Shown here piece by piece: positions 1 through 64,000 of a stretch of DNA of 64,000 nucleotides. Source of the DNA: a virus (Duplodnaviria; Heunggongvirae; Uroviricota; Caudoviricetes); IMG/VR virus record IMGVR_UViG_3300031759_000002, one strand, 5' to 3'. The position numbers were made by a program, and so were the translations under genes. Under the pieces are notes generated by a model. The model saw nothing but the letters and a program-made list of their open reading frames with translations, was not told the origin of the DNA and did no database searches. Numbering within the stretch: position 1 is the first letter of the stretch; the number at the start of each line of letters is the position of its first letter.

Positions 1-1740
1 CAATGGATTAAAAAACCATCAAGACAGAATATAGAAGGCATAGATAAATCATTGATTCAAATAAAATATACTGGTGTTAAAAAATATATTGATAATTCTA
101 TATCATCTGGAAATCAAGAAACCATGAAACGTGCCAAGGATTATTTGGACGCATTTAGACAATATGGACTTGATACCGATGGAGAATTAAGTGTTGAAAA
201 TATTGTATATAAATTACTTCGTAAAAAAGGAATTATTGGAAAATTGAAAACTTCAATCACCAATCAATATGACAAAGAATTAAGTATTGATGAAAACGCA
301 GATATTAATTCAAAAACTTCTAATTTTCATATAGAACCAAATGGAACATCCGTAAAAATATTTTTACATGATGAATGGTTTTGTAATTCATTTAGGCTAC
401 AAGAAGGATTTGGTTATAATAACATGAGAGATGGAGAATGGGTGATTAATGCACACACTGGAGCATTCCGATTAAAGTTTAAAAGTCCGGCTATATCATT
501 TCCATCATTACAAGAGTTATTAAATTATTTAGAAGAATGGTATAGTAATAATATTGTAATGGAGATTAAACAAAAAGATTTAAAACAACGTCATCCTAAA
601 CCGTTTTATGATAAAACATTCCAATCATTAAATGGATTGACACTTGATAATCTTAACGCATTAAGAGAAAAATCAAAACGGGCATATCAGTATGGAATAA
701 AAAATAAACAAGATGATTCTATAATATTACAATCCATGATTGATTATCAAACGTATAATGACGAAATTAAAAAACGACTTAAATATATAAATAAATCTAT
801 GGGAGAAGGTGTTGGAGCCGGCGTTCCTGAAAATGATCCATTACATATTAAAGGACATCGATGGCAGATAGACATTACCAAAAGAAAGACTCCTAAAATG
901 TTATCGGAATCAATGAATGTTTATATTGATGGAGCCTCCTATAAACATAGACTGGATAGCGTTCATGATTTGACTTATTATCTATGTGACACGGTATTGT
1001 CTCCCATACTTCGGAATCTACCAAAAGATCAATTAGATTATTTTAATAAAAATAAAGTCGGCACTACTTATGACATCTTAACCACGGATGGTTCTTACTG
1101 GGAAAAAGGAGAAGGAAACACTGGAATAATAAATTTTTACATTGCTGGATTCACCTCAAAAACTATTAAGCAGGTATTACTCGGGATATTTAATGAATTG
1201 AAAAAATTGAATATCACACTGGGGAAATTCAAACGGGAAAAGAGCCGAATGCTTAATAGTGAAGTGATTAGAGTAATTATCACCGACAATAAAACCAAAT
1301 ACAATGGACCTCCTGAATTGAATATGTCAAATCGTAATGCTTATCATATGTTTAAGGAAGTCTTACAATTTGATCCGATTGATAATGGAAACGTATTTAG
1401 AATGTCGGCACAAGAGTTGAAAGATCGAATATTATCAATTCAATCCGATAAAGACTGGGTTAAACAAAATCAAATTCAACGTAAAGAATTTAAGCCTAAA
1501 CCTAAGCCAGAAGAAGGGGATGAATGGAAACAAACGGATGAACCGGAACCGGAAAATCCATTTGATAAGAGTGACAATCCCCATGACCAAATGGCTGGTA
1601 ATATCGGCAATCAATTAGGAGGAACACATATGATTAGTATGGGATTGAATGATGAGGATATAAATGTTAGATTAGTTGAAATTTTTAGAGTAGCAGAATG
1701 GGCGTTAAATAATGGCTATAAAGATATAACTGTTTCATAA
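1..1740 (+). CDS. 5'-truncated large phage protein with nucleotidyltransferase-like N-terminal region
   Basis: Frame is open from base 1 (QWIKKP...). The motif GELSVENIVYKLLRKKG resembles the C-terminal helix of phage NTase-fold proteins. A long unrelated C-terminal extension follows. Confidence 0.5.
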   Translation, partial: QWIKKPSRQNIEGIDKSLIQIKYTGVKKYIDNSISSGNQETMKRAKDYLDAFRQYGLDTDGELSVENIVYKLLRKKGIIGKLKTSITNQYDKELSIDENADINSKTSNFHIEPNGTSVKIFLHDEWFCNSFRLQEGFGYNNMRDGEWVINAHTGAFRLKFKSPAISFPSLQELLNYLEEWYSNNIVMEIKQKDLKQRHPKPFYDKTFQSLNGLTLDNLNALREKSKRAYQYGIKNKQDDSIILQSMIDYQTYNDEIKKRLKYINKSMGEGVGAGVPENDPLHIKGHRWQIDITKRKTPKMLSESMNVYIDGASYKHRLDSVHDLTYYLCDTVLSPILRNLPKDQLDYFNKNKVGTTYDILTTDGSYWEKGEGNTGIINFYIAGFTSKTIKQVLLGIFNELKKLNITLGKFKREKSRMLNSEVIRVIITDNKTKYNGPPELNMSNRNAYHMFKEVLQFDPIDNGNVFRMSAQELKDRILSIQSDKDWVKQNQIQRKEFKPKPKPEEGDEWKQTDEPEPENPFDKSDNPHDQMAGNIGNQLGGTHMISMGLNDEDINVRLVEIFRVAEWALNNGYKDITVS

Positions 1741-1741
1741 A

Positions 1742-2449
1742 ATGAGTAAAGTCCAAGAACATATTAAGACTGGAAAAATTTGGAAAAACATTGAAGGAAA
1801 ATGGTGTAAACGGTGTCCTTCGTGTGGTTCTGAAGTTATAGGAAAAACGGGGAATCCAAACACAATGTATGAAATGTCATGTTCTATCTCTAAAGGTCAA
1901 TTATGTCATTCTTGTATTGAGATAGGTAAACCAACTTGGTCTTCTCTAAATAAAGAGAAATTTGGAAAAATGGTAAGCGGGGATAAACATCCAATGTTTG
2001 GACGAAAACATACGGCTGAAATGAAGTTAAAACAAAGAAATAGATATTTAGGAACAACATTAAGTGAAGAAACAAAGAAAAAAGTATCAGAATCTGTTAA
2101 AAAAGCATGGAAAAATCCACTTAAACGGGAACATATGATTGATAGATGTAAGTGGAATAATATAGCAATGGATAAAGGACATAAGGAACTTATAGATAAA
2201 TGGAATAAATTGGGATTTAATTTCGTATTAAATTATCAATTAAAAACAGGAAACAATATGTTTTATATAGATGGATATGATCCAATTCATAATGTGGTAT
2301 TGGAATATGATAGTAAATATCATAATAAAGAAGCACAACGTAAAAAAGATAAAATTAGACAACAAAAAATAATTGATACGTTAAAACCTAAAAAATTTTG
2401 GAGATATAATTTTTCGAATAAAACATTTTTTCAGTATATTTATATATAA
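1742..2449 (+). CDS. homing endonuclease-like protein (Zn ribbon + NUMOD3 + Vsr-like/PD-(D/E)xK nuclease)
   Basis: CPSC/CHSC, HPMFGRKHT and LSEETKKKVS NUMOD3-like repeats, YIDGYD...VLEYDSKYH. Confidence 0.8.
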   Translation: MSKVQEHIKTGKIWKNIEGKWCKRCPSCGSEVIGKTGNPNTMYEMSCSISKGQLCHSCIEIGKPTWSSLNKEKFGKMVSGDKHPMFGRKHTAEMKLKQRNRYLGTTLSEETKKKVSESVKKAWKNPLKREHMIDRCKWNNIAMDKGHKELIDKWNKLGFNFVLNYQLKTGNNMFYIDGYDPIHNVVLEYDSKYHNKEAQRKKDKIRQQKIIDTLKPKKFWRYNFSNKTFFQYIYI

Positions 2450-2505
2450 TGAAACATATTAAACAACACAATTCAACGGTGGTTGAATAACTGAAAGATA
2501 AAAAA

Positions 2506-2997
2506 ATGCCGGATCTTCTCACCAACCAAGAAATATTTTACACTCAATTTGAGCCAAAGACAAAGAACCGTTTTATAATGTATATTGACGGCATTCCTAC
2601 ATATACTATTAAGAAAACCGATAGACCAAAGTGGAAACAGGATCGTAAAACTATTGATTATATCAATTTACAATATTTTTATAAAGGAAAAACCACATGG
2701 GAACAGATTACTATTGAATTGTATGACCCAGTAGTTCCTTCTTCTGCTCAAGCCGCATTTGAATGGTTTAGATTATCTCATGAATCTGTAACTGGGCGTG
2801 ATGGATATGCTGACTTTTATAAGAAAGATATTACATTAAACATGACTGGTCCAATTGGCGACAAAGTAGAAGAATGGACGTTAAAAGGTGCATTTCCTGT
2901 ATCATTTGATGGCGGAACATTAGATTGGACTGATACTGGTGAACCGTTGAATATAACGTTAGCGTTGAGCTACGATTTTGCCATACTTCAGTATTGA
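2506..2997 (+). CDS. tail tube protein (T4 gp19-like)
   Basis: FEPKTKNRFIMYIDGIP, KGKTTWEQITIELYDP, EEWTLKGAFP, LSYDFAIL motifs. Confidence 0.9.
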   Translation: MPDLLTNQEIFYTQFEPKTKNRFIMYIDGIPTYTIKKTDRPKWKQDRKTIDYINLQYFYKGKTTWEQITIELYDPVVPSSAQAAFEWFRLSHESVTGRDGYADFYKKDITLNMTGPIGDKVEEWTLKGAFPVSFDGGTLDWTDTGEPLNITLALSYDFAILQY

Positions 2998-3069
2998 CTT
3001 ACGATTACGCAATATTAACATAATCAAAGATAAGATTGCGTAATTATAAATAAAATATATTGCGGTTTG

Positions 3070-3104
3070 AAATCCTTCCTATATACTTATATTTGGAAGG
3101 ATTT
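3070..3104 (+). promoter_or_regulatory. SD-sequestering hairpin with late-motif variant in the loop
   Basis: Perfect 10-bp stem AAATCCTTCC (3070-3079)/GGAAGGATTT (3095-3104); the loop contains ATACTTATA. Confidence 0.7.
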
Positions 3105-3107
3105 TTT

Positions 3108-3917
3108 ATGTCTGAATATAAATGTAAATTATGTGAAATTGAGTTTGATAACTATAAATCATTAAGTCGTCATAATAGTATTGCACATGGAATAAAATCT
3201 GACGCATTCTATGTTGATTTTTATCTTAATGGAATGTGGCCCTTATGCAAATGTGGATGTGGAGGAAAAGTCAAATGGTCATATGGTTTAAAATCATTCT
3301 GTGAATTGTGTAAAGGACATTACAGTAGAATACATAACAATTGGGGACATAATAAAAAATGTTTGGAAAAATCATTAGAGACCAGAATAAAAAGATTTAA
3401 TTCTGGAGAACTTACTACTTGGAATAGTGGTCTTTCAAAAGAAACAGATGAAAGAGTTAAAAATAATGGATTAGCAACATCTATTGCATTTACTCAGGAT
3501 AGAAAAAATAAATACTCCAGAACAATGAAAGAAAATAGATTAAACGGAACTATTCCAACATTAAACAGAAGTAATCATTCTCAATGGAAAGGCGGAATAA
3601 GTAATATATATCCAATAGTTTATGCTGATAGACGTTTATATAAGGAATGGAAATATCCAATTTTAGTAAGAGATGGATTTAAATGTGTAAAATGTGGAAG
3701 TGATGATAAATTACATATACATCACGATAAAGAATACATGACCGAAATTATTAAAAAACATATGGTAGAAATTACAGAAGAAATGTTAAAAGATTTTGAA
3801 ATTAAAAAATTGATATCGGATACAGTTGTAGATTATCACATAAACAATAAAGTATCAGGTATAACTCTATGTCACAAATGTCATAATGAACTACATCCAT
3901 CATTAAATTTTAAATAA
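3108..3917 (+). CDS. HNH homing endonuclease
   Basis: CVKCGSDDKLHIHH...ITLCHKCHNELH. The ATG at 3108 follows a GGAAGG SD, so it is preferred over the ORF-track start at 3060. Confidence 0.85.
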   Translation: MSEYKCKLCEIEFDNYKSLSRHNSIAHGIKSDAFYVDFYLNGMWPLCKCGCGGKVKWSYGLKSFCELCKGHYSRIHNNWGHNKKCLEKSLETRIKRFNSGELTTWNSGLSKETDERVKNNGLATSIAFTQDRKNKYSRTMKENRLNGTIPTLNRSNHSQWKGGISNIYPIVYADRRLYKEWKYPILVRDGFKCVKCGSDDKLHIHHDKEYMTEIIKKHMVEITEEMLKDFEIKKLISDTVVDYHINNKVSGITLCHKCHNELHPSLNFK

Positions 3918-3919
3918 AC

Positions 3920-4486
3920 ATGCCTATTATATTACCCACTCCCAAAGATAGAATATTATTATTCAATAAAGACGTTACACAAATTACAATTGGAGAATTA
4001 ACAAAATCAATATTAGAAATAGAAGATGATGATGAATATAATAAAAAATTATATTCATTACATAATTTAGAATATACTCCACCTCCCATTAAACTTTACA
4101 TTGATAGTCATGGCGGCGATGTTTATCATTGTTTTGGATTGATAGGAATAATGAAAAAGTGCAAAACCAAAATTAATACGATTGTAACAGGTTGCGCTAC
4201 AAGTGCTGGATTTATTATATCTATAACTGGTTATAAGAGATATTCATATAGTTATTCTACTTTTATGCACCATCAATTAAGCGATATGTCTGATGGAACT
4301 TTAAAAGAACAACTAAAAAATATAGAAGAAGCTGAACGATTGCAAGAAATAATGAATAATCACGTATTAAAACATACTAAAATATCAAAAAATAAATTAA
4401 AAAAAGTGTATGAAAGTAATACGGATTGGATTATGTCTGCTCAAGACGCTTTGAAGCTTGGTTGTATCGATGAAATTATAGAGTAA
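3920..4486 (+). CDS. clpP: ClpP-like serine protease
   Basis: IKLYIDSHGGDV, GCATSAG (catalytic Ser), FMHHQ (His), WIMSAQDALKLGCIDEI. Confidence 0.9.
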   Translation: MPIILPTPKDRILLFNKDVTQITIGELTKSILEIEDDDEYNKKLYSLHNLEYTPPPIKLYIDSHGGDVYHCFGLIGIMKKCKTKINTIVTGCATSAGFIISITGYKRYSYSYSTFMHHQLSDMSDGTLKEQLKNIEEAERLQEIMNNHVLKHTKISKNKLKKVYESNTDWIMSAQDALKLGCIDEIIE

Positions 4487-4493
4487 AAAATAC

Positions 4494-4522
4494 TTGACAT
4501 TTTTCAAATTTCGGAATATATT
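4494..4522 (+). promoter_or_regulatory. sigma70-type promoter overlapping late motif, upstream of hsp20
   Basis: TTGACA-N17-TATATT with ATATTTAT overlapping the -10. Confidence 0.6.
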
Positions 4523-4595
4523 TATTGGTATCATATGCTACTTGTGTAGGTATGATGATAAACTATAGATAAACAACTATTATAGAAAGGTAAAT

Positions 4596-5093
4596 ATGAA
4601 TACTAATAAATTAGTCCGTTACAATACTTCGTTTCCATCTTTGTTTTCTAACCGAGATGAGTTTTTAACCCCGTATACATCAATATATAATGAGATTTTT
4701 AACTCCTCATTTCCTGATTTGTTTGATGATTTTGGAATTGATTTTTATGGAAAAAACTCATATCCTAAAGTAGATATTCAAGATACCGAAACATCCACAT
4801 TAATCGAGGCGGAAATACCTGGCTTATCAAAAGACCAAGTAACAATTGAGATTAAAGATGATATATTGTCTATCAGAGGAGAAAAGCAAGATAAAAAAGA
4901 TTATTCTACTGGTTCCCAATACATTCATAAAGAATTGAAGAAATCTTCATTTAGCCGCAGTTTTTCTCTTGGTTCTAATTATGATAAAGAAAACGTAGAT
5001 GCGAAGTTTAATAATGGAATTCTTGAGATTACATTAAAGAAAATTAAACCTACTCCTAAGAAAGAAGAGATTAAAAAAATAGAAATTAAATGA
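4596..5093 (+). CDS. hsp20: Hsp20/alpha-crystallin small heat-shock protein
   Basis: YPKVDI, EAEIPGL, LSIRGEK, SFSRSFSL, AKFNNGILEITL; SD GAAAGG upstream. Confidence 0.93.
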   Translation: MNTNKLVRYNTSFPSLFSNRDEFLTPYTSIYNEIFNSSFPDLFDDFGIDFYGKNSYPKVDIQDTETSTLIEAEIPGLSKDQVTIEIKDDILSIRGEKQDKKDYSTGSQYIHKELKKSSFSRSFSLGSNYDKENVDAKFNNGILEITLKKIKPTPKKEEIKKIEIK

Positions 5094-5116
5094 TTAATAA
5101 TTGAATATTAACAACC

Positions 5117-5146
5117 AAGCACCAGCATTGTTCTGGTGCTTTTTTA
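5117..5146 (+). terminator. intrinsic terminator after hsp20
   Basis: AGCACCAG-N7-CTGGTGCT followed by a T run. Confidence 0.8.
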
Positions 5147-5201
5147 TTGGTTTTTGTATTATAATTGTTATATTTATATTTATAACTTTACAATATAATA
5201 T

Positions 5202-6176
5202 ATGAAAATAAAACAAGAACTTTTAGAAACCCTTATTCGTGTCTGCGCCAAGGAAGTTTTAACTCAATTAAATGAGGGAAAATGCAAGAAATGCAAATGC
5301 GGTAAGAATGTTATATTCGGAGAAAAGAAATGTAAAGAATGTAAATCTGGATGTTTGAAAGAAGTTGAGGAAAGCAATACGGCAGAAGGAAAAGAAGTAG
5401 AAGAAGAAGGAAAAGATAAAAAATGGATACAGAAAGCAATTAAAAAACCAGGTGCATTACATAAACAATTACACGTTCCTCAAGATGAAAAAATACCATC
5501 TTCAAAATTAAATGCGGCAGCTTCTAAAGGTGGAAAATTAGGAAAAAGAGCCAACTTAGCCAAGACACTAAAAGGTTTAAATAAAGAAGATGCTACATCT
5601 GGTGCGGCTGCTCCTCCATTAGCAGGACAAGGTGCAGTTGACCTTCCCGAAGTTCCAAGAGATGAAACTCCTATTGATAATGAACCATCCGGAGAAGAAA
5701 CTCCTAAAACAGCAAAGAAGAAAAAATTACAAGGAATAGTATTGTATACTCCGTCCGGAGAAATTAGAGAAGTTCCATTTAGAATGTGGGCAGATGATGC
5801 TTCTATTGAAAGAACACTTCATCGGGTAGGTTCTTCTATTGGTGGAAGTAAAGTTAAAATTGCTATTCAGACAATGAAAAAAGTAAAAAGTGGATTAAAT
5901 GATAAAACTCCTACTTACATTTACATTGGAAAATATGACCCATCAGCCGAAGAATTATTCGTATTTGCAGACCGTAATTTAGACGTAGCCAAAGAGGAAT
6001 CGATTAAACCAGATGAACATACCGAAGATTCTATTGGAGATGCCGAAGAATTACATAATCGTGACCAAGAAGTTACTAATGATGATGAGTTGTTAGCCAA
6101 ACATTTAGCTGGTGAGGACCGTCCTACTATAGATAAAGAAATAGGATTTGATGATTCCGAATCGGGACAAGATTAA
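5202..6176 (+). CDS. hypothetical late protein with Cys-rich segment and embedded basic module
   Basis: Long ORF preceded by tandem ATATTTATA; acidic, low-complexity, with a KKWIQKAIKKPG...KTLKGL basic block. Confidence 0.75.
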   Translation: MKIKQELLETLIRVCAKEVLTQLNEGKCKKCKCGKNVIFGEKKCKECKSGCLKEVEESNTAEGKEVEEEGKDKKWIQKAIKKPGALHKQLHVPQDEKIPSSKLNAAASKGGKLGKRANLAKTLKGLNKEDATSGAAAPPLAGQGAVDLPEVPRDETPIDNEPSGEETPKTAKKKKLQGIVLYTPSGEIREVPFRMWADDASIERTLHRVGSSIGGSKVKIAIQTMKKVKSGLNDKTPTYIYIGKYDPSAEELFVFADRNLDVAKEESIKPDEHTEDSIGDAEELHNRDQEVTNDDELLAKHLAGEDRPTIDKEIGFDDSESGQD

Positions 6177-6177
6177 T

Positions 6178-6534
6178 ATGATTACCGAATCTCAGTTAAA
6201 AGAATTAGTTAAACACATTGTAAAAGAAATTGTAAATGAATACAATGCAATGGATATGGAAAATGAAGATGAAGATGATGTTAATATGTCAGGAGGAGCA
6301 CCAGTAACCAATCCACCATCGGTTGCTATGTCTGTGTCCGATCAGCAGAAAATGAAACAGTTAAAAGATAAACAGAGAACTGTTAATTTAAAAGCTCAAA
6401 AAACTGAACTTGATACTGCTAAGAAAAAATTAGATTATACTAAACGTGATCAAGACCAAATAAAATGTATAGAAATACCATCTTTACAGAAATCAGTTCA
6501 ACAATTAAGCCATCCATCTACGACCCAATTTTAA
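6178..6534 (+). CDS. hypothetical protein (coiled coil)
   Basis: ORF; the ATG at 6178 directly follows the previous stop and begins MITESQLKELVKHIVKE. Confidence 0.7.
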   Translation: MITESQLKELVKHIVKEIVNEYNAMDMENEDEDDVNMSGGAPVTNPPSVAMSVSDQQKMKQLKDKQRTVNLKAQKTELDTAKKKLDYTKRDQDQIKCIEIPSLQKSVQQLSHPSTTQF

Positions 6535-6755
6535 TTATCTCCTAATAGATGTAGGTTTAGCTTCACTTATTCCTTTGGATTTTTCTATTTCCCGTTCTTC
6601 GTGTTCTTTATTTTTAATCAATCGATTATAATAAAAATTACGAAGTGGAATTGGCATAGAATATAATGCATCGTGGTCGAATCGACCTACATGAACCAAA
6701 TCAAATATTATATTGTGTATGGATAATACGTATTCTTTAGTTAGGGAAAAAAAAC
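6535..6755 (-). CDS. putative frameshifted extension of the gp26-like chaperone
   Basis: FFSLTKEY...LYSMPIPLRNFYY resembles the short ORF that follows gp26-like genes. It has no plausible start of its own and overlaps the U8 run at the end of the upstream gene. Confidence 0.6.
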
Positions 6756-7558
6756 CCGATACCCATAGGCACCTCTTGCTTTCTTTCGGAGTCACATGAG
6801 GAACAAGTAAAATCAAATGTAGTATCCAATGTTGGAGATATTGATTTAATATATTTTCTTAATTCGAGACTATCTTTTGAAATTAATTCACCATCATTTA
6901 CAAACTTTCTAATTTTAGAAACTTCATTTTCACCGTCTATAGAAGTAATTATATAACTTAAACGAGTTGTCATTTCAGTGCTCTGTTTACTAACCTTTTT
7001 CATAGCCTCAATTTCTTTTTCTATGTTAAATATATCTTTTCTGGTTAATAATTTAAATGTAACAGTTCGTTTACTATATGGCAATTCAAATATAAAATTA
7101 TTTTGCCCTTTTATAAAATTGCTTTCGACTAACTCCGAGTTTTTCATTTGACTTAAATCTATATCAACTTGAGTATCTTTTCCACATTTTCCACAAGTAA
7201 TAGTAACTTCATAAGAATCTCCATATGCCATTCTTCTTAACGCAAATATTGCCGCATCAAAATCACACATTAACATTTCATTTGTCTTTACTGTTTTATC
7301 AACTATTACCGATTCCAATAGTTTATCAAGCAGAGTTCCATTTTTCATCAATGTTTGATTAGTCAATAGATTTTCCTCTTTTGCCGTTAAGTTTTTTAAT
7401 TCTAACGTTCCTGAACTTAATGGATTGGATTCATCATAGGGAAATCCTTGACTTGGTAATGATATAATTTCGGTTGGATACTTAGGAACTTCCGCCTTTA
7501 TGGGGATAGGAGTTGTCACTGATGGTCTGGTTATTGATATTGTATTATTATCTGGCAT
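6737..7558 (-). CDS. baseplate hub / tail assembly chaperone (T4 gp26-like)
   Basis: IISLPSQG, LKNLTAKEENLL, RRMAYGDSY, CGKC and CSSC Zn pairs, ends FFFP; next to the tape measure gene. Confidence 0.85.
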   Translation of the reverse strand: MPDNNTISITRPSVTTPIPIKAEVPKYPTEIISLPSQGFPYDESNPLSSGTLELKNLTAKEENLLTNQTLMKNGTLLDKLLESVIVDKTVKTNEMLMCDFDAAIFALRRMAYGDSYEVTITCGKCGKDTQVDIDLSQMKNSELVESNFIKGQNNFIFELPYSKRTVTFKLLTRKDIFNIEKEIEAMKKVSKQSTEMTTRLSYIITSIDGENEVSKIRKFVNDGELISKDSLELRKYIKSISPTLDTTFDFTCSSCDSERKQEVPMGIGFFFPN

Positions 7559-7601
7559 ATATGTAATCTGGTTTTAATCTACAAATATACATATATGCCA
7601 G
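7552..7601 (-). promoter_or_regulatory. 14-bp hairpin burying the start codon of the gp26-like gene
   Basis: CTGGCATATATGTA (7552-7565)/TACATATATGCCAG (7588-7601) perfect inverted repeat; ATATTTGTA at the arm/loop junction on the minus strand. Confidence 0.75.
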
Positions 7602-7626
7602 CCAAACTTTTTTAATTAATTATATT

Positions 7627-7929
7627 TTACTTAGCTAATCCACATCCATCAGGAGGAGTTAATCCATATCCAAGTAAAACAATCCAAGAGAAAATGCAAA
7701 TCATCCACAATACAAAGTTTACCATTACCATTTTTGATTTTACTCGCTTATCGTCATTCCCACATCCAAACTCACCCATATATCGTCCTCGAAAATATGG
7801 CGCAAAAGCAGGTGCAAATAATGCAAATATAACTACAAAGGTAACGGCTGCTAGAATTATAATTTCAGCAATAAACTTAATCAAATCTCCGATAAACCCG
7901 AAGATTACATTTTCTCGTTTTTCAATCAT
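7627..7929 (-). CDS. small membrane protein with two hydrophobic segments
   Basis: Two TM-like stretches; sigma70-type promoter 6 nt upstream of the ATG. Confidence 0.7.
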   Translation of the reverse strand: MIEKRENVIFGFIGDLIKFIAEIIILAAVTFVVIFALFAPAFAPYFRGRYMGEFGCGNDDKRVKSKMVMVNFVLWMICIFSWIVLLGYGLTPPDGCGLAK

Positions 7930-7935
7930 GTTTAC

Positions 7936-7963
7936 AGTATATCAGAGAAATATAAAAAGTCAA
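7936..7963 (-). promoter_or_regulatory. sigma70-type promoter (leaderless)
   Basis: TTGACT-N16-TATACT-N6-ATG. Confidence 0.7.
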
Positions 7964-8009
7964 GGGTTATTTTAACGGTTAAAACTCAATAATTCTATAT
8001 TTATATTAT

Positions 8010-10331
8010 ATGGCAGACCAAAATAAAGATGTAGATCCAAAAGTTCTTGCGGAGTATAATGAATTGTTAAAAAATAGCAACGATACTCTTACCGACATGC
8101 TTGGGATTTCTGAAAAACTCAATATGAGTTGGAATAATAGGTTACAAAGACAAGGACAATTATCGGCAAGTTTAAATAAAAGTAGAACTGAAGAGTTTGA
8201 AGCCCAAAACGGACTTGGAAAATATTTCGGAATACGAGAAGTAGAACAAAAAAATATTGTGTCTTCCATAAAACAACGAATCAAAGCAGAAGAACAAGAA
8301 ATGGCTCTTCTTAAATACATGAATGAATCCATATTCGCTCCATTTTTATACATCGCCCAGCAGACGTGGAAATTATTTTTAGATATGGATAAAGCGGTTA
8401 CTGTATTTAATAAAACGATGGGAATGTTGAGGCAGAATACTAAAACTATTCAATGGGACGCACAGGCAATCACAATTTCATTGATGGATATGGGAGTAAC
8501 CATCGAAGGTGTTTATAAATCTGCCATTGAATTATCACACGCATATGGAAGTATATACATAACATCGGAAGATTTAGTCAAAACAACCGCACTACTAAGT
8601 GCTCAGTTAGGAGTAGCCGAAGAAATATCTGCTGGATTTTTTAAGAATATGGCAGTTTTATCCGGAACTACAATGGAAAGCCAGAAGAGTATGGCATATA
8701 TGGCTGGAGCATTAAGTAATGCAGCCGGAACTAATTTATCACAAGTAATGGGAGATATAGCATCGAAATCAAGTAATACCTTATCTTTGATGTCCAGAAT
8801 ACCTTCTATAGCAATTAAATCGGCAATTGAGTTTAGACGATTAGGAACTTCAATGGACTCGGTATCAGATGCTTCTCGTCATATTCTTAATTTTACAGAA
8901 AGCGTTCAAGAAGAAATGGAAGCTTCTGTTTTATTGGGACATTCTATAAATCTACAAAAGGCCCGTGAATTGGCATATCATAGAAACTTAGAAGAGTCTA
9001 ATAGAGAAATATTGAGATTAACAAAACAAAATAGATTTAATCAATTAGATGTATTTCAACAAGAGGCATTTGCCAAGGCAACTGGAAGAAGTGTAAGTGA
9101 ATTGATGAATATGGTGCAAGCCGATAAAGAATGGAATAATGCACGACTTAATGGAACTAATGAAGTCAAAAACCAAATTAAAGCATATACTCAGTTGAAA
9201 GAAGCAAATGATAATGTATTAAAAGATAAAACTAAACAATTTGAATTGGATTTACAAACTAAAAGTAACCAAGAAAGAATAGTGGCAATTCAACAAAAAT
9301 GGAATCAATTAGTTGCTCAACTGGGTCTTGTTTTTTTACCTTTTATAGATGGAGTGTTATCAATAGTTCCTGCAATAATTCCGATGATACCTATGTTTTT
9401 AGCTACGGTGTCTTTAATATCACGAATATCATCTGGATTGGAAAATGCAAGATGGGCTACTATTGAAACCGGAAAGGAATTGTCTATTATGTGGAAATAC
9501 ATTTCCAGAATAGAAATCACAATATCAAACGTAGTCGGATGGTTCAAAAAGCTATCTATAATTTCAAAAATAGGAGGTTGGATTTCTAAGTTAGTAGAAT
9601 ATATGAAACCTTTATTTACATTATTTACAGGAAGTTCTAAGTTTGCTACTTTTTTTGGAGCATTCTCAAAAATATTAGGTCCGATTGGACTTGTAATAAC
9701 TGCAATTCAATTTATAATTGATTTATTTGGAAGATGGAAAACTATATGGAATGACCCTAATATGAACTTTGGAACTAAGATTTTAATGGGTCTATTAGCA
9801 ATAGGAGAATCATTATATCATGTGTTAATTGATCCATTTGTAAAAGCGGCTAAATGGATATGGGATAAGTTATGTGGAAAATCACCATCTCAATTAGGAT
9901 TATCAATAGTTAAAGGAATAGTATCAGTTGGCTCTATGTTATATGATGCTTTAACTTATCCGTTTAGACATGTATTTGCTTGGATATTGGATCACATTCC
10001 GGGCATGTCAAAATTTGCGGCAGGATTACGAGCAGGAACCGGTGGAATAGCAACTACAATAAATCATAGTATAGATACATTAACATCTGCGCCTCAGAAA
10101 ACACAAGAACAGGCTATTACCGAGGTTAAACAACAAACTGATAATTCTAAAGAACAAGTAAATCAAAATGAAGATTCCAATAAATTATTACAACAAGTAA
10201 TAGGAGCAATCAATGATTTACGAAAAGATTTGAATGATGGAAAAATCGGAGTTAATATTGATAGTCAACGTTTATCCAGTATTATGTCTAGGAATCTACA
10301 GTTTAGTGGAAATTATGGAACTAATCATTAA
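8010..10331 (+). CDS. tape measure protein
   Basis: 773-aa helical Ala/Leu/Gln-rich protein with hydrophobic C-terminal repeats, in the tail module; ATATTTATA at 7997-8005. Confidence 0.8.
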   Translation: MADQNKDVDPKVLAEYNELLKNSNDTLTDMLGISEKLNMSWNNRLQRQGQLSASLNKSRTEEFEAQNGLGKYFGIREVEQKNIVSSIKQRIKAEEQEMALLKYMNESIFAPFLYIAQQTWKLFLDMDKAVTVFNKTMGMLRQNTKTIQWDAQAITISLMDMGVTIEGVYKSAIELSHAYGSIYITSEDLVKTTALLSAQLGVAEEISAGFFKNMAVLSGTTMESQKSMAYMAGALSNAAGTNLSQVMGDIASKSSNTLSLMSRIPSIAIKSAIEFRRLGTSMDSVSDASRHILNFTESVQEEMEASVLLGHSINLQKARELAYHRNLEESNREILRLTKQNRFNQLDVFQQEAFAKATGRSVSELMNMVQADKEWNNARLNGTNEVKNQIKAYTQLKEANDNVLKDKTKQFELDLQTKSNQERIVAIQQKWNQLVAQLGLVFLPFIDGVLSIVPAIIPMIPMFLATVSLISRISSGLENARWATIETGKELSIMWKYISRIEITISNVVGWFKKLSIISKIGGWISKLVEYMKPLFTLFTGSSKFATFFGAFSKILGPIGLVITAIQFIIDLFGRWKTIWNDPNMNFGTKILMGLLAIGESLYHVLIDPFVKAAKWIWDKLCGKSPSQLGLSIVKGIVSVGSMLYDALTYPFRHVFAWILDHIPGMSKFAAGLRAGTGGIATTINHSIDTLTSAPQKTQEQAITEVKQQTDNSKEQVNQNEDSNKLLQQVIGAINDLRKDLNDGKIGVNIDSQRLSSIMSRNLQFSGNYGTNH

Positions 10332-10337
10332 AATTAT

Positions 10338-12527
10338 ATGGCAAATATTCAACAATTAACCACTATTAAACCATCCGCACCCGGCAGATTAGAATCTGTA
10401 TGGGATAGTGTAAATATACAATTATATCATAAATTAAATCCTCATACATCCGATGGAGAACCTTATGTTTATACCTATATAGATAAATCTAACAAATACC
10501 CAAATACTAAATTAGATTCGTTCATATTCCCAGTTGGTGGATCTCTTCTAGATGTTGATAGAATGGCTCAATTTTTAACGTCGGGTAAAGGATTGATATG
10601 GCTCGGAAAACAATTTTTAATGCAAACCGGAAATGCATTTAATGAAACTAGATTATATTCTCCAACTGAAGTATTAGTATCGGCAGGACGTGGAGCTACG
10701 TTATATATTGTTCCAAGAGTAACTAGACATTTAGATTTATCCGGTGGATTATTAGGAGCATTGACCTCGTTAATAGGTATTTCTACGGGTAATGTAAAAC
10801 CACCCAATGGAACGATTGCAGATGCTCTTCCTAATATAAATTCAACTACCGATGGACATGGATTATTGCGAGCACAGACTGCAAACTCGGGATTAAATAA
10901 ATTAAAATCAAAATGGACTAACAATTCGTCAAACGGTCCAAGTTTTATATCAGCATTGATAGCTAATATAAAACCAGCATCCCAAAAAGGAATATCATTT
11001 AATAGCAGTGAGGGTGCCTACGGAATGATGATAGATGATGAGACATATAGATTGTCATATAATGATAAAAATGGTATAAAACAAGACATTCAGCAACAAT
11101 GGGTAGCTGGGTCAACTATAATTAGGAAAAACGGAGAATATCCGGTGGATGCGTCTCGATTATTTGTAACGGTTGATACGAATGGAAATATTACGAATAA
11201 TATTGTATTAACATCTACTTTAGTAAATGGTAGTATTAGCGGAGTTGGAAAGGTTGGATATAATACAAATCAAAGTACGAATACATTAAAATCCGGCTAT
11301 AGGTATGGCGACAATGTAGGTTCTAATATTGCCAATTCTGGTCCATTTACAAATTCGGATATAATGTATCAATTTTACGATTATGCAGATTCATCAAAAA
11401 ATTATCCAAGTAAAAAAACAGACTCATTATCGGTTAGTTCGTATAATACTTTAATGCAATCTGTATTGATTGATATAACAAATACCGGATTTGTATCAAA
11501 TTCGGGGAAATCTACATACAATACAAATCCTAAACAAAATTCCAGCATATTACAAAATAATAATACCACCATAAATGGATATAATAAATTATTTAATACA
11601 AAAAATAAAACTGATAGTAATCGTGGATTAACCTATCAATATGGGGTATTAAAAGAATATAGAGACTCCTCTACTAAATTAGTATCCGATGATATTGCAA
11701 CTCAATTAGAAAATTCCCTACGACTACCTTCTTCATTGGCATTTGATGCTATCAATACATTAACAGTATTAGATGTAAATAAAAAAGGAACTGGACCAAT
11801 GGTTGGATGGAGCAATGTAACTTGGAAACCATATACTCATGACCAATTAGCATTTTACTTTTATGATATCGTAAATCAAAAATATATTCCTTTTAGAGCA
11901 ACTATAAAGGGATTGGCGGCAAACGATAGTGCTACATATGATGAGTTTTCTTTTATAGGAAGAGCCGATAAAATATTTAATTATTCCGGATTTTCCAGAG
12001 ATTTATCATTTAATTTTAAAATTATAATAAATAGTATAGTTGAACTGGCACCTACTTGGCAAAGAATTAATTATTTAACAACCGCAGTTAAACCTTCAAA
12101 TTATACATCAGGAGGAACTCAAGGAGTAAACAACATTACAAATAGATATATAATTCCTCCGATGTATTATATAACAATCGGGGATATGTATAAAAATCAA
12201 CCATGTATTATAAAATCGGTGAATCTTACAGTTCCTGAAGATGCAAGTTGGGAAACAACCAGTCAAGAAAGCGGAGTTTCGTGGTCTCATTTGGCAAACT
12301 ATATTACGTCTCCGAGTACGACTAATTATGGTCAATTACCAAGAGAAGTTGATATTGCAGTATCTATGAACTTATTGGAAAAAGAACAACCTATTGCGGG
12401 CGGTGCTAATTTTGGAAACGCTCCTCGCACTAATGTATTTACTTCTAATGCTTGGAATACTGCAATTCCACTTGGAAAATCTCCAACCCCAATGGATCAA
12501 AGTTTAGTTGTATCGGTATCTTCATAA
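10338..12527 (+). CDS. baseplate / tail tube initiator-like structural protein
   Basis: Asn/Ser/Thr-rich; C-terminal YIPFRATIKGL...IGRADKIFNYSGFSRDLSFNF...ITIGDMY domain typical of myovirus baseplate proteins. Confidence 0.65.
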   Translation: MANIQQLTTIKPSAPGRLESVWDSVNIQLYHKLNPHTSDGEPYVYTYIDKSNKYPNTKLDSFIFPVGGSLLDVDRMAQFLTSGKGLIWLGKQFLMQTGNAFNETRLYSPTEVLVSAGRGATLYIVPRVTRHLDLSGGLLGALTSLIGISTGNVKPPNGTIADALPNINSTTDGHGLLRAQTANSGLNKLKSKWTNNSSNGPSFISALIANIKPASQKGISFNSSEGAYGMMIDDETYRLSYNDKNGIKQDIQQQWVAGSTIIRKNGEYPVDASRLFVTVDTNGNITNNIVLTSTLVNGSISGVGKVGYNTNQSTNTLKSGYRYGDNVGSNIANSGPFTNSDIMYQFYDYADSSKNYPSKKTDSLSVSSYNTLMQSVLIDITNTGFVSNSGKSTYNTNPKQNSSILQNNNTTINGYNKLFNTKNKTDSNRGLTYQYGVLKEYRDSSTKLVSDDIATQLENSLRLPSSLAFDAINTLTVLDVNKKGTGPMVGWSNVTWKPYTHDQLAFYFYDIVNQKYIPFRATIKGLAANDSATYDEFSFIGRADKIFNYSGFSRDLSFNFKIIINSIVELAPTWQRINYLTTAVKPSNYTSGGTQGVNNITNRYIIPPMYYITIGDMYKNQPCIIKSVNLTVPEDASWETTSQESGVSWSHLANYITSPSTTNYGQLPREVDIAVSMNLLEKEQPIAGGANFGNAPRTNVFTSNAWNTAIPLGKSPTPMDQSLVVSVSS

Positions 12528-12539
12528 TACATATAATAT

Positions 12540-12854
12540 ATGGTAAATAATTATTCATCACGATATTCTAACATTTCATCTTCTATAAGATGGGACGGAA
12601 AACAAATATACTCATCGGTTACATACCCATTAGTTACTCCTCAAGATAGTGATATAGTAATAATCACAAATGACACTATGTATTTAGATGTATTGGCATA
12701 TAAGTATTATAATGATTATTCTCTTTATTGGATTATATCATTGGCAAATAACGGATTGGGAAATGGTCGATTATCGGTTCCGGCTGGTATTCAACTTAGA
12801 ATACCTATAAATGTCAATTCTATAATAACCCAATTCAACAATCTAAATAGTTAG
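12540..12854 (+). CDS. LysM/gpX-like baseplate wedge protein
   Basis: YLDVLAYKYYNDYSLYWIISLAN...GIQLRIP. Confidence 0.8.
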   Translation: MVNNYSSRYSNISSSIRWDGKQIYSSVTYPLVTPQDSDIVIITNDTMYLDVLAYKYYNDYSLYWIISLANNGLGNGRLSVPAGIQLRIPINVNSIITQFNNLNS

Positions 12855-12906
12855 AGTTTTTTGTATAGAGTTATATATTTATATGTAGAACAAAAAATAA
12901 AAAGTT

Positions 12907-13059
12907 ATGGGAAGACATAAAATATATAAAACTAAAGAAGAAAAATATGAAGCCGAACTTAAATGGAAACGAGAGTGGTATGAAAGAAACTCAGACCGAA
13001 TTAGACAAGAACGTATGCGAAAATACTGGAGAGAAAAAATGGACGAAAAAATGTCCTAA
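12907..13059 (+). CDS. 50-aa basic leader protein upstream of an endonuclease (not in ORF track)
   Basis: Hand translation MGRHKIYKTKEEKYEAELKWKREWYERNSDRIRQERMRKYWREKMDEKMS*; late motif at 12875-12883; paralog at 41108-41260. Confidence 0.7.
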   Translation: MGRHKIYKTKEEKYEAELKWKREWYERNSDRIRQERMRKYWREKMDEKMS

Positions 13060-13822
13060 ATGTGGTAAAGAACAAATATATTCTTGTAAAAAATCATTAA
13101 TATTAAATACAAGAAATAATTCTAACTGTAGAAACTGTGCTACTAAAGAGAGCGGAAAAACAAAAAATAAATTATTTTTCTATACTAATGAATATAAAGA
13201 AAAAATGAGTAATGTCACGTCAAGAAGGTTAAAAGAACATCCGGTATCTTTGGAAACTAAATTAAAATTGAAAGAACAAGCAATTTTACAATGGAAAAAT
13301 CCAGATTTTAGAAAAAAAATAAAGCCTATAATGGAATCTCACGAATATCGTAAAAAACATCAAATCAATAGTAAAAAAATGTGGTCGAATGAATCTCATA
13401 TAGATAATATGAAAAATATTCATAATTCAGAAGAATATAGAAAAAAAAGAAGAATTATTACACAAAATATATTAAATATAAAATATAAAGATGGAAAACT
13501 TTTCAATTATAATAAAATTGCATGTGAGTTTATAGATAAAATAAATAAAATTGGAAATTATAATTTCCAACATGCAGAAAACGGAGGAGAATATAAAATT
13601 GCTGGATATTTTTTGGATGGTTATGATAAAGATAAAAATATTGTATTTGAATATGATGAATCTCATCATTATGATATAAATGGAATATTACATAAATCTG
13701 ATGTTGATAGACAGAACAATATAATTAAAGAGTTAAGAGATTGTAATTTTTGGAGATTCAATGAGAGAAAACAATTATTATATGATGCTTTAACCAATGA
13801 TGAGATTATTTTATGTCAATAA
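12947..13822 (+). CDS. homing endonuclease-like protein (Zn ribbon + Vsr-like nuclease)
   Basis: CPKC/CRNC, YFLDGYDKDKNIVFEYDESHH; the true start is uncertain because of the overlap with the upstream peptide. Confidence 0.78.
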   Translation: MKPNLNGNESGMKETQTELDKNVCENTGEKKWTKKCPKCGKEQIYSCKKSLILNTRNNSNCRNCATKESGKTKNKLFFYTNEYKEKMSNVTSRRLKEHPVSLETKLKLKEQAILQWKNPDFRKKIKPIMESHEYRKKHQINSKKMWSNESHIDNMKNIHNSEEYRKKRRIITQNILNIKYKDGKLFNYNKIACEFIDKINKIGNYNFQHAENGGEYKIAGYFLDGYDKDKNIVFEYDESHHYDINGILHKSDVDRQNNIIKELRDCNFWRFNERKQLLYDALTNDEIILCQ

Positions 13823-16275
13823 CTTCGATTCCAAATTTGATTCCATGGTATCCATGTAACATCCCAATTCAAATACAATCAGAATTAACAAGAAGAGAAG
13901 GTGATAATAGAGGATTGAATTATGTAAATGCTAATAATGGGGATTGGGGTAATACTACTGGAAATTGGTCTAAATATAGAGGACCACAAACTCCGTGGAT
14001 TAGAGTTACAAGTAACGGACAAGGTATGGAAACCGGTGTAAACGCAAATAAACCCGGATTTATATTAGCATCTCCTTCTGATTTTTTTAGCACTTATGGA
14101 TTTTCCAGAACTAGCGGATACAATGAAAGTATTATAGGATTTCAGCCTAATTCCTCATTTACTCCACATACTCTAATAAATAATAATAGAACTTCTACAT
14201 ATCCAATTCAAGTTCCCAGCCCTCAAATTGAAAGTATAAATATAATTATTCAACATGAATTATATAGAAAGGCAACTATAAATTGGGTTTGTTTTTCCAG
14301 AGCACAATTGGAATATATGACTCCTTATTTTTTAGTTCCTTCTATAACATTTGTATTGGAATGGGGATGGAATAATTTTAATCCTATGAATTTGATAGAT
14401 GTAACCAGTGTTCCAAATTTAAATACATTATTCCGAGACCCATATCCACTATATACACAGAATATTTTAGGTTCAAATGGAAATTACGACGTAATGCTTG
14501 GAACAGTTAGTAATTTTAATTGGTCAGTCGAAGGAACTACCATTAAGTGTATGACTGAAATTTCTTCCAGAGATAGAATGTATTCGGGATTGATAATTAA
14601 TTCCACTACTGAAGATGTTCCGGTTGATAGCGATGGGAAAGATACGACTTCAAATACATCCAATGCAAAATTGCCATTCGGAAGTTTAATTGATTTCGTA
14701 GATGAGAGAATAGATTTATTAAAATCCGTAATTGACAAAAACAGCAATCTTCATAAAGGAACTCCTGAAACATCGGATGAAGTATTTTTGAATAAGTTCA
14801 TAAAATATTTAAAACAGAAACATGAAGATAATTGGAAAGAATATCTTTATGGTATATTTTATGGAAGAGATATTAACTCTGAAAACAATCTCATAAATAC
14901 GTTCGTACATAGGGAAGATGATTTTGATATAACTTCTCCCTTGGCAAATACGTGGATTAACTTAGGACTTATCATTGAAATATTTAATTATTGTAATGTG
15001 GATTATTCGACTATTAGTGGAGGAGAGTTTTTTAGAATTGACATAGATGACATTTTAATAACTGGGCATAAAAACATGATATCGAGCGATGGTGGAATAT
15101 TATTGATTCCCAATACATTTGCACCTAAATATTTTTATGGACAGGATGCACAAGCTACAAATAATATATCAAATGATGATATAACACAATTATCAATATG
15201 TTCTAATTTTATTAAACCTCAAAATGAAGATGCCGCCGACAAAAGGTTATATCATGTATGTATTCAATTGGGAGGGACATATCGAGATAATTTAGATGAA
15301 CTTATTAACAGTGGAAGATATAACAATGGAGTTTCTCCGGTGGATTCCATATGTGAGTTTCCAACGGTAAGAACTGGAACTTTTGAAAATGGATATTTAA
15401 AAAATTTATATGTAAATGTTAATTTTCTTAAAAAATTAGTGCATGATGATGGAATTATTACTTATACTGATTTAATAGATAAAATGATGTCTTCTATAAG
15501 TTCAGCATGTGGAAATTTCTGGGATTTTAGATTAGTATCTTCAACCGGAAATCCCGTTCCAGATGGAAATCAATCGACTATGAAAATAATCGATACTAAA
15601 TATATTCCTGATAATGTAGGGACTCCATTTATATTTGAATATATGACAGATAATTCAATCTTGACAGGAATGGAGTTTAAGCCTACTATTAGTTCGGGTC
15701 AAGCGATACGTTCATTATATGCGGCTACTAATATACGAAAAAACGCCGATACAAAATCAAATAATGGAACTAATGAATTATTAGACTATATGTTTAGAGA
15801 CCGATTATTTTTAGATGATTCCATCAAAAACTCCAACGATGTAAAAAATGATAAACCAAAAAACGATGGAATTACATTGATGAAGGATTTACAAACTTTA
15901 TCGGCAACTCCTGAAATGTTTCAATTAACTACGGTTTCCGATGATAAAACTATTATACGACGACTAGTACTTCCCGCATCTGATGTTGTTAATATGTTAA
16001 TGGACGATGGAGATTATGATAATAATCCAACGTATGTTGGAATAATGCCCGGTATACAAGCTACTTTTACTATTCAAGGTATAGGTGGGTTACGAACATT
16101 TATGATGTTTTTAGTTCGAGGTCTTCCTGAACCATATAGTGAAACAAATATTATATTTAGAATAACAAATATTACTGAAAATATAGAAGCCGGAAAATGG
16201 ACGACTACAATCACGGCTGGAGTAATTCCACTCCGAAACGGAGTTCGAACAAAAATTGGTCTTCTTCCCGTTTAA
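13813..16275 (+). CDS. baseplate hub protein (gp27/gpD-like)
   Basis: Large structural ORF; RKATINWVCFS, FVLEWGW, YDVMLGTVSNFNWS, C-terminal FRITNITENIEAGKWTTTITA. Confidence 0.65.
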   Translation: MSITSIPNLIPWYPCNIPIQIQSELTRREGDNRGLNYVNANNGDWGNTTGNWSKYRGPQTPWIRVTSNGQGMETGVNANKPGFILASPSDFFSTYGFSRTSGYNESIIGFQPNSSFTPHTLINNNRTSTYPIQVPSPQIESINIIIQHELYRKATINWVCFSRAQLEYMTPYFLVPSITFVLEWGWNNFNPMNLIDVTSVPNLNTLFRDPYPLYTQNILGSNGNYDVMLGTVSNFNWSVEGTTIKCMTEISSRDRMYSGLIINSTTEDVPVDSDGKDTTSNTSNAKLPFGSLIDFVDERIDLLKSVIDKNSNLHKGTPETSDEVFLNKFIKYLKQKHEDNWKEYLYGIFYGRDINSENNLINTFVHREDDFDITSPLANTWINLGLIIEIFNYCNVDYSTISGGEFFRIDIDDILITGHKNMISSDGGILLIPNTFAPKYFYGQDAQATNNISNDDITQLSICSNFIKPQNEDAADKRLYHVCIQLGGTYRDNLDELINSGRYNNGVSPVDSICEFPTVRTGTFENGYLKNLYVNVNFLKKLVHDDGIITYTDLIDKMMSSISSACGNFWDFRLVSSTGNPVPDGNQSTMKIIDTKYIPDNVGTPFIFEYMTDNSILTGMEFKPTISSGQAIRSLYAATNIRKNADTKSNNGTNELLDYMFRDRLFLDDSIKNSNDVKNDKPKNDGITLMKDLQTLSATPEMFQLTTVSDDKTIIRRLVLPASDVVNMLMDDGDYDNNPTYVGIMPGIQATFTIQGIGGLRTFMMFLVRGLPEPYSETNIIFRITNITENIEAGKWTTTITAGVIPLRNGVRTKIGLLPV

Positions 16276-16318
16276 AAATACTTGAGTTTTTAATCAGTTC
16301 TGATACTATGTCCGTTCA

Positions 16319-17668
16319 ATGATTGAAAATAAATTAGATTTTGAACGGTTCATCAGTTCTATAGGAACGGATGCATTGGCAATTCATATTATTCCAATCG
16401 ACTATAAATTACATTCGGCTGAAAATAAAATAAGTGTAATTTTTATTAAACATATAAAATCAGAGATGACTTATTATATATCTATAAATCATCCAGATTC
16501 TTCTTTATCAACCGAATTAAAAATACAGTTTTTACAATTTATATTGTCATCGGAAAACATAAAATGGGTAATTGATAAAAAATCATTTATCCAACTATTG
16601 AATTGTAAGAATGTATATGATATAAATTTATCCTCTTATTTAAACGATAATGAAATTTTAAAATTAACCGATTATTCAACATCGGCGCATGATTTTATTT
16701 ATCGAACATACGATAATATTGGGAAGTTAAATCAAACAATACCGATATTAAAACATTTGGAAATGTTTGAAGATATATGGATTGATATTAACCCGTTGAT
16801 TAACTCTTCTAACTTAGATATTGCTTTTAATAGTATAAATAATAATATTATTCCGGCATTATCCAGAATTGAAAAAAATGGAATATATGTAGATAGAGAG
16901 TTATATTATAAACAATATTCACAATATCCAGTCAATAATATTATATATAGTGAATATAATTTATACACTTCAACTGGAAGACCATCTAATAAGTTTAACA
17001 ATATCAATTTTGCAGCACTGAATAATTTCGATGGAACCAGAGATAAGTTTATTTCCAGATATGGAAAAGATGGTAAAATGGCATTGGTGGATTACAGTGC
17101 ATTTCATCCTCGTATAATATGTTATCTGACTAATTATACATTGGATACTTCAATCGATATTTATGAATATTTGGCAAAATTATATTTTCAAAAACAAAAT
17201 ATATCCGTAGACGAAATAAAAGAAGCCAAACGAATCACATTTAGACAACTTTATGGCGGTATCGAAGATAAATATTCTCATATAAAATATTTATCAAACT
17301 TAAAAACTTATGTGTTTGATAAATGGGAGTTTTTCAAATCTAATGGATATATTCTAACCCCTATATTTAATCGAAAAATAACAACCAAGCATATATTAGA
17401 CCCAAATCCATATAAATTATTTAATTATATTTTACAAGCATTTGAAGGAGAACTTGCAATTTCCCGACTTAATTTAGTGGAAGAATATTTGAAGAATAAA
17501 AAAACGATGCCAATATTATATACATATGATTCAATTCTATATGATTTTTATATCCCAGATGGGGAAGAAGTATTGGATGAAGTTGTAAAAATTATGTCGT
17601 TTAATTCCATATTTCCAGTTAAAAGCTATATTGGAGATTCATATGGAAGTCTTCAATTGCAATTTTAA
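16319..17668 (+). CDS. polA: compact, divergent family-A DNA polymerase
   Basis: TSTGRPS, motif A VDYSAFHPR, motif B AKRITFRQLYGG, NYILQ, motif C YTYDSILYD; sigma70-like promoter at 16282-16309. Confidence 0.8.
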   Translation: MIENKLDFERFISSIGTDALAIHIIPIDYKLHSAENKISVIFIKHIKSEMTYYISINHPDSSLSTELKIQFLQFILSSENIKWVIDKKSFIQLLNCKNVYDINLSSYLNDNEILKLTDYSTSAHDFIYRTYDNIGKLNQTIPILKHLEMFEDIWIDINPLINSSNLDIAFNSINNNIIPALSRIEKNGIYVDRELYYKQYSQYPVNNIIYSEYNLYTSTGRPSNKFNNINFAALNNFDGTRDKFISRYGKDGKMALVDYSAFHPRIICYLTNYTLDTSIDIYEYLAKLYFQKQNISVDEIKEAKRITFRQLYGGIEDKYSHIKYLSNLKTYVFDKWEFFKSNGYILTPIFNRKITTKHILDPNPYKLFNYILQAFEGELAISRLNLVEEYLKNKKTMPILYTYDSILYDFYIPDGEEVLDEVVKIMSFNSIFPVKSYIGDSYGSLQLQF

Positions 17669-17711
17669 ATATAAAATGTATTTCATAAAAACTGGTATAT
17701 ATTTATAATAT

Positions 17712-18380
17712 ATGGAAAGTTTATTTGATTACATTTTATCAGAAGTATCTATCGACCAAAGGGTTACGGATGGAATATTTAATATGGAAAATAACAATCA
17801 TATGGATGTTTTATATGAGTATTTTGTTAACCATGGATTGTCTGAAATAGAATCATTAAAAATTACAAATGGAATGGTAGAGGGAAAGTTTCCCGATAGA
17901 CAAGCGTTTAGTATAAACAGTGGAAGAACTACGACATTTTCATCAAAGGAAAAACGGGATGCCGCAATTAAATCTGGAACTCATACATTAAAAGAACCAG
18001 CGAAACCAAAGGTAACTGAACCATCTGAAAAACCATTATCAATACCTTCTAAAAATGAACCTAATGACGAAGAGCCTCAACAACCAAAACATGAGCCGAA
18101 TATATTTCAAAACGGGCATCAATTAGCAGTAGAGCCAATCGGAGGAAAATCACAAGATATAGATGTTGATAAGCCATCGGTAACGCCTAATCAACCACAG
18201 ACTCCGAATCAAGTTGCGGCAACTAAACAAGTAGTTAAACAAATAATTGGTGGAGATAACACTACACTTTCAAATCTAGTTCCTCCTCTTAATTTAAAAG
18301 AAGAATTATCAATTCTTTTAAAAGAAGCGAATCGTTTAAATTTAAAAGAAGCAGTTACTTTTTTAATAGACCACCTTTAA
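17712..18380 (+). CDS. hypothetical late protein
   Basis: ORF with Pro/Gln-rich linker; ATATTTATA at 17699-17707. Confidence 0.7.
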   Translation: MESLFDYILSEVSIDQRVTDGIFNMENNNHMDVLYEYFVNHGLSEIESLKITNGMVEGKFPDRQAFSINSGRTTTFSSKEKRDAAIKSGTHTLKEPAKPKVTEPSEKPLSIPSKNEPNDEEPQQPKHEPNIFQNGHQLAVEPIGGKSQDIDVDKPSVTPNQPQTPNQVAATKQVVKQIIGGDNTTLSNLVPPLNLKEELSILLKEANRLNLKEAVTFLIDHL

Positions 18381-18405
18381 GCATGAGTAGAACACAATAT
18401 ACCCC

Positions 18406-18792
18406 ATGTACTCGATAAATCGACAACTCCTATGTACGTTTTGTAACTACGATAATATAAATAAAACTTTAGATTTAATATATAATACTTACACTCAATG
18501 TAATAGAATATTTATATTTTCAAATGTAAATAACAAACAAGAATGTTATTTAACGTACAACGTGATTAACAATATTAAAAAACTTCCAAGCACAATTTTA
18601 ATACATCGAAAAAAAGAGTTTAATATTTTATATACCATAAATAGTTTAAATCAATTGATACGAGATGAAAATGGAGGAGTGTTTGATAAAACTTATATGG
18701 TACAATGGGAATTGTATAAAAACTCCCTTATTATCAATGGAGATATTTCTGTTAAAATTATTCCGTTACAATTTGAACGAATGGGATCTTAA
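18406..18792 (+). CDS. conserved hypothetical phage protein
   Basis: QLLCTFC...IHRKKEFNILYTINSLN motif; intact ORF. Confidence 0.7.
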   Translation: MYSINRQLLCTFCNYDNINKTLDLIYNTYTQCNRIFIFSNVNNKQECYLTYNVINNIKKLPSTILIHRKKEFNILYTINSLNQLIRDENGGVFDKTYMVQWELYKNSLIINGDISVKIIPLQFERMGS

Positions 18793-18919
18793 AAAAAGTT
18801 GTAATATTTTTGATTTTTTGCTAAACTCATTTATAGTTATTAGAGGTTAGAAGATGGAACATAATTATAGTTTTTGATTTTGACCGAAAATAATTAAACA
18901 ATTAACTAAATTAAAAATT

Positions 18920-19750
18920 ATGGCACTTAACATAGAAAAACTACAAAATAAACTTAAACAATTAGAATCTGGTAAAAAAACCGTTGATTTTAATCGTCTT
19001 CTCTGGAAACCAAGAGAAGGTACTCAAAGAATCCGAATAGTTCCTTATCGCCCAAATGGTGAAGAACAAGATTCTCCATTTATTGAATTGAAGTTTTATT
19101 ACAAGTTCAATGGAATTGCTTCTATATTGGCACCTTCCACTTTTGGAAAACCTGATCCATTTCAAGAGAGATTTGAGGCTCTTACTACAAACGGTACTAC
19201 GGAAGAAAAGGAATTAGCAAACAAGCACTTTAAGTCGGTTGCTAGAACTTATGTTCCTATTATTGTTCGTGGTGAAGAGGAACAAGGGGTTCGTTTCTGG
19301 GGATTTGGAATTACGGTATATAAGCAATTGCTTTCTTATTGTAATACTGAATGGGGCGATATTACAGATTTACGTGAAGGCAATGATATTGACGTTAAAT
19401 TCATTGAAAAAGGTCAGAAAATTGATAAGAAAACTGGAAAACCTTTTCCTGAGACAACTATTATTCCAAGTCCGAAGAAAACTTTAGCGGTATCTCCTAC
19501 CAATAAAGAGGCTATGGAAAGCATCCGAAAACAATTGGATATTACTCAAGTATTCCCATTGAAGACGTATGAGGAATTGGACGCAATTATCGAAGATTAT
19601 TTGGCTCCAGAAGGTCAAGAGCCTTCGACAGCCGAAGTCGAAAAAGCATCGGCTACAGTTGATAAAAAAGACGTTGCTGAAACTGCAACGCCGGTTCCAA
19701 CTGCGGCAGAAGAAGAAGATTTTGACAAGTTTTTTGCAAAATCATCTTAA
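18920..19750 (+). CDS. single-stranded DNA-binding protein (T4 gp32-like)
   Basis: LWKP, IRIVP, GVRFWGFG, GDITDLREGNDI, acidic tail EEEDFDKFF. Confidence 0.88.
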   Translation: MALNIEKLQNKLKQLESGKKTVDFNRLLWKPREGTQRIRIVPYRPNGEEQDSPFIELKFYYKFNGIASILAPSTFGKPDPFQERFEALTTNGTTEEKELANKHFKSVARTYVPIIVRGEEEQGVRFWGFGITVYKQLLSYCNTEWGDITDLREGNDIDVKFIEKGQKIDKKTGKPFPETTIIPSPKKTLAVSPTNKEAMESIRKQLDITQVFPLKTYEELDAIIEDYLAPEGQEPSTAEVEKASATVDKKDVAETATPVPTAAEEEDFDKFFAKSS

Positions 19751-19761
19751 AATATAATTAC

Positions 19762-19807
19762 AAAAAAGACCGTATAATATTTTTAGTATTATACGGTCTT
19801 TTTATTT
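19762..19807 (+). terminator. intrinsic terminator after SSB
   Basis: 14-bp stem AAGACCGTATAATA/TATTATACGGTCTT followed by a T run. Confidence 0.85.
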
Positions 19808-19819
19808 ATTTAAAAAAAG

Positions 19820-19847
19820 TTGATAAAACTAAAAAAGTTGATATAAT
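19820..19847 (+). promoter_or_regulatory. sigma70-type promoter (leaderless)
   Basis: TTGATA-N16-TATAAT-N6-ATG. Confidence 0.75.
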
Positions 19848-19853
19848 ATTTCT

Positions 19854-20261
19854 ATGGATGTAGAATTTCCATTTATGGCAAATAAATTATCTCTAAATAA
19901 TAGAATATATCCTAATGATGTCTTAAATGAAGCTATTATTAAATATAAAAAACAATATGTTGAAACTAAACATGCATTTTTATATAGTGGTATGAATCAG
20001 GATATTACAAATATTTGTTCTCAAATTTCGGATATTAACTTAAGTCCAGATGGAAAAGTATCTCTTTGTTTAGATACAACTGTAAATCCTAAACAAATTC
20101 CAATTAAAGAATTCTTAGAAAGCGGAACCTTTACATTAACCCCAGTTGGTATTGGAAACTTATCTGATAAACAAGAAAATGGTTCATATTTAGTTTCTAA
20201 TTATGAAATTGAATATATAGCACTTATTTCAAATGAACCTTTAGAACAAATTAAAAAATAA
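19854..20261 (+). CDS. degenerate prohead-protease (gp21)-like protein
   Basis: LNNRIYPNDVLNEAIIKY matches the gp21 N.NGR.YP motif; GELxHP and SSRG catalytic motifs are absent. Confidence 0.55.
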   Translation: MDVEFPFMANKLSLNNRIYPNDVLNEAIIKYKKQYVETKHAFLYSGMNQDITNICSQISDINLSPDGKVSLCLDTTVNPKQIPIKEFLESGTFTLTPVGIGNLSDKQENGSYLVSNYEIEYIALISNEPLEQIKK

Positions 20262-20265
20262 AATT

Positions 20266-20583
20266 ATGGCAAAAGAAAAAAATATAAATACAAAATCAAA
20301 ACATGTAGAAGTAGAGTCTAATGTTAATAGAGATGATTTAGCGTTGTTGCTACAAACCGCAATGAATAAGGCATCTAAAGATGGAACCAAAGTAGCATAT
20401 TTCGTAGATGAAGATGATAATCCATCCGAAATAAAAGAATGGGTATCAACCGGTTCAACTTTATTAGATTTGGCAATTTCTAATAGAGCACACGGAGGTC
20501 TACCTGTAGGTAGAGTGACCGAATTATCAGGATTAGAAGGCTGTGTTACGGAAGATACTTTAATTGAAGTTATTATTGAATAA
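20266..20583 (+). CDS. uvsX: UvsX/RecA recombinase N-fragment + 13-aa IntN (20542-20580)
   Basis: WVSTGSTLLDLAIS...GGLPVGRVTELSGLEG, then CVTEDTLIEVIIE*. Confidence 0.92.
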   Translation: MAKEKNINTKSKHVEVESNVNRDDLALLLQTAMNKASKDGTKVAYFVDEDDNPSEIKEWVSTGSTLLDLAISNRAHGGLPVGRVTELSGLEGCVTEDTLIEVIIE

Positions 20584-20630
20584 TTTTTATGTAGCCTGAT
20601 ATTTATATTATATTACCAATATTAAATATT

Positions 20631-21716
20631 ATGGCTAAAAAAGTAACAGATGCACAGACAATAGACACGATTATATCATCTATACACGATGGTTTAAGCG
20701 AAACGGAAATCTTCCAATTAAAAATTGGAAGAAAGCCTATTAGGAGAATTGCAAATGAATTTAATTTAGTTGATAAATTAAAATATAATAACATTAAATA
20801 TAAATCAAATCAACTTAGTGAATATGCGCTTGCTAAAAGAAATATAAAACTTATAGAATTAGATAAAATATATGGAATGTTAGTATTGGAATCCATTAAT
20901 AATGGAGGAATATTACAAGATGTTAAAAACATAATGAAAAATATTTCGCATAAGCAAGTTTTATATTTTTTAAAATATAAAAATTTAGATATACAGAGAA
21001 AAGAGAATTCTAAAAATTATATTAATATACAGTCTAAGATAAACGGAAGAAAAGCAATACCAATTACACGGGGAGTAGAATTAAAACCAATTACCTCAAA
21101 AATCATAAAGAGATTTGAGGAATTAAAACATAAGTTAAAATATAAACAGCAAGTTTATAATACATTGAAGAATGAATTTGGATTTGGAAGTGTAAAATGC
21201 AAGCAATTATGTGAAAAATACGGATATCCTAAAAATAATCCACAAACCGGACGGTTAAATCCGATGTATGGTAAATCGCCCGGAAAAAATGCAGGAATTG
21301 GAGTTAAGTGTTGGATATTAAACGATGGAATAAAATATTTTTGTAGATCTTCATTAGAATTGCGAATAATGTGTCATTTGATTTTTAACAATATTACATT
21401 CCAAATATCAAAACATAGAATAAAATATAAAGATGATATGGGAATTGGTCGAACATACTGTCCTGATATAGTAATAGGAAATTCGATTTATGAAATAAAA
21501 CCATATAATATGTTGCCAATTAGATTAAATGTGTTAAAATCAGAGGCATTAAAAGAATATTGTTCCAGATTTAATTTAAAATATGGAGGGTATTTGACGG
21601 AGAATGATATTGACATATCAAAATATGATATTAATTTTATATCGACTCTTATAAATTCTGGTAAAATAATAATAGACAATAAAAATTTAGAAAAATTAAA
21701 AAGAAATATTATATGA
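20631..21716 (+). CDS. free-standing endonuclease (TnsA-like PD-(D/E)xK) inside the split uvsX
   Basis: NPMYGK, CRSSLELR, RTYCPD...YEIKP; own ATATTTATA at 20599-20607. Confidence 0.78.
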   Translation: MAKKVTDAQTIDTIISSIHDGLSETEIFQLKIGRKPIRRIANEFNLVDKLKYNNIKYKSNQLSEYALAKRNIKLIELDKIYGMLVLESINNGGILQDVKNIMKNISHKQVLYFLKYKNLDIQRKENSKNYINIQSKINGRKAIPITRGVELKPITSKIIKRFEELKHKLKYKQQVYNTLKNEFGFGSVKCKQLCEKYGYPKNNPQTGRLNPMYGKSPGKNAGIGVKCWILNDGIKYFCRSSLELRIMCHLIFNNITFQISKHRIKYKDDMGIGRTYCPDIVIGNSIYEIKPYNMLPIRLNVLKSEALKEYCSRFNLKYGGYLTENDIDISKYDINFISTLINSGKIIIDNKNLEKLKRNII

Positions 21717-22990
21717 ATAAAAAAATAATAACTGTAGGAGAAGTAGATTCTCTCCTTAAAGAAGGAAAAACCATAAAAGTAAAAACATTGAATGGTGAAT
21801 ATACAAAAATAACCAGATTTGTTAATAAAGGTATATTGGATACATATTTAGTAACATTAGATAATGGAAAAACTATAAAAGTGAGTCGAGAACATAAGTT
21901 TTTTACAAATTCTGGATGGGTAGAATGTAAAGATATAATCCCTAATAAACATAGTATTTTATGTGATGATGAAACTTATAGTATAGTATTATCAGTTGCT
22001 TTAATTGGAAAATATAAAATTGTAGATATTACGGTCGAACATCCAGAACATTGTTATTTTGGAAATGGGATGCTAAATCATAACACCGGTAAATCTTTAA
22101 TGTGCGCTCATATTATTGCAGAAACAAGTAAACTTGGTGGATATAGTGTATTTTTTGATTCTGAGTTTGCAGTTGATAGAAAGTTTTGGACTGCGCTTGG
22201 AGTAAATGTTAAAAATACAAATTATGTTCCATTTACAACATTGGAAGATTTATTTACACATATAGAAACTTGTATAGGTGCTTTTAGAAAAGCAAATAAA
22301 GATAAATTATTAACTATTTTTATTGATTCAGTAGCACAAGCTACTATCGAAAAAGAACTTGAAGCAGAACATGGGATTGATGGATATAATACAGGAAAAT
22401 CCCTAATCTTAGGAAAGGCATTCCGAAAAATAACCGGTCTTATTGCTAAACAAAGAATCCTGATTGTATTTACTAATCAATTAAGATTTAATATGAATGC
22501 AGGTCCATTCGGAGACAAATGGACTACTCCCGGTGGAAAATCTTTAAGTTATGCGTGTTCTACCAGAGTAAGAATGGGAACCATTGGAAAATTGAAGAAA
22601 AATGATGAAGTAATTGGAGTAAAATGTACTTGTCAAGTTATTAAGAGTAGAATGGGACCGGGAGCACGAGGAGCACAATTTGAAATCCATTATGATTCCG
22701 GTATCCAAGATTTGGCAAGTTGGCTTAATTTCTCAAAAGAGCGTGGAATTATAACTGGAACTGCTGCTAAATATACATGGAAAAGAGCAAATGGAGAATC
22801 ATTGGAGTTTAATACTTCTAAGTTTGTAGAACTTATGAACTCTGATAAAGATCTTAAAGAAGAGTTTTATCAAGTGATTTGTAATGATTATATTATGAAT
22901 TATAGAGACCCTAATTCTAAAATTGTGGAAGACATTGAAGAAGTATCAGAGGAAGTTCCTCCTATTACTGAATCAAAATCAGAAGAATAA
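21713..22990 (+). CDS. uvsX: 124-aa IntC (21713-22084) + UvsX/RecA C-fragment
   Basis: Intein block B VSREH, block F VDITV, block G HN/T; then TGKS (Walker A), FIDSV (Walker B), FTNQLR, TTPGGK. Confidence 0.92.
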   Translation: MNKKIITVGEVDSLLKEGKTIKVKTLNGEYTKITRFVNKGILDTYLVTLDNGKTIKVSREHKFFTNSGWVECKDIIPNKHSILCDDETYSIVLSVALIGKYKIVDITVEHPEHCYFGNGMLNHNTGKSLMCAHIIAETSKLGGYSVFFDSEFAVDRKFWTALGVNVKNTNYVPFTTLEDLFTHIETCIGAFRKANKDKLLTIFIDSVAQATIEKELEAEHGIDGYNTGKSLILGKAFRKITGLIAKQRILIVFTNQLRFNMNAGPFGDKWTTPGGKSLSYACSTRVRMGTIGKLKKNDEVIGVKCTCQVIKSRMGPGARGAQFEIHYDSGIQDLASWLNFSKERGIITGTAAKYTWKRANGESLEFNTSKFVELMNSDKDLKEEFYQVICNDYIMNYRDPNSKIVEDIEEVSEEVPPITESKSEE

Positions 22991-23009
22991 CTCTTCTAAA
23001 TAGTTACCG

Positions 23010-23038
23010 AAAAGAGTGGTGAAAGTCCACTCTTTTTT
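23010..23038 (+). terminator. intrinsic terminator after uvsX
   Basis: AAAAGAGTGG-N7-CCACTCTTTT + T run. Confidence 0.85.
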
Positions 23039-23053
23039 ATTTTCTAAAATAAG

Positions 23054-23081
23054 TTGATTATGTTTCAATTTAGTATATACT
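23054..23081 (+). promoter_or_regulatory. sigma70-type promoter (leaderless)
   Basis: TTGATT-N16-TATACT-N6-ATG. Confidence 0.7.
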
Positions 23082-23087
23082 TTTTAT

Positions 23088-23405
23088 ATGGGACATCGTA
23101 AAGAAAAAATATTAAACGAACAACGTAAACCATTCAACATTCCAATTGAATCAAATACTATTGATTCTTTTAAGGGAATAACATTACCTACTATAAATAA
23201 AAAGTTTCCGGCATTTGATATCAAAGAGTTTTTAGAAATACAGCCTTTATCTAAAGCAACTGGATTGGTTTTTTATTTGGATGAACCAAACTTAAATAAT
23301 AGATTATATCCTACTAAAGTATTGAAAACCGCAATTAAAGAACATAAACGAAAATATATTATAAAATGGTATAATAAATTATGGAATTGGATTAAAAACT
23401 TATGA
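23088..23405 (+). CDS. small chimeric protein: major-capsid (Gol-like) segment + gp21-like segment
   Basis: GITLPTINKKFP...EIQPLSKATGLVFYLD followed by NLNNRLYPTKVLKTAIKEH. Confidence 0.6.
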   Translation: MGHRKEKILNEQRKPFNIPIESNTIDSFKGITLPTINKKFPAFDIKEFLEIQPLSKATGLVFYLDEPNLNNRLYPTKVLKTAIKEHKRKYIIKWYNKLWNWIKNL

Positions 23406-24484
23406 GTGATGATTTAGATAAAGCCAAGTTATTTTCTTTTTTTAAAAACATAAAGTCCGAAATGAAGGATTCCCATTTAAACTGGAGAGATAAAACTAAT
23501 AATCATATCTTAATAGTTGATGGTAATAATCTATTCATCCGAGCATTTTGTGCCACCGTCTCAATGAATGCCAATGGCGAACATAGTGGTGGAGTTGTGG
23601 CTTCTCTAAAATCTTTAGGTGCGGCAATTAAATTATTAACTCCTTCTCGTTGTATAGTAGTATTTGACGGAGTTGGGGGGTCTCAAAAAAGAAAAGCAAT
23701 CTTCCCTGCCTATAAAGCATATAGCACAAATAAAATTAGATTGAATAGAGTATATGATGATGATTCTACTCCTGATAATGAAGACCAACAGAAACAAAAA
23801 GAATATCTTCAATTTATAAATTATCTTCAAGTATTACCAGTAAATATAGTAAGCGAAAATATGGTTGAAGCCGATGACGTAATATCTTATCTGGCATTGG
23901 AGCAATTTAAAAACTCCAAAAAAGTAACTATAATGTCAACTGATAAGGATTTTTTACAGTTGGCAAGTTCTAAAGTTCAAATATATTCTCCTACTAAAAA
24001 ACGAATATATGGAGTGAATGAAGTTATTTCGGAATATAATATTCATCCTAATAATTTTGTGTTATTTAGAAGTATGGACGGAGATAAAAGTGATAATATA
24101 AATGGAATTGAAAGAGCCGGTTTAAAAACTGTATGTAAGCATTTTCCATATTTAAAAGAAGAAACAATTCATACTATTGATGAGATTGTGAATCATGCGA
24201 CTGATATGCGAAATAAGTTTGTAGTATGTGAGAATATTGTTACTAATAAATCTATAATAGAACGTAATTATGCATTGATGCAATTAAAAGATACTATGTT
24301 AGGAACTACTTCCCAATTACATCTTCAAGAAATATTAACTGAAAATAAAATACCAAAATTAGATAGAAATGCATTTTTTAAATTAGTAAGAAATGATAGA
24401 TTAGATGTAAATATGCCAGATTATAATAATTGGGTATCTGACGTATTTTCATTCTTGGATAATCAAGTAAGAGATGGAAAATAA
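23402..24484 (+). CDS. rnh: 5'-3' exonuclease / RNase H (T4 rnh, FEN family)
   Basis: ILIVDGNNLFIR, VVFDG, EADDVI, MSTDKDFLQL, GDKSDNINGI. Confidence 0.92.
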   Translation: MSDDLDKAKLFSFFKNIKSEMKDSHLNWRDKTNNHILIVDGNNLFIRAFCATVSMNANGEHSGGVVASLKSLGAAIKLLTPSRCIVVFDGVGGSQKRKAIFPAYKAYSTNKIRLNRVYDDDSTPDNEDQQKQKEYLQFINYLQVLPVNIVSENMVEADDVISYLALEQFKNSKKVTIMSTDKDFLQLASSKVQIYSPTKKRIYGVNEVISEYNIHPNNFVLFRSMDGDKSDNINGIERAGLKTVCKHFPYLKEETIHTIDEIVNHATDMRNKFVVCENIVTNKSIIERNYALMQLKDTMLGTTSQLHLQEILTENKIPKLDRNAFFKLVRNDRLDVNMPDYNNWVSDVFSFLDNQVRDGK

Positions 24485-25025
24485 TATGGATATAAATACT
24501 CTTAAATTTAGAGCATGGAATCAAAAGTTAAATAACATGTATTACTTTATATTTGAAGAACTGGAATCTAATTGTATTGTAGTATTAGGAAATGCAGGAC
24601 CAACTGTGTTAATACCTTTATCAGAATGTGTTATACAAAGATATACTGGGCTTCAGGACAACTATTTAAAAGATTTATATGAAGGAGATATACTTAAAAT
24701 GTCTCGTAATTATATTCCTATTACATATGATAATAATGATATGTATCGAAAAGAACCAGTATATGGAGAATATAAGGTTGATATTGAATATGGAGAAGTG
24801 GTATTCGATAGTCCAACAGACCAAGATGATTTTTATACTAAACCAATGGTAGGATGGTGTTTAAAAATGCCAACCACGACAACTTCATTATTACATAAAC
24901 TTGATGAATATAATCCTAAATATATTCATACTAATACATATTATAAAGATTTATATAGAAATATTTGTAAAGAAGGTAGTGTATTTGAAACTCCTCAATT
25001 TCTAAAAGACATTTATCCTCAATAA
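24474..25025 (+). CDS. YopX-family protein
   Basis: LKFRAW...QRYTGLQD...LYEGDIL...EGSVFETPQFL. Confidence 0.8.
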   Translation: MENNMDINTLKFRAWNQKLNNMYYFIFEELESNCIVVLGNAGPTVLIPLSECVIQRYTGLQDNYLKDLYEGDILKMSRNYIPITYDNNDMYRKEPVYGEYKVDIEYGEVVFDSPTDQDDFYTKPMVGWCLKMPTTTTSLLHKLDEYNPKYIHTNTYYKDLYRNICKEGSVFETPQFLKDIYPQ

Positions 25026-25056
25026 ATAAGCCCTTATAAAAAGGGCTTTATTATTT
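25026..25056. terminator. bidirectional terminator between convergent genes
   Basis: AAGCCCTT-N5-AAGGGCTT flanked by A/T runs. Confidence 0.75.
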
Positions 25057-25885
25057 ATGGTTTCCAATTTTTAGGAGGCTCACAGTATCTTGATTCTTTG
25101 AAAGGTTCGGGAAATGCTACTTGTTTTTCACTTGTTATAGGAACTCCCATCTCAATTAAAGATTCCCTTGTAGCGTAATAAATATCAATTGAATCTATTA
25201 TATTTTGCCTTTCAAACTCTACTTCGATAACTTTACTTTCCTTCGCTTCTCCAAATGAAGTTGACATATCAAATCCTCTGGGTTCTATTGGATAGTTTTG
25301 CACCACGTTATTTATGTTGTATCCATATTTACCATCTCCATATAATCCACCAATAGAAGAATTAGACGTGCAATTTGATGCATTACACATTGTTTGGGAG
25401 TGTATCGAACTTCCCCATGTTATATCATTATAATATTTCGATGGGTTTGTATTATCACAACTTAGATAATCGTTATTATATTTAGTATAACTTACTGTCG
25501 GTTTTATTTTTTCATTAAAAATACGAACACCAATAACTCCAACATTACGTTCACTTCCATCTTTTTTAGATGCGGCATATCCTTTTGATTTTACATCGAA
25601 CTTAAATTGTGATACCTCATTATCGCTAATTCTAAATCCATCTATTTTTACGGATGTATATCCATTTATAACATAACCAGCCCCAGTTAATGCATCTTCA
25701 TTTTTTCCAGTAATCGTATTTAACGAATCGACACTGGATACTGATAGAACTCTATTATATGAATTATTTTTAATTTCTAATACATAATTAGAACCTGATT
25801 TTGCTTCTATAAATCGTTTTCCATTGTGGGAATAGATTTTACAACGTGAACCATTGACGAGAACATTTATTTCGTAGTTTGACAT
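25055..25885 (-). CDS. conserved hypothetical protein
   Basis: VDSLN..G...GYVI...IDGFR...F.F...Y...NVGVIGVRIF..E family motif; SD AAAGG; TTGACA-N16-TATACT promoter with -35 at 25980-25985. Confidence 0.75.
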   Translation of the reverse strand: MSNYEINVLVNGSRCKIYSHNGKRFIEAKSGSNYVLEIKNNSYNRVLSVSSVDSLNTITGKNEDALTGAGYVINGYTSVKIDGFRISDNEVSQFKFDVKSKGYAASKKDGSERNVGVIGVRIFNEKIKPTVSYTKYNNDYLSCDNTNPSKYYNDITWGSSIHSQTMCNASNCTSNSSIGGLYGDGKYGYNINNVVQNYPIEPRGFDMSTSFGEAKESKVIEVEFERQNIIDSIDIYYATRESLIEMGVPITSEKQVAFPEPFKESRYCEPPKNWKP

Positions 25886-26032
25886 ATATACCTTTTCTTT
25901 TATTGTTAATATTTAAGAACTTGGCGGACCTACATCCGATTTCGTATCTTACCTATAAGTATATATTAAAAATGAAAAATGTCAAATTATTTTAATATAA
26001 AAAAGTTTAATAAAATCCGGTTTTAAAAAAAG

Positions 26033-26061
26033 TTGAAAGATACTTATTTTTACTATAGACT
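26033..26061 (+). promoter_or_regulatory. sigma70-type promoter
   Basis: TTGAAA-N17-TAGACT-N8-ATG. Confidence 0.6.
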
Positions 26062-26069
26062 GTTAAACT

Positions 26070-27419
26070 ATGAATGAAGAATATAATAAAGTAGATACGT
26101 TAGCATCCCGACAATATGAAAAAGAGTTTCAAGCAAAAGTAATTTCAGTTCTAATTTCAGATAGGGCTTTTTTGGAGAGAATATATGATATATTAACTCC
26201 TGATTTTTTTGATACCGACCAACAAAAATGGATAGTTTCCAAAATCATAGACCACTGGAAACAGTATAAAGATACTCCTACTATGATGATTTTGGGACAA
26301 GAATGTAATTTAATTTCTGATAGTACCCTTCAAATGGCGGTAAAATCCCAGTTATTATCCGCTTTTAAAAATGCATCTGCTACCGATTTAACGTATGTTA
26401 AGGATAAGTTTTTAGAGTTTTGTAAGCATCAAAAATTAAAATCGGCAATTGCAGATTCATTAGAACTTCTTAAAAATCAAAAGTTTGATACTATTAAATT
26501 AAAGTTAGATGAAGCTCTTAAAGCTGGAATGGATAGAGATATTGGGGAAAATTATTTTGAGAGTTTTGAAACTAGGTCGTCTAAAGATACTCGATACACA
26601 ATAAAAACAAATCAACCAATTTTAGATAAATTGATGGATGGCGGATTGGGAAAGGGAGAATTGGGTATTATATGTGGAAATCCCGGTGGATGTAAAAGCT
26701 GGACATTGGTTAATTTTGGAGCGGAAGCACTTAAACAAGGAAAAAATGTTCTTCATTTTACCATGGAATTAAGTGCTGATTATACTGGTCACAGATATGA
26801 TTCTTATTTATCTGGCATTCCATTTCAAGAACGTCAAGCAAATAAGGCTAAAATAAAAGTAGCGTTGGATGCTACGAAGGCTAATGGGGCTGGCACTTTA
26901 TACATTAAATATTTTCCATTAAAAACAGCTACGGCTGATACTTTAAAAGCATTTACCGAACATCTTCAAATTGTCACCGGTATTCATATTGATATGTGGG
27001 TAGTTGACTATGTGGATTTGTTATTATCTTCGACTGCACCCAAAGGTTCTAAATCATATGAAGATGCCGGGGCAAAAAGCGAAGAGGTCAGGTCTGTATT
27101 AGGGTCACTCCAAATAGCCGGTTGGTCGGTCTCTCAGGCTAATCGGTGTTTGTCTTTACAAACTATTGTGAACGAAGAACTTAAAGGTAATATTAAAATC
27201 AAAAATATAATAGTTGGAGATAAGATATTAACACATAACGGATATAGAAAAGTATCTTATATATATCCTGTTAAAAAACAACCAGTGTATAGAATTACAT
27301 TGAAAAGTGGTAAAATTATAGAATGTTCTGAAAATCATAGGTTTCCAACACAATATGAAAAACTAAAAAGTATTATAAGTGGCTTATCTATAGGAGATAA
27401 ATTATTTACTAAAAAATGA
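26070..27419 (+). CDS. dnaB: replicative helicase (gp41/DnaB) N-fragment + 90-aa IntN (27147-27416)
   Basis: GGLGKGEL..GNPGGCKS, FTMEL, VVDYVDLL, SQANR, then CLSLQT...CSENH...KK*. Confidence 0.93.
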   Translation: MNEEYNKVDTLASRQYEKEFQAKVISVLISDRAFLERIYDILTPDFFDTDQQKWIVSKIIDHWKQYKDTPTMMILGQECNLISDSTLQMAVKSQLLSAFKNASATDLTYVKDKFLEFCKHQKLKSAIADSLELLKNQKFDTIKLKLDEALKAGMDRDIGENYFESFETRSSKDTRYTIKTNQPILDKLMDGGLGKGELGIICGNPGGCKSWTLVNFGAEALKQGKNVLHFTMELSADYTGHRYDSYLSGIPFQERQANKAKIKVALDATKANGAGTLYIKYFPLKTATADTLKAFTEHLQIVTGIHIDMWVVDYVDLLLSSTAPKGSKSYEDAGAKSEEVRSVLGSLQIAGWSVSQANRCLSLQTIVNEELKGNIKIKNIIVGDKILTHNGYRKVSYIYPVKKQPVYRITLKSGKIIECSENHRFPTQYEKLKSIISGLSIGDKLFTKK

Positions 27420-27452
27420 TGTTTTTGTGGTTACGGTCCATATTTATATAAT

Positions 27453-28511
27453 ATGAAAGAATTATATTACAAAAATAGAGAACATTTTTTATCACAAAAA
27501 TTTGCGGCTCCATTTAAGGCAATTTTAACTAATCACTCTTTATTGGAAATTGATAGTATAATAAAAATATTTAATAAAAATTATATTAGAAATATAAAAA
27601 AAGAAATGATAGTTAAATTATTAAAATATAATGTTGATGGAAGTTGGGTAAAGAGGTTGACCGAATCGAAAAAATTCGGAAAAGATGGATTTTCATTAGC
27701 ATCATTACAACATAGATATGGTGATTTAATCGGCAAACAAATATTTGAGGAGCAAAATAAAAAAATTACAGCACGAAATCAAAATTATACAGTGGAACAA
27801 AAAGAAATAATATCTAAAAGAAAAATATCTAATTTAGGATTGGATGGATATATTAAAAAATATGGAAAAGAAGAGGGTAAAATAAAATGGGAGAAATATT
27901 TAAAAAATTGGAAACTTGGAATTGAGAAACGAAAGCAAAAAGGAAAATGGAAAAATGGAAGGACGCTGCCGGAATTTCAAAGTAAATGGGGAGTAGAAGA
28001 TGGATATAAACGTTGGAGGGCATCATATGATAAAAGAAATCATACATTGTCACTAATAGGATTTATTGAAAGGTTTGGTTCGATTGAAGGGGTTGAGAAA
28101 TATTATAACCATATAGAAAAAATGGTTTCTAATTGTAGAGGTAAAAGTAATCCATACAGCAAAATATCACAAGAGTTGTTTAATAATATAACATCTAAAT
28201 TAGTATCTAAACAAAAAGAATTGGTAAAGTATTTTACCTATAATAAAGAACAATCATTTTTTGCCAATGGAAAATATGGATTAAACTTAATTTATGTTGA
28301 TTTTAAATGTGGGAATGCTATAATAGAGTTTGATGGTAGTTATTGGCATTCCTTCCCATCCATCATAGAAAAAGATAAGCGAAGAGATTTATTTTTAATA
28401 TCATTAGGATATAAAATATTAAGAATTCCAGAAGAAGAATATCTTAAAAATAAAGAAAAAGTAATTAAAAAATGTATTAGATTTGTAAATAAATATTATG
28501 AAAGAACATAA
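27453..28511 (+). CDS. free-standing Vsr-like homing endonuclease inside the split dnaB
   Basis: Repeated YIKKYG.EEG units, VDFKCGNAIIEFDGSYWH, ILRIPE; own ATATTTATA at 27440-27448. Confidence 0.85.
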   Translation: MKELYYKNREHFLSQKFAAPFKAILTNHSLLEIDSIIKIFNKNYIRNIKKEMIVKLLKYNVDGSWVKRLTESKKFGKDGFSLASLQHRYGDLIGKQIFEEQNKKITARNQNYTVEQKEIISKRKISNLGLDGYIKKYGKEEGKIKWEKYLKNWKLGIEKRKQKGKWKNGRTLPEFQSKWGVEDGYKRWRASYDKRNHTLSLIGFIERFGSIEGVEKYYNHIEKMVSNCRGKSNPYSKISQELFNNITSKLVSKQKELVKYFTYNKEQSFFANGKYGLNLIYVDFKCGNAIIEFDGSYWHSFPSIIEKDKRRDLFLISLGYKILRIPEEEYLKNKEKVIKKCIRFVNKYYERT

Positions 28512-28959
28512 ATTAAACACAGAAGAATTTAACCTTGATGAAATTGTTAGTATTGAGTGTATAGGAGATCAAGAAACTATTGATATTACAGTAGATGATA
28601 CTCATATGTTTTTTGCTAATGATATTTATACGCATAATAGTGCCGCTCAGAATGATATTATTGAAGGAGATGACATGGCGGAATCATATAAGAAGTTAAT
28701 GACTTCTGATTTTGTAGCTTCTCAAGCAAGAACAATGGATAATAAACTTACTAATACTGCTAAGTTCCATATTATTAAAAATCGATTTGGTCCCGATGGT
28801 AGTAGTTATATTTGTGATTTGGATGCAGCTACTGGGAGACTTGGAATGTATGAGATGGCTTCTATCGAAGGTATGGAACTTATTAATAAACTCAAAGGTC
28901 AAGAAGAAGCTCAAAAAGATATAATCCGTAAAAAATGGAATAAATCCAAAGGAGAATAA
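28498..28959 (+). CDS. dnaB: 47-aa IntC (28498-28638) + DnaB C-fragment
   Basis: TIDITVDDTHMFFANDIYTHN/S, then ESYKKLMTSDF, KNRFGPDG. Confidence 0.93.
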   Translation: MKEHKLNTEEFNLDEIVSIECIGDQETIDITVDDTHMFFANDIYTHNSAAQNDIIEGDDMAESYKKLMTSDFVASQARTMDNKLTNTAKFHIIKNRFGPDGSSYICDLDAATGRLGMYEMASIEGMELINKLKGQEEAQKDIIRKKWNKSKGE

Positions 28960-29018
28960 TTTATTTATTATAAAAATATAGATATAGTTATTACTACAAT
29001 AGTTTTTAAAAATAATTT

Positions 29019-30302
29019 ATGAATAAGATACCAAATATGTTAGATGAGATGGGAAACTTCACCTTTACTACAAAATATGCAAAATATGAAGAAAAGAAAA
29101 AGAGAAGAGAAACATGGGAAGAAACTGTATCCAGAGTAGAAAAAATGCATTTAAAAAAATACAGTTTTTTAAATGAAAAAGATAAATTGGAAATTGTAAG
29201 AGCATTTGATTTTGTACGTGAACGGAAAGTTACTCCCTCTATGCGTTCTATGCAATTTGGAGGAAAGGCTATAGAAGCTCATAACTGTAGAATGTTTAAT
29301 TGCGGAGTAAGACATATAGATTCTATTCGTGCTTTTGCGGAGTCTTTTTATGCATTATTATGTGGGACTGGTATTGGATTTGGATTAACTAAACGATTTC
29401 TAAATCGTCTTCCTGCATTGGTAAATGCCAACGATAAAACTGGAACTATTATTACATATGTAGTACAAGATTCGATTGAAGGATGGTCCGATAGTATCGA
29501 AGCATTGTTAAATTGTTATTTTAAAAATACAGCATATTCCGGAAGAAAAATTGTATTTGATTATAGTAAAATAAGACCAAAAGGAGCAAAACTTAAAACG
29601 GGTGGTGGTAAAGCCCCCGGTTATAAAGGACTTAAAAATTGTCATAAAAAAGTAAAAGAATTATTAGATGAAATTATTGAAAAGGACCACCAAGTACGAC
29701 TTAAGCCTATAAATGCATATGATATACTTATGCATTGTGCCGATGCTGTTTTAAGTGGAGGAATTAGAAGAAGTGCATGTAGCGTGATATTCGATGCAGA
29801 CGATGATGAAATGATGAATGCCAAAACTGGTAACTGGTTTGATAAAAATCCACAGAGAGCCAGAAGTAATAATTCAGCCATCATTGTCCGTGGAAGAACT
29901 ACATTCAAAGAATTTAAATTGTTAATAGAAAAAACAAAACAATTTGGAGAACCTGGATTTCTCTATGTCGTCGATGAACGTCAATTATTAAACCCTTGTG
30001 TAACAGGAGATACATTGGTATCTACTACTAAAGGAGATATTAGAATAGACGAATTGGTAGAACGATACAACAACGGGGAAAAGTTTGATGCAATATCATA
30101 TAATATAGAAACTCGTTCTTTAGAAAATAATGAAATAACAATGGCTATGAAAACCCGTGAAAATGCAGAAATATTAGAAATCCAAGGAGAAAATGGAGAA
30201 GTTCTGAAATTAACTCCGGACCATAAGGTATTTGTGGAGGGACGTGGATGGATAGAGGCAAAGGATTTGACAGAGACTGATATTTTATTAAAAATAAATT
30301 GA
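29019..30302 (+). CDS. nrdJ: class II (B12) ribonucleotide reductase part 1 + 101-aa IntN-1 (29997-30299)
   Basis: KYA...RRETWEETVSR, PSMRSMQFGG, FNC, GGIRRSA, GEPG, LLNP, then CVTGDT...LTPDH...IN*. Confidence 0.93.
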   Translation: MNKIPNMLDEMGNFTFTTKYAKYEEKKKRRETWEETVSRVEKMHLKKYSFLNEKDKLEIVRAFDFVRERKVTPSMRSMQFGGKAIEAHNCRMFNCGVRHIDSIRAFAESFYALLCGTGIGFGLTKRFLNRLPALVNANDKTGTIITYVVQDSIEGWSDSIEALLNCYFKNTAYSGRKIVFDYSKIRPKGAKLKTGGGKAPGYKGLKNCHKKVKELLDEIIEKDHQVRLKPINAYDILMHCADAVLSGGIRRSACSVIFDADDDEMMNAKTGNWFDKNPQRARSNNSAIIVRGRTTFKEFKLLIEKTKQFGEPGFLYVVDERQLLNPCVTGDTLVSTTKGDIRIDELVERYNNGEKFDAISYNIETRSLENNEITMAMKTRENAEILEIQGENGEVLKLTPDHKVFVEGRGWIEAKDLTETDILLKIN

Positions 30303-30432
30303 TTTTATAAATCCCATATAATATTTACGATAGAGGAAAACAGGATATATTTACGGAATATCCTATAATTACAATTAGAAATATAAAAGATTATTTAACA
30401 ACAGGAAGTAGTTTAAGAAAAGAATTAAAATT

Positions 30433-31281
30433 ATGGAAACAAAACAGAATAAAAAAATTACCAGAATTAAAATAAAAAAAATAACGGTTCGTCCAAATGA
30501 AGATGTATATGATATATCTGTAAAGAATAATCATAATTTTTTTGCTAATAATATTTTAATACATAACTGCTTCGAAATTTCATTTATTCCAGTAACCGAT
30601 GATGGGCGTTGTGGATTCCAAATGTGTAATTTAACTTCCATAAATGGAGCAAAAATAACTTCCAGTGATAAGTTTAAAGACGCTACTTGGGCGGCTACTT
30701 TAATAGGAACTTTACAAGCTGGATATACTTCATTTCCATATTTAGGACATACTTCCGAGGAATTGTCAAATAACGAAGCATTATTAGGAGTTTCTATAAC
30801 TGGAATGATGGATAATCCTGATATATTATTCAATCCAGAGTTTCAGAAACAATCTGCCAAAGTAGCAGTCGAAACTAATAAAATATGGGCTAAGAAAATA
30901 GGCATAAATCAAGCGGCAAGAATTACATGTATAAAACCTGAAGGTTGTGTTGTTCCCGAGACTATTATAAAAACTTCTATCGGAGATAAAACTTTATCGG
31001 AATTGTTTGAGATAAATGGATATAAATTAGAAGATTATGAAAATTTAAATGAAAAACAATTTTTACCTGTAACTTCTAAGATTATGGTTAAAGATGAGAA
31101 TAATGATTGGCAATATATTACAAAGTTATATATAAATGGAGTATCCGATACTATAGATGTGGAAATGGATGATGGAACTATTGTTACAACTACTCCAAAT
31201 CATAAATTTTTAGTTAAAGGTCGGGGATATGTAGAAGCGAGAAATCTAGAAAAAAACGATGATATTTTATCATTTGACTGA
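30433..31281 (+). CDS. nrdJ: 45-aa IntC-1 + NrdJ part 2 (126 aa) + 111-aa IntN-2 (30946-31278)
   Basis: YDISV..HNFFANNILIHN/CFE; CNLTSIN, TLQAGYT, LLGVSITG, TCIKPEG; then CVVPET...TTPNH. Confidence 0.93.
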   Translation: METKQNKKITRIKIKKITVRPNEDVYDISVKNNHNFFANNILIHNCFEISFIPVTDDGRCGFQMCNLTSINGAKITSSDKFKDATWAATLIGTLQAGYTSFPYLGHTSEELSNNEALLGVSITGMMDNPDILFNPEFQKQSAKVAVETNKIWAKKIGINQAARITCIKPEGCVVPETIIKTSIGDKTLSELFEINGYKLEDYENLNEKQFLPVTSKIMVKDENNDWQYITKLYINGVSDTIDVEMDDGTIVTTTPNHKFLVKGRGYVEARNLEKNDDILSFD

Positions 31282-31300
31282 TATTTATATGTATTAAGTC

Positions 31301-32299
31301 ATGTGTAATATATGGTTTAATACACGTTTAATGAAAACTAAAAACACAAAATTATTAAGATTAAAGAGGTTTTTAATTCATAAATATGGACTGATTATTG
31401 GAACTAAGCGATTTAAGACATATTCATGCACTCATTCTGAACGAATGTATATATTTAAATTTGGAAAATGTGACGGTATTAAAAAATATAAAGAATATAC
31501 TGAAAAGTTAAAACCAAGAGGAACGTTGCCATATTATATTAAAAAATACGGAGAAGTCGATGGAACTAAAAAATATAAAGAAAAAAATAGAAAATTATCG
31601 GTGTCGGAAGAATCTTTAAGGTTGAATGGATATTCTGAAGATGATATAAAAAATATAAAGAATATACATTCTAAAAAATCATCTTTAAATATGGAAAATT
31701 GTGTTCGTATATATGGAGCCGATGCAAAATTTAAAATTGAAGAATGGAAGCGAAATCGAGTATGTGTTAGGAAAGTCGATGATTGGGTTTTAAAAAAAGG
31801 AAAGTCATTGATTGAGGCAACGGAATTAGTTAAAAAATATCAAAGTAGAGATTTGAATTTTTTTATTTGTAAATATGGAGATACGGATGGAAAAATAAAA
31901 TGGCGTGAATATATAGATAGTAAAATGAATTGTTTTTTTGGAGAGTCGAAGTCACAATTACAATTTTCAAAATTATTATATATGTCGTTATCGGATGATT
32001 TGAAGTATTTGTTTAGAGGATGTCCAATTACTAATTCGGAAGTTATTGTATTTGAGGACAATCCATATAATTTAAAATATTGTGTGCCAGATGTTGTAAT
32101 ATCCAATATCATAATAGAATTTGATGGGGAATATTGGCATAACATGGAACATATAAAAGAGCGTGATATTGTCAAAGAGTTTTTACTACAGTCGAAAAAA
32201 TATGTCATATTACGAGTAAAAGAAAAACAATTTAAAAAGAATATAACCGAAACGATAGAACAAGTTATAGATCAGATAAATACAAATATAAAATTATGA
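31301..32299 (+). CDS. free-standing Vsr-like homing endonuclease inside the second nrdJ split
   Basis: YIKKYGEVDG repeats, VPD..IIEFDGEYWH, ILRVKE; ATATTTATA at 31281-31289. Confidence 0.85.
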   Translation: MCNIWFNTRLMKTKNTKLLRLKRFLIHKYGLIIGTKRFKTYSCTHSERMYIFKFGKCDGIKKYKEYTEKLKPRGTLPYYIKKYGEVDGTKKYKEKNRKLSVSEESLRLNGYSEDDIKNIKNIHSKKSSLNMENCVRIYGADAKFKIEEWKRNRVCVRKVDDWVLKKGKSLIEATELVKKYQSRDLNFFICKYGDTDGKIKWREYIDSKMNCFFGESKSQLQFSKLLYMSLSDDLKYLFRGCPITNSEVIVFEDNPYNLKYCVPDVVISNIIIEFDGEYWHNMEHIKERDIVKEFLLQSKKYVILRVKEKQFKKNITETIEQVIDQINTNIKL

Positions 32300-33003
32300 A
32301 AATAAAATCAATAAAAACTGGAATGCGTAAATTAACAGTAGATATAGAAGTTGATAAAACGCATACTTATCAATTAAAAAATGGAACAGTAACACATAAT
32401 ACTAATAGCATTGTTTTATCAGCCGCATCCGGAATACATCCACATCATTCTAGGCGCTATCTTAGAAGAATACAAGTTAATAAAGAAGATAATGTATATA
32501 AATATTTTAAATTATTTAATGAACATGCTTGTGAAGAAAGTGTTTGGAGCGAAAATAAAACGGATGATGTTATTACATTTCCAATAGAAGTTCCGGAAAA
32601 TGTAAAAATTAAAGCTGATTTATCGGCAATAGAACATTTAAGACTTATTAAATTAACCCAAGAAAATTGGGTTAATTCTGGAACTACAAGTGTAAATACT
32701 AAGCCATTAAACCACAGTGTTAGTTGTACGGTTATGGTAAAAGATGAAGAGTGGGATGATGTTACCAAGTTTTTATTTGATAATCAAAAGGATTTTACCG
32801 CAGTTTCTCTATTGCCTTTTACGGGTGATAAAATTTACAAACAGCCTCCTATGGAAGCCGTTATAACAGATGAAGAAAATGCAAAGTTTGACGAGTTGTT
32901 AAAAAATTGGTCTATGGTCGATTATAAAAAACTAGAAGAAGACGACGACGAGACACAACATACTGCCGAAGCAAGCTGTGCTAATGGAAAATGTATAATT
33001 TAA
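32296..33003 (+). CDS. nrdJ: 35-aa IntC-2 (32296-32400) + NrdJ part 3
   Basis: VDIEVDKTHTYQL..VTHN/T, then SAASGIHP, YLRRIQ, HSVSCTV, QPPMEAV, C-terminal CANGKC. Confidence 0.93.
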   Translation: MKIKSIKTGMRKLTVDIEVDKTHTYQLKNGTVTHNTNSIVLSAASGIHPHHSRRYLRRIQVNKEDNVYKYFKLFNEHACEESVWSENKTDDVITFPIEVPENVKIKADLSAIEHLRLIKLTQENWVNSGTTSVNTKPLNHSVSCTVMVKDEEWDDVTKFLFDNQKDFTAVSLLPFTGDKIYKQPPMEAVITDEENAKFDELLKNWSMVDYKKLEEDDDETQHTAEASCANGKCII

Positions 33004-33026
33004 TATATAAAAGTTAAAGGTTTGAC

Positions 33027-33061
33027 ATTCAATCATATATTTATATAGTATATGATTGAAT
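33027..33061 (+). promoter_or_regulatory. 13-bp hairpin burying ATG 33052, late motif at arm/loop
   Basis: ATTCAATCATATA (33027-33039)/TATATGATTGAAT (33049-33061); ATATTTATA at 33037-33045. Confidence 0.75.
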
Positions 33062-33441
33062 ATACTCCAATTTTAAAAACCGGTATTCCCGCCATAATAA
33101 CCGGCGTTGCCGCATATTTAATTGCCGTTAAAAAAACCAATTCTTCCGAGAAGAAACAAAAAGCAAAATCCGATGCCGAAGTTCAACTTCAAGCATTGAA
33201 TATCGTCAAGGGGGTCATTGACACTATGAAAGCTGAGTTTTTAAGAGAAATTGAGGGGCTTAATGCTAGAATAGATGAATTAATAAGTGAAAACGTAAAA
33301 TTAAAGAAAAGCATGGCAGATTTGGATGCTCAATTAGTAACAAGTGGAAAATTATCGGCAACTTTACAGGAGGAAATCACTTCTTTACAACGCAGTTTAA
33401 TGGCATATAAAGAAGAAAATGATAAGTTAAAGAATCAATAA
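33052..33441 (+). CDS. membrane-anchored coiled-coil protein (holin-like, unproven)
   Basis: N-terminal hydrophobic helix GIPAIITGVAAYLIAV followed by a long heptad coiled coil. Confidence 0.55.
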   Translation: MIEYTPILKTGIPAIITGVAAYLIAVKKTNSSEKKQKAKSDAEVQLQALNIVKGVIDTMKAEFLREIEGLNARIDELISENVKLKKSMADLDAQLVTSGKLSATLQEEITSLQRSLMAYKEENDKLKNQ

Positions 33442-33449
33442 ATGACTAT

Positions 33450-33767
33450 ATGACTGGTTATTTTTTAAACAGAAAATATCATGCTGCTATATTAGGAACT
33501 GGCGGCAGTGTAACCAATATTATCACCATGCTTACATCGTTATATCAAAATAATATAGTAATTGAGATTTATAATAATAGTAAAGATTTATTTGAAGCTA
33601 TAAACCTAAGTAAAAGTACAAATAAACCATTTGATATGGCATATTTAGACGAGACTAATAATTTTGCAGAAAAACTTATATTAAAACAGACAGTTCCAAG
33701 TTTGAAAATATTCACGTATTGTAAAGAAGATATTAAAAAAAGTGTTGATAACCGAGCTTTTGCTTAA
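33450..33767 (+). CDS. hypothetical protein, possible degenerate receiver-like fold
   Basis: AINLSKSTNKPFDMAYLD resembles the receiver beta3 motif. Confidence 0.4.
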   Translation: MTGYFLNRKYHAAILGTGGSVTNIITMLTSLYQNNIVIEIYNNSKDLFEAINLSKSTNKPFDMAYLDETNNFAEKLILKQTVPSLKIFTYCKEDIKKSVDNRAFA

Positions 33768-33787
33768 TTATATTATATTTATACTAT

Positions 33788-34510
33788 ATGATAAAAATAT
33801 CTCCAATTCAATTTAAACAGGTCGTAAAGCGTATTCTTAAAGAAGAAGTTGAGAAATCAGTAACTGGTAAAGATATAAATCAACGATTGCCTGAAGTCGA
33901 ACATGCCGATGAATATAAAAAAGAAGTTCCGCATAAAGCAGAAAAGAAATGCAAACAAGAGATTTTAGATGATATTGAGAAAACCGTGTCTGCAATTAAC
34001 AAGAATTATACAGTTAAATGGGATGACCACGACGATATTAGAGTTGAAGCCGAAGATTTATATAAAATTAGAATAATTCCAAGATGGGAAGATTGTTATA
34101 ACATTGAAGCCTATACCCGAAATGAAGATAGAGTGTATATTACAAATCAAAACTTAGTTCAAGTTAAAGCCTTTATTAAAGATAATTTAAAAAATCAAGA
34201 AACTCATGTTGAAAAAAATTATAAAAAATCACTTGATAATAACAAAGTTAAACCTATAGATGCTCCCGATAAGGGACTTCCACAGCAAAATAAACCAACT
34301 GCAAAAACAGTTGGAGATAAATCTAATAAAGAAAAAAACTTTAATGAAAAAGCAGTTAAAAAAGAAGATGATTTACCTAATAAACCAATGAGAGAAGTAA
34401 ATACAAAAGACATTAAATTACAACGTGATTATTCAGTTAAAGGTGAAAAAGCTCCATATAAGTTTCCTAAACAAAAAAATAATAAATTATCAGTTGATTG
34501 GAAGAAATAA
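33788..34510 (+). CDS. hypothetical late protein
   Basis: Intact Lys/Glu-rich ORF; ATATTTATA at 33775-33783. Confidence 0.7.
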   Translation: MIKISPIQFKQVVKRILKEEVEKSVTGKDINQRLPEVEHADEYKKEVPHKAEKKCKQEILDDIEKTVSAINKNYTVKWDDHDDIRVEAEDLYKIRIIPRWEDCYNIEAYTRNEDRVYITNQNLVQVKAFIKDNLKNQETHVEKNYKKSLDNNKVKPIDAPDKGLPQQNKPTAKTVGDKSNKEKNFNEKAVKKEDDLPNKPMREVNTKDIKLQRDYSVKGEKAPYKFPKQKNNKLSVDWKK

Positions 34511-34528
34511 GTTTAAATATTTTATATT

Positions 34529-34560
34529 AAGTCCTCGGCATTGGTCGAGGACTTTTTATT
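34529..34560 (+). terminator. intrinsic terminator
   Basis: AAGTCCTCG-N8-CGAGGACTT + T run. Confidence 0.85.
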
Positions 34561-34563
34561 TTA

Positions 34564-34591
34564 TTGACAAGACTTTAAAATATGCTATAAT
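34564..34591 (+). promoter_or_regulatory. consensus sigma70 promoter (leaderless)
   Basis: TTGACA-N16-TATAAT-N6-ATG. Confidence 0.85.
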
Positions 34592-34597
34592 TTAGTC

Positions 34598-35062
34598 ATG
34601 CGTGAATTAAAGTTTAAAATATGGGATACTAAAGAAAAAAAGATTATAGATGGCATTCCTTATAAAGAATATATGTTAGACCCAGATTGCGATTGTTGGG
34701 ACCGGTGTGATTGTGAATCGGAGGAGCCATTTGATTATCCTAATTCTATATTAAGTAGAACATTCAATGGTCGTCTTATAATAGACCAATTTACTGGATT
34801 AAAAGATAATAATGGAATTGAGATTTATGAAGGAGATATTATCAAGTATTGTTACCGGTGTGATATGAATGATTTTGTTGGAAATGGAGTAGTAGAATGG
34901 TGTATTCCGTCTGAGGATATATATGGAGCAGATGCTGGTTATGTTATAAACAGAAAGTTAGAAAATAATCTAATAAAAATACAAAATAATTTATCATTAT
35001 ATCGTATGCATAATCGACAAATTATTGGGAATATTCATCAACATCCCGAACTTTTAAAATAA
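34598..35062 (+). CDS. YopX-family protein
   Basis: MRELKFKIWD...QFTGLKDNNGIEIYEGDII...IIGNIHQHPELL. Confidence 0.88.
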   Translation: MRELKFKIWDTKEKKIIDGIPYKEYMLDPDCDCWDRCDCESEEPFDYPNSILSRTFNGRLIIDQFTGLKDNNGIEIYEGDIIKYCYRCDMNDFVGNGVVEWCIPSEDIYGADAGYVINRKLENNLIKIQNNLSLYRMHNRQIIGNIHQHPELLK

Positions 35063-35065
35063 CTA

Positions 35066-35093
35066 TTGACAAAATCGTAAAATCTGATATACT
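35066..35093 (+). promoter_or_regulatory. sigma70-type promoter
   Basis: TTGACA-N16-TATACT. Confidence 0.75.
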
Positions 35094-35115
35094 TAATTTG
35101 CTTAAAGAAAAAATT

Positions 35116-35406
35116 ATGAAAAACTCTAATAAAATTACTAATTGGCCCAAAACTCAAACTTTCACAGTTAAGGAAGTTTGGAAATTAAATCCTCATATTG
35201 AAAAGGAAATTACATGCAGGGTGAACTTTAATGCCCAGAAAAGCGACCAAAAAATTATAGAGTTTGGTGCTAAAACTGGAGGCAAAGGAAGACCGGAAAA
35301 GTTATACGCATATCTTCCGATTACATCTATAATGATACAGAAGGCAAAGACACAGAAAGTAAATCTGGCCGATGGACTTGAAACCAAATATCTTAATATC
35401 GTCTAA
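35116..35406 (+). CDS. putative winged-helix DNA-binding protein
   Basis: FTVKEVW..N...ITCRV...G...GGKGRPEKLY pattern. Confidence 0.5.
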   Translation: MKNSNKITNWPKTQTFTVKEVWKLNPHIEKEITCRVNFNAQKSDQKIIEFGAKTGGKGRPEKLYAYLPITSIMIQKAKTQKVNLADGLETKYLNIV

Positions 35407-35695
35407 TATATTTACCAATGGTATCGATTGGACCTTGATAAGTATCTATCCTACGATATCCATCTATAGTCATAATATATGAAAAAATTATCACGTTTGA
35501 TTTGTTATCAACCTTCATAAGTTTATGAATGTTTTTCAAATTAGTCATAACAATTGATTTACTTCCGTATATGATACACGAAGATAAATCACTATCAAAT
35601 AATATGGAATTGGCTATATCAGGATAGAATATATGAAAGACATTTCCAATTACATTGTCTTTTTTCTCTGGGTTAATAATGTTTTTAACAATCAT
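35393..35695 (-). CDS. hypothetical protein
   Basis: Start moved to internal MIVKNII so that it does not overlap the + strand ORF at 35742. Confidence 0.5.
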   Translation of the reverse strand: MIVKNIINPEKKDNVIGNVFHIFYPDIANSILFDSDLSSCIIYGSKSIVMTNLKNIHKLMKVDNKSNVIIFSYIMTIDGYRRIDTYQGPIDTIGKYIRRY

Positions 35696-35741
35696 ATCTA
35701 ATATATATGTATGGCAATGAAAACATTTAACTACTAAAAAT

Positions 35742-35885
35742 ATGGGGAAATCATTTAAAGAAAATCGTGATAAGTATAAAAACGTAAAAAATAAAAAAAA
35801 TAAAAAACATACCAATCCATATAAAGAACTTTATATTGAAGACGTTGATTGGGATGGAAAATATACTTCGAAATATAAACAATGA
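35742..35885 (+). CDS. 47-aa basic hypothetical protein (not in ORF track)
   Basis: MGKSFKENRDKYKN...SKYKQ*; its stop overlaps the next ATG (ATGA). Confidence 0.55.
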   Translation: MGKSFKENRDKYKNVKNKKNKKHTNPYKELYIEDVDWDGKYTSKYKQ

Positions 35886-36154
35886 TATATCTAATTATTT
35901 CTCTGATATTACTTAGTATAAGTATAGTTACAGTGTATATATTATTCTATTTTCTTAATAAGAAAATGATTAAGTTGACATCTCAAGATGTTCCTTTTAT
36001 ACTTAAGAAAATGGATATTCTTCAAGATAATGATGATATTTTGCAAAAAAACGATCAGTCTTTATTAAACCGAATATTAATAGTTGAACGAAATCATAAG
36101 AAAACATCACTCTATAAATCAAAACATAAAGCAGATGATGAAGAAGAAATCTGA
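35882..36154 (+). CDS. small membrane-anchored protein
   Basis: N-terminal TM helix followed by a coiled coil. Confidence 0.6.
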   Translation: MIYLIISLILLSISIVTVYILFYFLNKKMIKLTSQDVPFILKKMDILQDNDDILQKNDQSLLNRILIVERNHKKTSLYKSKHKADDEEEI

Positions 36155-36623
36155 AAATACAGGTCCCAAGAAAAAATCTATATTTGACCATGTTAAACAC
36201 ATACGTCAAATCCAGTCTCCTACCTATTATTTAGAATTATCAGAAGAAGATAAAAAATCGTTTAATCATTTTATGATATTGAGAGCATTATCAATGGATG
36301 CTAATATTTTAGAAGAAATGGCACAATTATACCAAGTATTGGATAAAATACCATCGGCTCAATTTTATAAATTATTGATTGCAATTATTCCTAAATCTGA
36401 TAAGTTTTATCCTTGGATAAAATCTAAAAAACTTAGACATCATAAAGAAATATTAAAACTTGTTGGTGGTAGATTTCAAGTTCCATCGTATCAAGCAAAT
36501 GAATATGTATCGCTACTTTTGACTATTCCAAACGGAAGTGTTGAACTTGAACAAATTTTAAGTTCTACTGGATTGACAGAAAAAGAGATACAAGAAATAT
36601 TAGATAGTGAATCGGAATATTAA
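36135..36623 (+). CDS. clamp loader small subunit (T4 gp62-like)
   Basis: KSIFDHVKHI, FNHFMILRALSMD, QFYKLL, FYPWIK; probable start at 36135. Confidence 0.65.
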   Translation: MMKKKSENTGPKKKSIFDHVKHIRQIQSPTYYLELSEEDKKSFNHFMILRALSMDANILEEMAQLYQVLDKIPSAQFYKLLIAIIPKSDKFYPWIKSKKLRHHKEILKLVGGRFQVPSYQANEYVSLLLTIPNGSVELEQILSSTGLTEKEIQEILDSESEY

Positions 36624-37546
36624 AATTTAAATATATTTGGTTTTTTTGTTAGTCCATCTTTAAAAGTGTTCCAATCACTTTCCCATATATAGTTTATGTT
36701 ATATCCTATAGTTTTAATGTTTTTAAATCTATGAAATGTATAATCATATAATTCTTTATATGTTTTATTAACACTCTTATTAATTTTATTTGGTTTGAAT
36801 TTTTTAGGATTACCGTGCCAATAATCTCCTAAGAATTCATATATAGTATTGGTGAATGGGTCATATCCATCAACTATATAATTTTCTATAAATTTAGATC
36901 TATTATTTATGTCGATTTTTATATAATCTAAAAAATCAGATTCTGCTTTGGATACTTTAATTAACGCAAGTTTTTCATAGTTACATTTGGGGCATCCCAC
37001 TCCTTGTAAATGACTTGATGGTAATTGATAAAATTCTCCGTGTTTAACACATTTTATATTTGTTTTTGTGGTTGTATTTGTATATTCTATGTTAGAATAA
37101 TCGAATTTATTATTATGTATTAAATTTGCTTTAATAATAAATTCTTTAGAAGTTATTTTTATTTTTCCTCCGCATATATCACATCCATGTCCATTCATAT
37201 GATCGTTTGGCTTTTGTAAAAAATCACCGTGTTTAGGACAACTTATTATTAGTTTAGTATGGTTATTTACATATATAGATTTTGAATAATTATATTTATT
37301 ATTATGTTTCTTATTAGATATTAATATAAACTCTTCAATTGTTAATTTTTTAGATTTCCCACATTTAGGGCAACCTATTCCTCTTAAATGATGATATGGC
37401 AATTGATAAAATTTCCCGTGAATATTACATATAATTAAAATTTTAGTATGTGAATTTATGTAATTTGAAGTGGAATAATCATATTTTTTATTATGTACTA
37501 TATTAGATCTATTAATAAATATGTTTGTTGTTAGTTTTGTTTTCAT
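36620..37546 (-). CDS. homing endonuclease-like protein with three DUF723-like Zn repeats
   Basis: 3x (H.NKY.YS...I.C..HG.F.Q....H..G.GC..C) + VDGYD..IYEFLGDYWHG. Confidence 0.85.
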   Translation of the reverse strand: MKTKLTTNIFINRSNIVHNKKYDYSTSNYINSHTKILIICNIHGKFYQLPYHHLRGIGCPKCGKSKKLTIEEFILISNKKHNNKYNYSKSIYVNNHTKLIISCPKHGDFLQKPNDHMNGHGCDICGGKIKITSKEFIIKANLIHNNKFDYSNIEYTNTTTKTNIKCVKHGEFYQLPSSHLQGVGCPKCNYEKLALIKVSKAESDFLDYIKIDINNRSKFIENYIVDGYDPFTNTIYEFLGDYWHGNPKKFKPNKINKSVNKTYKELYDYTFHRFKNIKTIGYNINYIWESDWNTFKDGLTKKPNIFKF

Positions 37547-37670
37547 ATTTTTTTAAGTATGAATGTATTATTTTATCAGTTTCATTGTTAATTTTTAATT
37601 TATTTTTAGCACAAAAAATTTTTAATGCTGTATGAGTTTCTTCTGATATTCGTAAGGTTTTTAATGTCAT
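37512..37670 (-). CDS. 52-aa ribbon-helix-helix-like protein (not in ORF track)
   Basis: MTLKTLRISEETHTALKIFCAKNKLKINNETDKII...; overlaps the start of the downstream endonuclease. Confidence 0.6.
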   Translation of the reverse strand: MTLKTLRISEETHTALKIFCAKNKLKINNETDKIIHSYLKKYENKTNNKHIY

Positions 37671-37812
37671 ATAGAATAAATATAATACAAAAATGCAAAA
37701 GTGTAAAAAAAGTTTACTTTTTATAAGAAAAATGATAAACTATAGTGAATGATATTAAAATCAACTGGACTTTCCGATAAAGAAGCAAATGAATTATTAG
37801 AAGATAAAAACA

Positions 37813-38205
37813 ATGAATAATGAACCCCAATTCGAAGTTAAAGATTCTGGTTATAGACAGGAATTTAGTACTGGAGCACGTAGAGATACTCAAGAGGGAA
37901 AGGGAAGATTTGATTTACTTCCGTGTCATGCAATAACTAGATTGGCTGAACATTTTGAGAATGGCAGTAAGAAGTATGGAGACGATAATTGGCGTAAAGG
38001 TATTCCGCTTAATAGATATTTAGATTCTGCATTTAGACATTTATATAAGTTTATGGATGGTCAACGTGATGAAGATCATGCAATTGCTGCGGCATGGAAT
38101 ATATTATGTTTAATTGAAACCGAATATATGATAGATAATAAAGAATTACCCGAAGAATTAAATACTCTTAGGAAAATTAAACCTAATGACCTATTGACCC
38201 AATAA
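37813..38205 (+). CDS. dATP/dGTP diphosphohydrolase-domain protein (DUF5664-like)
   Basis: STGARRD..EGKGRFDLLP, GSKKYGDDNWRKG, SAFRHL, EDHAIAAAWN. Confidence 0.85.
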   Translation: MNNEPQFEVKDSGYRQEFSTGARRDTQEGKGRFDLLPCHAITRLAEHFENGSKKYGDDNWRKGIPLNRYLDSAFRHLYKFMDGQRDEDHAIAAAWNILCLIETEYMIDNKELPEELNTLRKIKPNDLLTQ

Positions 38206-38473
38206 GTTTATTGTTATCATAGAAATATATAATTCTATGTCCGGTTTGTTGTAAAATCTGCCCTCGTAGTCTTGGTATAGCTTGCGAAGTTAAATTGTAA
38301 TAAATAGAATTGCAAGATTGATATAGTTTAATTTTATCTTCTTTTTTATGACAATTACATTTAGTTAGATATTTAGTTAAACATTGGTCTAATTGTCCGA
38401 ACATAGAATCAAATGAAGATAATCCATTTTCTTTTATGAAATTGTTACATTCTGTTGCATTTTTTATAATCAT
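38183..38473 (-). CDS. hypothetical protein
   Basis: Intact ORF coupled to its neighbour by a TAATG overlap. Confidence 0.6.
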   Translation of the reverse strand: MIIKNATECNNFIKENGLSSFDSMFGQLDQCLTKYLTKCNCHKKEDKIKLYQSCNSIYYNLTSQAIPRLRGQILQQTGHRIIYFYDNNKLIGSIGH

Positions 38474-38802
38474 TATATTAGTTTATTAACTATACCAAAT
38501 ATAATCAAAGAACCAATGATAAATATAGGGATTTCAATTAATGATAAGGTAAATATTCCAGCCATTATACCGAGCCAAATTGTTAAACATATAGGACAGG
38601 TTATAAGGCGTATGAAAAAACAGTTATGATATTGTCTTAAATAATCTAAATATTCCAATGTAACATCATTTGATTTTTTTAATTCATAATCTTCATAAAA
38701 GGAAATATTATTTAGGTTGCATAATTTACAATATTCTATCCAAAACTCAGTTCTGAATTGACACAGGAGCAATATAGAAATTATACAACATATTGTTAAC
38801 AT
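38473..38802 (-). CDS. small membrane protein with CxxC
   Basis: Hydrophobic termini, LITCPICLTIW. Confidence 0.6.
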   Translation of the reverse strand: MLTICCIISILLLCQFRTEFWIEYCKLCNLNNISFYEDYELKKSNDVTLEYLDYLRQYHNCFFIRLITCPICLTIWLGIMAGIFTLSLIEIPIFIIGSLIIFGIVNKLI

Positions 38803-38818
38803 ATATCAATAAATATAC

Positions 38819-38847
38819 TTGACACTTAACAAACTATACTGTATTAT
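38819..38847 (+). promoter_or_regulatory. sigma70-type promoter (leaderless)
   Basis: TTGACA-N17-TATTAT-N6-ATG. Confidence 0.75.
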
Positions 38848-38853
38848 ATTAGA

Positions 38854-40149
38854 ATGGATACTGGAATTCGAACCGACATATCAAAGTTTATAGATGAATT
38901 AAAGACGAAATATGGACCACTTCCAAAATGGAATTATTCCAATTCTAATAATAAATTATATTATAATACTCCTTTTATAGATGATTTGGAACTTGTCTCT
39001 GTTATAGAGACATTTTTAACATCTAAATGGGCGGCTGCGGGCGATAAAGTGAAAGAATTTGAGGATGAATATTCTAAAAAGGTATGTAATAAATATAGTG
39101 TATCTGTAAGTAGTGGGTCTGACGCTAATCTGATAATGATATCAGCATTGAAGGAATTTTATAAATGGAAAGATAATTCTAATATAATATGTTCTATATC
39201 TGGGTTTCCAACAACTTATAGTGCATTATTATATAATAATTTAAAACTAAATTTAGTTGATATAGAGACTGACACTTTAAATTTTGATTTACGTAAAATA
39301 GAAAATCAAATAGATAAAGATACAGTTGCTATATTTGTTTCTCCTCCACTTGGAAATTTACCTAATATGGATAAATTAGTTGAAATTTCAAAAAAATATA
39401 ATGTAATACTAATAAATGATGGATGTGATAGTAATGGTTCATTATATAACGGAAAATCGTTCAATGAATATGCTATTTCTACAAGTTGCAGTTTTTATAT
39501 GGCTCACCATCTCACTACAATTTCTGGTGGCATGATATCTACAGATAATAAGAAAATTTCAGACATATGTAGAAGTTTAAGCCGTTGGGGACATGGGTGC
39601 TATTGTAGGGGCCAAGAGAATTTAAGTATGGATGGGCAGTGCAAAGTTAGATTTAGTAAATGGATACCTCAGTTAAATGATATCCAAGATCATAAATATA
39701 CTTATTTTAGGCCGGGGTTTAATAGTCAGTTATTAGACCTTCAAGGCGCAATGGGAATAGAACAACTTAAAAAAATAGATATTATACATAAAAAACGAAA
39801 AGAAAATAAAGAGTTAACTCAAGCATTATTTCATATGTATATCCCAGAGTTAACCTTTATAAATACTTTAAAAGATGCTGATGTTTCTTGGTTTGGAACG
39901 TGTTTAATATGTCCTAATAAAAATTTTAAAGATAAATTAGTTAATTTTTTGGAGATGAATGGAATTCAGACCAGATATTTATTTGGATCAAATATATTGA
40001 TGCAACCGGGGTTTAAACAGTATGGAAATTATTTAGATTATCCAGTTGCTAATGATATTTTATATAGATTATTTTTCGTCGGAGCCAATCCTAATTGGGA
40101 CAGTGAAAATTTTAAATATATGGAGAATGTATTGAGGAATTATAAATAA
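38854..40149 (+). CDS. rfbH: RfbH/DdhC-like NDP-4-keto-6-deoxyhexose 3-dehydratase (DegT family)
   Basis: VSSGSDANL, DGCDSNGS, CSFYMAHH (His in place of the Schiff-base Lys), WGHGCYC, DHKY, QTRYLFGSN. Confidence 0.85.
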   Translation: MDTGIRTDISKFIDELKTKYGPLPKWNYSNSNNKLYYNTPFIDDLELVSVIETFLTSKWAAAGDKVKEFEDEYSKKVCNKYSVSVSSGSDANLIMISALKEFYKWKDNSNIICSISGFPTTYSALLYNNLKLNLVDIETDTLNFDLRKIENQIDKDTVAIFVSPPLGNLPNMDKLVEISKKYNVILINDGCDSNGSLYNGKSFNEYAISTSCSFYMAHHLTTISGGMISTDNKKISDICRSLSRWGHGCYCRGQENLSMDGQCKVRFSKWIPQLNDIQDHKYTYFRPGFNSQLLDLQGAMGIEQLKKIDIIHKKRKENKELTQALFHMYIPELTFINTLKDADVSWFGTCLICPNKNFKDKLVNFLEMNGIQTRYLFGSNILMQPGFKQYGNYLDYPVANDILYRLFFVGANPNWDSENFKYMENVLRNYK

Positions 40150-41111
40150 ATAATATTTTTTAATTTAAATCCTTTGCTTGTTTTTTGTTCGTTATTAGTT
40201 AATGTATATATTTCTCGTTTTGATATATTATGAGTTTTGCAAAATTTATGGATTTCATTTATATTTATATTAAAATCGGTATTATCGTTTATTTTTGTTA
40301 ATATTATTGTTTTATATTTTTGATTAACATTTATTTCTTTGGTGGATATTAAATATTCCGTACTATTTAACAATGTTTTTTCCAGTCTAAATATTCGTCC
40401 ATCTTTAGATTTTGCTATTAAACATTTTTCATTACATAATTGTAATATCATATTTATTCCACATTTGTTTTCTCTTCCAAATTTACTGCAATTATAAAAT
40501 TGGTATATTTTTCCATATTGATCTACTAACGTTTTAAGTTTGCTATTTTTTCCATATTGTTCTGGATTTGTTTCCGGCAAGCAAATTCCCTTTAAACGTC
40601 TTATACTTCCAATGAATAATTGGTTGAGATTTTGTTCTTTTATTTTATATTTATCTATTATTTCTTTAGGACATCTAAACTCTTTAATTTCTCCTGTTGA
40701 TATTTCTTTAATTTTATAAATTTTTCCTTTACATTGAGATATTGCTTGATTTAATCTCATTTCTTCACTAAATTCTCGATGTTCTTCCCCTGTTTCTTTT
40801 ACGAAATTATACCCATTTGGCACAATTGAATTGTATTTTTCTATTGATTTTAATTCATAATTTAATAATTTTTCATTATCTAATATTCCGTGTTTTAATA
40901 TTGATACTTTAAAATTCTCAATTCCATGTTTGATAACTGCGTTTTTTAAATATTTATTTGTAGTATATTTAATCCAATTAGACGATGAATATCTATCTGA
41001 AAATCTATGTTTTGTTTTTCCTATATAACATTTTCCATCCAATTTATTTTTTATTAAATATACAATTCCTTTTAATTTTTTAAGTTGTAATTTGGTTGGA
41101 TTTTTTATCAT
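40140..41111 (-). CDS. GIY-YIG homing endonuclease
   Basis: GIVYLIKNKLDGKCYIGKT, E...I......PNGYN. Confidence 0.85.
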   Translation of the reverse strand: MIKNPTKLQLKKLKGIVYLIKNKLDGKCYIGKTKHRFSDRYSSSNWIKYTTNKYLKNAVIKHGIENFKVSILKHGILDNEKLLNYELKSIEKYNSIVPNGYNFVKETGEEHREFSEEMRLNQAISQCKGKIYKIKEISTGEIKEFRCPKEIIDKYKIKEQNLNQLFIGSIRRLKGICLPETNPEQYGKNSKLKTLVDQYGKIYQFYNCSKFGRENKCGINMILQLCNEKCLIAKSKDGRIFRLEKTLLNSTEYLISTKEINVNQKYKTIILTKINDNTDFNININEIHKFCKTHNISKREIYTLTNNEQKTSKGFKLKNIIYL

Positions 41112-41260
41112 AAGTGTTTATGTTTATTTTTTAAATCATTGTATAATTTTCTTCGTTTTTTATTTACCAATTCTTTATTTAATTTATAATAGTTATTGGC
41201 ATTTATTCTTTTAAGTTTAAGAATTTCTTCGTATGTTCTATTTAATGATTTTCGTCCCAT
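41108..41260 (-). CDS. 50-aa basic leader protein upstream of the GIY-YIG gene (not in ORF track)
   Basis: MGRKSLNRTYEEILKLKRINANNYYKLNKELVNKKRRKLYNDLKNKHKHL*; ATGA overlap; ATACTTATA upstream. Confidence 0.7.
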   Translation of the reverse strand: MGRKSLNRTYEEILKLKRINANNYYKLNKELVNKKRRKLYNDLKNKHKHL

Positions 41261-41307
41261 ATATTATAAGTATATACGATAAACGAAACACAATCAAATA
41301 TTTTTAA

Positions 41308-41336
41308 TTGACAATATTTAATAAAAGTTGTAATAT
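41308..41336 (+). promoter_or_regulatory. sigma70-type promoter (leaderless)
   Basis: TTGACA-N17-TAATAT-N7-ATG. Confidence 0.75.
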
Positions 41337-41343
41337 ATTCTAT

Positions 41344-42153
41344 ATGACAGTCGATTTATTTGGTGGTACGGGTTTTATTGGAAGTAATTATAAAAAATTA
41401 TATCCTGATACTCACATACATAATAGGGAAGATAATTTTCCAACGTATAACAATGTATTATATATGATAAGCACTACTCATAATTATAATCGTCCACAAA
41501 TAGATGTCGATACTAATTTAACTAAACTTATCAAAGTATTAGAAAATTGTCATTCCCATACTGTTTTTAACTTTATAAGTAGTTGGTTTGTATATGGAGA
41601 TGTTCCATTACCGGCAAAAGAAGAATATATTGGAAATCCTAAAGGTTATTATTCAATAACCAAACAAGCAGCAGAACGTTTGGTAGAAACATATTGTAAA
41701 GTTAATAATATAAAGTATAGAATACTAAGATTATGTAATGTGTATGGACCAGACGATAACCGAGTATCTAAGCAAAAGAATGCTTTACAGTATCTTATAG
41801 ACGAAATTAAAAATAATAAAGATATAAACCTTTATTATGACGGACACTTTACTAGGGATTATATGTATGTTACTGATGTATGTAAAGCTATACATTTATG
41901 TATACATAAATCTGATACTAACCAAATTATAAATATTGGAAGTGGAATACCTCAAATATTCGGAGATGCTATACGCTTTTCTATATCAGAAGCACAATCA
42001 ACGAGTAAAATACATTCTATTGATGCAACGGAGTTTCATAAAATAGTACAAGTAAAGAATATGTGGTTAGATATTACTAAACTCAAAGAATTGGGATTTT
42101 ATCAAGAAGTGAATATATATGATGGAATTAAACAGTTAATTCATACTGTTTAA
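41344..42153 (+). CDS. NAD-dependent epimerase/dehydratase
   Basis: GGTGFIG, ISSWFVYG, YSITK (YxxxK), RLCNVYG; the ORF-track TTG start is the -35 box. Confidence 0.9.
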   Translation: MTVDLFGGTGFIGSNYKKLYPDTHIHNREDNFPTYNNVLYMISTTHNYNRPQIDVDTNLTKLIKVLENCHSHTVFNFISSWFVYGDVPLPAKEEYIGNPKGYYSITKQAAERLVETYCKVNNIKYRILRLCNVYGPDDNRVSKQKNALQYLIDEIKNNKDINLYYDGHFTRDYMYVTDVCKAIHLCIHKSDTNQIINIGSGIPQIFGDAIRFSISEAQSTSKIHSIDATEFHKIVQVKNMWLDITKLKELGFYQEVNIYDGIKQLIHTV

Positions 42154-42920
42154 TCAAATCTAAAATTAACATCCCTATCATATTTAGGATATGATTTCCA
42201 TTTATAAAAGAAATAGTCAAACCCAGATTTTTCCTTTGTTTGAGTTTCTTTTATTTTTTCTGGACTGCGTGTTGCCACGCCAGAAAAATGGTAGAAGTTT
42301 AATGCCATGTTTCTAACTGATTTAATATTATTTATATTACATTTATAAAAGAAATCTAAATCAGTTACATGCCCACTTGGAAATCCTTCATCCCATCCTC
42401 CTATAGAAACATAATCTTTACGTTTCATAAATATAGGAAGTGTGTTTCCATCTGATTGTGCGAATAACTTATTTCTAAAAGATGGTTCTTTTTCTTGAAA
42501 GTTTTTTAAATTAAATGTTTCGATAGTCTGCCCGAAATCATGAATTATAAATGATTTAAATATGCTATAGCGTGGCTCTATTTGATTTGGGGTTACTACT
42601 GTTCTAGATTGATAATTATCAATTAATATTTTATCCCATCCAATGGGAAACACATTATCATCGTTTACTATAAGAATATAGTCATTAGCAGAATTATAAA
42701 CTCCGTGGTTCGTTGCTGCATTTTGTCCCATCGTAGTTTCAAATACAATAGGAGTTATTTTATTTTTCCATTTTTCTAATACTTCTTTATTTTCTTCATA
42801 TGTTCCATCGACTACTACTACAATTTGATTAGTTAAAAAAGTCTGCCCCATTATGGCAGACTCTATACATGAATCCAAATATTTTGGTTCTTTAAATGTT
42901 GGAATAATTATACTTATCAT
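42150..42920 (-). CDS. family-2 glycosyltransferase
   Basis: ISIIIPTF, VVVVDG, ILIVNDD, GGWDEGF, DLDF. Confidence 0.88.
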   Translation of the reverse strand: MISIIIPTFKEPKYLDSCIESAIMGQTFLTNQIVVVVDGTYEENKEVLEKWKNKITPIVFETTMGQNAATNHGVYNSANDYILIVNDDNVFPIGWDKILIDNYQSRTVVTPNQIEPRYSIFKSFIIHDFGQTIETFNLKNFQEKEPSFRNKLFAQSDGNTLPIFMKRKDYVSIGGWDEGFPSGHVTDLDFFYKCNINNIKSVRNMALNFYHFSGVATRSPEKIKETQTKEKSGFDYFFYKWKSYPKYDRDVNFRFD

Positions 42921-43543
42921 TTACAATATGAATATTTTCTAAGTGGAATTAATCCCAGTAATAAAAACGAACTTACTAATAACGTTCCATGTTCTTGGAC
43001 CGATACTAATTGACTTTGAATTTGATTATTATTACAATCATATAGATTCATTACCTCTATTCCATATGCCCCATTGGATGATAATTCTGCATTGTTTATA
43101 GTTAAAAATTGAGTAATTAAATCATTATAAAATGGGTTTCCAGATACAAATGACGCTTCGGAGTTTCCATATGACTCGTTTTGAAGAGACCATATTACAT
43201 TTTGTAATGAACCAGCAGAATTAGCATCTCCATATTGGTATCCGTTTAAATTACCTTCTAAGAATGAATTATATAAATAAGCAACTCCGATAGTTAATTG
43301 ATTGCCTGACCCTACATACGTATAGTTTCCAATTGAATAGTTATACGACGTTCCGGGCGTAAACTCATGGGATGTATCTATGCAAAATGTTTGAAATGTT
43401 CCATTACCACTAGTTACCGCAGTAAATTGACCACCTGAACCATATGAATATGAGTTTTGATACAATGTAACAGTGGGAGTTGCAATTGAATTTAATACCG
43501 TCAATATAAGAATTGACAATGTTGTAATAATTTTATTTTTCAT
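42917..43543 (-). CDS. secreted thioester-domain-like protein with degenerate VPDSG/PEP-CTERM tail
   Basis: Signal peptide; GGQFTA, FQTFCID, LQNVIW, QSQLVSV-QEHG-hydrophobic-RK. Confidence 0.7.
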   Translation of the reverse strand: MKNKIITTLSILILTVLNSIATPTVTLYQNSYSYGSGGQFTAVTSGNGTFQTFCIDTSHEFTPGTSYNYSIGNYTYVGSGNQLTIGVAYLYNSFLEGNLNGYQYGDANSAGSLQNVIWSLQNESYGNSEASFVSGNPFYNDLITQFLTINNAELSSNGAYGIEVMNLYDCNNNQIQSQLVSVQEHGTLLVSSFLLLGLIPLRKYSYCK

Positions 43544-43582
43544 AGAGTATAAATATAACAGAGTTTTTAAAAATTGTCAATA

Positions 43583-44278
43583 TTAAACTTTAGTCCAATC
43601 AATCAACGGAGATAACCACGGTATTTCTGTATGTGTAGATTTTGCCGGAATAGAAGATATTAGACTTCTCCCCTTATCTATCAATTTACAAAACGCCCAG
43701 TAATCTCGTGGATATGATTCGATTGTTGCTTCTTCCCATATATCTACATCTTCTTTTAATGTTTTTATATTAGTAGCAAATGTCATCGTTGTGCTATTAG
43801 TAAGTTTCCAATATGATGAGTTAGTTAAAACAACTCTGGTAATTTCTCCTCCACCTTCAACTTGTGGATTTCCTCCACAATTTGCATTTATATATTTATC
43901 TGGATGGCAATAAAGCGTACAATAATTTGCAATTTGCAATCCTTCTAATAAAATTGTATCCGAATTAGGCAAGTGTAAATAATCATCTTCTACCAAATAA
44001 ATTAAATCATTATCTTTTAATTCTTTACATGCTCTACGCATGGAATGTCTAAATGCATGAGCGTTATTTAGATTCGTATATTCTATTTTAAAATTGGTAG
44101 ATTCTTTCGATTTTATAAACTCTAATAACGATGGTTCCGTTACATTATCCGCAATTAAATTTATATTATATTTTCCAAATATAGATAAAAAATTATTAAG
44201 ACAATGTTCCTTGGTAGCATGTGTCAACCTATTTTTTTTATATGAATTGTTGCTTATTCTGTAAAATATCGTTAACAT
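43583..44278 (-). CDS. glycosyltransferase-like protein
   Basis: IYLVEDDYLH DxD-type motif; island context. Confidence 0.7.
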   Translation of the reverse strand: MLTIFYRISNNSYKKNRLTHATKEHCLNNFLSIFGKYNINLIADNVTEPSLLEFIKSKESTNFKIEYTNLNNAHAFRHSMRRACKELKDNDLIYLVEDDYLHLPNSDTILLEGLQIANYCTLYCHPDKYINANCGGNPQVEGGGEITRVVLTNSSYWKLTNSTTMTFATNIKTLKEDVDIWEEATIESYPRDYWAFCKLIDKGRSLISSIPAKSTHTEIPWLSPLIDWTKV

Positions 44279-45222
44279 GATTTACTTGTATCTATTATAT
44301 ATTTTGCGACGTGTTCGGTGGTTAAATTGTTACATAAATAATTATATAATTTGGAATTGATTTCTGCGTATTTATCGAAATCTATTTCTAATTCATTAAA
44401 TATATTAAAATCAAAATTTGTTATTAACAAATGTTGGTTATATATAAATTGTTTATCTAAAAACGATTTATCGATATTTTTAAAAATATCGAATACGTCT
44501 AATAAAATATCTTTTGGTAGTTTTTGGAGACTTTGAATTGGGCAATGTTTTATATCTATAAACAATGGAATACACTTGTTCATTATTATTTCACAATGTC
44601 TTAAAGACTCCCAACATGCCTTTTTCCAAGTATATCCAAACATAGATTGTTGATAATCTTTGTAGTATTCTATTTCAGTATTGAATATCAATGTTTGATG
44701 TGCTCCTGGGACGTTAGTTGCTATTAGTTTGTCTTTAACTACGTCTATTTTGCATATTTTTTCTTTTGGCATAGCCAGCCAAATAGGAAACACATTTTTA
44801 ATATCGGTTTCCATTGTCATTTTGAAATACAGTCCAGTTTTAATCAAATCATCATATATTGTTAATATTTCATGCCCATCTATAAAAATAATTTTATTTT
44901 TTTCGTAATTACCCAATACTAATTCCAACAAATCTAGATTTCTATATATTGCACCATATACTATTAAATCGAAGTATTTATTTTTAATTTTATTTTCTAT
45001 ATCAGACCTATCTATTTTATCTGAAAATGGAAGATTTCCACATAATGTAAATCCTCTTCCGTGAAATGTTGTTAATAATGATTTTTTATCAATATTATCG
45101 TACATGTACCATTGAGGATGATAATCTATAACATCATTACCATATAGCGATTTCAATCCATGAAACACTACATCTGCCATGAAATCACTAATATGAAACT
45201 TAGAAATGTATAATATTTTCAT
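44272..45222 (-). CDS. glycosyltransferase-like protein
   Basis: HGLKSLYG.D, Y..YQQSMFG.T..KACWESLRHCEII...CIP; resembles phage/CgeB-like GTs. Confidence 0.6.
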   Translation of the reverse strand: MKILYISKFHISDFMADVVFHGLKSLYGNDVIDYHPQWYMYDNIDKKSLLTTFHGRGFTLCGNLPFSDKIDRSDIENKIKNKYFDLIVYGAIYRNLDLLELVLGNYEKNKIIFIDGHEILTIYDDLIKTGLYFKMTMETDIKNVFPIWLAMPKEKICKIDVVKDKLIATNVPGAHQTLIFNTEIEYYKDYQQSMFGYTWKKACWESLRHCEIIMNKCIPLFIDIKHCPIQSLQKLPKDILLDVFDIFKNIDKSFLDKQFIYNQHLLITNFDFNIFNELEIDFDKYAEINSKLYNYLCNNLTTEHVAKYIIDTSKSC

Positions 45223-46136
45223 TTATTTTTCCAAAATGACATCATCTCTCCTATATTCTCTTCCACGGTTTGATGAAATATAAATCCAGTGTCTTTTATT
45301 TTTTTATTTGATAATGAATATCCTAGATTTGGTATTTCATCATTAGTAAACTCAATATTTAATTGGGGATTATATGTTTTGCATATTTCTGCCAATTCTT
45401 TTACTGTTTTATGGTCATTTACTATATTATATATTTGTCCATTGTGGTCATGGGTTCGGCTGCTGAATTGTAACCATCTAATGGCTCCACATACATCCTC
45501 AATTCCAACTAACGGTTTAATATTATTTCCATTTCCAAATACTTTTAGTTTATTGTCAACCGATGCCATTTTTGAAAATAAGTTTGGTAATATTTTCCAT
45601 CTAATACAGTCATTATATCCATACACACTTGCTAATCTCAATGTTATAAACTTTTTGTTGGAGTATAATAAATCTTTTTCTGATTGATATTTTGATTTGG
45701 CATATGCAAGTTCGGGACATGGTGGATATACTTCTGTTATATCAGAAATCGAATCTGACAATGATTCAAATACAACATGAGTTGATAAAAACATTATCTG
45801 ACATTCTTTAGATGTATGTTCTATTATTTGTCGGGTTCCTTCTACTCCTACTTTATATATTTCGGCATCGATTGTAGGATTGCTTTGACTTTTAACGGTT
45901 GGAACTGCTGTTATTCCTGCGGTATGTAATACAATATCAGCAGTGGATAACAACTCTTTAATGTTGAATAAATCACGATGGTAAAACTTAATTCCATTTT
46001 CAGTAAGCCATTTTACTTTATCGGGAATGAAATTATTATCAATTCCAATTATATCGTAATCATTTTTATATAACTCACAAAATCCACGAGCAATATATCC
46101 CAATACACCGGTTATTAAGAGTTTTTGTTTTATCAT
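45219..46136 (-). CDS. NAD-dependent epimerase/dehydratase
   Basis: ITGVLGYIA, HTAG, YAKSK, LRLASVYG. Confidence 0.88.
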   Translation of the reverse strand: MIKQKLLITGVLGYIARGFCELYKNDYDIIGIDNNFIPDKVKWLTENGIKFYHRDLFNIKELLSTADIVLHTAGITAVPTVKSQSNPTIDAEIYKVGVEGTRQIIEHTSKECQIMFLSTHVVFESLSDSISDITEVYPPCPELAYAKSKYQSEKDLLYSNKKFITLRLASVYGYNDCIRWKILPNLFSKMASVDNKLKVFGNGNNIKPLVGIEDVCGAIRWLQFSSRTHDHNGQIYNIVNDHKTVKELAEICKTYNPQLNIEFTNDEIPNLGYSLSNKKIKDTGFIFHQTVEENIGEMMSFWKNK

Positions 46137-47341
46137 AATTTTAATGGATTAACCCATAGTCCTTTATACCAATTGTGTTTTGCTTTTATATCTTTCTCAA
46201 AGTTATATGCTCCTAATACACAGTAATCTGGGTCATTTTCCTTGAAATAATCTATATTTTTAATTTCCAAGCGTGTTCCGGGGGCATATTTTCCTATTTT
46301 TAGAGATGATTCTTCTACTACATAATCTAAATATTTTTCTATTTCAAAATATTTATTTAATAATGTCATTTTAGCTGGCCAAGCATAGACCGCTATTGAA
46401 CTTCCGTTTTCTTTAAATATTTCGAGTGTATCTCTAACCGATGATTTTATAATATCAATATCTATTTTAAAATCTAAATATGTATCCATATCAAGCAATC
46501 CAAATTGACATTCATTGTCAATTGCATTAGCAACACTTGAATCCAATGGGAGTTTAGTATTTTCTTTCCATCTAACATATCCTCGAATAGACCCCATTTG
46601 AACGTTATTATATTCTACTTTAAATAATTCAAGTCCATGTTTTTCGAATAATGTTAATAGAGGAGCAACTGAATGTAAATAAAAATGTTCGAAATAACAT
46701 TGTCCAAAATCTAGATTTTCTATAGTATTTAATAAATATGCATTTTCAAATACAAAATAAGATTGTTTAGGCATTATCGTTTTTAATGACACTACAATTT
46801 CATTTAAATCTGATATATGAGCGAAACAATTACAACACGTTACTAATTTAGGAGACTGTGACATTAGATTTATCTCTTCTGCCGTCTGAGGAGTGAAAAA
46901 TGCAGTCATAGTTGGGATATTATTTTTTCTAGCTTTTTCTGCTATATTAGCAGCCGGTTCAATTCCCATTATATTATATCCTAATTTTCTATATTCTGAT
47001 AATAATATTCCATTATTAGAACCTATATCAAATACCCAATCATTCTTAGAAAGTTCTAAATATTCGGATGTAGTTTTTGCCATTTCATTGAAATGAGGAA
47101 TTAAATTAGGGGGACTTTCATATAAATATTCTTTAAATAAAATATCTGAACTAACTTCATCTTTTAATTGAACCGAGTGACAATTATTACACTTAAAATA
47201 TCTAAGTGGAAACTCCAATTCAGAATTGTTTAATTCTTCTTTTGTTTTAAATGCATTTGCTAATGGAGATTTTCCGAAATCCCATATTATAGGTATATCA
47301 GAACATCCACATAACCGACAAGAGGTAACAGTATTAGTCAT
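46133..47341 (-). CDS. NDP-sugar C-methyltransferase
   Basis: CRLCG, PLANAF, CNNC, DIGSNNG, FAH, YFEH, C-terminal AYNFEKDI domain. Confidence 0.85.
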   Translation of the reverse strand: MTNTVTSCRLCGCSDIPIIWDFGKSPLANAFKTKEELNNSELEFPLRYFKCNNCHSVQLKDEVSSDILFKEYLYESPPNLIPHFNEMAKTTSEYLELSKNDWVFDIGSNNGILLSEYRKLGYNIMGIEPAANIAEKARKNNIPTMTAFFTPQTAEEINLMSQSPKLVTCCNCFAHISDLNEIVVSLKTIMPKQSYFVFENAYLLNTIENLDFGQCYFEHFYLHSVAPLLTLFEKHGLELFKVEYNNVQMGSIRGYVRWKENTKLPLDSSVANAIDNECQFGLLDMDTYLDFKIDIDIIKSSVRDTLEIFKENGSSIAVYAWPAKMTLLNKYFEIEKYLDYVVEESSLKIGKYAPGTRLEIKNIDYFKENDPDYCVLGAYNFEKDIKAKHNWYKGLWVNPLKL

Positions 47342-47342
47342 T

Positions 47343-48308
47343 TTAATCCTTCCAATTATTATATATGTTTCTTAATTTCTCTGGTAATCTCACTGTATCC
47401 GATTCATAATGTTCGGATTTTCTATCCAGTCCGCTAAAACAATAAAATTCAGTATCTATAGGAAAAAACATTTCGTGTTCCGCTCTTGGAGGAGTATAAA
47501 ATAATTCTCCTTCTTTTACTATGGTTAAAGTTGGTTTTTCTACACTTCCAACTGGTCTTTCATAATAATAAATTTGTCCTCTTGATACTATACAATAATG
47601 AAAATCCAATTTGTGCCAATGAGTTGCTCGTGTAGTATTTGGTTTGCTTGTAATCACAGACACACTTTTACATTCACATTTTTCTAATATCATTTGTATA
47701 TTTCCACGTTCATCTTTATGAGATGGTCCTAATTTAGTGATACATTCGTTATTATTAAAATATGCTACTTTTTTACATAAATTTATAAATTCGTGTTGAG
47801 ATAATTTTTGTTTGGCAAAATTTAAATCTTTATGTATCCATTGTATATTATCAATAGTATATCCCTTACTGGAATCTATTCTATCTAACGATGCGGTTCC
47901 ATCTGCAATTTCTGATTTTGATCTAAATGTTAAAATTTCTCCAGATAATACACATTTTCTGTTTTGTTTTATGAATAAATTCCACGCATCTTCAATTGTA
48001 ATATTGAATTCTAAATTTCGTTCCCTTGCGCCTATTTGAATAGAAGTCCATAAAGACGAATATATTTCTCCATATCCTTTAAAGTGACAGCTTTTATTTC
48101 CCAATCTGAAATGAGAACATCCACATGTTCGATTTATTCCTATCGCACTCCCTACTAAGATTGTATTTTTTCCACATCCACATAAACATTTCCAACATTG
48201 TTCTCCTCTTTTATTTTTTTGCGCCATTTCAATAACTGTAAGTTCGAAATACTTATCTCCTATTTTTACCGGAACTCCGTTTCTTATATTTTTGTTATTC
48301 ATAGTCAT
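47343..48308 (-). CDS. HNH-like endonuclease fused to a cupin (sugar isomerase/epimerase-like) domain
   Basis: N: WKCLCGCG...SLDRIDSSKGY..DNIQW; C: DERGNI...RATHWH...EH. Confidence 0.75.
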   Translation of the reverse strand: MTMNNKNIRNGVPVKIGDKYFELTVIEMAQKNKRGEQCWKCLCGCGKNTILVGSAIGINRTCGCSHFRLGNKSCHFKGYGEIYSSLWTSIQIGARERNLEFNITIEDAWNLFIKQNRKCVLSGEILTFRSKSEIADGTASLDRIDSSKGYTIDNIQWIHKDLNFAKQKLSQHEFINLCKKVAYFNNNECITKLGPSHKDERGNIQMILEKCECKSVSVITSKPNTTRATHWHKLDFHYCIVSRGQIYYYERPVGSVEKPTLTIVKEGELFYTPPRAEHEMFFPIDTEFYCFSGLDRKSEHYESDTVRLPEKLRNIYNNWKD

Positions 48309-48341
48309 ATTTTATTATATTTTTGTTTAATTGTAAAGTTT

Positions 48342-48962
48342 TTATATACTGTTGTTTCTGAATAGAATATCTTGTTGTAATAATTCTCCATTATTGTAAT
48401 GATTATATAGAATATCAATTTCATTAAATTCTATGGATTTTAAGTATTCAATAATTTCATATTTTAATGGAGCACCTTCATTTGTTTTTTTCAATGATAC
48501 TTCAATTAAAAGATATTTACATCTTTTAATAGTTTGTATTCCTCCTTTTATTATATCAAGTTCTGAGCCTTGGGTATCCATTTTAATAAAATCAAAACTA
48601 TATGGTGTTAAATTATCAAGTTTATACATTGGAAGTTTAACAATTTCCAAGTTTTCATCACTAAAAAAATTAGATTTTTCTTTATATATGGAACATCCAG
48701 TTGAACCTTGTTCCATTTTACTTCTATAAAAATTAACCTCTGGTAAATCTTGGGTTCCAAGTAAACAAATACTATATTCCAAGTTTAATTGTTTTAATGC
48801 CGGTTCATGTATAGAGTTTGCCTCTATCATAGTTATATCTATATTGGGCCAAACTTGAAGACATAAATTAGAAAAATATCCATTATTGGCACCTATATCT
48901 AACATAGTAGATGGATTAAAATTATATTTAGTTTTTATTTGTTGTAAGGTTGAAATATCCAT
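48342..48962 (-). CDS. FkbM-family methyltransferase
   Basis: LDIGANNG, IEAN, FIKMDTQGSELDII. Confidence 0.9.
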   Translation of the reverse strand: MDISTLQQIKTKYNFNPSTMLDIGANNGYFSNLCLQVWPNIDITMIEANSIHEPALKQLNLEYSICLLGTQDLPEVNFYRSKMEQGSTGCSIYKEKSNFFSDENLEIVKLPMYKLDNLTPYSFDFIKMDTQGSELDIIKGGIQTIKRCKYLLIEVSLKKTNEGAPLKYEIIEYLKSIEFNEIDILYNHYNNGELLQQDILFRNNSI

Positions 48963-48963
48963 A

Positions 48964-49662
48964 TTATTTTATATTTTTATATTCTGATTCACTTGGATAT
49001 TCCGGCACGTTCCCATAATATTTTATAAACATTTCGGTGGGAGTTTGTTTATAATTTATATCATTGAAAGGAATATTATATGTGCAATTCCCCCATTTCC
49101 GTTTTACATATTCACAATTATATACTGAAGTTTCCCTTGGTTTACAATTATCATTATTAGCAATACTAACATTATAATAATGCGGAATTCCTAAACTTTC
49201 AATTTTTATATTATTTAATTTACATCTATATTTATAATCGTCATCTTCACATCCAGCAAATAATAAATTTTCGTCGGCTCTTCCTACCAAATGAAATGTA
49301 TTTTTATGTAAAGAAAACACCGCAAAATCAAAACTATTATCATAAGTGCCAACTATTGTATTGGGATTACATTTTTCATATAAAGCTTCTAATATTTCTT
49401 CAGAAATCATAGCATCTTCTTGTCCTATTATAATTCTATCCAAATTTAATGTCTTAAAAGCATAATCACACATTAAGTTCCAACCTCCGGAACATCCTAT
49501 ATTTTTTGTAGTGGTATAAACTAAATCTTTTTTCAATATATCCGATAATTGTTGTTTATTATTATCGAAATAATATAATTTAGTATTTTTAAATTGTTCT
49601 CTATCATACCATTTATCAAAATAATTACATCCATTATATCCTAATACAAAAAAGTTATTCAT
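48964..49662 (-). CDS. glycosyltransferase (GT2-like)
   Basis: NIGCSGGWN, QED, VGRADEN..AGCEDDDY. Confidence 0.7.
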   Translation of the reverse strand: MNNFFVLGYNGCNYFDKWYDREQFKNTKLYYFDNNKQQLSDILKKDLVYTTTKNIGCSGGWNLMCDYAFKTLNLDRIIIGQEDAMISEEILEALYEKCNPNTIVGTYDNSFDFAVFSLHKNTFHLVGRADENLLFAGCEDDDYKYRCKLNNIKIESLGIPHYYNVSIANNDNCKPRETSVYNCEYVKRKWGNCTYNIPFNDINYKQTPTEMFIKYYGNVPEYPSESEYKNIK

Positions 49663-50555
49663 ATGTTTTTTAATATTTCTTTTACGACTTCATTATCAGT
49701 TAAAAATGGATTCAATTCTATATGTCCTTTATCTTTGAAATAGTGAATAGGTCCAAGTTTAGGTTCTTTAATTTTTCGTAATGCTCCATTCCATCCGTAT
49801 AATTGATGAACGAAATCTCCGGTGATTATAGTTTTTGTTCCTACTCCGGATGCCATATTACACATTCCACTTTCCGACCCGATGAATAAATCACATGCTT
49901 TTAAAATAGAACATTGAAATAATATTGAGGTTTGATCGTTTTCTGGAACATTGACAGTCATCGTCTGTTTAACATCAATAGGAAGTCCCACTATAAGTAG
50001 GTTTAAATGTTCCGATAATTTTTCTTTTATATATTCTATATCTCTTCGTTTTCCTCCATATCCAGTTTGGTCAGAATGATTCTTTCCTATTTTATATTCT
50101 TCTTCCGTGAATAGAAATGTTCTTTCTTTCCAATCCACTGGCATAGCAACAACCGGTTTATTATTCGTTTGTTTTAATTCTAAAATATTTTGTTTGGCTA
50201 TTTCATCGTATTCTGGATTTGTGTAAATATGAAACTCTGAACTTTTGTTTATTATACCAACCCAAGATTGACATTCCATAGGAGGAGGTTCAATAAAAGA
50301 GAACGATTTCATTTGGAATATCGTATCATATTGTGCTAACAGTAATTCATCTGCTTTTGGAAATGGAGTTGGGTCATTTGTTAAATATACATTGTCAATA
50401 TATGGATTATTTTTAATCAATCGTAATATTTGTGGAAATCCTATTAGATAATCAACTCTATCAAATCGATGTTCTTCTTTCAATTTTTTAGCAATAGAAG
50501 TTTGGAAAAAAATATCTCCAAAATATCCATAGGTAATAATCAAGCATTTATTCAT
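49659..50555 (-). CDS. GT9 (heptosyltransferase-like) glycosyltransferase
   Basis: GYFGDIFF, NNPYID, CDLFIGSESGMCNMASGVG. Confidence 0.75.
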   Translation of the reverse strand: MNKCLIITYGYFGDIFFQTSIAKKLKEEHRFDRVDYLIGFPQILRLIKNNPYIDNVYLTNDPTPFPKADELLLAQYDTIFQMKSFSFIEPPPMECQSWVGIINKSSEFHIYTNPEYDEIAKQNILELKQTNNKPVVAMPVDWKERTFLFTEEEYKIGKNHSDQTGYGGKRRDIEYIKEKLSEHLNLLIVGLPIDVKQTMTVNVPENDQTSILFQCSILKACDLFIGSESGMCNMASGVGTKTIITGDFVHQLYGWNGALRKIKEPKLGPIHYFKDKGHIELNPFLTDNEVVKEILKNI

Positions 50556-51181
50556 ATTTTTATATATAAAACATCACATTGACTAATTTCTCCAGTAAAT
50601 GGATGTCGTGTAACTAATAATTCTTCTACAGGAACAAATCCCATATTTTGAATGTAGTCATTAACTTCACCCATTAGTGGACTATTTTCATTATATCTTT
50701 TAATACTTAATTCTATTAATATACCTTTGCTTTTATTACATGTTAATTTACCCCCCTTCATAATATCGAGTTCTGATCCTTGAGTATCTAATTTAATCAA
50801 GTCAAAATATTCATCTGGTTTAAATTTTTCTTGAAATAATTCATCTAATAATATAACCGGTTCTTCGGTTATTATTATATTATCATCTCTATAATAATTT
50901 GTTAATTCTCTGTATTTTGAATTACCAGTAGAAGTTAAATCTGTTTTGTTTTTATAAAATTTAATTAATTTTTTTTCATCTCCAAGAAATCCTATATAAT
51001 AATTGGGATTTTGCTTGGCTAAGTCAGGTTCACATTCCCTAGTTGCTTCTATAGAATAAATAAAACAATCCGGATAAAAATATTTACAATCATTATGAAA
51101 TTGTCCTCTATTCGCTCCAATGTCTAACACCCTTTTAGGAATAAAATATTTTGATATTAATTTTAAATTTGGATTATCCAT
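50552..51181 (-). CDS. FkbM-family methyltransferase
   Basis: LDIGANRG, LIKLDTQGSELDI. Confidence 0.9.
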   Translation of the reverse strand: MDNPNLKLISKYFIPKRVLDIGANRGQFHNDCKYFYPDCFIYSIEATRECEPDLAKQNPNYYIGFLGDEKKLIKFYKNKTDLTSTGNSKYRELTNYYRDDNIIITEEPVILLDELFQEKFKPDEYFDLIKLDTQGSELDIMKGGKLTCNKSKGILIELSIKRYNENSPLMGEVNDYIQNMGFVPVEELLVTRHPFTGEISQCDVLYIKI

Positions 51182-51186
51182 ATGTT

Positions 51187-51582
51187 TTATATTGTATATT
51201 TTTCGTAACTTTTTTCTTCTATTAACTCTGATTTAGTAAGTTTATTTATTTCTTTTTTGATATTTGCTCGTTTATCATTGGTAAAATATACTGACCTTGC
51301 CAATTGAATAAAATCATTATCAAACTCTTTATTTTTTTCTTTAATTCTTAAGTTATCTTCTATATGCCATAGCGTAGAGTTTGTATTGAATAATGCGGCG
51401 ACTAAATCATGTAATTCATTATTTGTATGATAATCGGTAACTTCATATATAAACTTTAATTTTTCATATTCTTTTTTTACATTTTCTAATTTATATTCTT
51501 CGCTTACTGGAATATTCATCAGTTTAACTTCTAATATAGTAACTTTGTCAAATATTTCGCCAGTTGATACTTCTATATTCAT
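51187..51582 (-). CDS. DUF6165-like protein
   Basis: VSTGEIFDKVTILEVK, LWHIED, LARSVYFTND.RA, EEKSY. Confidence 0.8.
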   Translation of the reverse strand: MNIEVSTGEIFDKVTILEVKLMNIPVSEEYKLENVKKEYEKLKFIYEVTDYHTNNELHDLVAALFNTNSTLWHIEDNLRIKEKNKEFDNDFIQLARSVYFTNDKRANIKKEINKLTKSELIEEKSYEKYTI

Positions 51583-52874
51583 ATTTTTATATTAGATATT
51601 TTTAACCATATAACATTTGGAATGCCACTTTCAAATTTCTCAAGTGTATATGAGAAATCATCTTTTCCTTTTGTAATACTTAATGGTCTATTATAAGCCA
51701 TACTTCTATTTTTTACTTCCGCTTCGTCATTTACACCGGGGTCTCGGTTTTTATGGTATAGTGCAAAAAATACACCAATTGGATTTCGTTTCCATATAAA
51801 TCCTGCTTCTTTTACTCGTTCTCGTGTATCCACATCGGGACATCCCCATCCCGCAAAACAAGGATTTAATCCATTCATTTTATCATATATTGGACGAGTT
51901 AATGTAAATACACCACCATGAAAATTAGAGGCATCCGTTTTAAATATTCTGTATCCGGCTGGAACTTGTTCCATATCCAATTCATTTCCATCTTTATCTA
52001 AAAAAATAACATTGGTTATTGGATATACTGGAGTATTTAAATCATTGACTAAATAATTTACATTTTCCGATGGAATATAATCAACATCGTGGAATATTAA
52101 AACGTCTCCGGTAGAATTTAATGTGGCTACATTATATAATACATTCTGTTTAAATAATTCAGCATCATTCTGTTCACTTATTATAATTTCATATTTAACT
52201 CTTTTAAATCTATCTTGTAGAACCGGTAATAATGTTTGTAAATGTTCTTCTCTGTCTCTATATGATATAATGATTGAATATTTATATTTTGGTTTATGAT
52301 ATATCCAACTGGTTCCGGATGCTGTAATATTTTCTGCTCCGAAAAACTCATCTACTGCTTGTTTAACACCGGCCCAATCATAATCATGCCCTGCGATGGT
52401 TCTTCCCCATTTAACTTTTTGAAACCAATGTTCTAAATCTGCCTTTACATCAATATATTCGTGACTGGCATCAATAAACACAAAATCCAATGATTCATCT
52501 TCGTATAACTTAGAAGCATCAATAGAAGACATTCTGTGAGTATTTATAATATCATCTATATTAGCCAATTTCATATTTTCGTTAAATTTAACGAATAATA
52601 TATCATCACCATCAACTGAATAACATAATCCTGTCTGGTCTCCCGGTTTTTCCAATTCTTTTACTCCCCTAACATCCCAGAAATCAACACAATCAAATTG
52701 TATTTTTTTGCCAGAGTTTTTAATTTCTACTCCCATAAAAGCGGAACTTTTACCAAGTAAAGAACCAATTTCTACAAATTTATATCCGTTGTTTGCCTTA
52801 TTTATTTGGTCCAGATAAATATCTTGGAAATTAAAAAACCCAAGTATGTTTTGATATGTGTGTTGTAAACTCAT
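51579..52874 (-). CDS. SAM methyltransferase + GT7/GT2-like glycosyltransferase fusion
   Basis: VEIGSLLGKS, FVFIDASH, AGHDY; then IISYRDR, FHDVD, GWGCPD. Confidence 0.82.
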   Translation of the reverse strand: MSLQHTYQNILGFFNFQDIYLDQINKANNGYKFVEIGSLLGKSSAFMGVEIKNSGKKIQFDCVDFWDVRGVKELEKPGDQTGLCYSVDGDDILFVKFNENMKLANIDDIINTHRMSSIDASKLYEDESLDFVFIDASHEYIDVKADLEHWFQKVKWGRTIAGHDYDWAGVKQAVDEFFGAENITASGTSWIYHKPKYKYSIIISYRDREEHLQTLLPVLQDRFKRVKYEIIISEQNDAELFKQNVLYNVATLNSTGDVLIFHDVDYIPSENVNYLVNDLNTPVYPITNVIFLDKDGNELDMEQVPAGYRIFKTDASNFHGGVFTLTRPIYDKMNGLNPCFAGWGCPDVDTRERVKEAGFIWKRNPIGVFFALYHKNRDPGVNDEAEVKNRSMAYNRPLSITKGKDDFSYTLEKFESGIPNVIWLKISNIKI

Positions 52875-53728
52875 AAATTATTATCGTAATATGCTTTCAT
52901 AGATGGAACTCTATCATATTGATGAACTAAATAATATGGTTCGTTTTTATATTTACAATATACAATGTTATCCTTAACATATGAATGTTTATCAAGTTCA
53001 TTAACAATTGCTCCAATTTGTAACGCCCATAAATCTTTATAATCTACCCATTGACATTTATCCTTGAGTAATGTATTGGTTATAATATTAAAACAAGATT
53101 GATGGGCGTGTCCTATGTTATTAACCATTAAATATTTAATAAGTAAAAAATCTCTACATATCGAAGTTTTACAGGCAAAAGTACCGGCATTACAAGCTGG
53201 TTTATTTTTAAGAATATATTCATAAATATATGGACCATAATTTGTTAATGCTTCGTTCTTATTCCAAGGTTCGTTGTCATATAACACTCCTTCGGACGGA
53301 ATTAAAATGTCTTTAGTCATATTCTTATCCAACCATTCAGATGGATTTCTCTGAAATACCACATCTCTTCCATCGGTGAAAATTATTCTATCATAATTAA
53401 CATCATCTCCTGTTTCTACAAAATATTGCCACAAATGGAATAAACGAATATTATGAATTAAAATATTGGCATTTTGAGGATTAACATAACCCGAATGCCA
53501 TAGGAAATTTTTTTCTTCGGTTCCTCTATAAGTGTTAGTAGGACACAACACAATTATATTATGCTCTTGTAATTTTTTAATATATTCACTTCCTTCTTTG
53601 AAATTGTAACAAATTGCTAATATATCACCAGAATATGATGTTTTTTTAAGAGATACAATCCAATTTTTAATATCTACCCAATTGTAGTTTTCACTTATAG
53701 TTGTAACTATTAAATCTTTTTTATTCAT
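52871..53728 (-). CDS. glycosyltransferase-like protein
   Basis: IIFTDGRDVVFQRNP, CNAG, VHQYDR. Confidence 0.65.
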   Translation of the reverse strand: MNKKDLIVTTISENYNWVDIKNWIVSLKKTSYSGDILAICYNFKEGSEYIKKLQEHNIIVLCPTNTYRGTEEKNFLWHSGYVNPQNANILIHNIRLFHLWQYFVETGDDVNYDRIIFTDGRDVVFQRNPSEWLDKNMTKDILIPSEGVLYDNEPWNKNEALTNYGPYIYEYILKNKPACNAGTFACKTSICRDFLLIKYLMVNNIGHAHQSCFNIITNTLLKDKCQWVDYKDLWALQIGAIVNELDKHSYVKDNIVYCKYKNEPYYLVHQYDRVPSMKAYYDNNL

Positions 53729-54723
53729 AAATCTAATGATTTTATTATATTTTCTATAATGTTAGGATATACGATGCTATCATTATACCATTTTCTTGCA
53801 TTGTTTGCAATATATTTTAAATATTCGTCATCATTTATAGTTTCATTATACCGTTTAATTATTTTATCAGCAATTTTATCATGGTTTTTATATTTAAAAC
53901 TTTCATCAAATTCGGGATCTACTGATATGTAATGGTAATCTGGAATTAATGGAATATATGTTTCGATAGCATATTTGGGTCTTATGGTTGGAATCCCTAA
54001 TGCATACATATCAGCATCTCTGAAACAATAATCTCCACATGAATATCCTCCCCCAACTCCACTGCATAATACAAGTTTATAATTAATAGATTCTTTTATA
54101 TATTCATCAAATGGAATTCTAAAATATCCAAATATAAATTTTTCTTTTAGTTTTTCTTTTAGTTTTATTATAAATTGTCTTCCTTTAAATTCGTTTATAT
54201 CTGGTCGATCTTCATATAAACTTCCTCTCCATAATAATCTTTCGTCCAACTTTATTTGATTTCTATATAAATAGATATCTTTATAATTGTTATCACCAAA
54301 TTGCCAATGCAATTCAGTATGAACACCTGGTTTAATATTATCTCTTAAAATTTTAATTTTTATATTATCATCCCATAATTGTTTATTATATTGTCCAATT
54401 GCTGCTCCTATGAAATTTTTGGATTTGCATAATTTCAATGATAGACTTGGGTGATCTCCACAGTCCCATGTTTTAAATGTTTTATCTTCAAACTCGAATA
54501 TGTTAAACGATCCTTGATTTATCAATACGTTACAATCGTTGTTATATGTAAATGATCCATCTCCACTAAGATTTAACCATTCTATTTCATATCCCTTTGT
54601 TTTAAGAGTATCTATTAAATGCGGTATGCAATGACAATCAAAAAATGTTATATTCGATTGATTATTATTTATTTTAGCTCCGAACGAATATAGTTTAATT
54701 TTTTTATGTTTTATTATTGACAT
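53725..54723 (-). CDS. glycosyltransferase-like protein
   Basis: LLWRG, GDYCFRD, LIPDYHYI, IANNARKWY; probable start at MSIIK. Confidence 0.6.
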   Translation of the reverse strand: MSIIKHKKIKLYSFGAKINNNQSNITFFDCHCIPHLIDTLKTKGYEIEWLNLSGDGSFTYNNDCNVLINQGSFNIFEFEDKTFKTWDCGDHPSLSLKLCKSKNFIGAAIGQYNKQLWDDNIKIKILRDNIKPGVHTELHWQFGDNNYKDIYLYRNQIKLDERLLWRGSLYEDRPDINEFKGRQFIIKLKEKLKEKFIFGYFRIPFDEYIKESINYKLVLCSGVGGGYSCGDYCFRDADMYALGIPTIRPKYAIETYIPLIPDYHYISVDPEFDESFKYKNHDKIADKIIKRYNETINDDEYLKYIANNARKWYNDSIVYPNIIENIIKSLDL

Positions 54724-55367
54724 ATAAAAAACCCATTTCCATGTTTTTCGAATGACCAATTATCTTTTATTCCTTTGATATAGTATTTACTAATTATGTT
54801 TTTATATCCTGCATTTTTAAATTTTGTTTTCCACCAATTTAAGTTTTCTTTAATAATATGGGTTTTATCTAATTCATAATCTGGTATAATATATTTGTTA
54901 TTATCGCCCAATGGAACTACCACGAATAGTTTTTTGCTATTTTCTTTTAATGTTTTTATAGTATCATCAATGGCTTCATATGGAATATGCTCAAATACAT
55001 CTTTAGCAATTACTAAATCAAATTTAAAATTGAATATATTAGAAATTTCTTCTATATTGTTTATATGTTTTAAATAATCTTTACAATAAGGATCACAGTT
55101 TTCTATAGCATACTGGCTAATATCAACTCCATATGCTGACGCATTTAACATCCTAAATGCCTTTACTAAAAATCCCTTGGCACATCCAAAATCAAGGATA
55201 GTGTTATTTTCATTTATTTTTATTTTTTCTATTATAGTATGGGCTATAGGAAAACTTACTTCTGGAATCCATCTATAATTTGTATATAGACTGATTCCTG
55301 TTTTCAAACCGCATTCGTAATAGGTATTATCATATATTTCATTCATATTTTTATTTATTGTATTCAT
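54714..55367 (-). CDS. class I SAM-dependent methyltransferase
   Basis: ILDFGCAKG, GVDISQYAI, DVFEH; ATATTTATA 9 nt upstream of ATG 55367. Confidence 0.88.
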   Translation of the reverse strand: MNTINKNMNEIYDNTYYECGLKTGISLYTNYRWIPEVSFPIAHTIIEKIKINENNTILDFGCAKGFLVKAFRMLNASAYGVDISQYAIENCDPYCKDYLKHINNIEEISNIFNFKFDLVIAKDVFEHIPYEAIDDTIKTLKENSKKLFVVVPLGDNNKYIIPDYELDKTHIIKENLNWWKTKFKNAGYKNIISKYYIKGIKDNWSFEKHGNGFFICQ

Positions 55368-55452
55368 GTAACTTGATATAAATATCATTGAAAAAAACTA
55401 AAGTTTAAAATATTTTACATTTTTTTACAATTCGCTTATATGTATAACATGT

Positions 55453-55626
55453 ATGAAGAAAAGTCCAAGTAATAAAGAAGATCGGCACATGGTTGCCATC
55501 CCCGATATATATTACAAAAAAATTGCAGAGTTTTGTGAGCCTCATTCTTTTATTATAGGAAAATGGATAGGAAAAATATGTGTTATTCACATTAATGCAG
55601 AATTATCTGGAAGTTATAAAAAATAA
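55453..55626 (+). CDS. 57-aa ribbon-helix-helix-like protein (not in ORF track)
   Basis: MKKSPSNKEDRHMVAIPDIYYKKIAEFCEPHSFIIGKWIGKIC...; similar to 56871-57083. Confidence 0.55.
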   Translation: MKKSPSNKEDRHMVAIPDIYYKKIAEFCEPHSFIIGKWIGKICVIHINAELSGSYKK

Positions 55627-55631
55627 AAATT

Positions 55632-56186
55632 ATGGATAAAAAACAAAAAATATTACTTATTGGAGATGATATAAGATTCTTTTCTGGCGTAGCATGTGCC
55701 TCTAAAGAATTAGTAAAACAAACAATACATAAATATGATTGGGCGATGATAGGAGGAGCCAGTCAACATCCAGAAGCGGGAAAAGTAGCTGATATTTCCC
55801 CTGTATTTAATCACGAATTAAATATTAAAGATTCCTATGCCAAAATATATTCTACACATGGATATGGAGATGCAAATATTCTTTTTCAGGTAATTGAAAT
55901 GGAAAAGCCAAATGCGATATGCATGATTACAGACCCAAGATTTTATGGGTGGCTTTTTAATGTTGAAGCCGCTATTCATTCTATGGGTATTCCTATAGTT
56001 TATTGGAGTATATGGGATGCGCTGCCATATCCTATTTGGAATAGACCTTTTTATGATTCATGTGATGGGTTATTTGGAATAAGTAAGCAGACACATAATC
56101 TTCATAAATGGACGTGTGATCCGTTGAATTGTTTATCTATAGATGGTGAATTTGATGCCGATGGAAATCTAATAAAGTTTATTTAA
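55632..56186 (+). CDS. GT-B (GT4-like) glycosyltransferase, N-terminal domain only
   Basis: KILLIGDDIRFFSGVA, HGYGD, ITDPRF, IWD, GISKQT; stops before the C-domain. Confidence 0.8.
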   Translation: MDKKQKILLIGDDIRFFSGVACASKELVKQTIHKYDWAMIGGASQHPEAGKVADISPVFNHELNIKDSYAKIYSTHGYGDANILFQVIEMEKPNAICMITDPRFYGWLFNVEAAIHSMGIPIVYWSIWDALPYPIWNRPFYDSCDGLFGISKQTHNLHKWTCDPLNCLSIDGEFDADGNLIKFI

Positions 56187-56233
56187 TTTTATTTTTTTTA
56201 ATGTTTTCTATTTTTTCGTTATATTTATAATGT

Positions 56234-56884
56234 ATGAGTGAAGAAATAAAATATTTTGATAATTGTCCTACATGTAATAAAATAAGATATTATAAAACAC
56301 GAGGTTCATATTACGCTAATCGCAATATTAAACGAGAATGTTGGGAATGTAAATTAATATCACAATCAAAAAAATTGAAAGGCAAGCCACGACCTCCATT
56401 TTCGGATGAATGGAGAAAAAATATAGCAACCGGACATAAAAAATCAAAAATTTGGGTAGATTCTATGAATACGCCGGAATATAAAGAGAAACATAGACAA
56501 GTGATGATACGAAATGTATTGAATGGAAAAACGAGAGTATCTGTAAATTCCAGAGCATGTGATTTTTTTAATTACTTAAATGAAAAACTAAAATGGAATG
56601 GAAGACATGGAAAAAATAATGGAGAATATAGAATATATAGATATTTTTTGGATTATTATGAACCAACTCTAAAAGTAATTATTGAATGGGATGAGTCCCA
56701 TCACAATAAAACAAAATCAAAAATAAAAGATATAATACGTCAAAATTATATTTTGGAAAATACAAAATGTGAATTTTATAGGATAGATGATAAACTTAAA
56801 AAAATTAAAAAAGTAGATTCAAGTATAGGAAATAAGACGGAACATCTTCAATCTATTATAAATGAATATTATGAAAACAAGTGA
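56234..56884 (+). CDS. Vsr-like homing endonuclease inside the split glycosyltransferase
   Basis: CPTC/CWEC, YFLDYY..VIIEWDESHH; ATATTTATA at 56221-56229. Confidence 0.8.
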   Translation: MSEEIKYFDNCPTCNKIRYYKTRGSYYANRNIKRECWECKLISQSKKLKGKPRPPFSDEWRKNIATGHKKSKIWVDSMNTPEYKEKHRQVMIRNVLNGKTRVSVNSRACDFFNYLNEKLKWNGRHGKNNGEYRIYRYFLDYYEPTLKVIIEWDESHHNKTKSKIKDIIRQNYILENTKCEFYRIDDKLKKIKKVDSSIGNKTEHLQSIINEYYENK

Positions 56885-57083
56885 AAAAAGAGTAGTGAAT
56901 ATAGATAAAGAAGATTTTGATAGAATTAAAAAATACTGTGATGAAAATGCATATAATATGTCGAAATGGTTAGTGAAAATAGCACTCGAAAATATAAATT
57001 ATACCCATATAGAAACTTTAGATAAAGGAAATGGAAAGATTATAACATTAAAAGAACATAGAACATTTATAAATAAATTATGA
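56871..57083 (+). CDS. ribbon-helix-helix-like protein
   Basis: VVNIDKEDFDRIKKYCDENAYNMSKWLVKIA. Confidence 0.6.
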   Translation: MKTSEKRVVNIDKEDFDRIKKYCDENAYNMSKWLVKIALENINYTHIETLDKGNGKIITLKEHRTFINKL

Positions 57084-57277
57084 TAAATATAACATCAAGT
57101 AAATATAATAAAATAACAGGTCAGATAGAAAGTTTATCTTTAGAAGATGGAATTAGACCCGCATCTGAATATTTTGAGGATACAAAAGATAAAGTTTATA
57201 TTATAAATTCTAAACATCCAAACGACGAAACTAATGAATTTTTTGATAAACTTGAAAATGATAAATTAAAACATTAA
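57080..57277 (+). CDS. hypothetical protein
   Basis: ATGA-coupled 65-aa ORF. Confidence 0.5.
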   Translation: MINITSSKYNKITGQIESLSLEDGIRPASEYFEDTKDKVYIINSKHPNDETNEFFDKLENDKLKH

Positions 57278-57281
57278 ATAT

Positions 57282-58298
57282 ATGTCATATAAAATAAATG
57301 GGAAAATTATAAATAAGAAGCTTATTCACCATGTCCCACATGGGATTTCATCGGAAACTTTTCATCCGGTAGCGGCAACCGATCCAAAGTTAATAGAGTT
57401 TAAACGTAAATTATTTCAAGGAAAAGATTATAATTTCGTTCTATTTTTAAATTCTAGAAATATTAACCGAAAACGAATAAGCAATGCAATTCTAGCATAT
57501 AGACAATTTTGTGACAGTTTAACTAAAGAAGAAGCATCCAAGTGTTTGTTTATTATTCACTCGGAAATAATTTTAGATGCCGGAACTAATAATATTGCAG
57601 TAAAAGAAGCATTATGTCCTAATTACAATATTATATTTTCTCCCGGTAAGGTTTCGCCCGAAGAATTGAACTTGTTATATAATAGCGTTGATGTTACTGT
57701 GTGTGCGTCTTCAAGTGAAGGATTCGGATTATCAACGGCTGAAAGTATAATGGCAGGAACTCCTATTATTGCAACTGTAACTGGAGGTCTTCAGGACCAG
57801 ATGAACTTCGTGGATGATAATGGAAATCAAATTGAGTTTACCGGAAATTGGGGAAGTAATAGTGATGGTAAAGTTAAGAAATGTGGACGATGGGCGTATC
57901 CAGTATATCCAGTAGCCCGTTACGTTCAAGGAAGCCCTCCTACTCCTTACATATTTGATGAAATGACAAGATGGGAAGATTTTGGAGTTGGATTTATGTA
58001 TTGGTATATGACACCCCATAAAACCAGAGAACATTATGGAAAAGAAGGAAGAGAATGGATGTTAAGTTCAACGGGTCTCTCGGAAAAAAGAATGGGTAAA
58101 GAGTTTATTACTACTATGGAGTTTGTATTTTCTAATTGGGTTAAACCAAAGTCATTTGGAGTATTTTCAATTAAAGATTATATTGGTAATATCACAACCA
58201 GAGAACAAGTTGGATTTGAAATACCCAAAATTGATAGAGATGAAATGAAATCTAAAATAGAAAGTATTAAAAATGAGACACATTCTATAAAAAGTTGA
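57282..58298 (+). CDS. GT-B (GT4-like) glycosyltransferase, C-terminal domain
   Basis: HHVPHG, FLNSRNINRK, LYNSVD, SSEGFGLSTAESIMAGTP, TGGLQDQ. Confidence 0.85.
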   Translation: MSYKINGKIINKKLIHHVPHGISSETFHPVAATDPKLIEFKRKLFQGKDYNFVLFLNSRNINRKRISNAILAYRQFCDSLTKEEASKCLFIIHSEIILDAGTNNIAVKEALCPNYNIIFSPGKVSPEELNLLYNSVDVTVCASSSEGFGLSTAESIMAGTPIIATVTGGLQDQMNFVDDNGNQIEFTGNWGSNSDGKVKKCGRWAYPVYPVARYVQGSPPTPYIFDEMTRWEDFGVGFMYWYMTPHKTREHYGKEGREWMLSSTGLSEKRMGKEFITTMEFVFSNWVKPKSFGVFSIKDYIGNITTREQVGFEIPKIDRDEMKSKIESIKNETHSIKS

Positions 58299-58322
58299 AT
58301 GTTTTCACAAAATGGTTATACT
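58295..58322 (+). promoter_or_regulatory. sigma70-type promoter
   Basis: TTGAAT-N16-TATACT-N8-ATG. Confidence 0.65.
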
Positions 58323-58330
58323 ATGTGAAT

Positions 58331-58837
58331 ATGATTGAACTTAAAAAGACAGATGTAAATGCGGTTGTTCCAACTAGAGGAACATCATATGCCGCAGGAT
58401 ATGACTTATATAGTATTGAAAGTTATGAACTCCAGCCATTGGAACGAAAACTGTTTAAAACTGGTATAAATATAGCAATTCCAACGGGATTATTTGGAAG
58501 AATATCTCCCCGCAGTGGATTATCTTTTAAAAATGGGATTGATGTGTTAGGTGGCACGATAGATTGTTTTTCGGGGGATTGTACTATTAAGACTGAAAAG
58601 GGTCAAAAATTTATAGAAGAATTGAGAATAAATGATATTGTATATTCAGTTAATGAAAATTTAGAATTGGAGCGAGATTTTGTATCTGCTATAGTATCTT
58701 TAGGAGATAAAGAATTATTAGCAATAGAAACTGATGATGATTATATAGAAATAACACCGGGTACTCAAGTATATACCGAAACTGGAATAAAACGTGCCGA
58801 CGAACTAAAATTAGGTGAAAAAATATTACACTTTTAA
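58331..58837 (+). CDS. dut: dUTPase N-fragment + 90-aa IntN (58565-58834)
   Basis: AAGYDL, KTG, RISPRSG, GGTID, then CFSGDC...ITPGT...GEKILHF*. Confidence 0.92.
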   Translation: MIELKKTDVNAVVPTRGTSYAAGYDLYSIESYELQPLERKLFKTGINIAIPTGLFGRISPRSGLSFKNGIDVLGGTIDCFSGDCTIKTEKGQKFIEELRINDIVYSVNENLELERDFVSAIVSLGDKELLAIETDDDYIEITPGTQVYTETGIKRADELKLGEKILHF

Positions 58838-58842
58838 TGAAT

Positions 58843-58891
58843 TTTCCCTTTGTAATCGCTATTTATACATAGATAATGATTACTAAGGAAA
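58843..58891 (+). promoter_or_regulatory. hairpin burying the endonuclease SD, late motif in the loop
   Basis: TTTCCCTTTGTAATC/GATTACTAAGGAAA, 13 bp with one bulge and one mismatch; CTATTTATA at 58859-58867. Confidence 0.6.
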
Positions 58892-58895
58892 TATT

Positions 58896-59798
58896 ATGAT
58901 AAAATGTGAAATATGCGGACATACGACAAATAGAAGATTAATAGACCATATTATTAAAACTCATAAATTATCAGTTGATGTTTATAAAAAAACATATGGT
59001 CCAGTCGTTTCAGATGAAGAACAGAAAAGAATAAGTAAAATGATGGAGGAAAATTGGAAAAATCCATTATATAGAAATAAAACTAATGCTTCTCGAAAGA
59101 CAAAATGGACTACAGAGTTAAAAGAACGACAGAGTAAAATAATTAAAAAAACATATGAAGAAGGTCATAAAAATTGGAATATTGGTCTAACTAAAGAAAT
59201 TGACGACCGAGTTAGGTTAATTGGAGAGAAAAATAAAAAACACTTAACTGGAAGGACGAAAGAAATATATCCATATTTACAAAAGCATTCGGAGTTTATG
59301 AAGCAAAATTATAATAAATATTGGGGAGAAGAAGGGGGGTGTACTAAATATTTTAGAGACGAAGATAATTTCGAAATATGGAGGAATAAAATATCCAAAA
59401 CATTGGCGGATAAATGTAAATCTGGAGAATTGGATTTTGTATCTAATCATTTTAAAACTGGATATTATAAAAATATTTTTTATGCAAGTGGATTGGAGTT
59501 AGAGGCTATGACAATATTCGACTCTAATGAAAATATAAAAACTTGGCGAAGAAACTTCGATGTGATAGAATATATTGATTGTGAAGGAAAAATGCGAAGA
59601 TATTTACCCGATTTTGAGTTGATATTAAATACAGGAAGACGAATAGTAATTGAGATGAAGGGGTTTCCAGATAAAAATTTAATAGAAAAAACATTAGCGG
59701 CTAAATTAAAATATAACAATGACTTTTATGTATGTTATTCCAAAACAGAATTAAAAACTATAATAAATGAAATTATCAACAATAAAATCAATAAGTAA
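58896..59798 (+). CDS. free-standing TnsA-like endonuclease inside the split dut
   Basis: CEIC...HI...H, ASGLELE, RRYLPDF...IEMKG. Confidence 0.78.
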   Translation: MIKCEICGHTTNRRLIDHIIKTHKLSVDVYKKTYGPVVSDEEQKRISKMMEENWKNPLYRNKTNASRKTKWTTELKERQSKIIKKTYEEGHKNWNIGLTKEIDDRVRLIGEKNKKHLTGRTKEIYPYLQKHSEFMKQNYNKYWGEEGGCTKYFRDEDNFEIWRNKISKTLADKCKSGELDFVSNHFKTGYYKNIFYASGLELEAMTIFDSNENIKTWRRNFDVIEYIDCEGKMRRYLPDFELILNTGRRIVIEMKGFPDKNLIEKTLAAKLKYNNDFYVCYSKTELKTIINEIINNKINK

Positions 59799-60333
59799 AG
59801 TTAAAAAAAAGACATATGATATAACAGTAGAGAATAATCATAATTTTTTTTGTAATGATTTTTTAATACATAACTGCGATTATCGTGGAGAAATAAAAGT
59901 TATTCTAATAAATCTTGGAAAAGAGCCATATAAAATTAATATTGGAGATAAAATGGCTCAAATTATATTTTCGGCATATACTGTTCACGAGTTTAAATTA
60001 GTCGATGAATTATCACAGACCGAACGAGCAGAAAAAGGATTTGGAAGTACTGATATTAAACCAGAACCAATTCCATCAGTTAAGTCGATTGATAAATTAG
60101 ATGCGGCAATTGATTTATCGAAACAATATGATAAAAATATAATATCAATAACCAAAGAATCTATTGGAGCAGTTGACCTTAATGTTAAGGGATTCGTAAC
60201 ACATAATAATACATTACCAATTCCTCCCCGAACCAATTCTGATATTATCGAAGAGTATAAAAAACACGGTGGAAATATTTCTCATATTAAACCATATGAG
60301 GAACAAATACGAGAAAAGATGAAAAGTTTATGA
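59767..60333 (+). CDS. dut: 36-aa IntC (59767-59874) + dUTPase C-fragment
   Basis: YDITVENNHNFFCNDFLIHN/C, then DYRGEIKVIL, GDKMAQ, RAEKGFGST. Confidence 0.92.
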   Translation: MKLSTIKSISKVKKKTYDITVENNHNFFCNDFLIHNCDYRGEIKVILINLGKEPYKINIGDKMAQIIFSAYTVHEFKLVDELSQTERAEKGFGSTDIKPEPIPSVKSIDKLDAAIDLSKQYDKNIISITKESIGAVDLNVKGFVTHNNTLPIPPRTNSDIIEEYKKHGGNISHIKPYEEQIREKMKSL

Positions 60334-61670
60334 CTGACATATTAAATAATAAACCATTAGTAATTTACCAATCTGCATTGCAAACTGCGTCGGGATATGG
60401 TAGATATTCATTAGAAATAGGTAAATCTCTTTTGCGATATTGTAAAAAGAAGGATTATCAATTGGGAATAGTTCTTACCCCTTGGGGCGCAACGGGCCAA
60501 CGTAGTATAGAAGATTTGGCACAAGACCCAGAAACTAAAGAATTATTATCTTTAATTGTTAGAGGTAATATAAATAAAAAACCAGACATATATTTTCATG
60601 TGAGTATTCCCAACGAATGGCAACCACATGGAAATTACAACATTGGTATTTCTGCTCTTACTGAAAACTCTGCATTAAGCCCTCAATTTATTGAGGGAAT
60701 GAATAGATTTAACTTGAGTATAGTTATGTCTAATTTTAATAAAGAGGTTGCACTTAAAACCGAATATGTTAAGAAAAACCCAAATGGAACTCAAGAACCA
60801 TTGAAATTTAATAAATCAATCGAAGTATTGCCATGGGGAATAAATACTTCTATTTATAAAAAGACCAATGAAAAACTTCCTTCGATTGAAGAAGAATTGG
60901 TAAAAATACCAGAAACATTTGCTTTCTATTATAGTGGAATGTGGTCGGGAAATGGTAATTCTGATAGAAAAGATACTGGTAGATTAATTGAGACATTTCT
61001 TCGAGCCTTCGCCGGAATTGAAAATCCACCATGTTTAATACTTAAGGTGAATGGTGCTCAGATAGGAGTGGTAGATAGACATGATTGTGTAAATAAATTA
61101 AATGATATTACCAGTATGGTAAAACACAATCTTCCCAATGCTAAACTTCCTAATGTTTATTTGTTTTATGGAGATTTGACCGATTCTGAAATGAATGCAT
61201 TGGTTAATTCTGATAAAATTAAAGTATTTGTTAGTTTTAGTCACGGTGAAAGTTGGGGTATGTCTGGATTAACCGGAACTGTATTGGGTAAACCTACTAT
61301 TCTACCAAATTGGTCTGGTCATTTAGATTATATGAATCCAGAACATTCTGATTTTTTTGAAGGAACTCTTCAACAAGTTCCGGCTGAAGTAGTAAATGAT
61401 TGGTTTGTTAAAGAGAGTCAATGGTTCGTGGTTGATTATAATAAAGCGGCTGAAAAAATGAAATCTTATTTCTTTAATTATAATCAAGATATATTGGATA
61501 AAGCTGAAAAATTACGAATTGAAAATACTACTAAATTTTCAGTTGAAGAGATGGATAAACAATTTCATTCTATATTGGATAAACATGTTCCTGAAATAGC
61601 TAGACAAGCGGCAATTGTGCTTCCAAAATTAAAGAAAATAAGCCTCCCGAAGCTTGTCCCGATGAAATAA
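60330..61670 (+). CDS. GT-B (GT4-like) glycosyltransferase
   Basis: TASGYG, PNEW, DRKD, FVSFSHGESWG, WSGHLDY. Confidence 0.85.
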   Translation: MTDILNNKPLVIYQSALQTASGYGRYSLEIGKSLLRYCKKKDYQLGIVLTPWGATGQRSIEDLAQDPETKELLSLIVRGNINKKPDIYFHVSIPNEWQPHGNYNIGISALTENSALSPQFIEGMNRFNLSIVMSNFNKEVALKTEYVKKNPNGTQEPLKFNKSIEVLPWGINTSIYKKTNEKLPSIEEELVKIPETFAFYYSGMWSGNGNSDRKDTGRLIETFLRAFAGIENPPCLILKVNGAQIGVVDRHDCVNKLNDITSMVKHNLPNAKLPNVYLFYGDLTDSEMNALVNSDKIKVFVSFSHGESWGMSGLTGTVLGKPTILPNWSGHLDYMNPEHSDFFEGTLQQVPAEVVNDWFVKESQWFVVDYNKAAEKMKSYFFNYNQDILDKAEKLRIENTTKFSVEEMDKQFHSILDKHVPEIARQAAIVLPKLKKISLPKLVPMK

Positions 61671-61681
61671 TTTAATAAAAT

Positions 61682-62263
61682 ATGTCAAGTATATTTAGTA
61701 AGTTAAACGAATTAGTTGCTTATTATGATGCAACTCGTCAAGTAGGTCATACTACTAAAATGTTAAACGGAGCCTACGCATGGTCAAGTGATAGTAGAGA
61801 ATGTGTTGTATTAACGCATAATAGTGCAATGGCAGATATCTTAAATGAAAAAATAGGAAATTGTGCAGAGGCAATTCCCTTTACAGACAATAACCATGCA
61901 TTCATATTAACCGGAAAACATACTCCTATTTTATTTGATAATGCGTTATTACATATCTTGTTTAAGGAATCAGCAGATAGAATGTCTGAACTCAGCATTG
62001 AAAATCTTAACCTTAAAAATCAAATTATATATTTAAAGAATAATGCTTCTAAATTAGAAACTGAAAATAAACAACTTGGAAATGATATTATAAGTTTAAA
62101 ACTTAAAAATTATAATCGAGAAGATACTATTAAACAATTAGAAATTGATAATAATTTATTGAAAACCGATAATAAAACACTTAATGATTTTAATAAAACA
62201 TTTACGAATGATAAATTAACATCCAATAAAGAAGTAGATACTATTACTATAAAGTTTAAATGA
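61682..62263 (+). CDS. hypothetical protein with C-terminal coiled coil
   Basis: Intact ORF in the operon. Confidence 0.6.
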   Translation: MSSIFSKLNELVAYYDATRQVGHTTKMLNGAYAWSSDSRECVVLTHNSAMADILNEKIGNCAEAIPFTDNNHAFILTGKHTPILFDNALLHILFKESADRMSELSIENLNLKNQIIYLKNNASKLETENKQLGNDIISLKLKNYNREDTIKQLEIDNNLLKTDNKTLNDFNKTFTNDKLTSNKEVDTITIKFK

Positions 62264-63006
62264 ATAATATAGAACAATTACAAGAATATATAAATAATGC
62301 TAAGTATATAGTAGCATTTACCGGTGCAGGTATATCAACCGAATCCAATATACCTGATTTTCGTTCTTCGGGTGGTTTATATATGAAAGATTTCGATGGT
62401 CTTTCTCCCGAACAAATATTAAGCGGCAGATTTTTAAGAGAAAGAAAAAACAAACCTATGTTTTTTAAGTTTTTTAAAACCAGAATGAATGTATTATTAG
62501 ATAAAAAACCAAATCGGTCTCATTTGTTTCTATCTAATCTTGAGAAGGTAGGAAAACTTAAAGCGGTTGTAACTCAAAATATTGATAATTTACATAATCT
62601 TGCTGGAAATACTAATGTATTGGAATTACATGGAAATTATTCCGTATTCAAATGTGCCAGTGCATGTGGAGCCAGATATACGGTTGAATATTTTAATAAA
62701 GTAATGGAAACTACTGACATTCCTATTTGTGAATGTGGTGGTATTATTCGTCCTAACACGGTGTTATTTGACGAATGGTTAAATGATGAAACATTTGAAG
62801 AGTCCATGAAACAATTAAAATTGGCAGATGTAGTATTAGCCATAGGGTCTAGCCTTCAAGTTCAACCCGCCGCAGGATTGTTAGAAGAAGTATCCGATAC
62901 CTGTAAATTGATTATATTAAATAGAGATAATACACCATACGACCATAGAGCATCATTGGTTATTAGAGAAAATTGTGGAGAAGTATTTGATAATATAAAA
63001 TTATGA
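62260..63006 (+). CDS. cobB: Sir2/CobB NAD-dependent deacylase
   Basis: TGAGISTES.IPDFR, TQNIDNLH, LELHG, Zn CxxC/CxC, RPNTVLF, GSSLQVQPAA. Confidence 0.93.
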   Translation: MNNIEQLQEYINNAKYIVAFTGAGISTESNIPDFRSSGGLYMKDFDGLSPEQILSGRFLRERKNKPMFFKFFKTRMNVLLDKKPNRSHLFLSNLEKVGKLKAVVTQNIDNLHNLAGNTNVLELHGNYSVFKCASACGARYTVEYFNKVMETTDIPICECGGIIRPNTVLFDEWLNDETFEESMKQLKLADVVLAIGSSLQVQPAAGLLEEVSDTCKLIILNRDNTPYDHRASLVIRENCGEVFDNIKL

Positions 63007-63263
63007 ATATTACGCCTAAGTTTGAGTTTTGGTATGATAGAGTTAAATATTATGAAGATTTAATAAAAAAATCTACGTTTACTTATACTAGTTCTGCATG
63101 TCCCGATATTCAAATATATGATAATGTATTACTTATATTGGGGAGTGGTAGTTATTATGGTTATATCGATACTGAACCCCGAGATGAGTTAATATCCAAC
63201 TTAAATAATACGTCTGATAGGACAGATGCCTTATATTTAGCATTGAAAAAAAAGCAATATTAA
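63003..63263 (+). CDS. hypothetical protein
   Basis: ATGA-coupled ORF. Confidence 0.5.
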   Translation: MNITPKFEFWYDRVKYYEDLIKKSTFTYTSSACPDIQIYDNVLLILGSGSYYGYIDTEPRDELISNLNNTSDRTDALYLALKKKQY

Positions 63264-63267
63264 TTAT

Positions 63268-63966
63268 ATGAATTATCCAAATATATCATATTGTATAACT
63301 TGTTGTAATGAAGTTGATTCATTACAAAAATTGTTATGTAAAATAAACCAATGTTTAACCGGTAAAGATGAAATTATAATAGTCATTGATAAAGATAATT
63401 TTATAAAAGAAACTGAAAATGTAGCATTGGCATATAAAGATTTAAATAAAGAGTTTTTTAATGTAAAAGTATTTTACCACTCACTTAACAAAAATTATGC
63501 CGCTTTTAAGAACAAATGTATAGAAGAATCTAGTGGCGATTATATATTTCATATTGATGCGGATGAATTTCCACCTGATAGATTGATATATTATAATCTC
63601 AAATATTTATTGGAAAGTAATCCGAACATTGAATTATACAGAGTTCCTCGTATAAATAATTTTATAGGAGTAACACAGGAAGATGCTACCCGTTATGGAT
63701 GGGATATTAATAATCCACATAAATGGATAAATTGGAATATCGGAGATTATCAAAGTAGAATATTTAAGCGGGATTATCCTCGTATCAAGTGGATTGGAAA
63801 ATTACACGAGAGAATCGATGGGTTTAAAGAATATGCAATTCTTCCAAAAGAAGAAGAATATGCATTGTTACATACTAAAACAATAGAGCGGCAACGTTCT
63901 ACTAATGAACGATATAATACTACCTTCACAGTTGATGAAAATCTAGGACGTTCTACGGAGTGTTGA
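63268..63966 (+). CDS. family-2 glycosyltransferase
   Basis: SYCITCCNE, KNKCIEESSGDYIFHIDADE, DYQSRIF, W.GKLHE. Confidence 0.88.
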   Translation: MNYPNISYCITCCNEVDSLQKLLCKINQCLTGKDEIIIVIDKDNFIKETENVALAYKDLNKEFFNVKVFYHSLNKNYAAFKNKCIEESSGDYIFHIDADEFPPDRLIYYNLKYLLESNPNIELYRVPRINNFIGVTQEDATRYGWDINNPHKWINWNIGDYQSRIFKRDYPRIKWIGKLHERIDGFKEYAILPKEEEYALLHTKTIERQRSTNERYNTTFTVDENLGRSTEC

Positions 63967-64000
63967 TATAATAACTTTACGGTTGTTCTATTTCTTGCTA

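Follow-up and report, generated by a model that had tools for sequence, protein, structure and literature searches.

The closest described systems are the fractured genes of Dassa, London, Stoddard, Schueler-Furman and Pietrokovski (Dassa 2009; PMC2677866), which comprise gp41-1 to gp41-9, NrdJ-1 and NrdJ-2, NrdA, IMPDH, DnaE, ligase and terminase. [quoted passage not shown] A gp41-7 intein without a homing endonuclease gene and an atypical terminase intein with a long IntC were already included. The inteins gp41-1, gp41-8, NrdJ-1 and IMPDH-1 are ultrafast and mutually orthogonal (Carvajal-Vallejos 2012, as cited in PMC11168065; Pinto 2020, PMC7090010).

The window that we analysed is a stretch of 64,000 nucleotides from an uncultured freshwater T4-like jumbo phage of 354 kb, and the loci lie on its + strand within 20266-60333 (Table 1). 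The arrangement is real and of an already known kind, that is, fractured genes sensu Dassa 2009. The layout is the same, the NrdJ site (NP/C) lies one residue after the NrdA site, and the loci match the intein HMMs PF14890, TIGR01445 and TIGR01443. The split inteins proposed by the first-pass annotation are genuine. Unlike in Dassa 2009, five elements occur in one genome and one enzyme is in three pieces. Furthermore, dUTPase is absent from the eight fractured enzyme types of that study, UvsX was there only an ORF upstream of gp41 loci whereas here it is fractured, and two of the endonuclease genes here have no Pfam match above threshold. What appears to be new is a 13-aa IntN, a widespread dUTPase split-intein family without the block-B histidine and a natural three-piece NrdJ assembly, with splicing predicted from sequence in each case.

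Table 1. Features of the split-intein loci in the window
Locus	Feature	Position	Strand	Evidence or remark
UvsX	N-extein, 92 aa, GLEG end inside Walker A	20266..20541	+	Pfam RecA profile positions 3-63
UvsX	IntN, 13 aa, CVTEDTLIEVIIE + TAA stop	20542..20583	+	atypical split, very short IntN
UvsX	ORF, 361 aa, presumed homing endonuclease, PD...EIK-like motif	20631..21716	+	between UvsX intein halves
UvsX	IntC, 124 aa, block B SREH, NHN end, +1 Thr	21713..22084	+	PF14890
UvsX	C-extein, TGKS start	22085..22990	+	Pfam RecA profile positions 62-261, E 1.6e-30
DnaB	DnaB/gp41-type helicase N-extein, 359 aa, SQANR end	26070..27146	+	Pfam DnaB_C
DnaB	IntN, 90 aa, net charge +10, + TGA stop	27147..27419	+	phmmer vs gp41-1 intein 6qaz, E 4e-14
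DnaB	Vsr-like (DUF559 / MTES_1575) free-standing homing endonuclease gene	27453..28511	+	Pfam
DnaB	IntC, 47 aa, net charge -10, +1 Ser	28498..28638	+	~40 split homologues
DnaB	C-extein	28639..28959	+	uninterrupted homologue comparison
NrdJ	Part 1, 326 aa, LLNP end	29019..29996	+	Pfam RNR_Alpha, RNR-II_ins_dom; uninterrupted homologues
NrdJ	NrdJ-1 IntN, 101 aa, net charge -9, + TGA stop	29997..30302	+	TIGR01445, E 4.6e-15
NrdJ	Spacer, 130 bp, without endonuclease gene	30303..30432	+	five in-frame stops
NrdJ	NrdJ-1 IntC, 45 aa, net charge +5, +1 Cys	30433..30567	+	intein HMM match, translation
NrdJ	Part 2, 126 aa, IKPEG end	30568..30945	+	78-82% identity to uninterrupted NrdJ, L056-L062
NrdJ	NrdJ-2 IntN, 111 aa, net charge -9, + TGA stop	30946..31281	+	TIGR01445, E 8.4e-7
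NrdJ	Vsr-like (DUF559) free-standing homing endonuclease gene	31301..32299	+	Pfam
NrdJ	NrdJ-2 IntC, 35 aa, net charge +4, +1 Thr	32296..32400	+	TIGR01443, E 1.6e-5
NrdJ	Part 3, 200 aa, TNSIVL start	32401..33003	+	uninterrupted homologue comparison
Dut	dUTPase N-extein, 78 aa from internal Met, GGTID end	58331..58564	+	Pfam dUTPase profile positions 3-74
Dut	IntN, 90 aa, net charge -10, block B TPGT (no His), + TAA stop	58565..58837	+	
Dut	Endonuclease-like free-standing gene, 300 aa	58896..59798	+	weak RE_endonuc match, PD...EMK motif
Dut	IntC, 36 aa, net charge +3, +1 Cys	59767..59874	+	TIGR01443, E 3.9e-7; 25 split homologues
Dut	dUTPase C-extein, CDYRGE start (motif III), ~90-aa C-terminal extension	59875..60333	+	Pfam dUTPase profile positions 68-128

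The translations show a recombinase, a helicase, a ribonucleotide reductase and a dUTPase that together are encoded as nine pieces, to be rejoined via five split inteins. The lengths of the halves, the HN at the end of all five IntC and the +1 residues agree to the residue with those first reported, but the halves do not each have an ORF of their own: there are nine ORFs for ten halves, since the middle NrdJ ORF (30433-31281) bears both IntC-1 and IntN-2. Cys1, the penultimate His, the terminal Asn and a +1 Cys, Ser or Thr are found in all five pairs, and block B reads T/S-x-x-H in four of them. No IntN ORF ends in TAG. The five insertion sites, all at conserved active-site motifs of essential enzymes in the replication module, are the Walker A motif of UvsX, the SQxNR motif of DnaB/gp41, the thiyl-radical NPC and the KPEG-T of NrdJ, and motif III of dUTPase. 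That each junction restores a catalytic motif, as had been claimed, is borne out by uninterrupted homologues: GLEG-TGKS in the UvsX of L035, SQSNR-G in the DnaB of G006, and LLNP-CFEISF and TCIKPEG-TNSIVL in NrdJ (L056 and some 15 further homologues). When spliced in silico, Dut aligns to the dUTPase of Roseobacter phage DSS3P8 without a gap across the junction, and the dUTPase N-extein ORF is open from 58295.

A free-standing endonuclease gene is present at four of the five loci, which are classic fractured genes; NrdJ-1 resembles the gp41-7 locus of Dassa 2009 and has lost such a gene or never had one. At all four, the endonuclease ORF and the IntC ORF overlap by 4-32 nt (14 nt in DnaB, 32 nt in Dut, ATGA in NrdJ-2, and the stop with the IntC ATG in UvsX).

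One reading of these splits would be that the inteins are contiguous and that errors of assembly or sequencing produced the stops and frame changes; the first-pass annotation had named read-level evidence of assembly errors among the findings that would overturn it. This is hardly conceivable, and the identity on many contigs and the recurrent architecture effectively refute it. Complete endonuclease ORFs of 300-361 aa with their own starts lie between the halves, and the exact 105-aa UvsX-N plus IntN protein is found on 19 contigs, 16 of them of 0.2-1 Mb. In IMG/VR, UvsX, DnaB and Dut are split in the same way on independent contigs, and the split points are shared by diverged sequences that come from many metagenomes. 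Compared with G009, the IntN are 70-85% and the IntC 59-87% identical, the exteins 41-58%. The intein halves are thus conserved as well as the exteins or better, which argues for selection on splicing.

The different split site claimed for UvsX holds: it is atypical and S1-like. As in VidaL and other S1-type inteins, the split lies near the N-terminus and leaves a long IntC with blocks B, F and G. Sequence matches of this IntC in the PDB include DnaX, DnaB, gp41-1 and VidaL inteins, and its residues 3-123 align to residues 23-141 of the VidaL chain in 6vgv (E 2.7e-4), consistent with an S1-type split. The same split occurs in L034, L046 and G009, with an IntN of 13 aa here and in G009 and of 14 aa in the other two. 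These lengths are below the published record of 15 aa, and the present intein also differs in having Cys1 and Thr+1. At 13 aa its IntN is shorter than any characterised one, which speaks against splicing, and its activity is a prediction from sequence. The 361-aa ORF has no match in Pfam or PHROG, and its homologues take the same position in L034, L046 and G009. A terminator-like hairpin lies 3' of uvsX-C at 23009-23037.

The DnaB and NrdJ-1 inteins belong to the same split-site and length classes as the characterised gp41-1/NrdJ-1 set. Their homology to the published inteins is recognisable (phmmer E 5.7e-12 for the NrdJ-1 IntN against the solved NrdJ-1 intein 8ubs), but the sequences have diverged and represent different alleles. 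The +1 Cys of NrdJ-1 is the thiyl-radical Cys itself.

We found no earlier description of a dUTPase split intein in the literature. There are 25 split Dut loci, and every member of the family has TPGT or TPNS as block B. The block-B His normally drives the N-S acyl shift. Its absence, together with the lack of a sequence match between the Dut IntN and any solved intein in the PDB, could mean that one or more pairs, most likely Dut, no longer splice and instead act as non-covalent clamps for the enzyme halves. We consider this very unlikely, since 10 diverged members of the family all retain Cys1, the terminal HN and the +1 Cys, none of which a clamp would need. Catalytic motif III, which contains the junction, would hardly tolerate an unspliced insert of 126 aa, and the PolB16 split intein can do without the block-B His (PMC10189870). 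A complex model of the Dut pair reached an ipSAE of 0.65 against 0.01 for the best control, with at least 89% contact agreement between runs and a partner pLDDT of at least 67. Of 80 solved complexes 58 reached this mark, as did 2 of 110 mismatched pairs; these counts are only roughly valid here because the Dut model was run on alignments of our own. Because like complexes have already been solved, the Dut pair may have passed through resemblance to them and not through binding; such a model cannot test specificity either, as close cousins of the true partner pass too.

The genes that hold these pairs all serve DNA metabolism and are probably expressed at the same time, which makes the sorting of cognate halves a real need, as the first-pass annotation had argued. 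Its proposal of charge as the sorting principle stands only in part. NrdJ-1, NrdJ-2 and Dut do combine an acidic IntN with a basic IntC (UvsX has -4/+2), and the reversal in DnaB holds throughout the roughly 40 split DnaB loci in IMG/VR (IntN +5 to +16, IntC -5 to -15), in agreement with the acidic IntC and charge pattern published for gp41-1 (bioRxiv 10.1101/546465). The Dut polarity is likewise conserved within its family. But polarity cannot sort three pairs that are alike. NrdJ-1, NrdJ-2 and Dut have a common K-rich/E-rich strand pattern, and two of these pairs (NrdJ-1 and NrdJ-2) each have a half on the same polypeptide. For gp41-1 the charge network is reported not to explain orthogonality on its own (bioRxiv 10.1101/546465).

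We think it likely that these are five genuine split inteins at active-site motifs whose trans-splicing is sorted by the complementarity of cognate pairs. Each IntN would find its own IntC after translation and fold into a HINT domain, and trans-splicing would then yield UvsX, the helicase, a 652-aa NrdJ from three polypeptides and the dUTPase. Sorting would rest on five diverged intein lineages in three electrostatic or topological classes; identities between pairs are at most 34% for IntN and 56% for IntC. It would rest also on the encoding of each pair in cis, probably on one mRNA, with the overlaps of endonuclease and IntC ORFs described above. The anatomy, its conservation and the fidelity of the junctions are established here, and from them we infer splicing activity, orthogonality and co-transcription. 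The members of the published orthogonal set came from different metagenomic contigs and were tested together in E. coli. Here, five pairs occur in a single genome and probably meet in one infected cell, and any orthogonality would be a product of natural selection.

Sorting might also be mainly kinetic and spatial, with pairing at or soon after translation of one polycistronic mRNA and possible cross-reaction in vitro. The halves of each pair are indeed cis-encoded on one strand with 0.13-1.2 kb between them and are probably on one mRNA. No + strand terminator-like site was found between any IntN ORF and its IntC ORF, and the overlaps of the endonuclease and IntC ORFs and the polarity common to three pairs would fit as well. 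This is nonetheless rather unlikely, given that published relatives are orthogonal from separate plasmids (PMC11168065) and that the IntN of different pairs are no more than about 30-34% identical. It also presupposes co-transcription, itself a presumption; the promoter scan gave no enrichment over shuffles, so the operon structure is tentative.

A further question is whether cross-splicing of NrdJ-1 and Dut is tolerated, or whether IntC-1 and IntN-2 cyclise the middle NrdJ piece. The two IntC are identical at 20 of 36 positions and, as first noted, at 16 of 22 in the tail; in both pairs the IntN is acidic and the IntC begins with a stretch rich in Lys, and residual cross-talk came mostly from atypically split inteins in Pinto 2020 (PMC7090010). 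The tail, however, consists of the catalytic blocks F and G and is generic, so it is not evidence for cross-splicing: the unrelated solved HINT domain 6y75 matches the motif at 13 of 19 positions, and the inteins in DNA polymerases, NrdA and terminases of phages are 62-73% identical to it. The N-terminal capture segments of the IntC differ in length (about 24 residues in NrdJ-1, 15 in Dut) and sequence, and the IntN share only 24 of 71 residues. Making chimeras or cyclising the middle piece would squander an essential enzyme, yet this arrangement assembles stably in 19 contigs. We therefore regard such cross-reactions as quite improbable, and prefer sorting by cognate complementarity.

Five co-resident split inteins are not unique to this phage. 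A related 66-kb phage fragment equals the count, which makes the load a trait of the clade. Three contiguous inteins are also present elsewhere in the 354-kb genome.

The five loci of this phage belong to the fractured genes described by Dassa 2009 (PMC2677866), in which two ORFs on one strand together encode a conserved enzyme. One codes for the N-terminal enzyme part fused to the N-terminal intein half (IntN) and the other for the C-terminal intein half (IntC) fused to the remaining part, with a short non-coding spacer and a free-standing homing-endonuclease gene (HEG) between the intein halves. At all five loci both fusions are in frame and on one strand. The free-standing endonuclease that the first-pass annotation named as known for such genes is present at four of them (spacers: UvsX 47, DnaB 33, NrdJ-2 19 and Dut 58 nt); at NrdJ-1 a 130-bp spacer stands alone, which resembles the HEG-less gp41-7 locus of Dassa 2009. 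The genes at DnaB and NrdJ-2 encode Vsr-like DUF559 endonucleases, the family that Dassa described. Those at UvsX and Dut are unclassified or give a weak RE_endonuc match, with no convincing family, and we infer from motif and position that they are nucleases. Wherever a HEG is present, at four loci, its ORF and that of the IntC have 4-32 nt in common, and no terminator-like site was found on the plus strand between the IntN and IntC ORFs of any pair, which suggests that the halves may be co-transcribed and translationally coupled. A scan for HEG-borne promoters adds nothing to this, with 88 hits for 89.6 expected.

Coordinates of the fractured genes and other features (window positions unless marked; G000, whole genome record; G009, relative IMGVR_UViG_3300000553_000030)
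Feature	Coordinates	Strand	Remarks
UvsX locus	20266-22990	+
DnaB locus	26070-28959	+
NrdJ locus	29019-33003	+
NrdJ middle ORF	30433-31281	+	IntC-1 and IntN-2
Dut locus	58331-60333	+	ORF open from 58295
dUTPase C-extein	59875-60333	+
Small paralogous ORFs	19854-20261; 23088-23405
Homing-endonuclease-like genes	36620-37546; 40140-41111	-	free-standing
Glycosyltransferase N-piece	55632-56186		GT4-type, 184 aa
Region between the pieces	includes 56234-56884, 56862-57277		DUF559/PvuRts1I-like endonuclease gene and two small ORFs
Glycosyltransferase C-piece	57282-58298		338 aa
Portal-like ORF	G000:C1:295035-299306	-	outside window; 1424 aa; two contiguous inteins about 17 residues apart, HNH-type insert in both
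PhoH-like ATPase	G000:C1:330742-332622	-	outside window; LAGLIDADG-containing intein in Walker A (GPAGTSK-...THN-T)
Three-piece UvsX and DnaB of G009	G009, about 40600-52823 (L048-L051)

Class 1 inteins are characterised by Cys or Ser at position 1, T-x-x-H in block B, His-Asn in block G and Cys, Ser or Thr at +1. This set is complete in the UvsX, DnaB, NrdJ-1 and NrdJ-2 pairs; all five pairs keep Cys1, the terminal His-Asn and the +1 nucleophile, and only Dut is without the block-B His. The intein models of Pfam and NCBIfam match at these loci. Translating the ORFs and cutting them at the junction motifs reproduced exactly the half lengths, His-Asn ends and +1 residues of the first-pass annotation, which was correct and careful in charges and junctions too, save that it gave each half a separate ORF: the middle ORF of NrdJ holds two halves, so that the ten halves lie on nine polypeptides. 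Compared with G009, a 65.8-kb fragment, the IntN halves are 70-85% identical, the IntC halves 59-87% and the flanking enzyme parts (exteins) 41-58%; the intein halves are thus conserved at or above the level of their essential exteins. From this conservation, and from a Dut complex model that stands above its controls, we infer that the pairs are probably functional and would yield ligated exteins.

Halves of the five split inteins
Pair	IntN (aa)	IntC (aa)	First residue	Block B	End of IntC	+1	Net charge IntN/IntC
UvsX (recombinase)	13	124	C	SREH	HN	T	-4/+2
DnaB (gp41-type helicase)	90	47	C	SENH	HN	S	+10/-10
NrdJ-1 (ribonucleotide reductase)	101	45	C	TPDH	HN	C	-9/+5
NrdJ-2 (ribonucleotide reductase)	111	35	C	TPNH	HN	T	-9/+4
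Dut (dUTPase)	90	36	C	TPGT	HN	C	-10/+3

All five junctions agree with uninterrupted homologues. An uninterrupted UvsX that is 77% identical (IMG/VR relative L035) reads GLEG-TGKS across the site, an uninterrupted DnaB (relative G006) reads SQSNR-G, and in about 15 uninterrupted NrdJ genes, whose middle part is 78-82% identical, the two sites read LLNP-CFEISF and TCIKPEG-TNSIVL. Dut spliced in silico shows no gap across motif III when aligned with the Roseobacter phage DSS3P8 dUTPase. If the stops and frame changes were assembly errors, the inteins would in fact be contiguous; independent assemblies contradict this. An exact copy of the 105-aa protein of UvsX N-part plus IntN is present in 19 contigs, of which 16 measure 0.2-1 Mb, complete ORFs of 300-361 aa with their own starts lie between the halves of four of the five pairs, and diverged sequences of other metagenomes are split at the same points. 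The splits are therefore no artefact. Split Dut loci number 25 and split DnaB loci about 40, with a single contiguous DnaB counterpart. Amber suppression through the IntN stops is ruled out, as all five are TAA or TGA and none is TAG.

In the S1-type, VidaL-like split the break falls just past the first beta-strands: the IntN is about 15-37 aa long, and block B belongs to the IntC, which exceeds 100 aa. The UvsX intein, with block B on its IntC side, has such an atypical split, so that its earlier placement at a different split site is confirmed; its IntC aligns to the VidaL structure 6vgv. The same split is found in three other contigs (L034, L046 and G009), with an IntN of 13-14 aa. The published range for natural IntN halves is 15-37 aa, 15 aa being called "the shortest characterized", and the 13-mer found here (CVTEDTLIEVIIE) lies below it and seems to be new. 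Two small paralogous ORFs bracket the fractured uvsX and have a motif in common (NRIYPNDVLNEAI... versus NRLYPTKVLKTAI...).

The dUTPase intein stands apart from the other four. Block B is TPGT or TPNS in 10 of 10 diverged family members, in which C1, HN and C+1 are invariant, and the family has the acidic IntN and basic IntC of the pair in the window. In PolB16 the block-B His is known to be dispensable (PMC10189870). The IntN has no sequence match among solved structures. The IntN-IntC complex model scored an ipSAE of 0.65, the best control 0.01, with runs agreeing in at least 89% of contacts and a partner pLDDT of at least 67; 58 of 80 solved complexes reach this ipSAE mark, as do 2 of 110 mismatched pairs, counts that apply approximately because the model was built on our own alignments. 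Since split-intein complexes have already been solved, this pass may reflect likeness rather than binding. A search of open-access papers and preprints gave no relevant report of a dUTPase intein or split intein, and the family is absent from 50,697 GenBank phage records; it seems to be new. The C-extein of the dUTPase extends about 90 aa past the dUTPase domain, with no family match, and this extension is absent or diverged in the closest relatives.

In NrdJ the halves of two pairs share one polypeptide, a natural counterpart of engineered tandem trans-splicing. A limited literature search found no description of a natural three-fragment NrdJ assembly, which seems to be new. Both sites are recurrent intein targets, as relatives carry contiguous maxi-inteins with LAGLIDADG-type inserts at each of them. 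In two IMG/VR relatives (L072 and L077) the contiguous maxi-inteins at the NP-C site end in ...ARR-C and ...VGQ-C, not HN-C, and judging from these ends they may be degenerate or have a non-canonical C-terminal splice junction.

Cognate sorting is really required, because all four enzymes act in DNA metabolism and a reaction between the two intein halves of the NrdJ middle piece would make it cyclic. Charge had been put forward as its basis. In gp41-type inteins the IntN is basic and the IntC acidic, whereas DnaE-type split inteins have the reverse polarity. The reversal in DnaB is real and family-wide (IntN +5 to +16, IntC -5 to -15), but NrdJ-1, NrdJ-2 and Dut have one common polarity, acidic IntN with basic IntC, and charge does not set them apart. 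For gp41-1 the charge reversal has already been published, together with the finding that the charge network alone is insufficient to explain orthogonality (10.1101/546465). The likeness of the NrdJ-1 and Dut IntC tails, from which possible cross-splicing had been read, is correct at 16/22 residues, but it lies within catalytic blocks F and G and the motif is generic: it is 13/19 identical in the unrelated solved HINT domain 6y75, and inteins of phage DNA polymerases, NrdA and terminases carry it at 62-73% identity. We therefore dismiss it as a sign of cross-splicing. Beyond the tail, the two IntC halves start with segments of different length and sequence, and 24/71 positions agree between the IntN halves. 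Published gp41-1, gp41-8, IMPDH-1 and NrdJ-1 showed zero cross-splicing in 20 of 20 heterologous combinations (PMC11168065; PMC7090010), and since their divergence is comparable to that of the five pairs here, mutual orthogonality appears likely by analogy. Encoding in cis is a possible additional aid to sorting. The complex predictor also passes close cousins of the true partner and is blind to orthogonality. Overall, the orthogonality reading is reasonable in outline and weak in its specifics. We give even chances to the full proposition, namely that the five pairs all work side by side in a single infected cell, each orthogonal to the others, including the shortest natural IntN (13 aa, Cys1/Thr+1), a dUTPase family that splices without the block-B His and an ordered three-fragment NrdJ assembly; if true, this would be a naturally co-selected five-member orthogonal set.

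Protein ligation, labelling and split-gene delivery all make routine use of split inteins, and the field wants orthogonal sets, very short synthesisable IntN peptides and inteins with unusual catalytic needs. Candidates of each sort occur in this phage and its relatives: the five pairs that co-exist in one genome, the UvsX family with its IntN of 13-14 aa, and the dUTPase family, which has at least 25 members, no block-B His and an IntC fixed at 36 aa. Elements of this kind have been known before: the literature already covers fractured genes, orthogonality, charge reversal and atypical splits. The main value lies in new parts for split-intein work and in a test of orthogonality provided by nature.

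The window corresponds to positions 159571-223570, minus strand, of an IMG/VR virus record of 353,772 bp, complete by CheckV rating; its GC content is about 29%. The genome holds eight inteins, five split and three contiguous, the latter being two of HNH type in the portal gene (CVAGET...VFSHN-T and CIEGNT...LFTHN-C) and one of LAGLIDADG type in the PhoH-like gene. The PhoH-like intein starts with Ala and has Trp in block B, Cys in block F and Thr in block G, a pattern that resembles class 3; it has no match among the intein-end models of NCBIfam. Jumbo-phage records with the same Dut intein mostly have just one intein C-terminus, the Dut one. Nearer relatives have 3-5 per 54-71-kb fragment, and G009 carries five split inteins within about 40 kb: UvsX and DnaB have two each, those of UvsX being atypical, and Dut has one. 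In G009 UvsX is in three pieces, with IntN halves of 13 and 15 aa, and so is DnaB, whose first intein is in the Walker A motif; each split has a separate endonuclease gene. Mobile nucleases are abundant in the replication module, and a phage clade can evidently bear a heavy load of homing elements on its replication genes without their destruction. Of the two further homing-endonuclease-like genes in the window, one contains repeated treble-clef zinc fingers and has matches in PHROG endonuclease families, and the other is GIY-YIG/SegE-like.

A glycosyltransferase gene is also split around an endonuclease gene. Its N-piece ends in a CLSIDG-like string and one small ORF has a TLKEH string, which raises the question of a sixth, atypically split or decayed intein. 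We reject this reading: the CLSIDG-like string is conserved in G009 as part of the glycosyltransferase, no HINT match appears even at E 10, and there is no space for an IntC ahead of the GT domain. A pattern scan for relatives of the N-piece found zero. The split is repeated in G009 with a different endonuclease gene, and the two halves of the glycosyltransferase presumably associate non-covalently.

Follow-up and report, generated by a model that had tools for sequence, protein, structure and literature searches.

The uvsX gene of an uncultured phage (genome of 354 kb, rated 100% complete) is the only RecA-family gene in that genome and lies in two pieces. In the window, i.e. the whole stretch of 64,000 nucleotides that was analysed, the first piece was an ORF of 105 aa (20266..20583, plus strand) that ended in SGLEG followed by CVTEDTLIEVIIE, with TGT (20542–20544) as the Cys1 codon. 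The second piece was an ORF of 425 aa (21713..22990, plus strand) that started with an intein C-piece containing block B (VSREH) and block F (IVDITVEHPEHCYFGNG). This C-piece ended with LNHN at 22084 and was followed by Thr+1 at 22085 and GKS. The residues of a class-1 intein were all present (Cys1, SREH of block B, Asp of block F, His-Asn and Thr+1), and the Pfam profile Intein_splicing matched residues 19–78 of the second ORF with 35.8 bits, exactly its cut-off. Inspection of the sequence showed no frameshift or internal stop in the split uvsX ORFs. A blastn search against 50,697 records of known phage genomes gave no match.

An earlier note on this DNA had described a 13-residue intein N-piece after GLEG that stops at a TAA at 20581, with which the sequence agrees to the base, and a C-piece of 124 aa in an ORF from 21713 with block B (SREH), block F and the HN/T junction, all of which were found. 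It had also placed the break inside Walker A. This was borne out: since the Pfam RecA profile is divided between the ORFs (positions 3–63 in the first, 62–261 in the second) and the junction residues GLEG/TGKS are encoded on either side, the break falls within GxxxxGK[ST], the Walker A motif or P-loop. Absent from that note was the 361-aa nuclease ORF which occupies the gap between the two pieces (Table 1). The TGA of the nuclease gene overlaps the ATG of the C-piece (ATGA), an overlap found in five of six loci.

Table 1. Features of the split uvsX locus and its flanks, in window coordinates.
Feature	Position	Strand	Basis
Promoter-like site 5' of the gene block	19820..19847	+	Consensus scan, 11/12 matches with TG; weak evidence
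UvsX N-extein, 92 aa, ends SGLEG (Walker A first half)	20266..20541	+	Pfam RecA profile 3–63, PHROG 97 UvsX-like
Intein N-piece, 13 aa, CVTEDTLIEVIIE, Cys1 and strands β1/β2 (block A)	20542..20580	+	Sequence/ORF list
TAA terminating the N-piece	20581..20583	+	Sequence/ORF list
Spacer, 47 nt, motif CCTGATATTTATATTATATTA	20584..20630	+	Six-locus spacer comparison
Nuclease gene, 361 aa, free-standing, presumed homing endonuclease	20631..21716	+	Relatives and fold
Intein C-piece, 124 aa including Met, strand β3 to terminal His-Asn	21713..22084	+	ORF list, Pfam
UvsX C-extein, 301 aa and stop, begins Thr+1-GKS (Walker A second half)	22085..22990	+	Pfam RecA profile 62–261
Terminator-like hairpin directly 3' of UvsX-C	23009..23037	+	Consensus match

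Promoter-like consensus sites were no commoner in the window than in shuffled sequence. Four terminator-like sites were found against 0.9 expected; those on the plus strand were located only at 19763–19803 and 23009–23037, and the consensus scan detected no plus-strand terminator-like hairpin between UvsX-N and UvsX-C. A single transcript probably carries all three genes, and the ATGA overlap probably links translation of the C-piece to that of the nuclease gene. The spacer motif CCTGATATTTATATTATATTA was partly conserved in relatives (six loci) and may serve as a promoter or ribosome site for the nuclease gene itself. Further fractured-gene cases were observed in the same window, in genes for a ribonucleotide reductase and a DnaB-like helicase.

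The layout of UvsX-N, nuclease and UvsX-C was found in six sequenced loci and dozens of protein clusters, and because it recurs in this way, it is not a chance pattern. This phage thus belongs to a large family and is no isolated example. Loci L003, L015, L017, L022 and L023 shared the layout, with C-pieces of 45–89% identity and N-pieces of 13–14 aa. Among 31 public N-fragment clusters, the N-piece measured 13 aa in 20, 14 aa in nine, 19 aa in one and 52 aa in one, the last of which (a 610-nt contig) appears to have lost its stop and to run into unrelated sequence. The C-piece was borne by 58 clusters. The N-piece consensus was CVTEDTxIEVIIE, with C1, V2, T3 and D5 identical in all 29 clusters with N-pieces of 13–14 aa, and relatives ended the N-piece with TAA or TGA, either at the same site or one codon further on. 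In the C-piece, H61, D105, H123 and N124 were invariant among 26 relatives, in which the +1 residue was threonine (17) or serine (9). In about 40 relatives the C-piece ORF began with a methionine of its own at the same position. Across the family, the mean charge was −3.8 for the N-pieces and +3.8 for the first 40 residues of the C-pieces.

Alleles without the split were found as well. The UvsX N-extein shared 61–83% identity with the N-termini of UvsX genes that lack the intein, and the predicted ligation product, TELSGLEG/TGKSLMCA, matched the uninterrupted junction ELSGLE[GS]TGKSLMCA of ten intein-less UvsX loci. Contiguous mini-intein alleles of 133–146 aa carried a linker of 3–10 aa exactly at the cut position; one of them lay in the same gene order (gp32, UvsX, exonuclease, DnaB, RNR) and had no nuclease gene. 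Split and contiguous alleles interleaved on the intein tree. A contiguous allele (P0035) was a near-twin of a split one (P0033).

The position of the cut was examined in an AF2 model of a contiguous allele (pLDDT 96.4). Since its strands span residues 7–12 and 15–20, the cut (residue 13/14) lies in the hairpin turn after β2, the S1 site. The model gave 61 PDB matches with E ≤ 0.001 for the HINT fold, and among the matches listed, all were inteins or HINT-type domains. The closest solved fold was VidaL (6vgv; TM 0.88/0.83, rmsd 1.8 Å), and the cut aligned with the VidaL cut (offset of three residues) and with Y13/G14 of Npu DnaE. When the C-piece region (residues 1–140) and residues 66–105 of the N-fragment were modelled together, the 13-mer was placed in the C-piece with a score of 0.71, against 0.01 for the best of three controls, and all 13 residues were within the modelled interface. 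Of 80 solved complexes, 58 reached the mark for this score, as did 2 of 110 mismatched pairs; these figures hold only roughly here because the run used custom alignments. Contact agreement across runs was at least 69% and partner pLDDT at least 53. The intein halves were thus predicted to associate in silico, a result that may reflect likeness, since similar complexes (VidaL, other inteins) have already been solved.

In our reading, the locus probably encodes a naturally split class-1 intein in a fractured gene, predicted to splice in trans. A mini-intein interrupts the only UvsX/RecA recombinase of the phage in its Walker A loop, and the free-standing nuclease gene lies within the intein coding sequence, at the β2–β3 hairpin turn (S1 site), so that two proteins would be made: UvsX(1–92) with the 13-residue acidic N-piece, and the 124-residue C-piece fused to UvsX(93–393). 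The 13-mer is predicted to dock as β1/β2 against β3 and block F of a largely pre-formed C-piece, helped by opposite charges (about −4 for the N-piece, about +4 for the first 40 residues of the C-piece). Protein trans-splicing would then be carried out by Cys1, by the histidine of block B and the aspartate of block F, and by the terminal His-Asn with Thr+1, and would yield a UvsX of 393 aa with an intact GLEGTGKS loop. So short an N-piece may bind weakly, and artificial S1 splits frequently perform poorly (PMC11766414, PMC13014065).

An improbable alternative is that the locus is a dead relic, in which the nuclease gene broke a contiguous intein and left both halves inactive, the phage then living without UvsX or using the RecA of its host. 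Splicing activity is, after all, a prediction here, and a piece of 13 aa is close to the limit for artificial splits (PMC13014065). Selection argues against inactive halves. In comparison with the close relative L017, dN/dS was 0.03 for the N-piece, 0.065 for the C-piece, 0.09–0.14 for the exteins and 0.18 for the nuclease, figures that are rough because dS was saturated (1.2–2.3). Judged from these ratios and the many synonymous changes, purifying selection acts strongly on both intein pieces and on both exteins. None of the catalytic residues varies among 26 diverged relatives, about 30 clusters retain the positions at which the coding sequence stops and restarts, and the ORFs are intact.

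Slightly less probable still is that the intein halves serve only for dimerisation, with UvsX active as two chains that are never ligated. The complex model speaks for association rather than for chemistry, and a precedent exists in the fragmented NrdA of phage Aeh1, which is described in PMC3045599 as assembling without splicing. Here, however, the cut lies within the P-loop, and 137 intein residues would be left wedged between GLEG and TGKS. Moreover, docking alone needs no invariant Cys1, block B histidine, block F aspartate, His-Asn or Thr/Ser+1.

It is very improbable that the 1.1-kb insert is spliced out as an intron or bypassed by readthrough or frameshift to give a contiguous mini-intein that splices in cis: nuclease genes are known in recA group I introns (PMC2677866, PMC3239194) and contiguous alleles of this intein exist, but the insert is nearly all ORF (47 nt before it, a 4-nt overlap after it) and the relatives' C-piece ORFs have a methionine of their own. 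Group I and II introns were rejected, with no Rfam match over 19800–23400 at E up to 1 and only 47 nt of non-ORF sequence. Extension of the N-piece by readthrough or frameshift was also rejected, as the three frames past the TAA all close within 14 codons and relatives end at the same spot with differing stop codons. Homologues thus gave no sign of the longer N-piece made by readthrough or frameshift that the earlier note had named as a refutation, 29 of the 31 clusters stopping at 13–14 aa.

The nuclease comprised a helical, DNA-binding-like N-terminal part and a TnsA-like PD-(D/E)xK C-terminal domain. The sequence from the window itself had no match in Pfam, NCBIfam, PHROG or PDB sequences. 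Its relatives (n = 80) matched PF08722 (TnsA-like N, 53/80), PF05367 (50/80) and NUMOD3 (16/80), and a motif of E243, P278-D279 and E288-x-K290 was conserved in 80 sequences. In the AF2 model (pLDDT 96), the best PDB folds were those of TnsA (1t0f, 1f1z), the top match having a probability of 1.00 and an E-value of 1.5e-3. Relatives, motif and predicted fold place the nuclease with the TnsA-like or endonuclease I-like PD-(D/E)xK nucleases. A Vsr-like/DUF559 (I-Bth0305I-type) nuclease was rejected, as no DUF559 match was obtained and 3r3p ranked 32nd by fold (E 0.87); nor did BLASTP detect any similarity to the window's own DUF559 endonuclease, encoded at 27453. The nuclease accompanied the split UvsX intein down to 33–34% identity. 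Relatives and fold suggest a homing role.

The UvsX case is a further instance of an established kind and not a new mechanism. The earlier note had given a range of about 15–37 aa for natural short N-pieces, in agreement with the literature on atypical splits (15–37 aa; PMC10189870, PMC13014065), and had suggested that 13 aa would be among the shortest, which also stood. The N-piece of PolB16 OarG (15 aa) was called the shortest characterised in 2023 and record-short in 2026 (PMC10189870, PMC13014065), and in open-access papers and bioRxiv preprints we found no natural N-piece of less than 15 aa. The UvsX N-piece is two residues below the shortest characterised, a gain of 2–3 residues at the same S1 site. 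PolB16 OarG is a natural S1 split too, and its N-piece has been used as a synthetic peptide (PMC10189870), but the intein is cysteine-less (Ser1/Ser+1), resides in a PolB polymerase, has a C-piece of 168 aa and is slow, whereas the UvsX intein has Cys1/Thr+1, a UvsX host and pieces of 13 and 124 aa.

VidaL (PDB 6vgv/6vgw; Neugebauer 2017 and Burton 2020, as cited in PMC13014065) is described there as a natural atypical S1 split after β2. It is likewise a cysteine-dependent class-1 mini-intein, and it also sits just before a P-loop [ST]GK, since the C-extein in its crystal chain reads SGK. Its C-piece starts with MIEEKKVTVQEL, compared to MNKKIITVGEV here. Its N-piece (16 aa) extends three residues (KKG) further into the turn, and the tail is basic, in contrast to the acidic UvsX family. 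An alignment with VidaL, as envisaged in the earlier note, confirmed the correspondence of the cut sites but not a close kinship in sequence: identity was only about 20%, and the profile E-value of 3e-10 was no better than for DnaX or gp41-1 inteins. A close relative or allele of VidaL was therefore rejected, as it ranked behind DnaX and gp41-1 by profile and was best by fold only.

The fractured genes of Dassa et al. (2009; PMC2677866) likewise consist of a phage DNA-metabolism gene in two ORFs with intein halves and a free-standing endonuclease between them. With one exception, those inteins are cut canonically (N-pieces of 88–105 aa), UvsX is not among the hosts, and the endonucleases are GIY-YIG or Vsr-like, in contrast to the TnsA-like PD-(D/E)xK nuclease of the UvsX locus. 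AceL-TerL, GOS-TerL and Cat are natural split inteins of phage origin with short N-pieces that are used for semisynthesis, but their cut is at S2, after helix α1, with N-pieces of 25–37 aa and a terminase host (PMC11766414, PMC13014065). The split of Ssp DnaB M86 is in the same hairpin with an N-piece of 11 aa, but is a product of laboratory engineering and evolution, not a natural split (PMC13014065). New in the UvsX case are the length of 13 aa, the size of the family, the interleaving of split and contiguous alleles on the tree, and a TnsA-like nuclease where published fractured genes have Vsr-like or GIY-YIG ones.

The gain over known cases is small. In protein semisynthesis the label-bearing peptide must be made chemically, so short N-pieces are in demand. 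The UvsX family offers dozens of natural variants of 13–14 residues with matched contiguous and intein-less alleles, a panel suited to asking what lets so short a piece dock and splice. The type of nuclease has not previously been described between split-intein halves. A further-reading proposal, which we consider rather unlikely, is that the 13–14-residue pieces are fully active and the shortest natural N-pieces known, and that the TnsA-like nuclease represents a new homing type which targets the coding sequence of the intein's β2–β3 turn and has repeatedly converted contiguous mini-inteins to S1-split ones, or been lost again. If true, such an intein-splitting nuclease would account for the interleaving of split and contiguous alleles and for the existence of atypical split sites. 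For the biology of the phage, the locus would mean that an essential recombinase is produced only through protein ligation.

The uvsX block comprised three consecutive ORFs, all on one strand, between a gp32-like and a 5'-3' exonuclease gene. The source record (IMG/VR, 353,772 bp) is rated complete, and no second RecA-family gene was found in the whole genome. UvsX-N ended in SGLEG, followed by CVTEDTLIEVIIE and a TAA stop codon (20581–20583). The first 124 residues of UvsX-C matched Pfam Intein_splicing and terminated in LNHN, followed by TGKS. The break thus lay within the P-loop (GLEG/TGKS). The ORF sequences agreed with the earlier note in all coordinates, residue counts and motif calls (13-aa N-piece, 124-aa C-piece, break in Walker A). 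Two small ORFs flanking the block (19854–20261 and 23088–23405) gave no match in a Pfam search and had a 30-residue segment in common (LNNR[IL]YP..VL..AI...K..Y; compared pairwise, 43% identity and E 5e-7).

Features of the uvsX block and its flanks in the window
Feature	Coordinates	Length	Matches or position
gp32-like gene	18920–19750		upstream flank
UvsX-N ORF	20266–20583	105 aa	RecA Pfam profile positions 3–63; PHROG 97 'UvsX-like recombinase'
Middle ORF	20631–21716	361 aa	no family match for the window's own protein
UvsX-C ORF	21713–22990	425 aa	Pfam Intein_splicing; RecA profile positions 62–261
5'-3' exonuclease gene	23402–24484		downstream flank

A scan of viral contigs yielded 14 related loci, 12 of them with uninterrupted UvsX genes. 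At the ten intein-less loci checked, ELSGLE[GS]TGKSLMCA ran across the site, a junction that the window's two exteins, if ligated, reproduce exactly. The three-gene arrangement was identical in loci L003 and L015, with N-pieces of 14 residues, and in L017, L022 and L023, found via other look-ups, with 13 residues each. In a 5.8-billion-protein collection, 31 N-fragment clusters had an intein start (consensus CVTEDTxIEVIIE(D)), with N-pieces of 13 (20 clusters), 14 (nine), 19 (one) or 52 residues (one). The C-piece was present in 58 clusters; in about 40 of these the protein starts with a Met of its own, no more than a few residues from a common point. Across 26 relatives, block B H61, block F D105 and the terminal His-Asn were invariant, and position +1 was Thr or Ser. 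Amino-acid changes between the window and L017 were rare despite nearly saturated synonymous sites (dS 1.2–2.3), with dN/dS values of 0.03 (N-piece), 0.065 (C-piece), 0.09–0.14 (exteins) and 0.18 (middle ORF). Judged from this conservation, the split layout is neither chance nor a broken gene.

Non-covalent assembly of the halves, without ligation, would leave 137 residues within the P-loop and would not need the invariant catalytic residues. Readthrough or frameshift, which the earlier note named as a possible source of a longer IntN in homologues, would append unrelated residues followed by early stops; 29 of the 31 N-fragment clusters stop at 13–14 residues, and no extension is conserved among relatives. 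An intron is unlikely, since searching Rfam up to E = 1 gave no match, and the non-ORF part of the insert is just 47 nt. The selection pattern (dN/dS 0.03–0.14 for intein pieces and exteins against L017) contradicts the reading as a dead relic.

The same intein also occurred in contiguous form, in ten clusters spanning 133–146 aa and one of 200 aa. These alleles had a variable linker of 3–10 residues at the position of the break in the split forms. Contiguous cluster P0032 had the window's gene order (gp32-UvsX-exonuclease-DnaB-reductase), with the nuclease gene absent. Its AlphaFold model (pLDDT 96.4) had strands at residues 7–12 and 15–20, which places the natural cut after residue 13 in the beta2/beta3 hairpin turn, known in the intein literature as the 'S1' site (PMC13014065). 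The cut aligned with Y13/G14 of Npu DnaE. In the contiguous 200-aa intein of cluster P0057 (residues 86–285), an insertion of about 60 residues lay exactly in this turn, possibly as a remnant or as another insert in that position.

The complex prediction proposed in the earlier note was run on residues 1–140 of the C-ORF and 66–105 of the N-ORF, with a family alignment for each. The 13-mer was placed on the C-piece; the three controls scored 0.01 at best and this pair 0.71. Of 80 solved complexes, 58 attained this mark, as did 2 of 110 mismatched pairs; these counts are only rough, because we used our own alignments. Contact agreement between runs was at least 69% and partner pLDDT at least 53. 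In the model, all 13 N-piece residues and the last two extein residues contacted C-piece residues 1–9, 19–24, 101–106 and 115–119. Because similar complexes are already solved, the pass indicates likeness rather than proof. The mean net charges of the N-pieces (−3.8) and of the first 40 C-piece residues (+3.8) are consistent with electrostatic steering.

Natural atypical N-pieces in the open literature measure 15–37 aa (PMC10189870, PMC13014065). The 15-aa N-piece of PolB16 OarG was described as 'the shortest characterized' in 2023 (PMC10189870) and as 'record-short' in March 2026 (PMC13014065); that of VidaL measures 16 aa and that of the engineered M86 11 aa (PMC13014065). We found no natural N-piece below 15 aa reported in the open literature. 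The window N-piece is two residues below this published minimum, and the earlier claim that it is among the shortest natural ones holds. VidaL (6vgv) was the closest solved structure (TM 0.88/0.83, identity 20%). In the profile alignment with VidaL, also proposed earlier, the cut fell in the same turn; the VidaL N-piece extends three residues (KKG) deeper into it, and its C-piece starts with MIEEKKVTVQEL. The VidaL crystal chain ends in H-A-SGK, so VidaL also directly precedes the [ST]GK of a P-loop. By sequence it is no nearer to the window intein than other inteins are, which makes the window family a separate lineage within this kind.

An exhaustive HMMER search gave 491 relatives of the middle gene (E ≤ 0.001). 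The 80 aligned members matched Pfam TnsA-like N (53/80), phage endonuclease I (50/80) and NUMOD3 (16/80), a DNA-binding motif typical of homing endonucleases. The family alignment keeps E243, P278-D279 and E288-x-K290, the PD-(D/E)xK signature. The modelled product (pLDDT 96) combined a helical N-part with an alpha/beta C-domain, and the closest solved folds of the latter were TnsA structures. Relatives down to 33–34% identity were still located between split UvsX halves; one more distant relative was not. We read this single-copy gene, from its relatives' matches and its model, as a free-standing, putative homing endonuclease. The spacer between N-piece stop and nuclease start (20584–20630) contained the motif CCTGATATTTAT.TTATATTA, or a TATTTAT core, retained in L017, L003, L015, L022 and L023, whose proteins are just 45–89% identical. 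This motif could serve the nuclease gene as a promoter or regulatory site of its own. In the closest relative (L017:4781–5920, L018:2543–3682), a 379-aa DUF723-domain gene, another candidate mobile nuclease gene, directly followed uvsX-C; the window has only a small ORF there.

The gene order follows the 'fractured genes' described by Dassa et al. 2009, whose listed cases have GIY-YIG and Vsr-like endonucleases and, one excepted, canonical cut sites (PMC2677866). A maximum-likelihood tree was built from 54 C-piece regions, 43 split and 11 contiguous, and the contiguous alleles were dispersed among the split ones. Ten state changes were needed, at least six forced by well-supported branches, a count no lower than with shuffled labels. 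Split P0033 and contiguous P0035 were almost identical. This scatter and this pair indicate that the nuclease gene has been gained or lost many times at precisely this turn. The same C-piece family opened a DnaB-like helicase fragment in cluster P0050 (second intein N-part at residues 264–345), and the contiguous intein occurred in a divergent RecA-like protein in P0053 (GEST/C...HN/TGKT); the lineage thus moved between P-loop hosts.

Other genes were fractured too. In the window, a DUF559 endonuclease gene (27453) broke a DnaB-like helicase gene (26070–28959), and the class II ribonucleotide reductase (29019–33003) was divided over three ORFs that carry intein halves, accompanied by a DUF559 endonuclease gene. 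BLASTP detected no relationship between the middle-gene product and the endonuclease at 27453. UvsX of a related phage (L025:1061–5266) was in three pieces, with the 13-aa Walker A split and a second atypically split intein at GDKY/TVSGGK (15-aa N-piece, CVDPFTTKIKIRYNV; C-piece about 128 aa), its halves separated by a DUF559/Vsr-like endonuclease gene. Such a second split accounts for the many 285–300-aa 'C' proteins among the C-piece clusters. The window's UvsX was intact at this site (GDKW/TTPGGK, about 22880).

Terminator-like hairpins on the + strand within 19700–23500 were found only at 19763–19803 and 23009–23037, which makes a single transcript weakly plausible. The UvsX-C start codon overlapped the TGA of the middle ORF (ATGA), as in five of six loci, suggesting that C-fragment translation is coupled to the nuclease gene. 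The two fragments would be synthesised as separate proteins, and the 13-mer would complete the HINT fold of the C-piece. Class-1 chemistry (Cys1 thioester, Thr+1 attack, Asn cyclisation) would then yield a 393-aa UvsX, a splicing step that we wholly infer. The split-intein reading is supported in silico, as is assignment to the S1-type atypically split inteins, in a large, well-conserved family with a TnsA-like nuclease gene. It would involve no new mechanism; the family would be useful for intein engineers and offers a tidy example of split-site evolution.

Follow-up and report, generated by a model that had tools for sequence, protein, structure and literature searches.

The question raised by this locus is how a phage obtains a ribonucleotide reductase (RNR) from a gene that is broken into pieces. 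In the uncultured 354-kb phage studied here, RNR is encoded by three separate genes whose ends are the halves of two different split inteins. The answer that we consider most likely is that a single enzyme is stitched together from three phage proteins by means of the two split inteins. Throughout, the window is the whole stretch of DNA analysed, 64,000 nucleotides long, and positions are counted from its first letter.

The three open reading frames are present on the plus strand as the first-pass annotation had described them, namely three polypeptides carrying two split inteins, and the part lengths given there (326, 101, 45, 126, 111, 35 and 200 aa, with a joined product of 652 aa) are exactly those of our recomputed boundaries. 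We observed the following features:

29019-30302, + strand: ORF1, 427 aa, TGA stop; N-extein and IntN-1
29019-29996, + strand: N-extein of NrdJ, 326 aa, ending ...QLLNP; Pfam RNR_Alpha and RNR-II_ins_dom
29997-30302 (including the TGA stop), + strand: IntN-1, 101 aa, CVTGDTL...LLKIN; PF14890, E 5e-12
30303-30432, + strand: spacer of 130 nt without an ORF; its 3' part, about 30356-30442, is an endonuclease tail
30433-31281, + strand: ORF2, 282 aa, TGA stop; IntC-1, middle extein and IntN-2
30433-30567, + strand: IntC-1, 45 aa, ...VYDISVKNNHNFFANNILIHN; PF14890
30568-30945, + strand: middle extein, 126 aa, from the thiyl-loop CFEISF... to ...CIKPEG
30946-31281 (including the TGA stop), + strand: IntN-2, 111 aa, CVVPETI...ILSFD; second PF14890 stretch on ORF2
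31301-32299, + strand: free-standing Vsr-like homing endonuclease gene, 332 aa, DUF559/MTES_1575; inside intein 2
32296-33003, + strand: ORF4, 235 aa; IntC-2 and C-extein
32296-32400, + strand: IntC-2, 35 aa, MKIKSIKTGMRKLTVDIEVDKTHTYQLKNGTVTHN
32401-33003 (including the TAA stop), + strand: C-extein, 200 aa, TNSIVL...CANGKCII; matches 1L1L

Pfam detects the Intein_splicing family (PF14890) at residues 340-424 of ORF1 and in two stretches of ORF2 (E 2e-13), while IntC-2 alone has no Pfam match. Both IntN halves end at a TGA, and at both sites the N and C halves are separately encoded, in polypeptides of 48.8, 31.8 and 27.0 kDa. The central ORF, which had been read as an adaptor, indeed carries IntC-1 at one end and IntN-2 at the other. 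Because the middle protein is on record with identical sequence from 16 contigs, the layout is not an accident of assembly. A scan for sigma-70 promoters and terminators found sites to be no more numerous than in shuffled sequence.

When the three exteins are joined (652 aa, 74 kDa), they align to uninterrupted NrdJ homologues with no gap at either junction and at 60-82% identity, and the junctions restored by this alignment are LLNP-CFEISF and IKPEG-TNSIV. The best solved match is the monomeric L. leichmannii enzyme (1L1L). The N-extein matches 1L1L at residues 25-81 and 216-379, and the C-extein matches residues 557-737 including the C-terminal Cys pair, with CANGKC aligned to CEGGAC at the 1L1L C-terminus; the middle extein alone has no sequence match in the PDB. 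The class II RNR insertion domain (PF21995, E 8e-10) and PF17975 are also detected, PF21995 lying with RNR_Alpha on ORF1, while PF02867 fails to detect this divergent nrdJ clade. The 1L1L matches of the N- and C-exteins, and a match of a homologue profile through KPxGT, place each of the three exteins in the RTPR family.

The N, P, C and E of the thiyl-radical loop N-P-C-x-E are invariant in the homologue alignment (A4). Its Cys, which we take to be the radical-site Cys of this enzyme by what is established for RTPR Cys408 and E. coli NrdA Cys439, is also the +1 nucleophile of intein 1, a coincidence pointed out in the first-pass annotation and visible in the alignment. The profile of homologues aligned to 1L1L through the KPxGT region but not through the NPC loop, and it is therefore from the motif and from prior knowledge that we equate this Cys with Cys408.

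Searches of the genome for another RNR found no class I large or small subunit (PF00268 included) and no class III enzyme, and PF21995 matches at this locus alone. The absence of a PF00268 small subunit is consistent with the predicted enzyme being adenosylcobalamin-dependent and beta-free. The phage could in principle depend instead on the RNR of its host.

Intein 1 resembles the NrdJ-1 intein (PDB 8UBS), with E-values of 5.7e-12 for IntN-1 and 2.9e-6 for IntC-1. The gap-free alignment places its insertion directly before the thiyl Cys (NP/C, the slash marking the insertion point), one residue upstream of the NrdJ-1 site (NPC/S), and it is the latter site that the relatives L019, L083, L085 and L087 use. 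From sequence and position, then, intein 1 is an NrdJ-1 homologue at a neighbouring site and not the same allele. IntN-1, whose block B reads TPDH, has the same C1, T73, P74 and H76 in all 11 loci compared; IntC-1 shows no variation at D27, H44 or N45, and 11 of 12 loci have Cys at +1.

For intein 2, at KPEG/T, there is no close solved relative, and the PDB matches are weak (IntN-2 E >= 0.05, best IntC-2 E 0.3). Twelve loci agree without exception in C1, T83 and H86 of IntN-2, whose block B is TPNH, and in D16, H34 and N35 of IntC-2; at +1 they have Thr or Ser, with Thr in the window. Across both inteins, the canonical splicing residues (Cys1, block B TxxH, block F Asp, block G His-Asn and a +1 Cys, Ser or Thr) are thus invariant in 11-12 loci with 34-67% overall identity to the window. 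With its 35-aa IntC, its Thr+1 and its KPEG/T site, intein 2 is a candidate for a so far uncharacterised intein family. A predicted IntN-2/IntC-2 complex scored an ipSAE of 0.73, against 0.00 for the best of three controls, with runs agreeing in at least 95% of contacts and a partner pLDDT of at least 71. Of 80 solved complexes, 58 reached the 0.73 mark, as did 2 of 110 mismatched pairs; these counts are rough guides here, because the model was run with alignments of our own. The model supports the halves of intein 2 binding each other. Split-intein complexes are already among the solved structures, and the score may reflect likeness to them.

The two inteins carry different traces of homing endonucleases. 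The gene inside intein 2 matches DUF559 at 23.0 bits (cut-off 20.6) and MTES_1575 at E 3.5e-6, and its stop overlaps the start of ORF4 (ATGA). Orthologues with 33-36% identity occupy the same position in L008, L081, L082, L083 and L085, and the gene is a paralogue of the helicase-gene endonuclease. Inside intein 1, about 29 codons that run from the 130-nt spacer into the start of ORF2 are what is left of a deleted site-1 endonuclease, from its C-terminal tail: tblastn of the relatives' site-1 endonucleases against the spacer gave E-values of 4.5e-5 (L089), 1.4e-4 (L002) and 2.5e-4 (L081), all for extreme C-termini. Neither the endonuclease gene of intein 2, nor this remnant, nor the cyclisation constraint described below appeared in the first-pass annotation.

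Based on these observations, we think it very probable that a class II (B12-type, monomeric RTPR-like) RNR gene of the phage has been fractured into three translated pieces. The agents would be two split mini-inteins that are mobile elements independent of each other; intein 2 would have retained its free-standing Vsr-like endonuclease gene, and intein 1 would have lost its own except for the tail. We infer that IntN-1 pairs with IntC-1 and IntN-2 with IntC-2, and that each reconstituted HINT domain would carry out an acyl shift at Cys1, trans-(thio)esterification to the +1 Cys or Thr, Asn cyclisation and a final acyl rearrangement. The order of the two reactions would be free, and the result would be one 652-aa enzyme with both native junctions. 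The thiyl-radical Cys immediately follows the first junction, so no single piece and no unspliced complex should be active.

The pieces might instead be held together without any peptide bond being formed, much like the two halves of Aeh1 NrdA; the intein halves would then serve as mere dimerisation domains. There is a documented case of a phage RNR that is in fragments and functions unspliced (PMC3045599), and the modelled IntN-2/IntC-2 interface would itself speak for likely association and not for chemistry. However, a pure docking module would not be expected to keep every splicing residue from Cys1 to the +1 position invariant at 34-67% identity, and an unexcised 146-aa intein before the thiyl-radical Cys would occupy the finger loop of the active site, so we regard non-covalent assembly as improbable. 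Nor do we see much chance that selfish elements have overrun an nrdJ that is decaying and no longer functional, in a phage that lives on the deoxynucleotide synthesis of its host. The window does contain numerous endonuclease genes and no fewer than four fractured genes, and some intein-interrupted phage nrd genes have been suggested to be degenerating (PMC3653736), but here the three ORFs are intact, every catalytic RNR motif is in place (NPCxE, KPEGT and the C-terminal CxxxxC), the split layout is maintained across many divergent phages, and this is the sole RNR detected in the genome.

Repair at the level of RNA or translation, by a group I or II intron, stop-codon read-through or recoding, would be suggested by the TGA that terminates both ORF1 and ORF2. 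Against it, no Rfam family was detected in 26000-33500 at E-values up to 1, and the 130-nt spacer folds no better than shuffles (z 0.0), its 7-bp hairpin not being significant. ORF1 and ORF2 are in different reading frames, the next stop beyond the ORF1 TGA is a TAA 22 codons on, and intein halves would have no meaning if the sequence were read straight through. Given the lack of intron-like RNA and the different frames, read-through or RNA splicing fails to explain the breaks, and we give this explanation almost no weight.

Protein splicing in trans, which we prefer, would require the two inteins to be orthogonal, and this orthogonality is unproven and not evident from sequence. The net charge is -9 for both IntN halves and +5 and +4 for the IntC halves, and a similar basic K-I-K-x-I strand opens both IntC halves. 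With the same charge polarity and such similar strands, cross-pairing may occur, leading to skipping of the middle piece or to its cyclisation. Skipping through a reaction of IntN-1 with IntC-2 had been foreseen in the first-pass annotation, and the product that we computed for it is a 60-kDa protein without the middle piece. IntC-1 and IntN-2 lie on one chain, a cyclisation-prone topology, so any cross-reaction between these two would circularise the middle extein. At slightly below even odds, in our estimate, natural selection has made the two co-resident split inteins mutually orthogonal, the three- and four-piece nrdJ loci are a natural library of pre-validated orthogonal sets that includes the intein-2 family, and the requirement for all pieces could gate dNTP synthesis during infection, by stoichiometry or timing.

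The two-site split is not confined to this phage. A search for other nrdJ genes split at two sites found at least nine other metagenomic loci, along with 13 other protein clusters. The three-piece layout and the synteny RecA - exonuclease - DnaB - nrdJ pieces are common to the divergent phage contigs L081-L083; L085, L086 and L088 have the layout too, L087 has part of it, and one further break gives a four-piece nrdJ in L002, L084 and L089. The nearest two-piece relative is P0006. In 50,697 phage records, a nucleotide search found nothing similar to the locus and a protein search found uninterrupted nrdJ only, with no match covering at least 80% of the middle piece, so no cultured phage in these records shows the layout. 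In the searchable literature we found engineered examples but no description of a natural multi-split gene, which is no proof of novelty. The first-pass statement that natural three-piece trans-splicing is rare therefore holds for the literature searched but not for nature, given the other loci and clusters and the four-piece versions.

Protein engineering makes standard use of split inteins from the fractured genes of phages (gp41-1, NrdJ-1, IMPDH-1), and to ligate several fragments in order it needs inteins free of cross-reaction within a set. The locus and its relatives suggest that ligations of three and four pieces are already carried out in nature on an essential, active-site-bearing enzyme; this would imply that orthogonality has been selected, and it makes new intein pairs available for testing. 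The phage's sole RNR would remain dependent on protein splicing. The gene-breaking model of Dassa et al. is extended to one gene invaded repeatedly, with endonuclease gain and loss independent for each intein, here one intact and one reduced to a tail.

The locus is a doubled form of the fractured gene arrangement already known since 2009 (Dassa, London, Stoddard, Schueler-Furman and Pietrokovski; PMC2677866). As far as the available part of that paper goes, the NrdJ-1 and NrdJ-2 loci are likewise phage-type nrdJ genes broken by a split intein with the pieces on one strand, and a free-standing Vsr-like (DUF559) endonuclease gene lies between IntN and IntC, as it does here at site 2; the published endonuclease-free gp41-7 locus resembles site 1, where only the remnant is left. 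In contrast, the enzymes in that text are "fractured in two", whereas here there are two different split inteins and three pieces; intein 1 is at NP/C, the NrdA-type site, and not at NPC/S; and the second site, KPEG/T, is unmentioned in the same part of the text.

Intein 1 shares with the NrdJ-1 split intein (8UBS, 9OMB) the VYDI..NHNFFAN..L.HN pattern of the C-half and the pairing of an acidic IntN with a basic IntC, but its +1 residue is the thiyl-radical Cys where that of NrdJ-1 is Ser. NrdJ-1 is in use as an ultra-fast trans-splicing tool (PMC7090010; bioRxiv 10.64898/2026.03.03.709324). As in RNR genes with contiguous inteins, the RNR gene is a hot spot for inteins and endonucleases, and the commonest intein site is next to the thiyl-radical Cys (PMC2677866). 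Here, the halves of both inteins are translated separately, and the product therefore has to form in trans from three chains. The NrdA of Aeromonas phage Aeh1 is also in two halves, with the mobE endonuclease gene between them, and these assemble without splicing (PMC3045599), whereas the full splicing machinery is present in our phage. The closest parallel in design is engineered one-pot multi-fragment ligation (Pinto et al. 2020, PMC7090010), in which an internal block likewise carries an N-terminal IntC and a different C-terminal IntN, and mutually orthogonal inteins, NrdJ-1 among them, give ordered assembly; in this phage the arrangement is natural, it lies in the active-site region of an enzyme, and its orthogonality is presumed.

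The nrdJ locus occupies nucleotides 29019-33003 on the + strand of the window and consists of four successive ORFs, three of which carry pieces of a class II ribonucleotide reductase (RNR). The ORF, extein and intein lengths obtained from the sequence and alignment are exactly those of the first-pass annotation, which had proposed a reductase made from three polypeptides by two split inteins.

Open reading frames of the nrdJ locus
29019-30302, + strand: ORF1, 427 aa; N-extein of 326 aa ending QLLNP, then IntN-1 of 101 aa (CVTGDTL...LLKIN)
30433-31281, + strand: ORF2, 282 aa; IntC-1 of 45 aa (...NHNFFANNILIHN), middle extein of 126 aa (CFEISF...CIKPEG), IntN-2 of 111 aa (CVVPETI...ILSFD)
31301-32299, + strand: ORF3, 332 aa; free-standing endonuclease
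32296-33003, + strand: ORF4, 235 aa; IntC-2 of 35 aa (...THTYQLKNGTVTHN), then C-extein of 200 aa (TNSIVL...CANGKCII)

Pfam searches placed the intein splicing domain on ORF1 (one match) and ORF2 (two matches). ORF1 also matched the RNR alpha domain and the insertion domain of class II RNRs, and ORF3 matched DUF559/MTES_1575, a Vsr-like nuclease; IntC-2 alone had no Pfam match. ORF1 and ORF2 each stop at TGA, and ORF3 and ORF4 overlap by ATGA. The virus record holding the window is 353,772 bp and judged complete, and the middle protein has been recorded in identical form from 16 contigs.

Joined, the three exteins make 652 aa (74.0 kDa) and align to uninterrupted homologues with zero gaps at both junctions, LLNP/CFEISF and IKPEG/TNSIV (slash, point of insertion), indicating that they are one gene. 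The nearest uninterrupted relative (locus L001) is 82, 79 and 74% identical across the three exteins. The N- and C-exteins match 1L1L, the L. leichmannii reductase, which is monomeric and adenosylcobalamin-dependent; the match takes in the C-terminal Cys pair, and the alignment of the homologue profile to 1L1L covers the KPxGT loop. The N-P-C-x-E loop of these enzymes carries the thiyl-radical Cys (Cys408 in RTPR, Cys439 in E. coli NrdA) and does not vary across the family. In the window reductase its Cys, which we take to be the thiyl-radical Cys, is also the +1 residue of intein 1, in agreement with the first-pass annotation. No class I large subunit, class I small subunit or class III RNR was detected in the phage genome, and PF21995 matches at the nrdJ locus only, so nrdJ is the only recognisable RNR of this phage. 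Immediately downstream of one relative's three-piece nrdJ lies a gene for a cob(I)alamin adenosyltransferase (PF01923; L088:7787-8320), consistent with adenosylcobalamin as the cofactor in this enzyme clade.

Intein 1 has a solved homologue, the NrdJ-1 split intein (PDB 8UBS; E 5.7e-12 for IntN and 2.9e-6 for IntC), while intein 2 resembles inteins of solved structure only weakly, at E 0.05 or worse. We aligned the four window halves with those of 10-11 other loci, whose overall identity to the window is 34-67%. In both IntN halves Cys1 does not vary, and neither do the Thr and His of block B. In both IntC halves the invariant residues are the Asp of block F and the His-Asn at the end; the next residue is Cys at site 1, with a single Ser, and Thr or Ser at site 2. 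A model of the IntN-2/IntC-2 complex scored 0.73 (best of 3 controls, 0.00), with at least 95% contact agreement between runs and a partner pLDDT of at least 71; 58 of 80 solved complexes reach this mark, as do 2 of 110 mismatched pairs, and it is roughly applicable here, the alignments being custom-made. The model supports binding of IntN-2 to IntC-2, although the pass may stem from likeness to split-intein complexes already solved.

The pieces could instead assemble non-covalently, as those of phage Aeh1 NrdA do (PMC3045599), but the invariant splicing residues argue against this and we consider it unlikely. It is also unlikely that the locus is a decaying pseudogene, given that its motifs are intact, its layout is recurrent and it encodes the sole recognisable RNR. 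Mending of the breaks at the RNA level or by read-through is excluded as far as the sequence can tell, because the 130-nt spacer between ORF1 and ORF2 has no Rfam match and folds no better than shuffles, and the frames of the two ORFs differ.

Most likely, two trans-splicing reactions, in either order, would produce one 74-kDa enzyme. Because intein 1 sits at the thiyl-radical Cys, unspliced assemblies are expected to be inactive. The scheme would require the two inteins to be mutually orthogonal: if IntN-1 reacted with IntC-2, the middle piece would be left out and the product would be 60.3 kDa, and IntC-1 and IntN-2, on the same chain, have the topology of intein-mediated peptide cyclisation and could yield a circular 13.7-kDa middle extein. 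At the level of sequence there is no simple basis for orthogonality. Both IntN halves have a net charge of -9, the IntC halves have +5 and +4, and a basic K-I-K-x-I strand opens both IntC halves. Identity in the window is 29.5% between IntN-1 and IntN-2 and 35% between IntC-1 and IntC-2. Across loci the halves form two distinct families: within a site, IntN halves are ~40% and IntC halves 57-61% identical, and between sites 27% and 35%. Engineering work has shown that members of this intein group mostly behave orthogonally and can be used to join several fragments in one pot (PMC7090010), and we strongly expect the window's two inteins to be orthogonal as well. The first-pass interpretation was largely right, but lacked the cyclisation constraint and the endonuclease context.

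ORF3 is a Vsr-like endonuclease, of a family first described with fractured genes (Dassa et al. 2009, PMC2677866). Orthologues with 33-36% identity occupy the same position in L008, L081, L082, L083 and L085; other loci have GIY-YIG or HNH genes there, or no gene. At site 1 of the window there is no ORF in the 130-nt spacer. Its 3' end, ~29 codons running into the ORF2 ATG, matches the extreme C-termini of relatives' site-1 endonucleases (the search space was small; lowest E values 4.5e-5, 1.4e-4 and 2.5e-4), from which we conclude that the site-1 endonuclease was deleted and its tail kept. In their gene-breaking model, Dassa et al. 2009 describe this as step III. The relatives' site-1 endonucleases (L002:5135-5956, L081:4312-5052, L085:4178-5026, L088:4145-5014, L089:4241-5023) are one family with 33-49% identity and have no confident Pfam match; their matches to Phage_endo_I and DUF790 are only weak, but point tentatively to a nuclease of the PD-(D/E)xK type that has an HTH at its N-terminus.

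ORF3 is also paralogous (26% identity, E 1e-17) to the endonuclease inside the DnaB/gp41-type helicase gene just upstream (26070-28959), which is fractured in the same manner as nrdJ. The RecA/UvsX gene (20266-22990) is split atypically early, its C piece opening with the greater part of an intein (PF14890 positions 24-89), which the RecA core follows, and the dUTPase gene (58295-60333) is split by another intein. Outside the window, at C1:297618-298979 of the genome, a 1424-aa open frame has one complete, contiguous intein (PF14890 positions 1-155, E 6e-19) together with another intein match that is partial, so the phage has contiguous as well as split inteins.

Other split genes in the window
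26070-27419: helicase N piece and IntN
27453-28511: Vsr-like endonuclease
28498-28959: IntC and helicase C piece
20266-20583: short RecA/UvsX N piece (weak RecA match)
20631-21716: unannotated 361-aa ORF
21713-22990: RecA/UvsX C piece
58295-58837: dUTPase N piece with Hint-like end
58896-59798: endonuclease-like ORF
59767-60333: IntC and dUTPase C piece

Of the 120 protein clusters that best matched the middle piece, 14, including the window's own protein, have the IntC...IntN architecture, and 38, with IntC-1 only, represent genes split into two pieces at site 1. Locus DNA has the full three-piece layout, split at the window's two sites, in L081, L082, L083, L085, L086 and L088, and part of it in L087. 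The window's order of RecA/UvsX, exonuclease, DnaB helicase and nrdJ is common to several three-piece loci. Three loci have nrdJ in four pieces (L002:3063-7609, L084:2585-7179, L089:2455-6942): in L002 and L084 a third split intein, upstream of the other two, interrupts the N-extein after about residue 116, and L089 has an additional break near residue 250. Of the three breaks in L002, just one contains an endonuclease gene. Single splits occur at site 2 in L008 and L011 and at site 1 in L019 and L031. The nearest relatives of the window gene are unsplit (L001) or split at site 1 only (P0005, P0006, P0011), so we infer that the two elements are gained and lost independently. The layout was seen in none of the cultured phages of a 50,697-record collection. 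No description of a naturally occurring gene divided into three by a pair of split inteins was found in the full-text literature searched, in line with the first-pass term "rare", which is nonetheless too broad for environmental phages, where the arrangement recurs.

The locus is of moderate interest, chiefly because it would offer naturally occurring pairs of orthogonal split inteins and because it illustrates how one essential gene is invaded repeatedly. Intein 1 of the window is inserted before the Cys, not after it (NP/C). This position corresponds to the NrdA-type site in Dassa et al. 2009 (PMC2677866) and lies one residue upstream of their NrdJ site. In L019, L083, L085 and L087 the insertion is one residue downstream, at the published NrdJ-1 site (NPC/C or NPC/S), so one intein-1 family uses two adjacent sites. 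The enzymes of Dassa et al. were "fractured in two", the only extra being one IntC half in a DnaE locus, whereas the window nrdJ is in three, a doubled fractured-gene arrangement with one endonuclease lost.

Follow-up and report, generated by a model that had tools for sequence, protein, structure and literature searches.

The dUTPase gene at positions 58331-60333 of the window (the whole stretch of viral DNA that was analysed, 64,000 nt long and taken from a virus record of 353,772 bp) is most probably a functional fractured gene, a reading to which a probability of about 0.8 is assigned. Its two halves would be joined by protein trans-splicing, the interrupting elements would form a mobile cassette, and the intein would belong to a lineage that is specialised for this insertion site and lacks the histidine of block B (His B:10). 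Three ORFs lie on the same strand across the locus, and their parts are as follows:

58331-58837, + strand: N-half ORF with its ATG at 58331; it reads ...GGTID, then CFSGDC...ILHF, and closes with two in-frame stops (TAA TGA, 58835-58840).
58331-58564, + strand: N-extein, dUTPase residues 1-78, with motif I (AAGYDL), motif II (PRSG) and the first half of motif III up to the catalytic Asp of GTID.
58565-58837, + strand: IntN, 90 aa plus stop, with Cys1 at 58565-58567 and a net charge of -10.
58754-58765, + strand: block B of IntN, T-P-G-T, in which T64 is B:7 (58754-58756) and T67 is B:10 (58763-58765).
58847-58888, + strand: hairpin in the 58-nt spacer, pairing with the Shine-Dalgarno region of the endonuclease gene and including the conserved CTATTTAT.
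58896-59798, + strand: free-standing putative homing endonuclease of 300 aa, with a zinc finger and a PD-(D/E)xK domain.
59767-60333, + strand: C-half ORF with its ATG at 59767; it reads MKLS...LIHN, then CDYRGE, and overlaps the 3' end of the endonuclease gene by 32 nt.
59767-59874, + strand: IntC, 36 aa, net charge +3; neither block F (YDITVENNHNFF) nor block G (LIHN) is damaged, and codons 1-10 lie within the overlap with the endonuclease gene.
59875-60054, + strand: C-extein core, with Cys+1 at 59875-59877, DYRGE (second half of motif III), motif IV (GDKMAQ) and motif V (GFGSTD).
60055-60333, + strand: 92-aa C-terminal extension of the dUTPase past motif V; the allele L003 and the intein-free P0157 both conserve it, while in L007 and L008 it is reduced or missing.

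The N-half and C-half ORFs are pieces of one dUTPase, since both score above the cut-off of PF00692 (22 bits) and cover complementary positions of the profile (3-74 with 54.5 bits in the N-half, 68-128 with 52 bits in the C-half). No other PF00692 match occurs in the 353,772-bp record. The five motifs of trimeric dUTPases (I-V) can be read directly across the two halves, dUTPases of the PDB match the N-extein at E ~1e-19, and the residue preceding the intein (-1, D78) aligns with D102 of human dUTPase, the Asp of "VID" in motif III. The C-half protein is on record in identical form from 16 contigs, so the locus is not an assembly artefact. All strings that the first-pass annotation had quoted for a split intein at this locus were located at their positions in the window, and its proposal of a naturally split intein within dUTPase motif III is upheld.

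The intein residues present in the window are Cys1, block B (I-T-P-G-T), block F (YDITVENNHNFF), the HN of block G, and Cys+1. The pattern of YDITVENNHNFF followed by LIHN and Cys+1 is invariant in five close alleles (the window, L003, L004, L007 and L008) and is present in four further C-halves; all of these sequences thus retain Asp and His of block F, HN at the end of IntC, and Cys+1. Within IntC as a whole, 33 of 36 positions are invariant in the five alleles. Cys1 is found in every IntN collected from the dUTPase site (39/39), and Thr B:7 in 34 of the 39. The Pfam Hint and Intein_splicing matches of IntN are weak and lie below the curated cut-off; with PF14890 (Intein_splicing), IntN scores 16.5 bits and IntC 24.6 bits (positions 122-155) against a cut-off of 35.8, and such sub-threshold scores are to be expected where each ORF carries only a partial domain. 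IntN matches no PDB sequence significantly, the best intein row being the DnaB mini-intein 6fre (E 1.3).

In complex prediction, IntN with IntC reached an ipSAE of 0.83, and the best control 0.00; among solved complexes, 58 of 80 attain the mark for this score, as do 2 of 110 mismatched pairs. At least 93% of the contacts recur between runs, the pLDDT of the partner is at least 78, and all 36 IntC residues lie in the predicted interface. What the prediction establishes is resemblance to a split intein and not binding, since split-intein complexes have been solved in the PDB and the prediction may draw on those structures. The charges of the two parts (-10 and +3) are complementary, and such acidic/basic complementarity is usual for split intein halves.

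In the proposed mechanism, two precursors would be produced: dUTPase(1-78) fused to the acidic 90-aa IntN, and the basic 36-aa IntC followed by Cys and dUTPase(80-230). IntN and IntC would associate and fold into a HINT domain, and splicing would, we infer, follow the class 1 pathway, with an N-S acyl shift at Cys1, transesterification to Cys+1, cyclisation of the terminal Asn and an S-N shift. The expected product is a dUTPase of 230 aa with motif III in the form GTID-C-DYRGE, which would then trimerise. The endonuclease probably makes, or once made, the cassette mobile among related phages. The intein lineage itself would be specialised for the site directly after the catalytic Asp, with Thr or Ser at B:10, or Lys in a second clade.

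Replacement of the block B histidine by Thr, as had been read from the sequence initially, is confirmed both by the window, in which Thr B:7 is present and the block ends in Thr (T-P-G-T), and by an alignment of 155 IntN (hmmalign) that places this block on the T-x-x-H of other inteins; 6fre gives the same alignment at a non-significant E-value. In the four close alleles, whose identity across the N-half is 52-91%, the block reads E-I-T-P-G-T throughout. A profile search with IntN against 1.84 billion representative proteins (cluster representatives at 50% identity) returned 257 matches at E <= 0.001. The best of these matches are 104-251 aa long and carry IntN at the end, after an N-extein terminating in G-(T/L/V)-(I/V)-D; a Pfam dUTPase match is found in 28 of 35. 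At least 38 diverged sequences of the representative library keep the same architecture, and the 38 representatives together with the window form the set of 39 dUTPase-site IntN among the matches listed. In this set B:10 is Thr in 31 sequences, Ser in 3, Lys in 3, Gln in 1 and His in 1; inteins of other hosts in the same list of matches have His B:10 in 90 of 96 cases. The -1 residue in the dUTPase-site lineage is always the catalytic Asp. The His-to-Thr change had been regarded as a rare exception, which is true of the literature but not of this lineage, where Thr is the rule and no quirk of a single copy.

No intein residue is described as more conserved than His B:10. Of the natural inteins known by 2014, only two lacked it, one a pseudogene and the other Tko CDC21-1 (PMC4031507). 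In the available text of Friedel et al. 2018 (PMC6333167), this residue is essential in many inteins. The dUTPase-site sequences appear to represent a large undescribed split-intein lineage without His B:10 that looks functional. Because the residue is replaced in the lineage, the first splicing step must be activated in another way. His is wholly absent from 20 of the 39 IntN, and a column of conserved His is found in none, so no relocated histidine can take its place; a conserved Lys or His that might compensate was not found in IntN of the 39 sequences either. In a quick tree of 79 columns, from which block B was left out, the Thr/Ser inteins, including that of the window, form one group, and the Lys/Gln/His inteins form another that is not recovered as its sister. 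This weak tree suggests that His B:10 was lost at least twice at the dUTPase site. A contiguous dUTPase intein was not found in the best 150 matches of the exhaustive IntN profile search, which may be taken as weak evidence that the lineage is always split. Among longer proteins, the only match was a retroelement polyprotein with a dUTPase domain, which was rejected as a contiguous dUTPase intein.

Two systems indicate how an intein may splice without this histidine. Tko CDC21-1 and its orthologs (Tori et al. 2012, as cited in the available text of PMC4031507 and PMC6333167) are class 1 inteins with Cys1 and without His B:10 that do splice. According to these sources, Tko CDC21-1 is a functional natural precedent, and the only one known in 2014. 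It differs from the dUTPase intein in being a contiguous intein of an archaeal helicase, in having Leu and not Asp at -1, and in its compensation by Lys58, which lies outside the conserved blocks and has no conserved equivalent in the dUTPase IntN. In the engineered Ssp DnaB M86 H73A, as reported in the accessible part of Friedel et al. 2018 (PMC6333167), the missing block B histidine is compensated in the N-S acyl shift by the -1 extein residue, where bulky side chains (Leu, His, Phe) are effective; Asp is not among the peptides described there as tested. It may be proposed, tentatively, that the site after the catalytic Asp makes His B:10 dispensable or even harmful, and that the N-S acyl shift is extein-assisted or independent of histidine, for example through the -1 carboxylate or through Thr or Lys at B:10. 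These inteins would then constitute a distinct mechanistic subclass of class 1 that, by the weak tree, arose at least twice at one site, with Thr/Ser in clade A and Lys/Gln and one His member in clade B.

The absence of His B:10 from nearly the whole lineage and the strong predicted complex of IntN with IntC could also be expected of an intein that no longer splices and only holds a two-chain dUTPase together non-covalently. Such an assembly has a precedent in the split NrdA of Aeromonas phage Aeh1, which, in the available text of Crona et al. 2011 (PMC3045599), assembles without splicing by means of domains derived from a mobile element. A non-covalent clamp, however, has no need of nucleophiles, yet no variation is seen at Cys1, at Asp and His of block F, at the penultimate His and terminal Asn of IntC, or at Cys+1, and Cys+1 is kept everywhere in the place of the Glu of the intein-free allele. 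The invariant nucleophiles and terminal Asn, together with Cys for Glu, are hard to explain if the intein is only a clamp or a wreck. Moreover, without splicing, the motif III hairpin would have to accommodate a HINT domain of 126 aa immediately behind the catalytic Asp, and this in a trimer that is tightly packed. Assembly without splicing is thus considered unlikely.

A slow or conditional switch had also been suggested initially, in which splicing without His B:10 is slow or dependent on redox state, pH or metal, and sets the timing of dUTPase activity during infection. His B:10 mutants of other inteins are indeed slow or inactive in the available text of PMC6333167, and the three residues of nucleophile type are all Cys and hence redox-sensitive in principle. 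Conservation of the sequence speaks for function but gives no indication of splicing kinetics. A trigger for such a switch lacks supporting evidence, however; intein-free alleles are common in near-isogenic phages, which shows that the phage does not need the switch, and the element bears the hallmarks of a selfish mobile cassette. A switch is accordingly given still lower odds than a clamp, and trans-splicing of the fractured gene is retained as the preferred reading.

Selection on the locus was estimated as dN/dS by the method of Nei and Gojobori. Values are 0.09-0.20 for IntN, 0.03-0.18 for IntC, 0.04-0.09 for the closest pairs of exteins and 0.18-0.31 for the endonuclease, all of them rough because dS is near saturation in most pairs. 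The N-half and C-half are intact in the window, L003, L004, L007 and L008, as is the endonuclease in its carriers; dN/dS near 1 and frequent stops or frameshifts were not observed among the alleles examined. A decaying locus, in which a mobile element has broken the dUTPase and the gene is heading for loss while the host dUTPase suffices, would agree with the missing histidine and with the dispensability of dUTPase for many phages, but it is very improbable in view of the intact ORFs in the window and four other loci with complete dUTPase motifs I-V, dN/dS far below 1 in the exteins and in both intein halves, the same architecture in at least 38 diverged representatives, and both halves preserved even where the endonuclease is lacking (L003). 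Judged from sequence comparison, with low dN/dS, invariant catalytic residues, the predicted complex and the allele series taken together, the locus is not decaying. Part of the intein's conservation could be due to recent spread and not to selection.

The allele series comprises an empty site, a split intein alone, and a split intein with a nuclease, so every stage of the homing cycle is present. The empty site is represented by P0157, a dUTPase of 230 aa (78+152) with motif III GTID-E-DYRGE, which occurs on at least 24 contigs of a syntenic phage population; its Glu stands where the split allele has Cys+1. L003, also from a syntenic phage, has the split intein with both halves intact and no endonuclease: it lacks window positions 58864-59746, nearly the whole endonuclease gene, and retains the 20 nt directly upstream of the IntC start codon. 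The carriers of the endonuclease are the window, L004, L007 and L008.

L003 was compared with the intein-free locus L020 in 30-nt windows scored from L003:2500. The two are the same as far as L003:2919, which lies about 100 nt upstream of the insertion site, and the upstream glycosyltransferase gene is 99.7% identical. The final 60 nt of the N-extein are only about 78% identical and the C-extein about 83%; from about L003:3817 onwards the sequences again agree closely. Such a pattern is typical of a recombination (co-conversion) tract surrounding a cassette that would recently have been gained or lost. Between L007 and the other alleles, the intein has 70% amino acid identity and the N-extein 27-31%; the intein thus appears more conserved than its host gene, as expected of a mobile element.

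The endonuclease has an N-terminal C2H2-like zinc finger (C4, C7, H18, H23, in four aligned homologs) and a C-terminal nuclease domain at residues about 185-300 (59448-59795), in which E201/E203, P238-D239 and E253-x-K255 form an E...PD...ExK pattern that is invariant in the four homologs. The AlphaFold (AF2) model is confident only at residues 1-50 and about 190-295, and the helical middle part has low confidence. In structural comparison with VIA-align, the nuclease domain is closest to VRR-NUC (Z 9.3, rmsd 3.2, 89 aligned), followed by TnsA (Z 8.4, rmsd 2.7, 99 aligned), I-Bth0305I (Z 6.4, rmsd 3.0, 82 aligned) and Vsr (Z 5.5, rmsd 3.2, 91 aligned). The fold is thus common to the Vsr-like (EDxHD) homing endonucleases as well, at lower Z. 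The Pfam match to RE_endonuc (E 0.0065) is below the cut-off, a profile search against the PDB gave no matches, and Foldseek gave no row at E <= 0.001, the PD-(D/E)xK matches having E-values of 0.02. A PHROGs label of "head closure" on the nuclease domain was dismissed as an annotation artefact. The protein is read, largely from its model, as a putative homing endonuclease that combines a zinc finger with a canonical PD-(D/E)xK core; the nucleases at gp41 and NrdJ in the same window have EFDG.YWH in the place of the canonical PD...ExK motif.

The hairpin upstream of the endonuclease gene (58847-58888) has a minimum free energy of -14.1 kcal/mol (z = -4.1) and recurs in L004, L007 and L008 with 17 pairs, 2 of which show compensatory changes. 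It would sequester the ribosome-binding site of the endonuclease gene and probably hold translation down, which suggests hairpin control as in other phage homing endonucleases.

The fractured genes described by Dassa et al. 2009 (PMC2677866) comprise gp41-1, gp41-8, NrdJ-1, IMPDH-1, NrdA-2, DnaE, ligase and terminase. The dUTPase locus shares with them the order of N-extein-IntN, endonuclease gene and IntC-C-extein, which is also found in L004, L007 and L008; the position of the break, between blocks B and F, where intein endonucleases are usually inserted; the overlap of the endonuclease and IntC frames; the hairpin upstream of the endonuclease ORF; and the phage setting with a host enzyme of nucleotide metabolism. 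The architecture is therefore already known. The differences are that dUTPase is absent from their eight enzyme types, that the nuclease core is read as canonical PD-(D/E)xK (TnsA/VRR-NUC-like) and not as GIY-YIG or Vsr-like, and that block B of the dUTPase intein has no His B:10.

In the searchable literature, which does not cover subscription journals, we did not find dUTPase as an intein host, an insertion site directly after the dUTPase catalytic Asp, a canonical PD-(D/E)xK nuclease in a fractured gene, or a whole lineage of His-less and apparently functional split inteins, and these features, unlike the architecture, would be new. The first-pass annotation had called dUTPase an unusual intein host and named no split example. 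That no described case was found agrees with this, but dozens of undescribed homologs exist; homologs are many, and described ones were not found.

The lineage matters as a large and diverse set of small inteins that are naturally split, apparently under selection, and lack the residue described as most conserved among inteins. All dUTPase-site inteins occupy one site beside a catalytic Asp and so offer a natural experiment on how the first step is activated. Protein engineering may also draw on the lineage for new orthogonal split inteins. The allele series (empty site, split intein, split intein with nuclease) and the recombination tract visible in near-isogenic phages open the spread of split inteins and the loss of their nucleases to study.

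The genome is read as that of a large T4-like phage, since the 353,772-bp record encodes a T4-type major capsid protein, Gp23. A search with the NCLDV capsid family gave no match here, but it gave none in its control genomes either and so carries no weight. The locus had no match by blastn among 50,697 phage records, and a pattern scan of viral contigs with the N-half gave no relatives, in a collection that may omit the window's own genome and records close to it.

Four further split inteins with the same fractured layout are present in the 64-kb window, in a UvsX-like recombinase, a gp41-type helicase and two NrdJ. Unlike the dUTPase intein, all four keep His B:10 (EH, NH, DH and NH). Two are accompanied by Vsr-like nucleases (EFDG.YWH), and one junction has no nuclease. 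More intein matches occur in the genome outside the 64-kb window.

The split intein in the dUTPase gene occurs with and without its endonuclease gene, and the same gene neighbourhood also contains dUTPase alleles free of any intein. The features concerned are as follows.

L020:3001-3693 and L021:3001-3693, intein-free dUTPase allele, 230 aa
L003:3296-3345 versus window 58864-59746, difference of 883 bp
Window 58847-58888 and L004:3977-4021, with equivalents in L007 and L008, conserved hairpin upstream of the endonuclease gene
Window 60055-60330, C-terminal extension of the dUTPase past motif V, 92 aa

The intein-free allele was found on at least 24 contigs. L003, a close relative, carries the same split intein but lacks the endonuclease gene, and it differs from the intein-free allele only in the tract flanking the intein insertion site. 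Relative to the window, the difference in L003 starts within the conserved CTATTTAT of the hairpin and spares the final 20 nt upstream of the IntC start codon, probably because the start region for IntC translation lies there.

In the window and in the related split-intein loci L004, L007, and L008, the Shine-Dalgarno sequence of the endonuclease is paired within the conserved hairpin. Within its 5' arm and loop lies the CTATTTAT motif, which is invariant and may be a promoter or another control element travelling with the nuclease gene. The C-terminal extension of the dUTPase, for which no family was matched, is kept in the closest relatives, among them the intein-free allele; in L007 and L008 it is short or missing.

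A second group of split inteins at the dUTPase site (D|CVP.GT...) comprises the proteins P0072, P0077, P0080, P0099, P0107, P0088, and P0123. Their block B reads I-P-x-x-K, with Lys in place of His and Pro in place of Thr B:7; at the His position, one member has Gln and another keeps His.

Other split inteins were also found in the window.

20266-22990, UvsX/RecA-like gene fractured by a split intein
20631-21716, nuclease gene between the UvsX/RecA-like halves, 361 aa
26070-28959, intein-split gp41-type helicase whose halves are separated by a gene for a Vsr-like (EFDGSYWH) nuclease
29019-33003, NrdJ in three coding pieces joined by two split inteins

His B:10 is retained in the helicase intein and in both NrdJ inteins; one NrdJ junction has no nuclease gene, and the other has a Vsr-like one. 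The split point of the UvsX/RecA-like intein is atypical: only about 13 of its residues (CVTEDTLIEVIIE) lie on the N fragment, and the long C fragment holds block B (SREH) and ends in HN|T. The nuclease at this locus has the core S.LEL...PDI...EIK, which bears a weak resemblance to the nuclease of the dUTPase locus (E 0.07).

The whole virus record also has, beyond the window, an open frame of 1424 aa (G000:C1:297618-298979) with two intein splicing domain matches. One of these is full length (65 bits) and is therefore a contiguous intein; both split and contiguous inteins are present in this genome.
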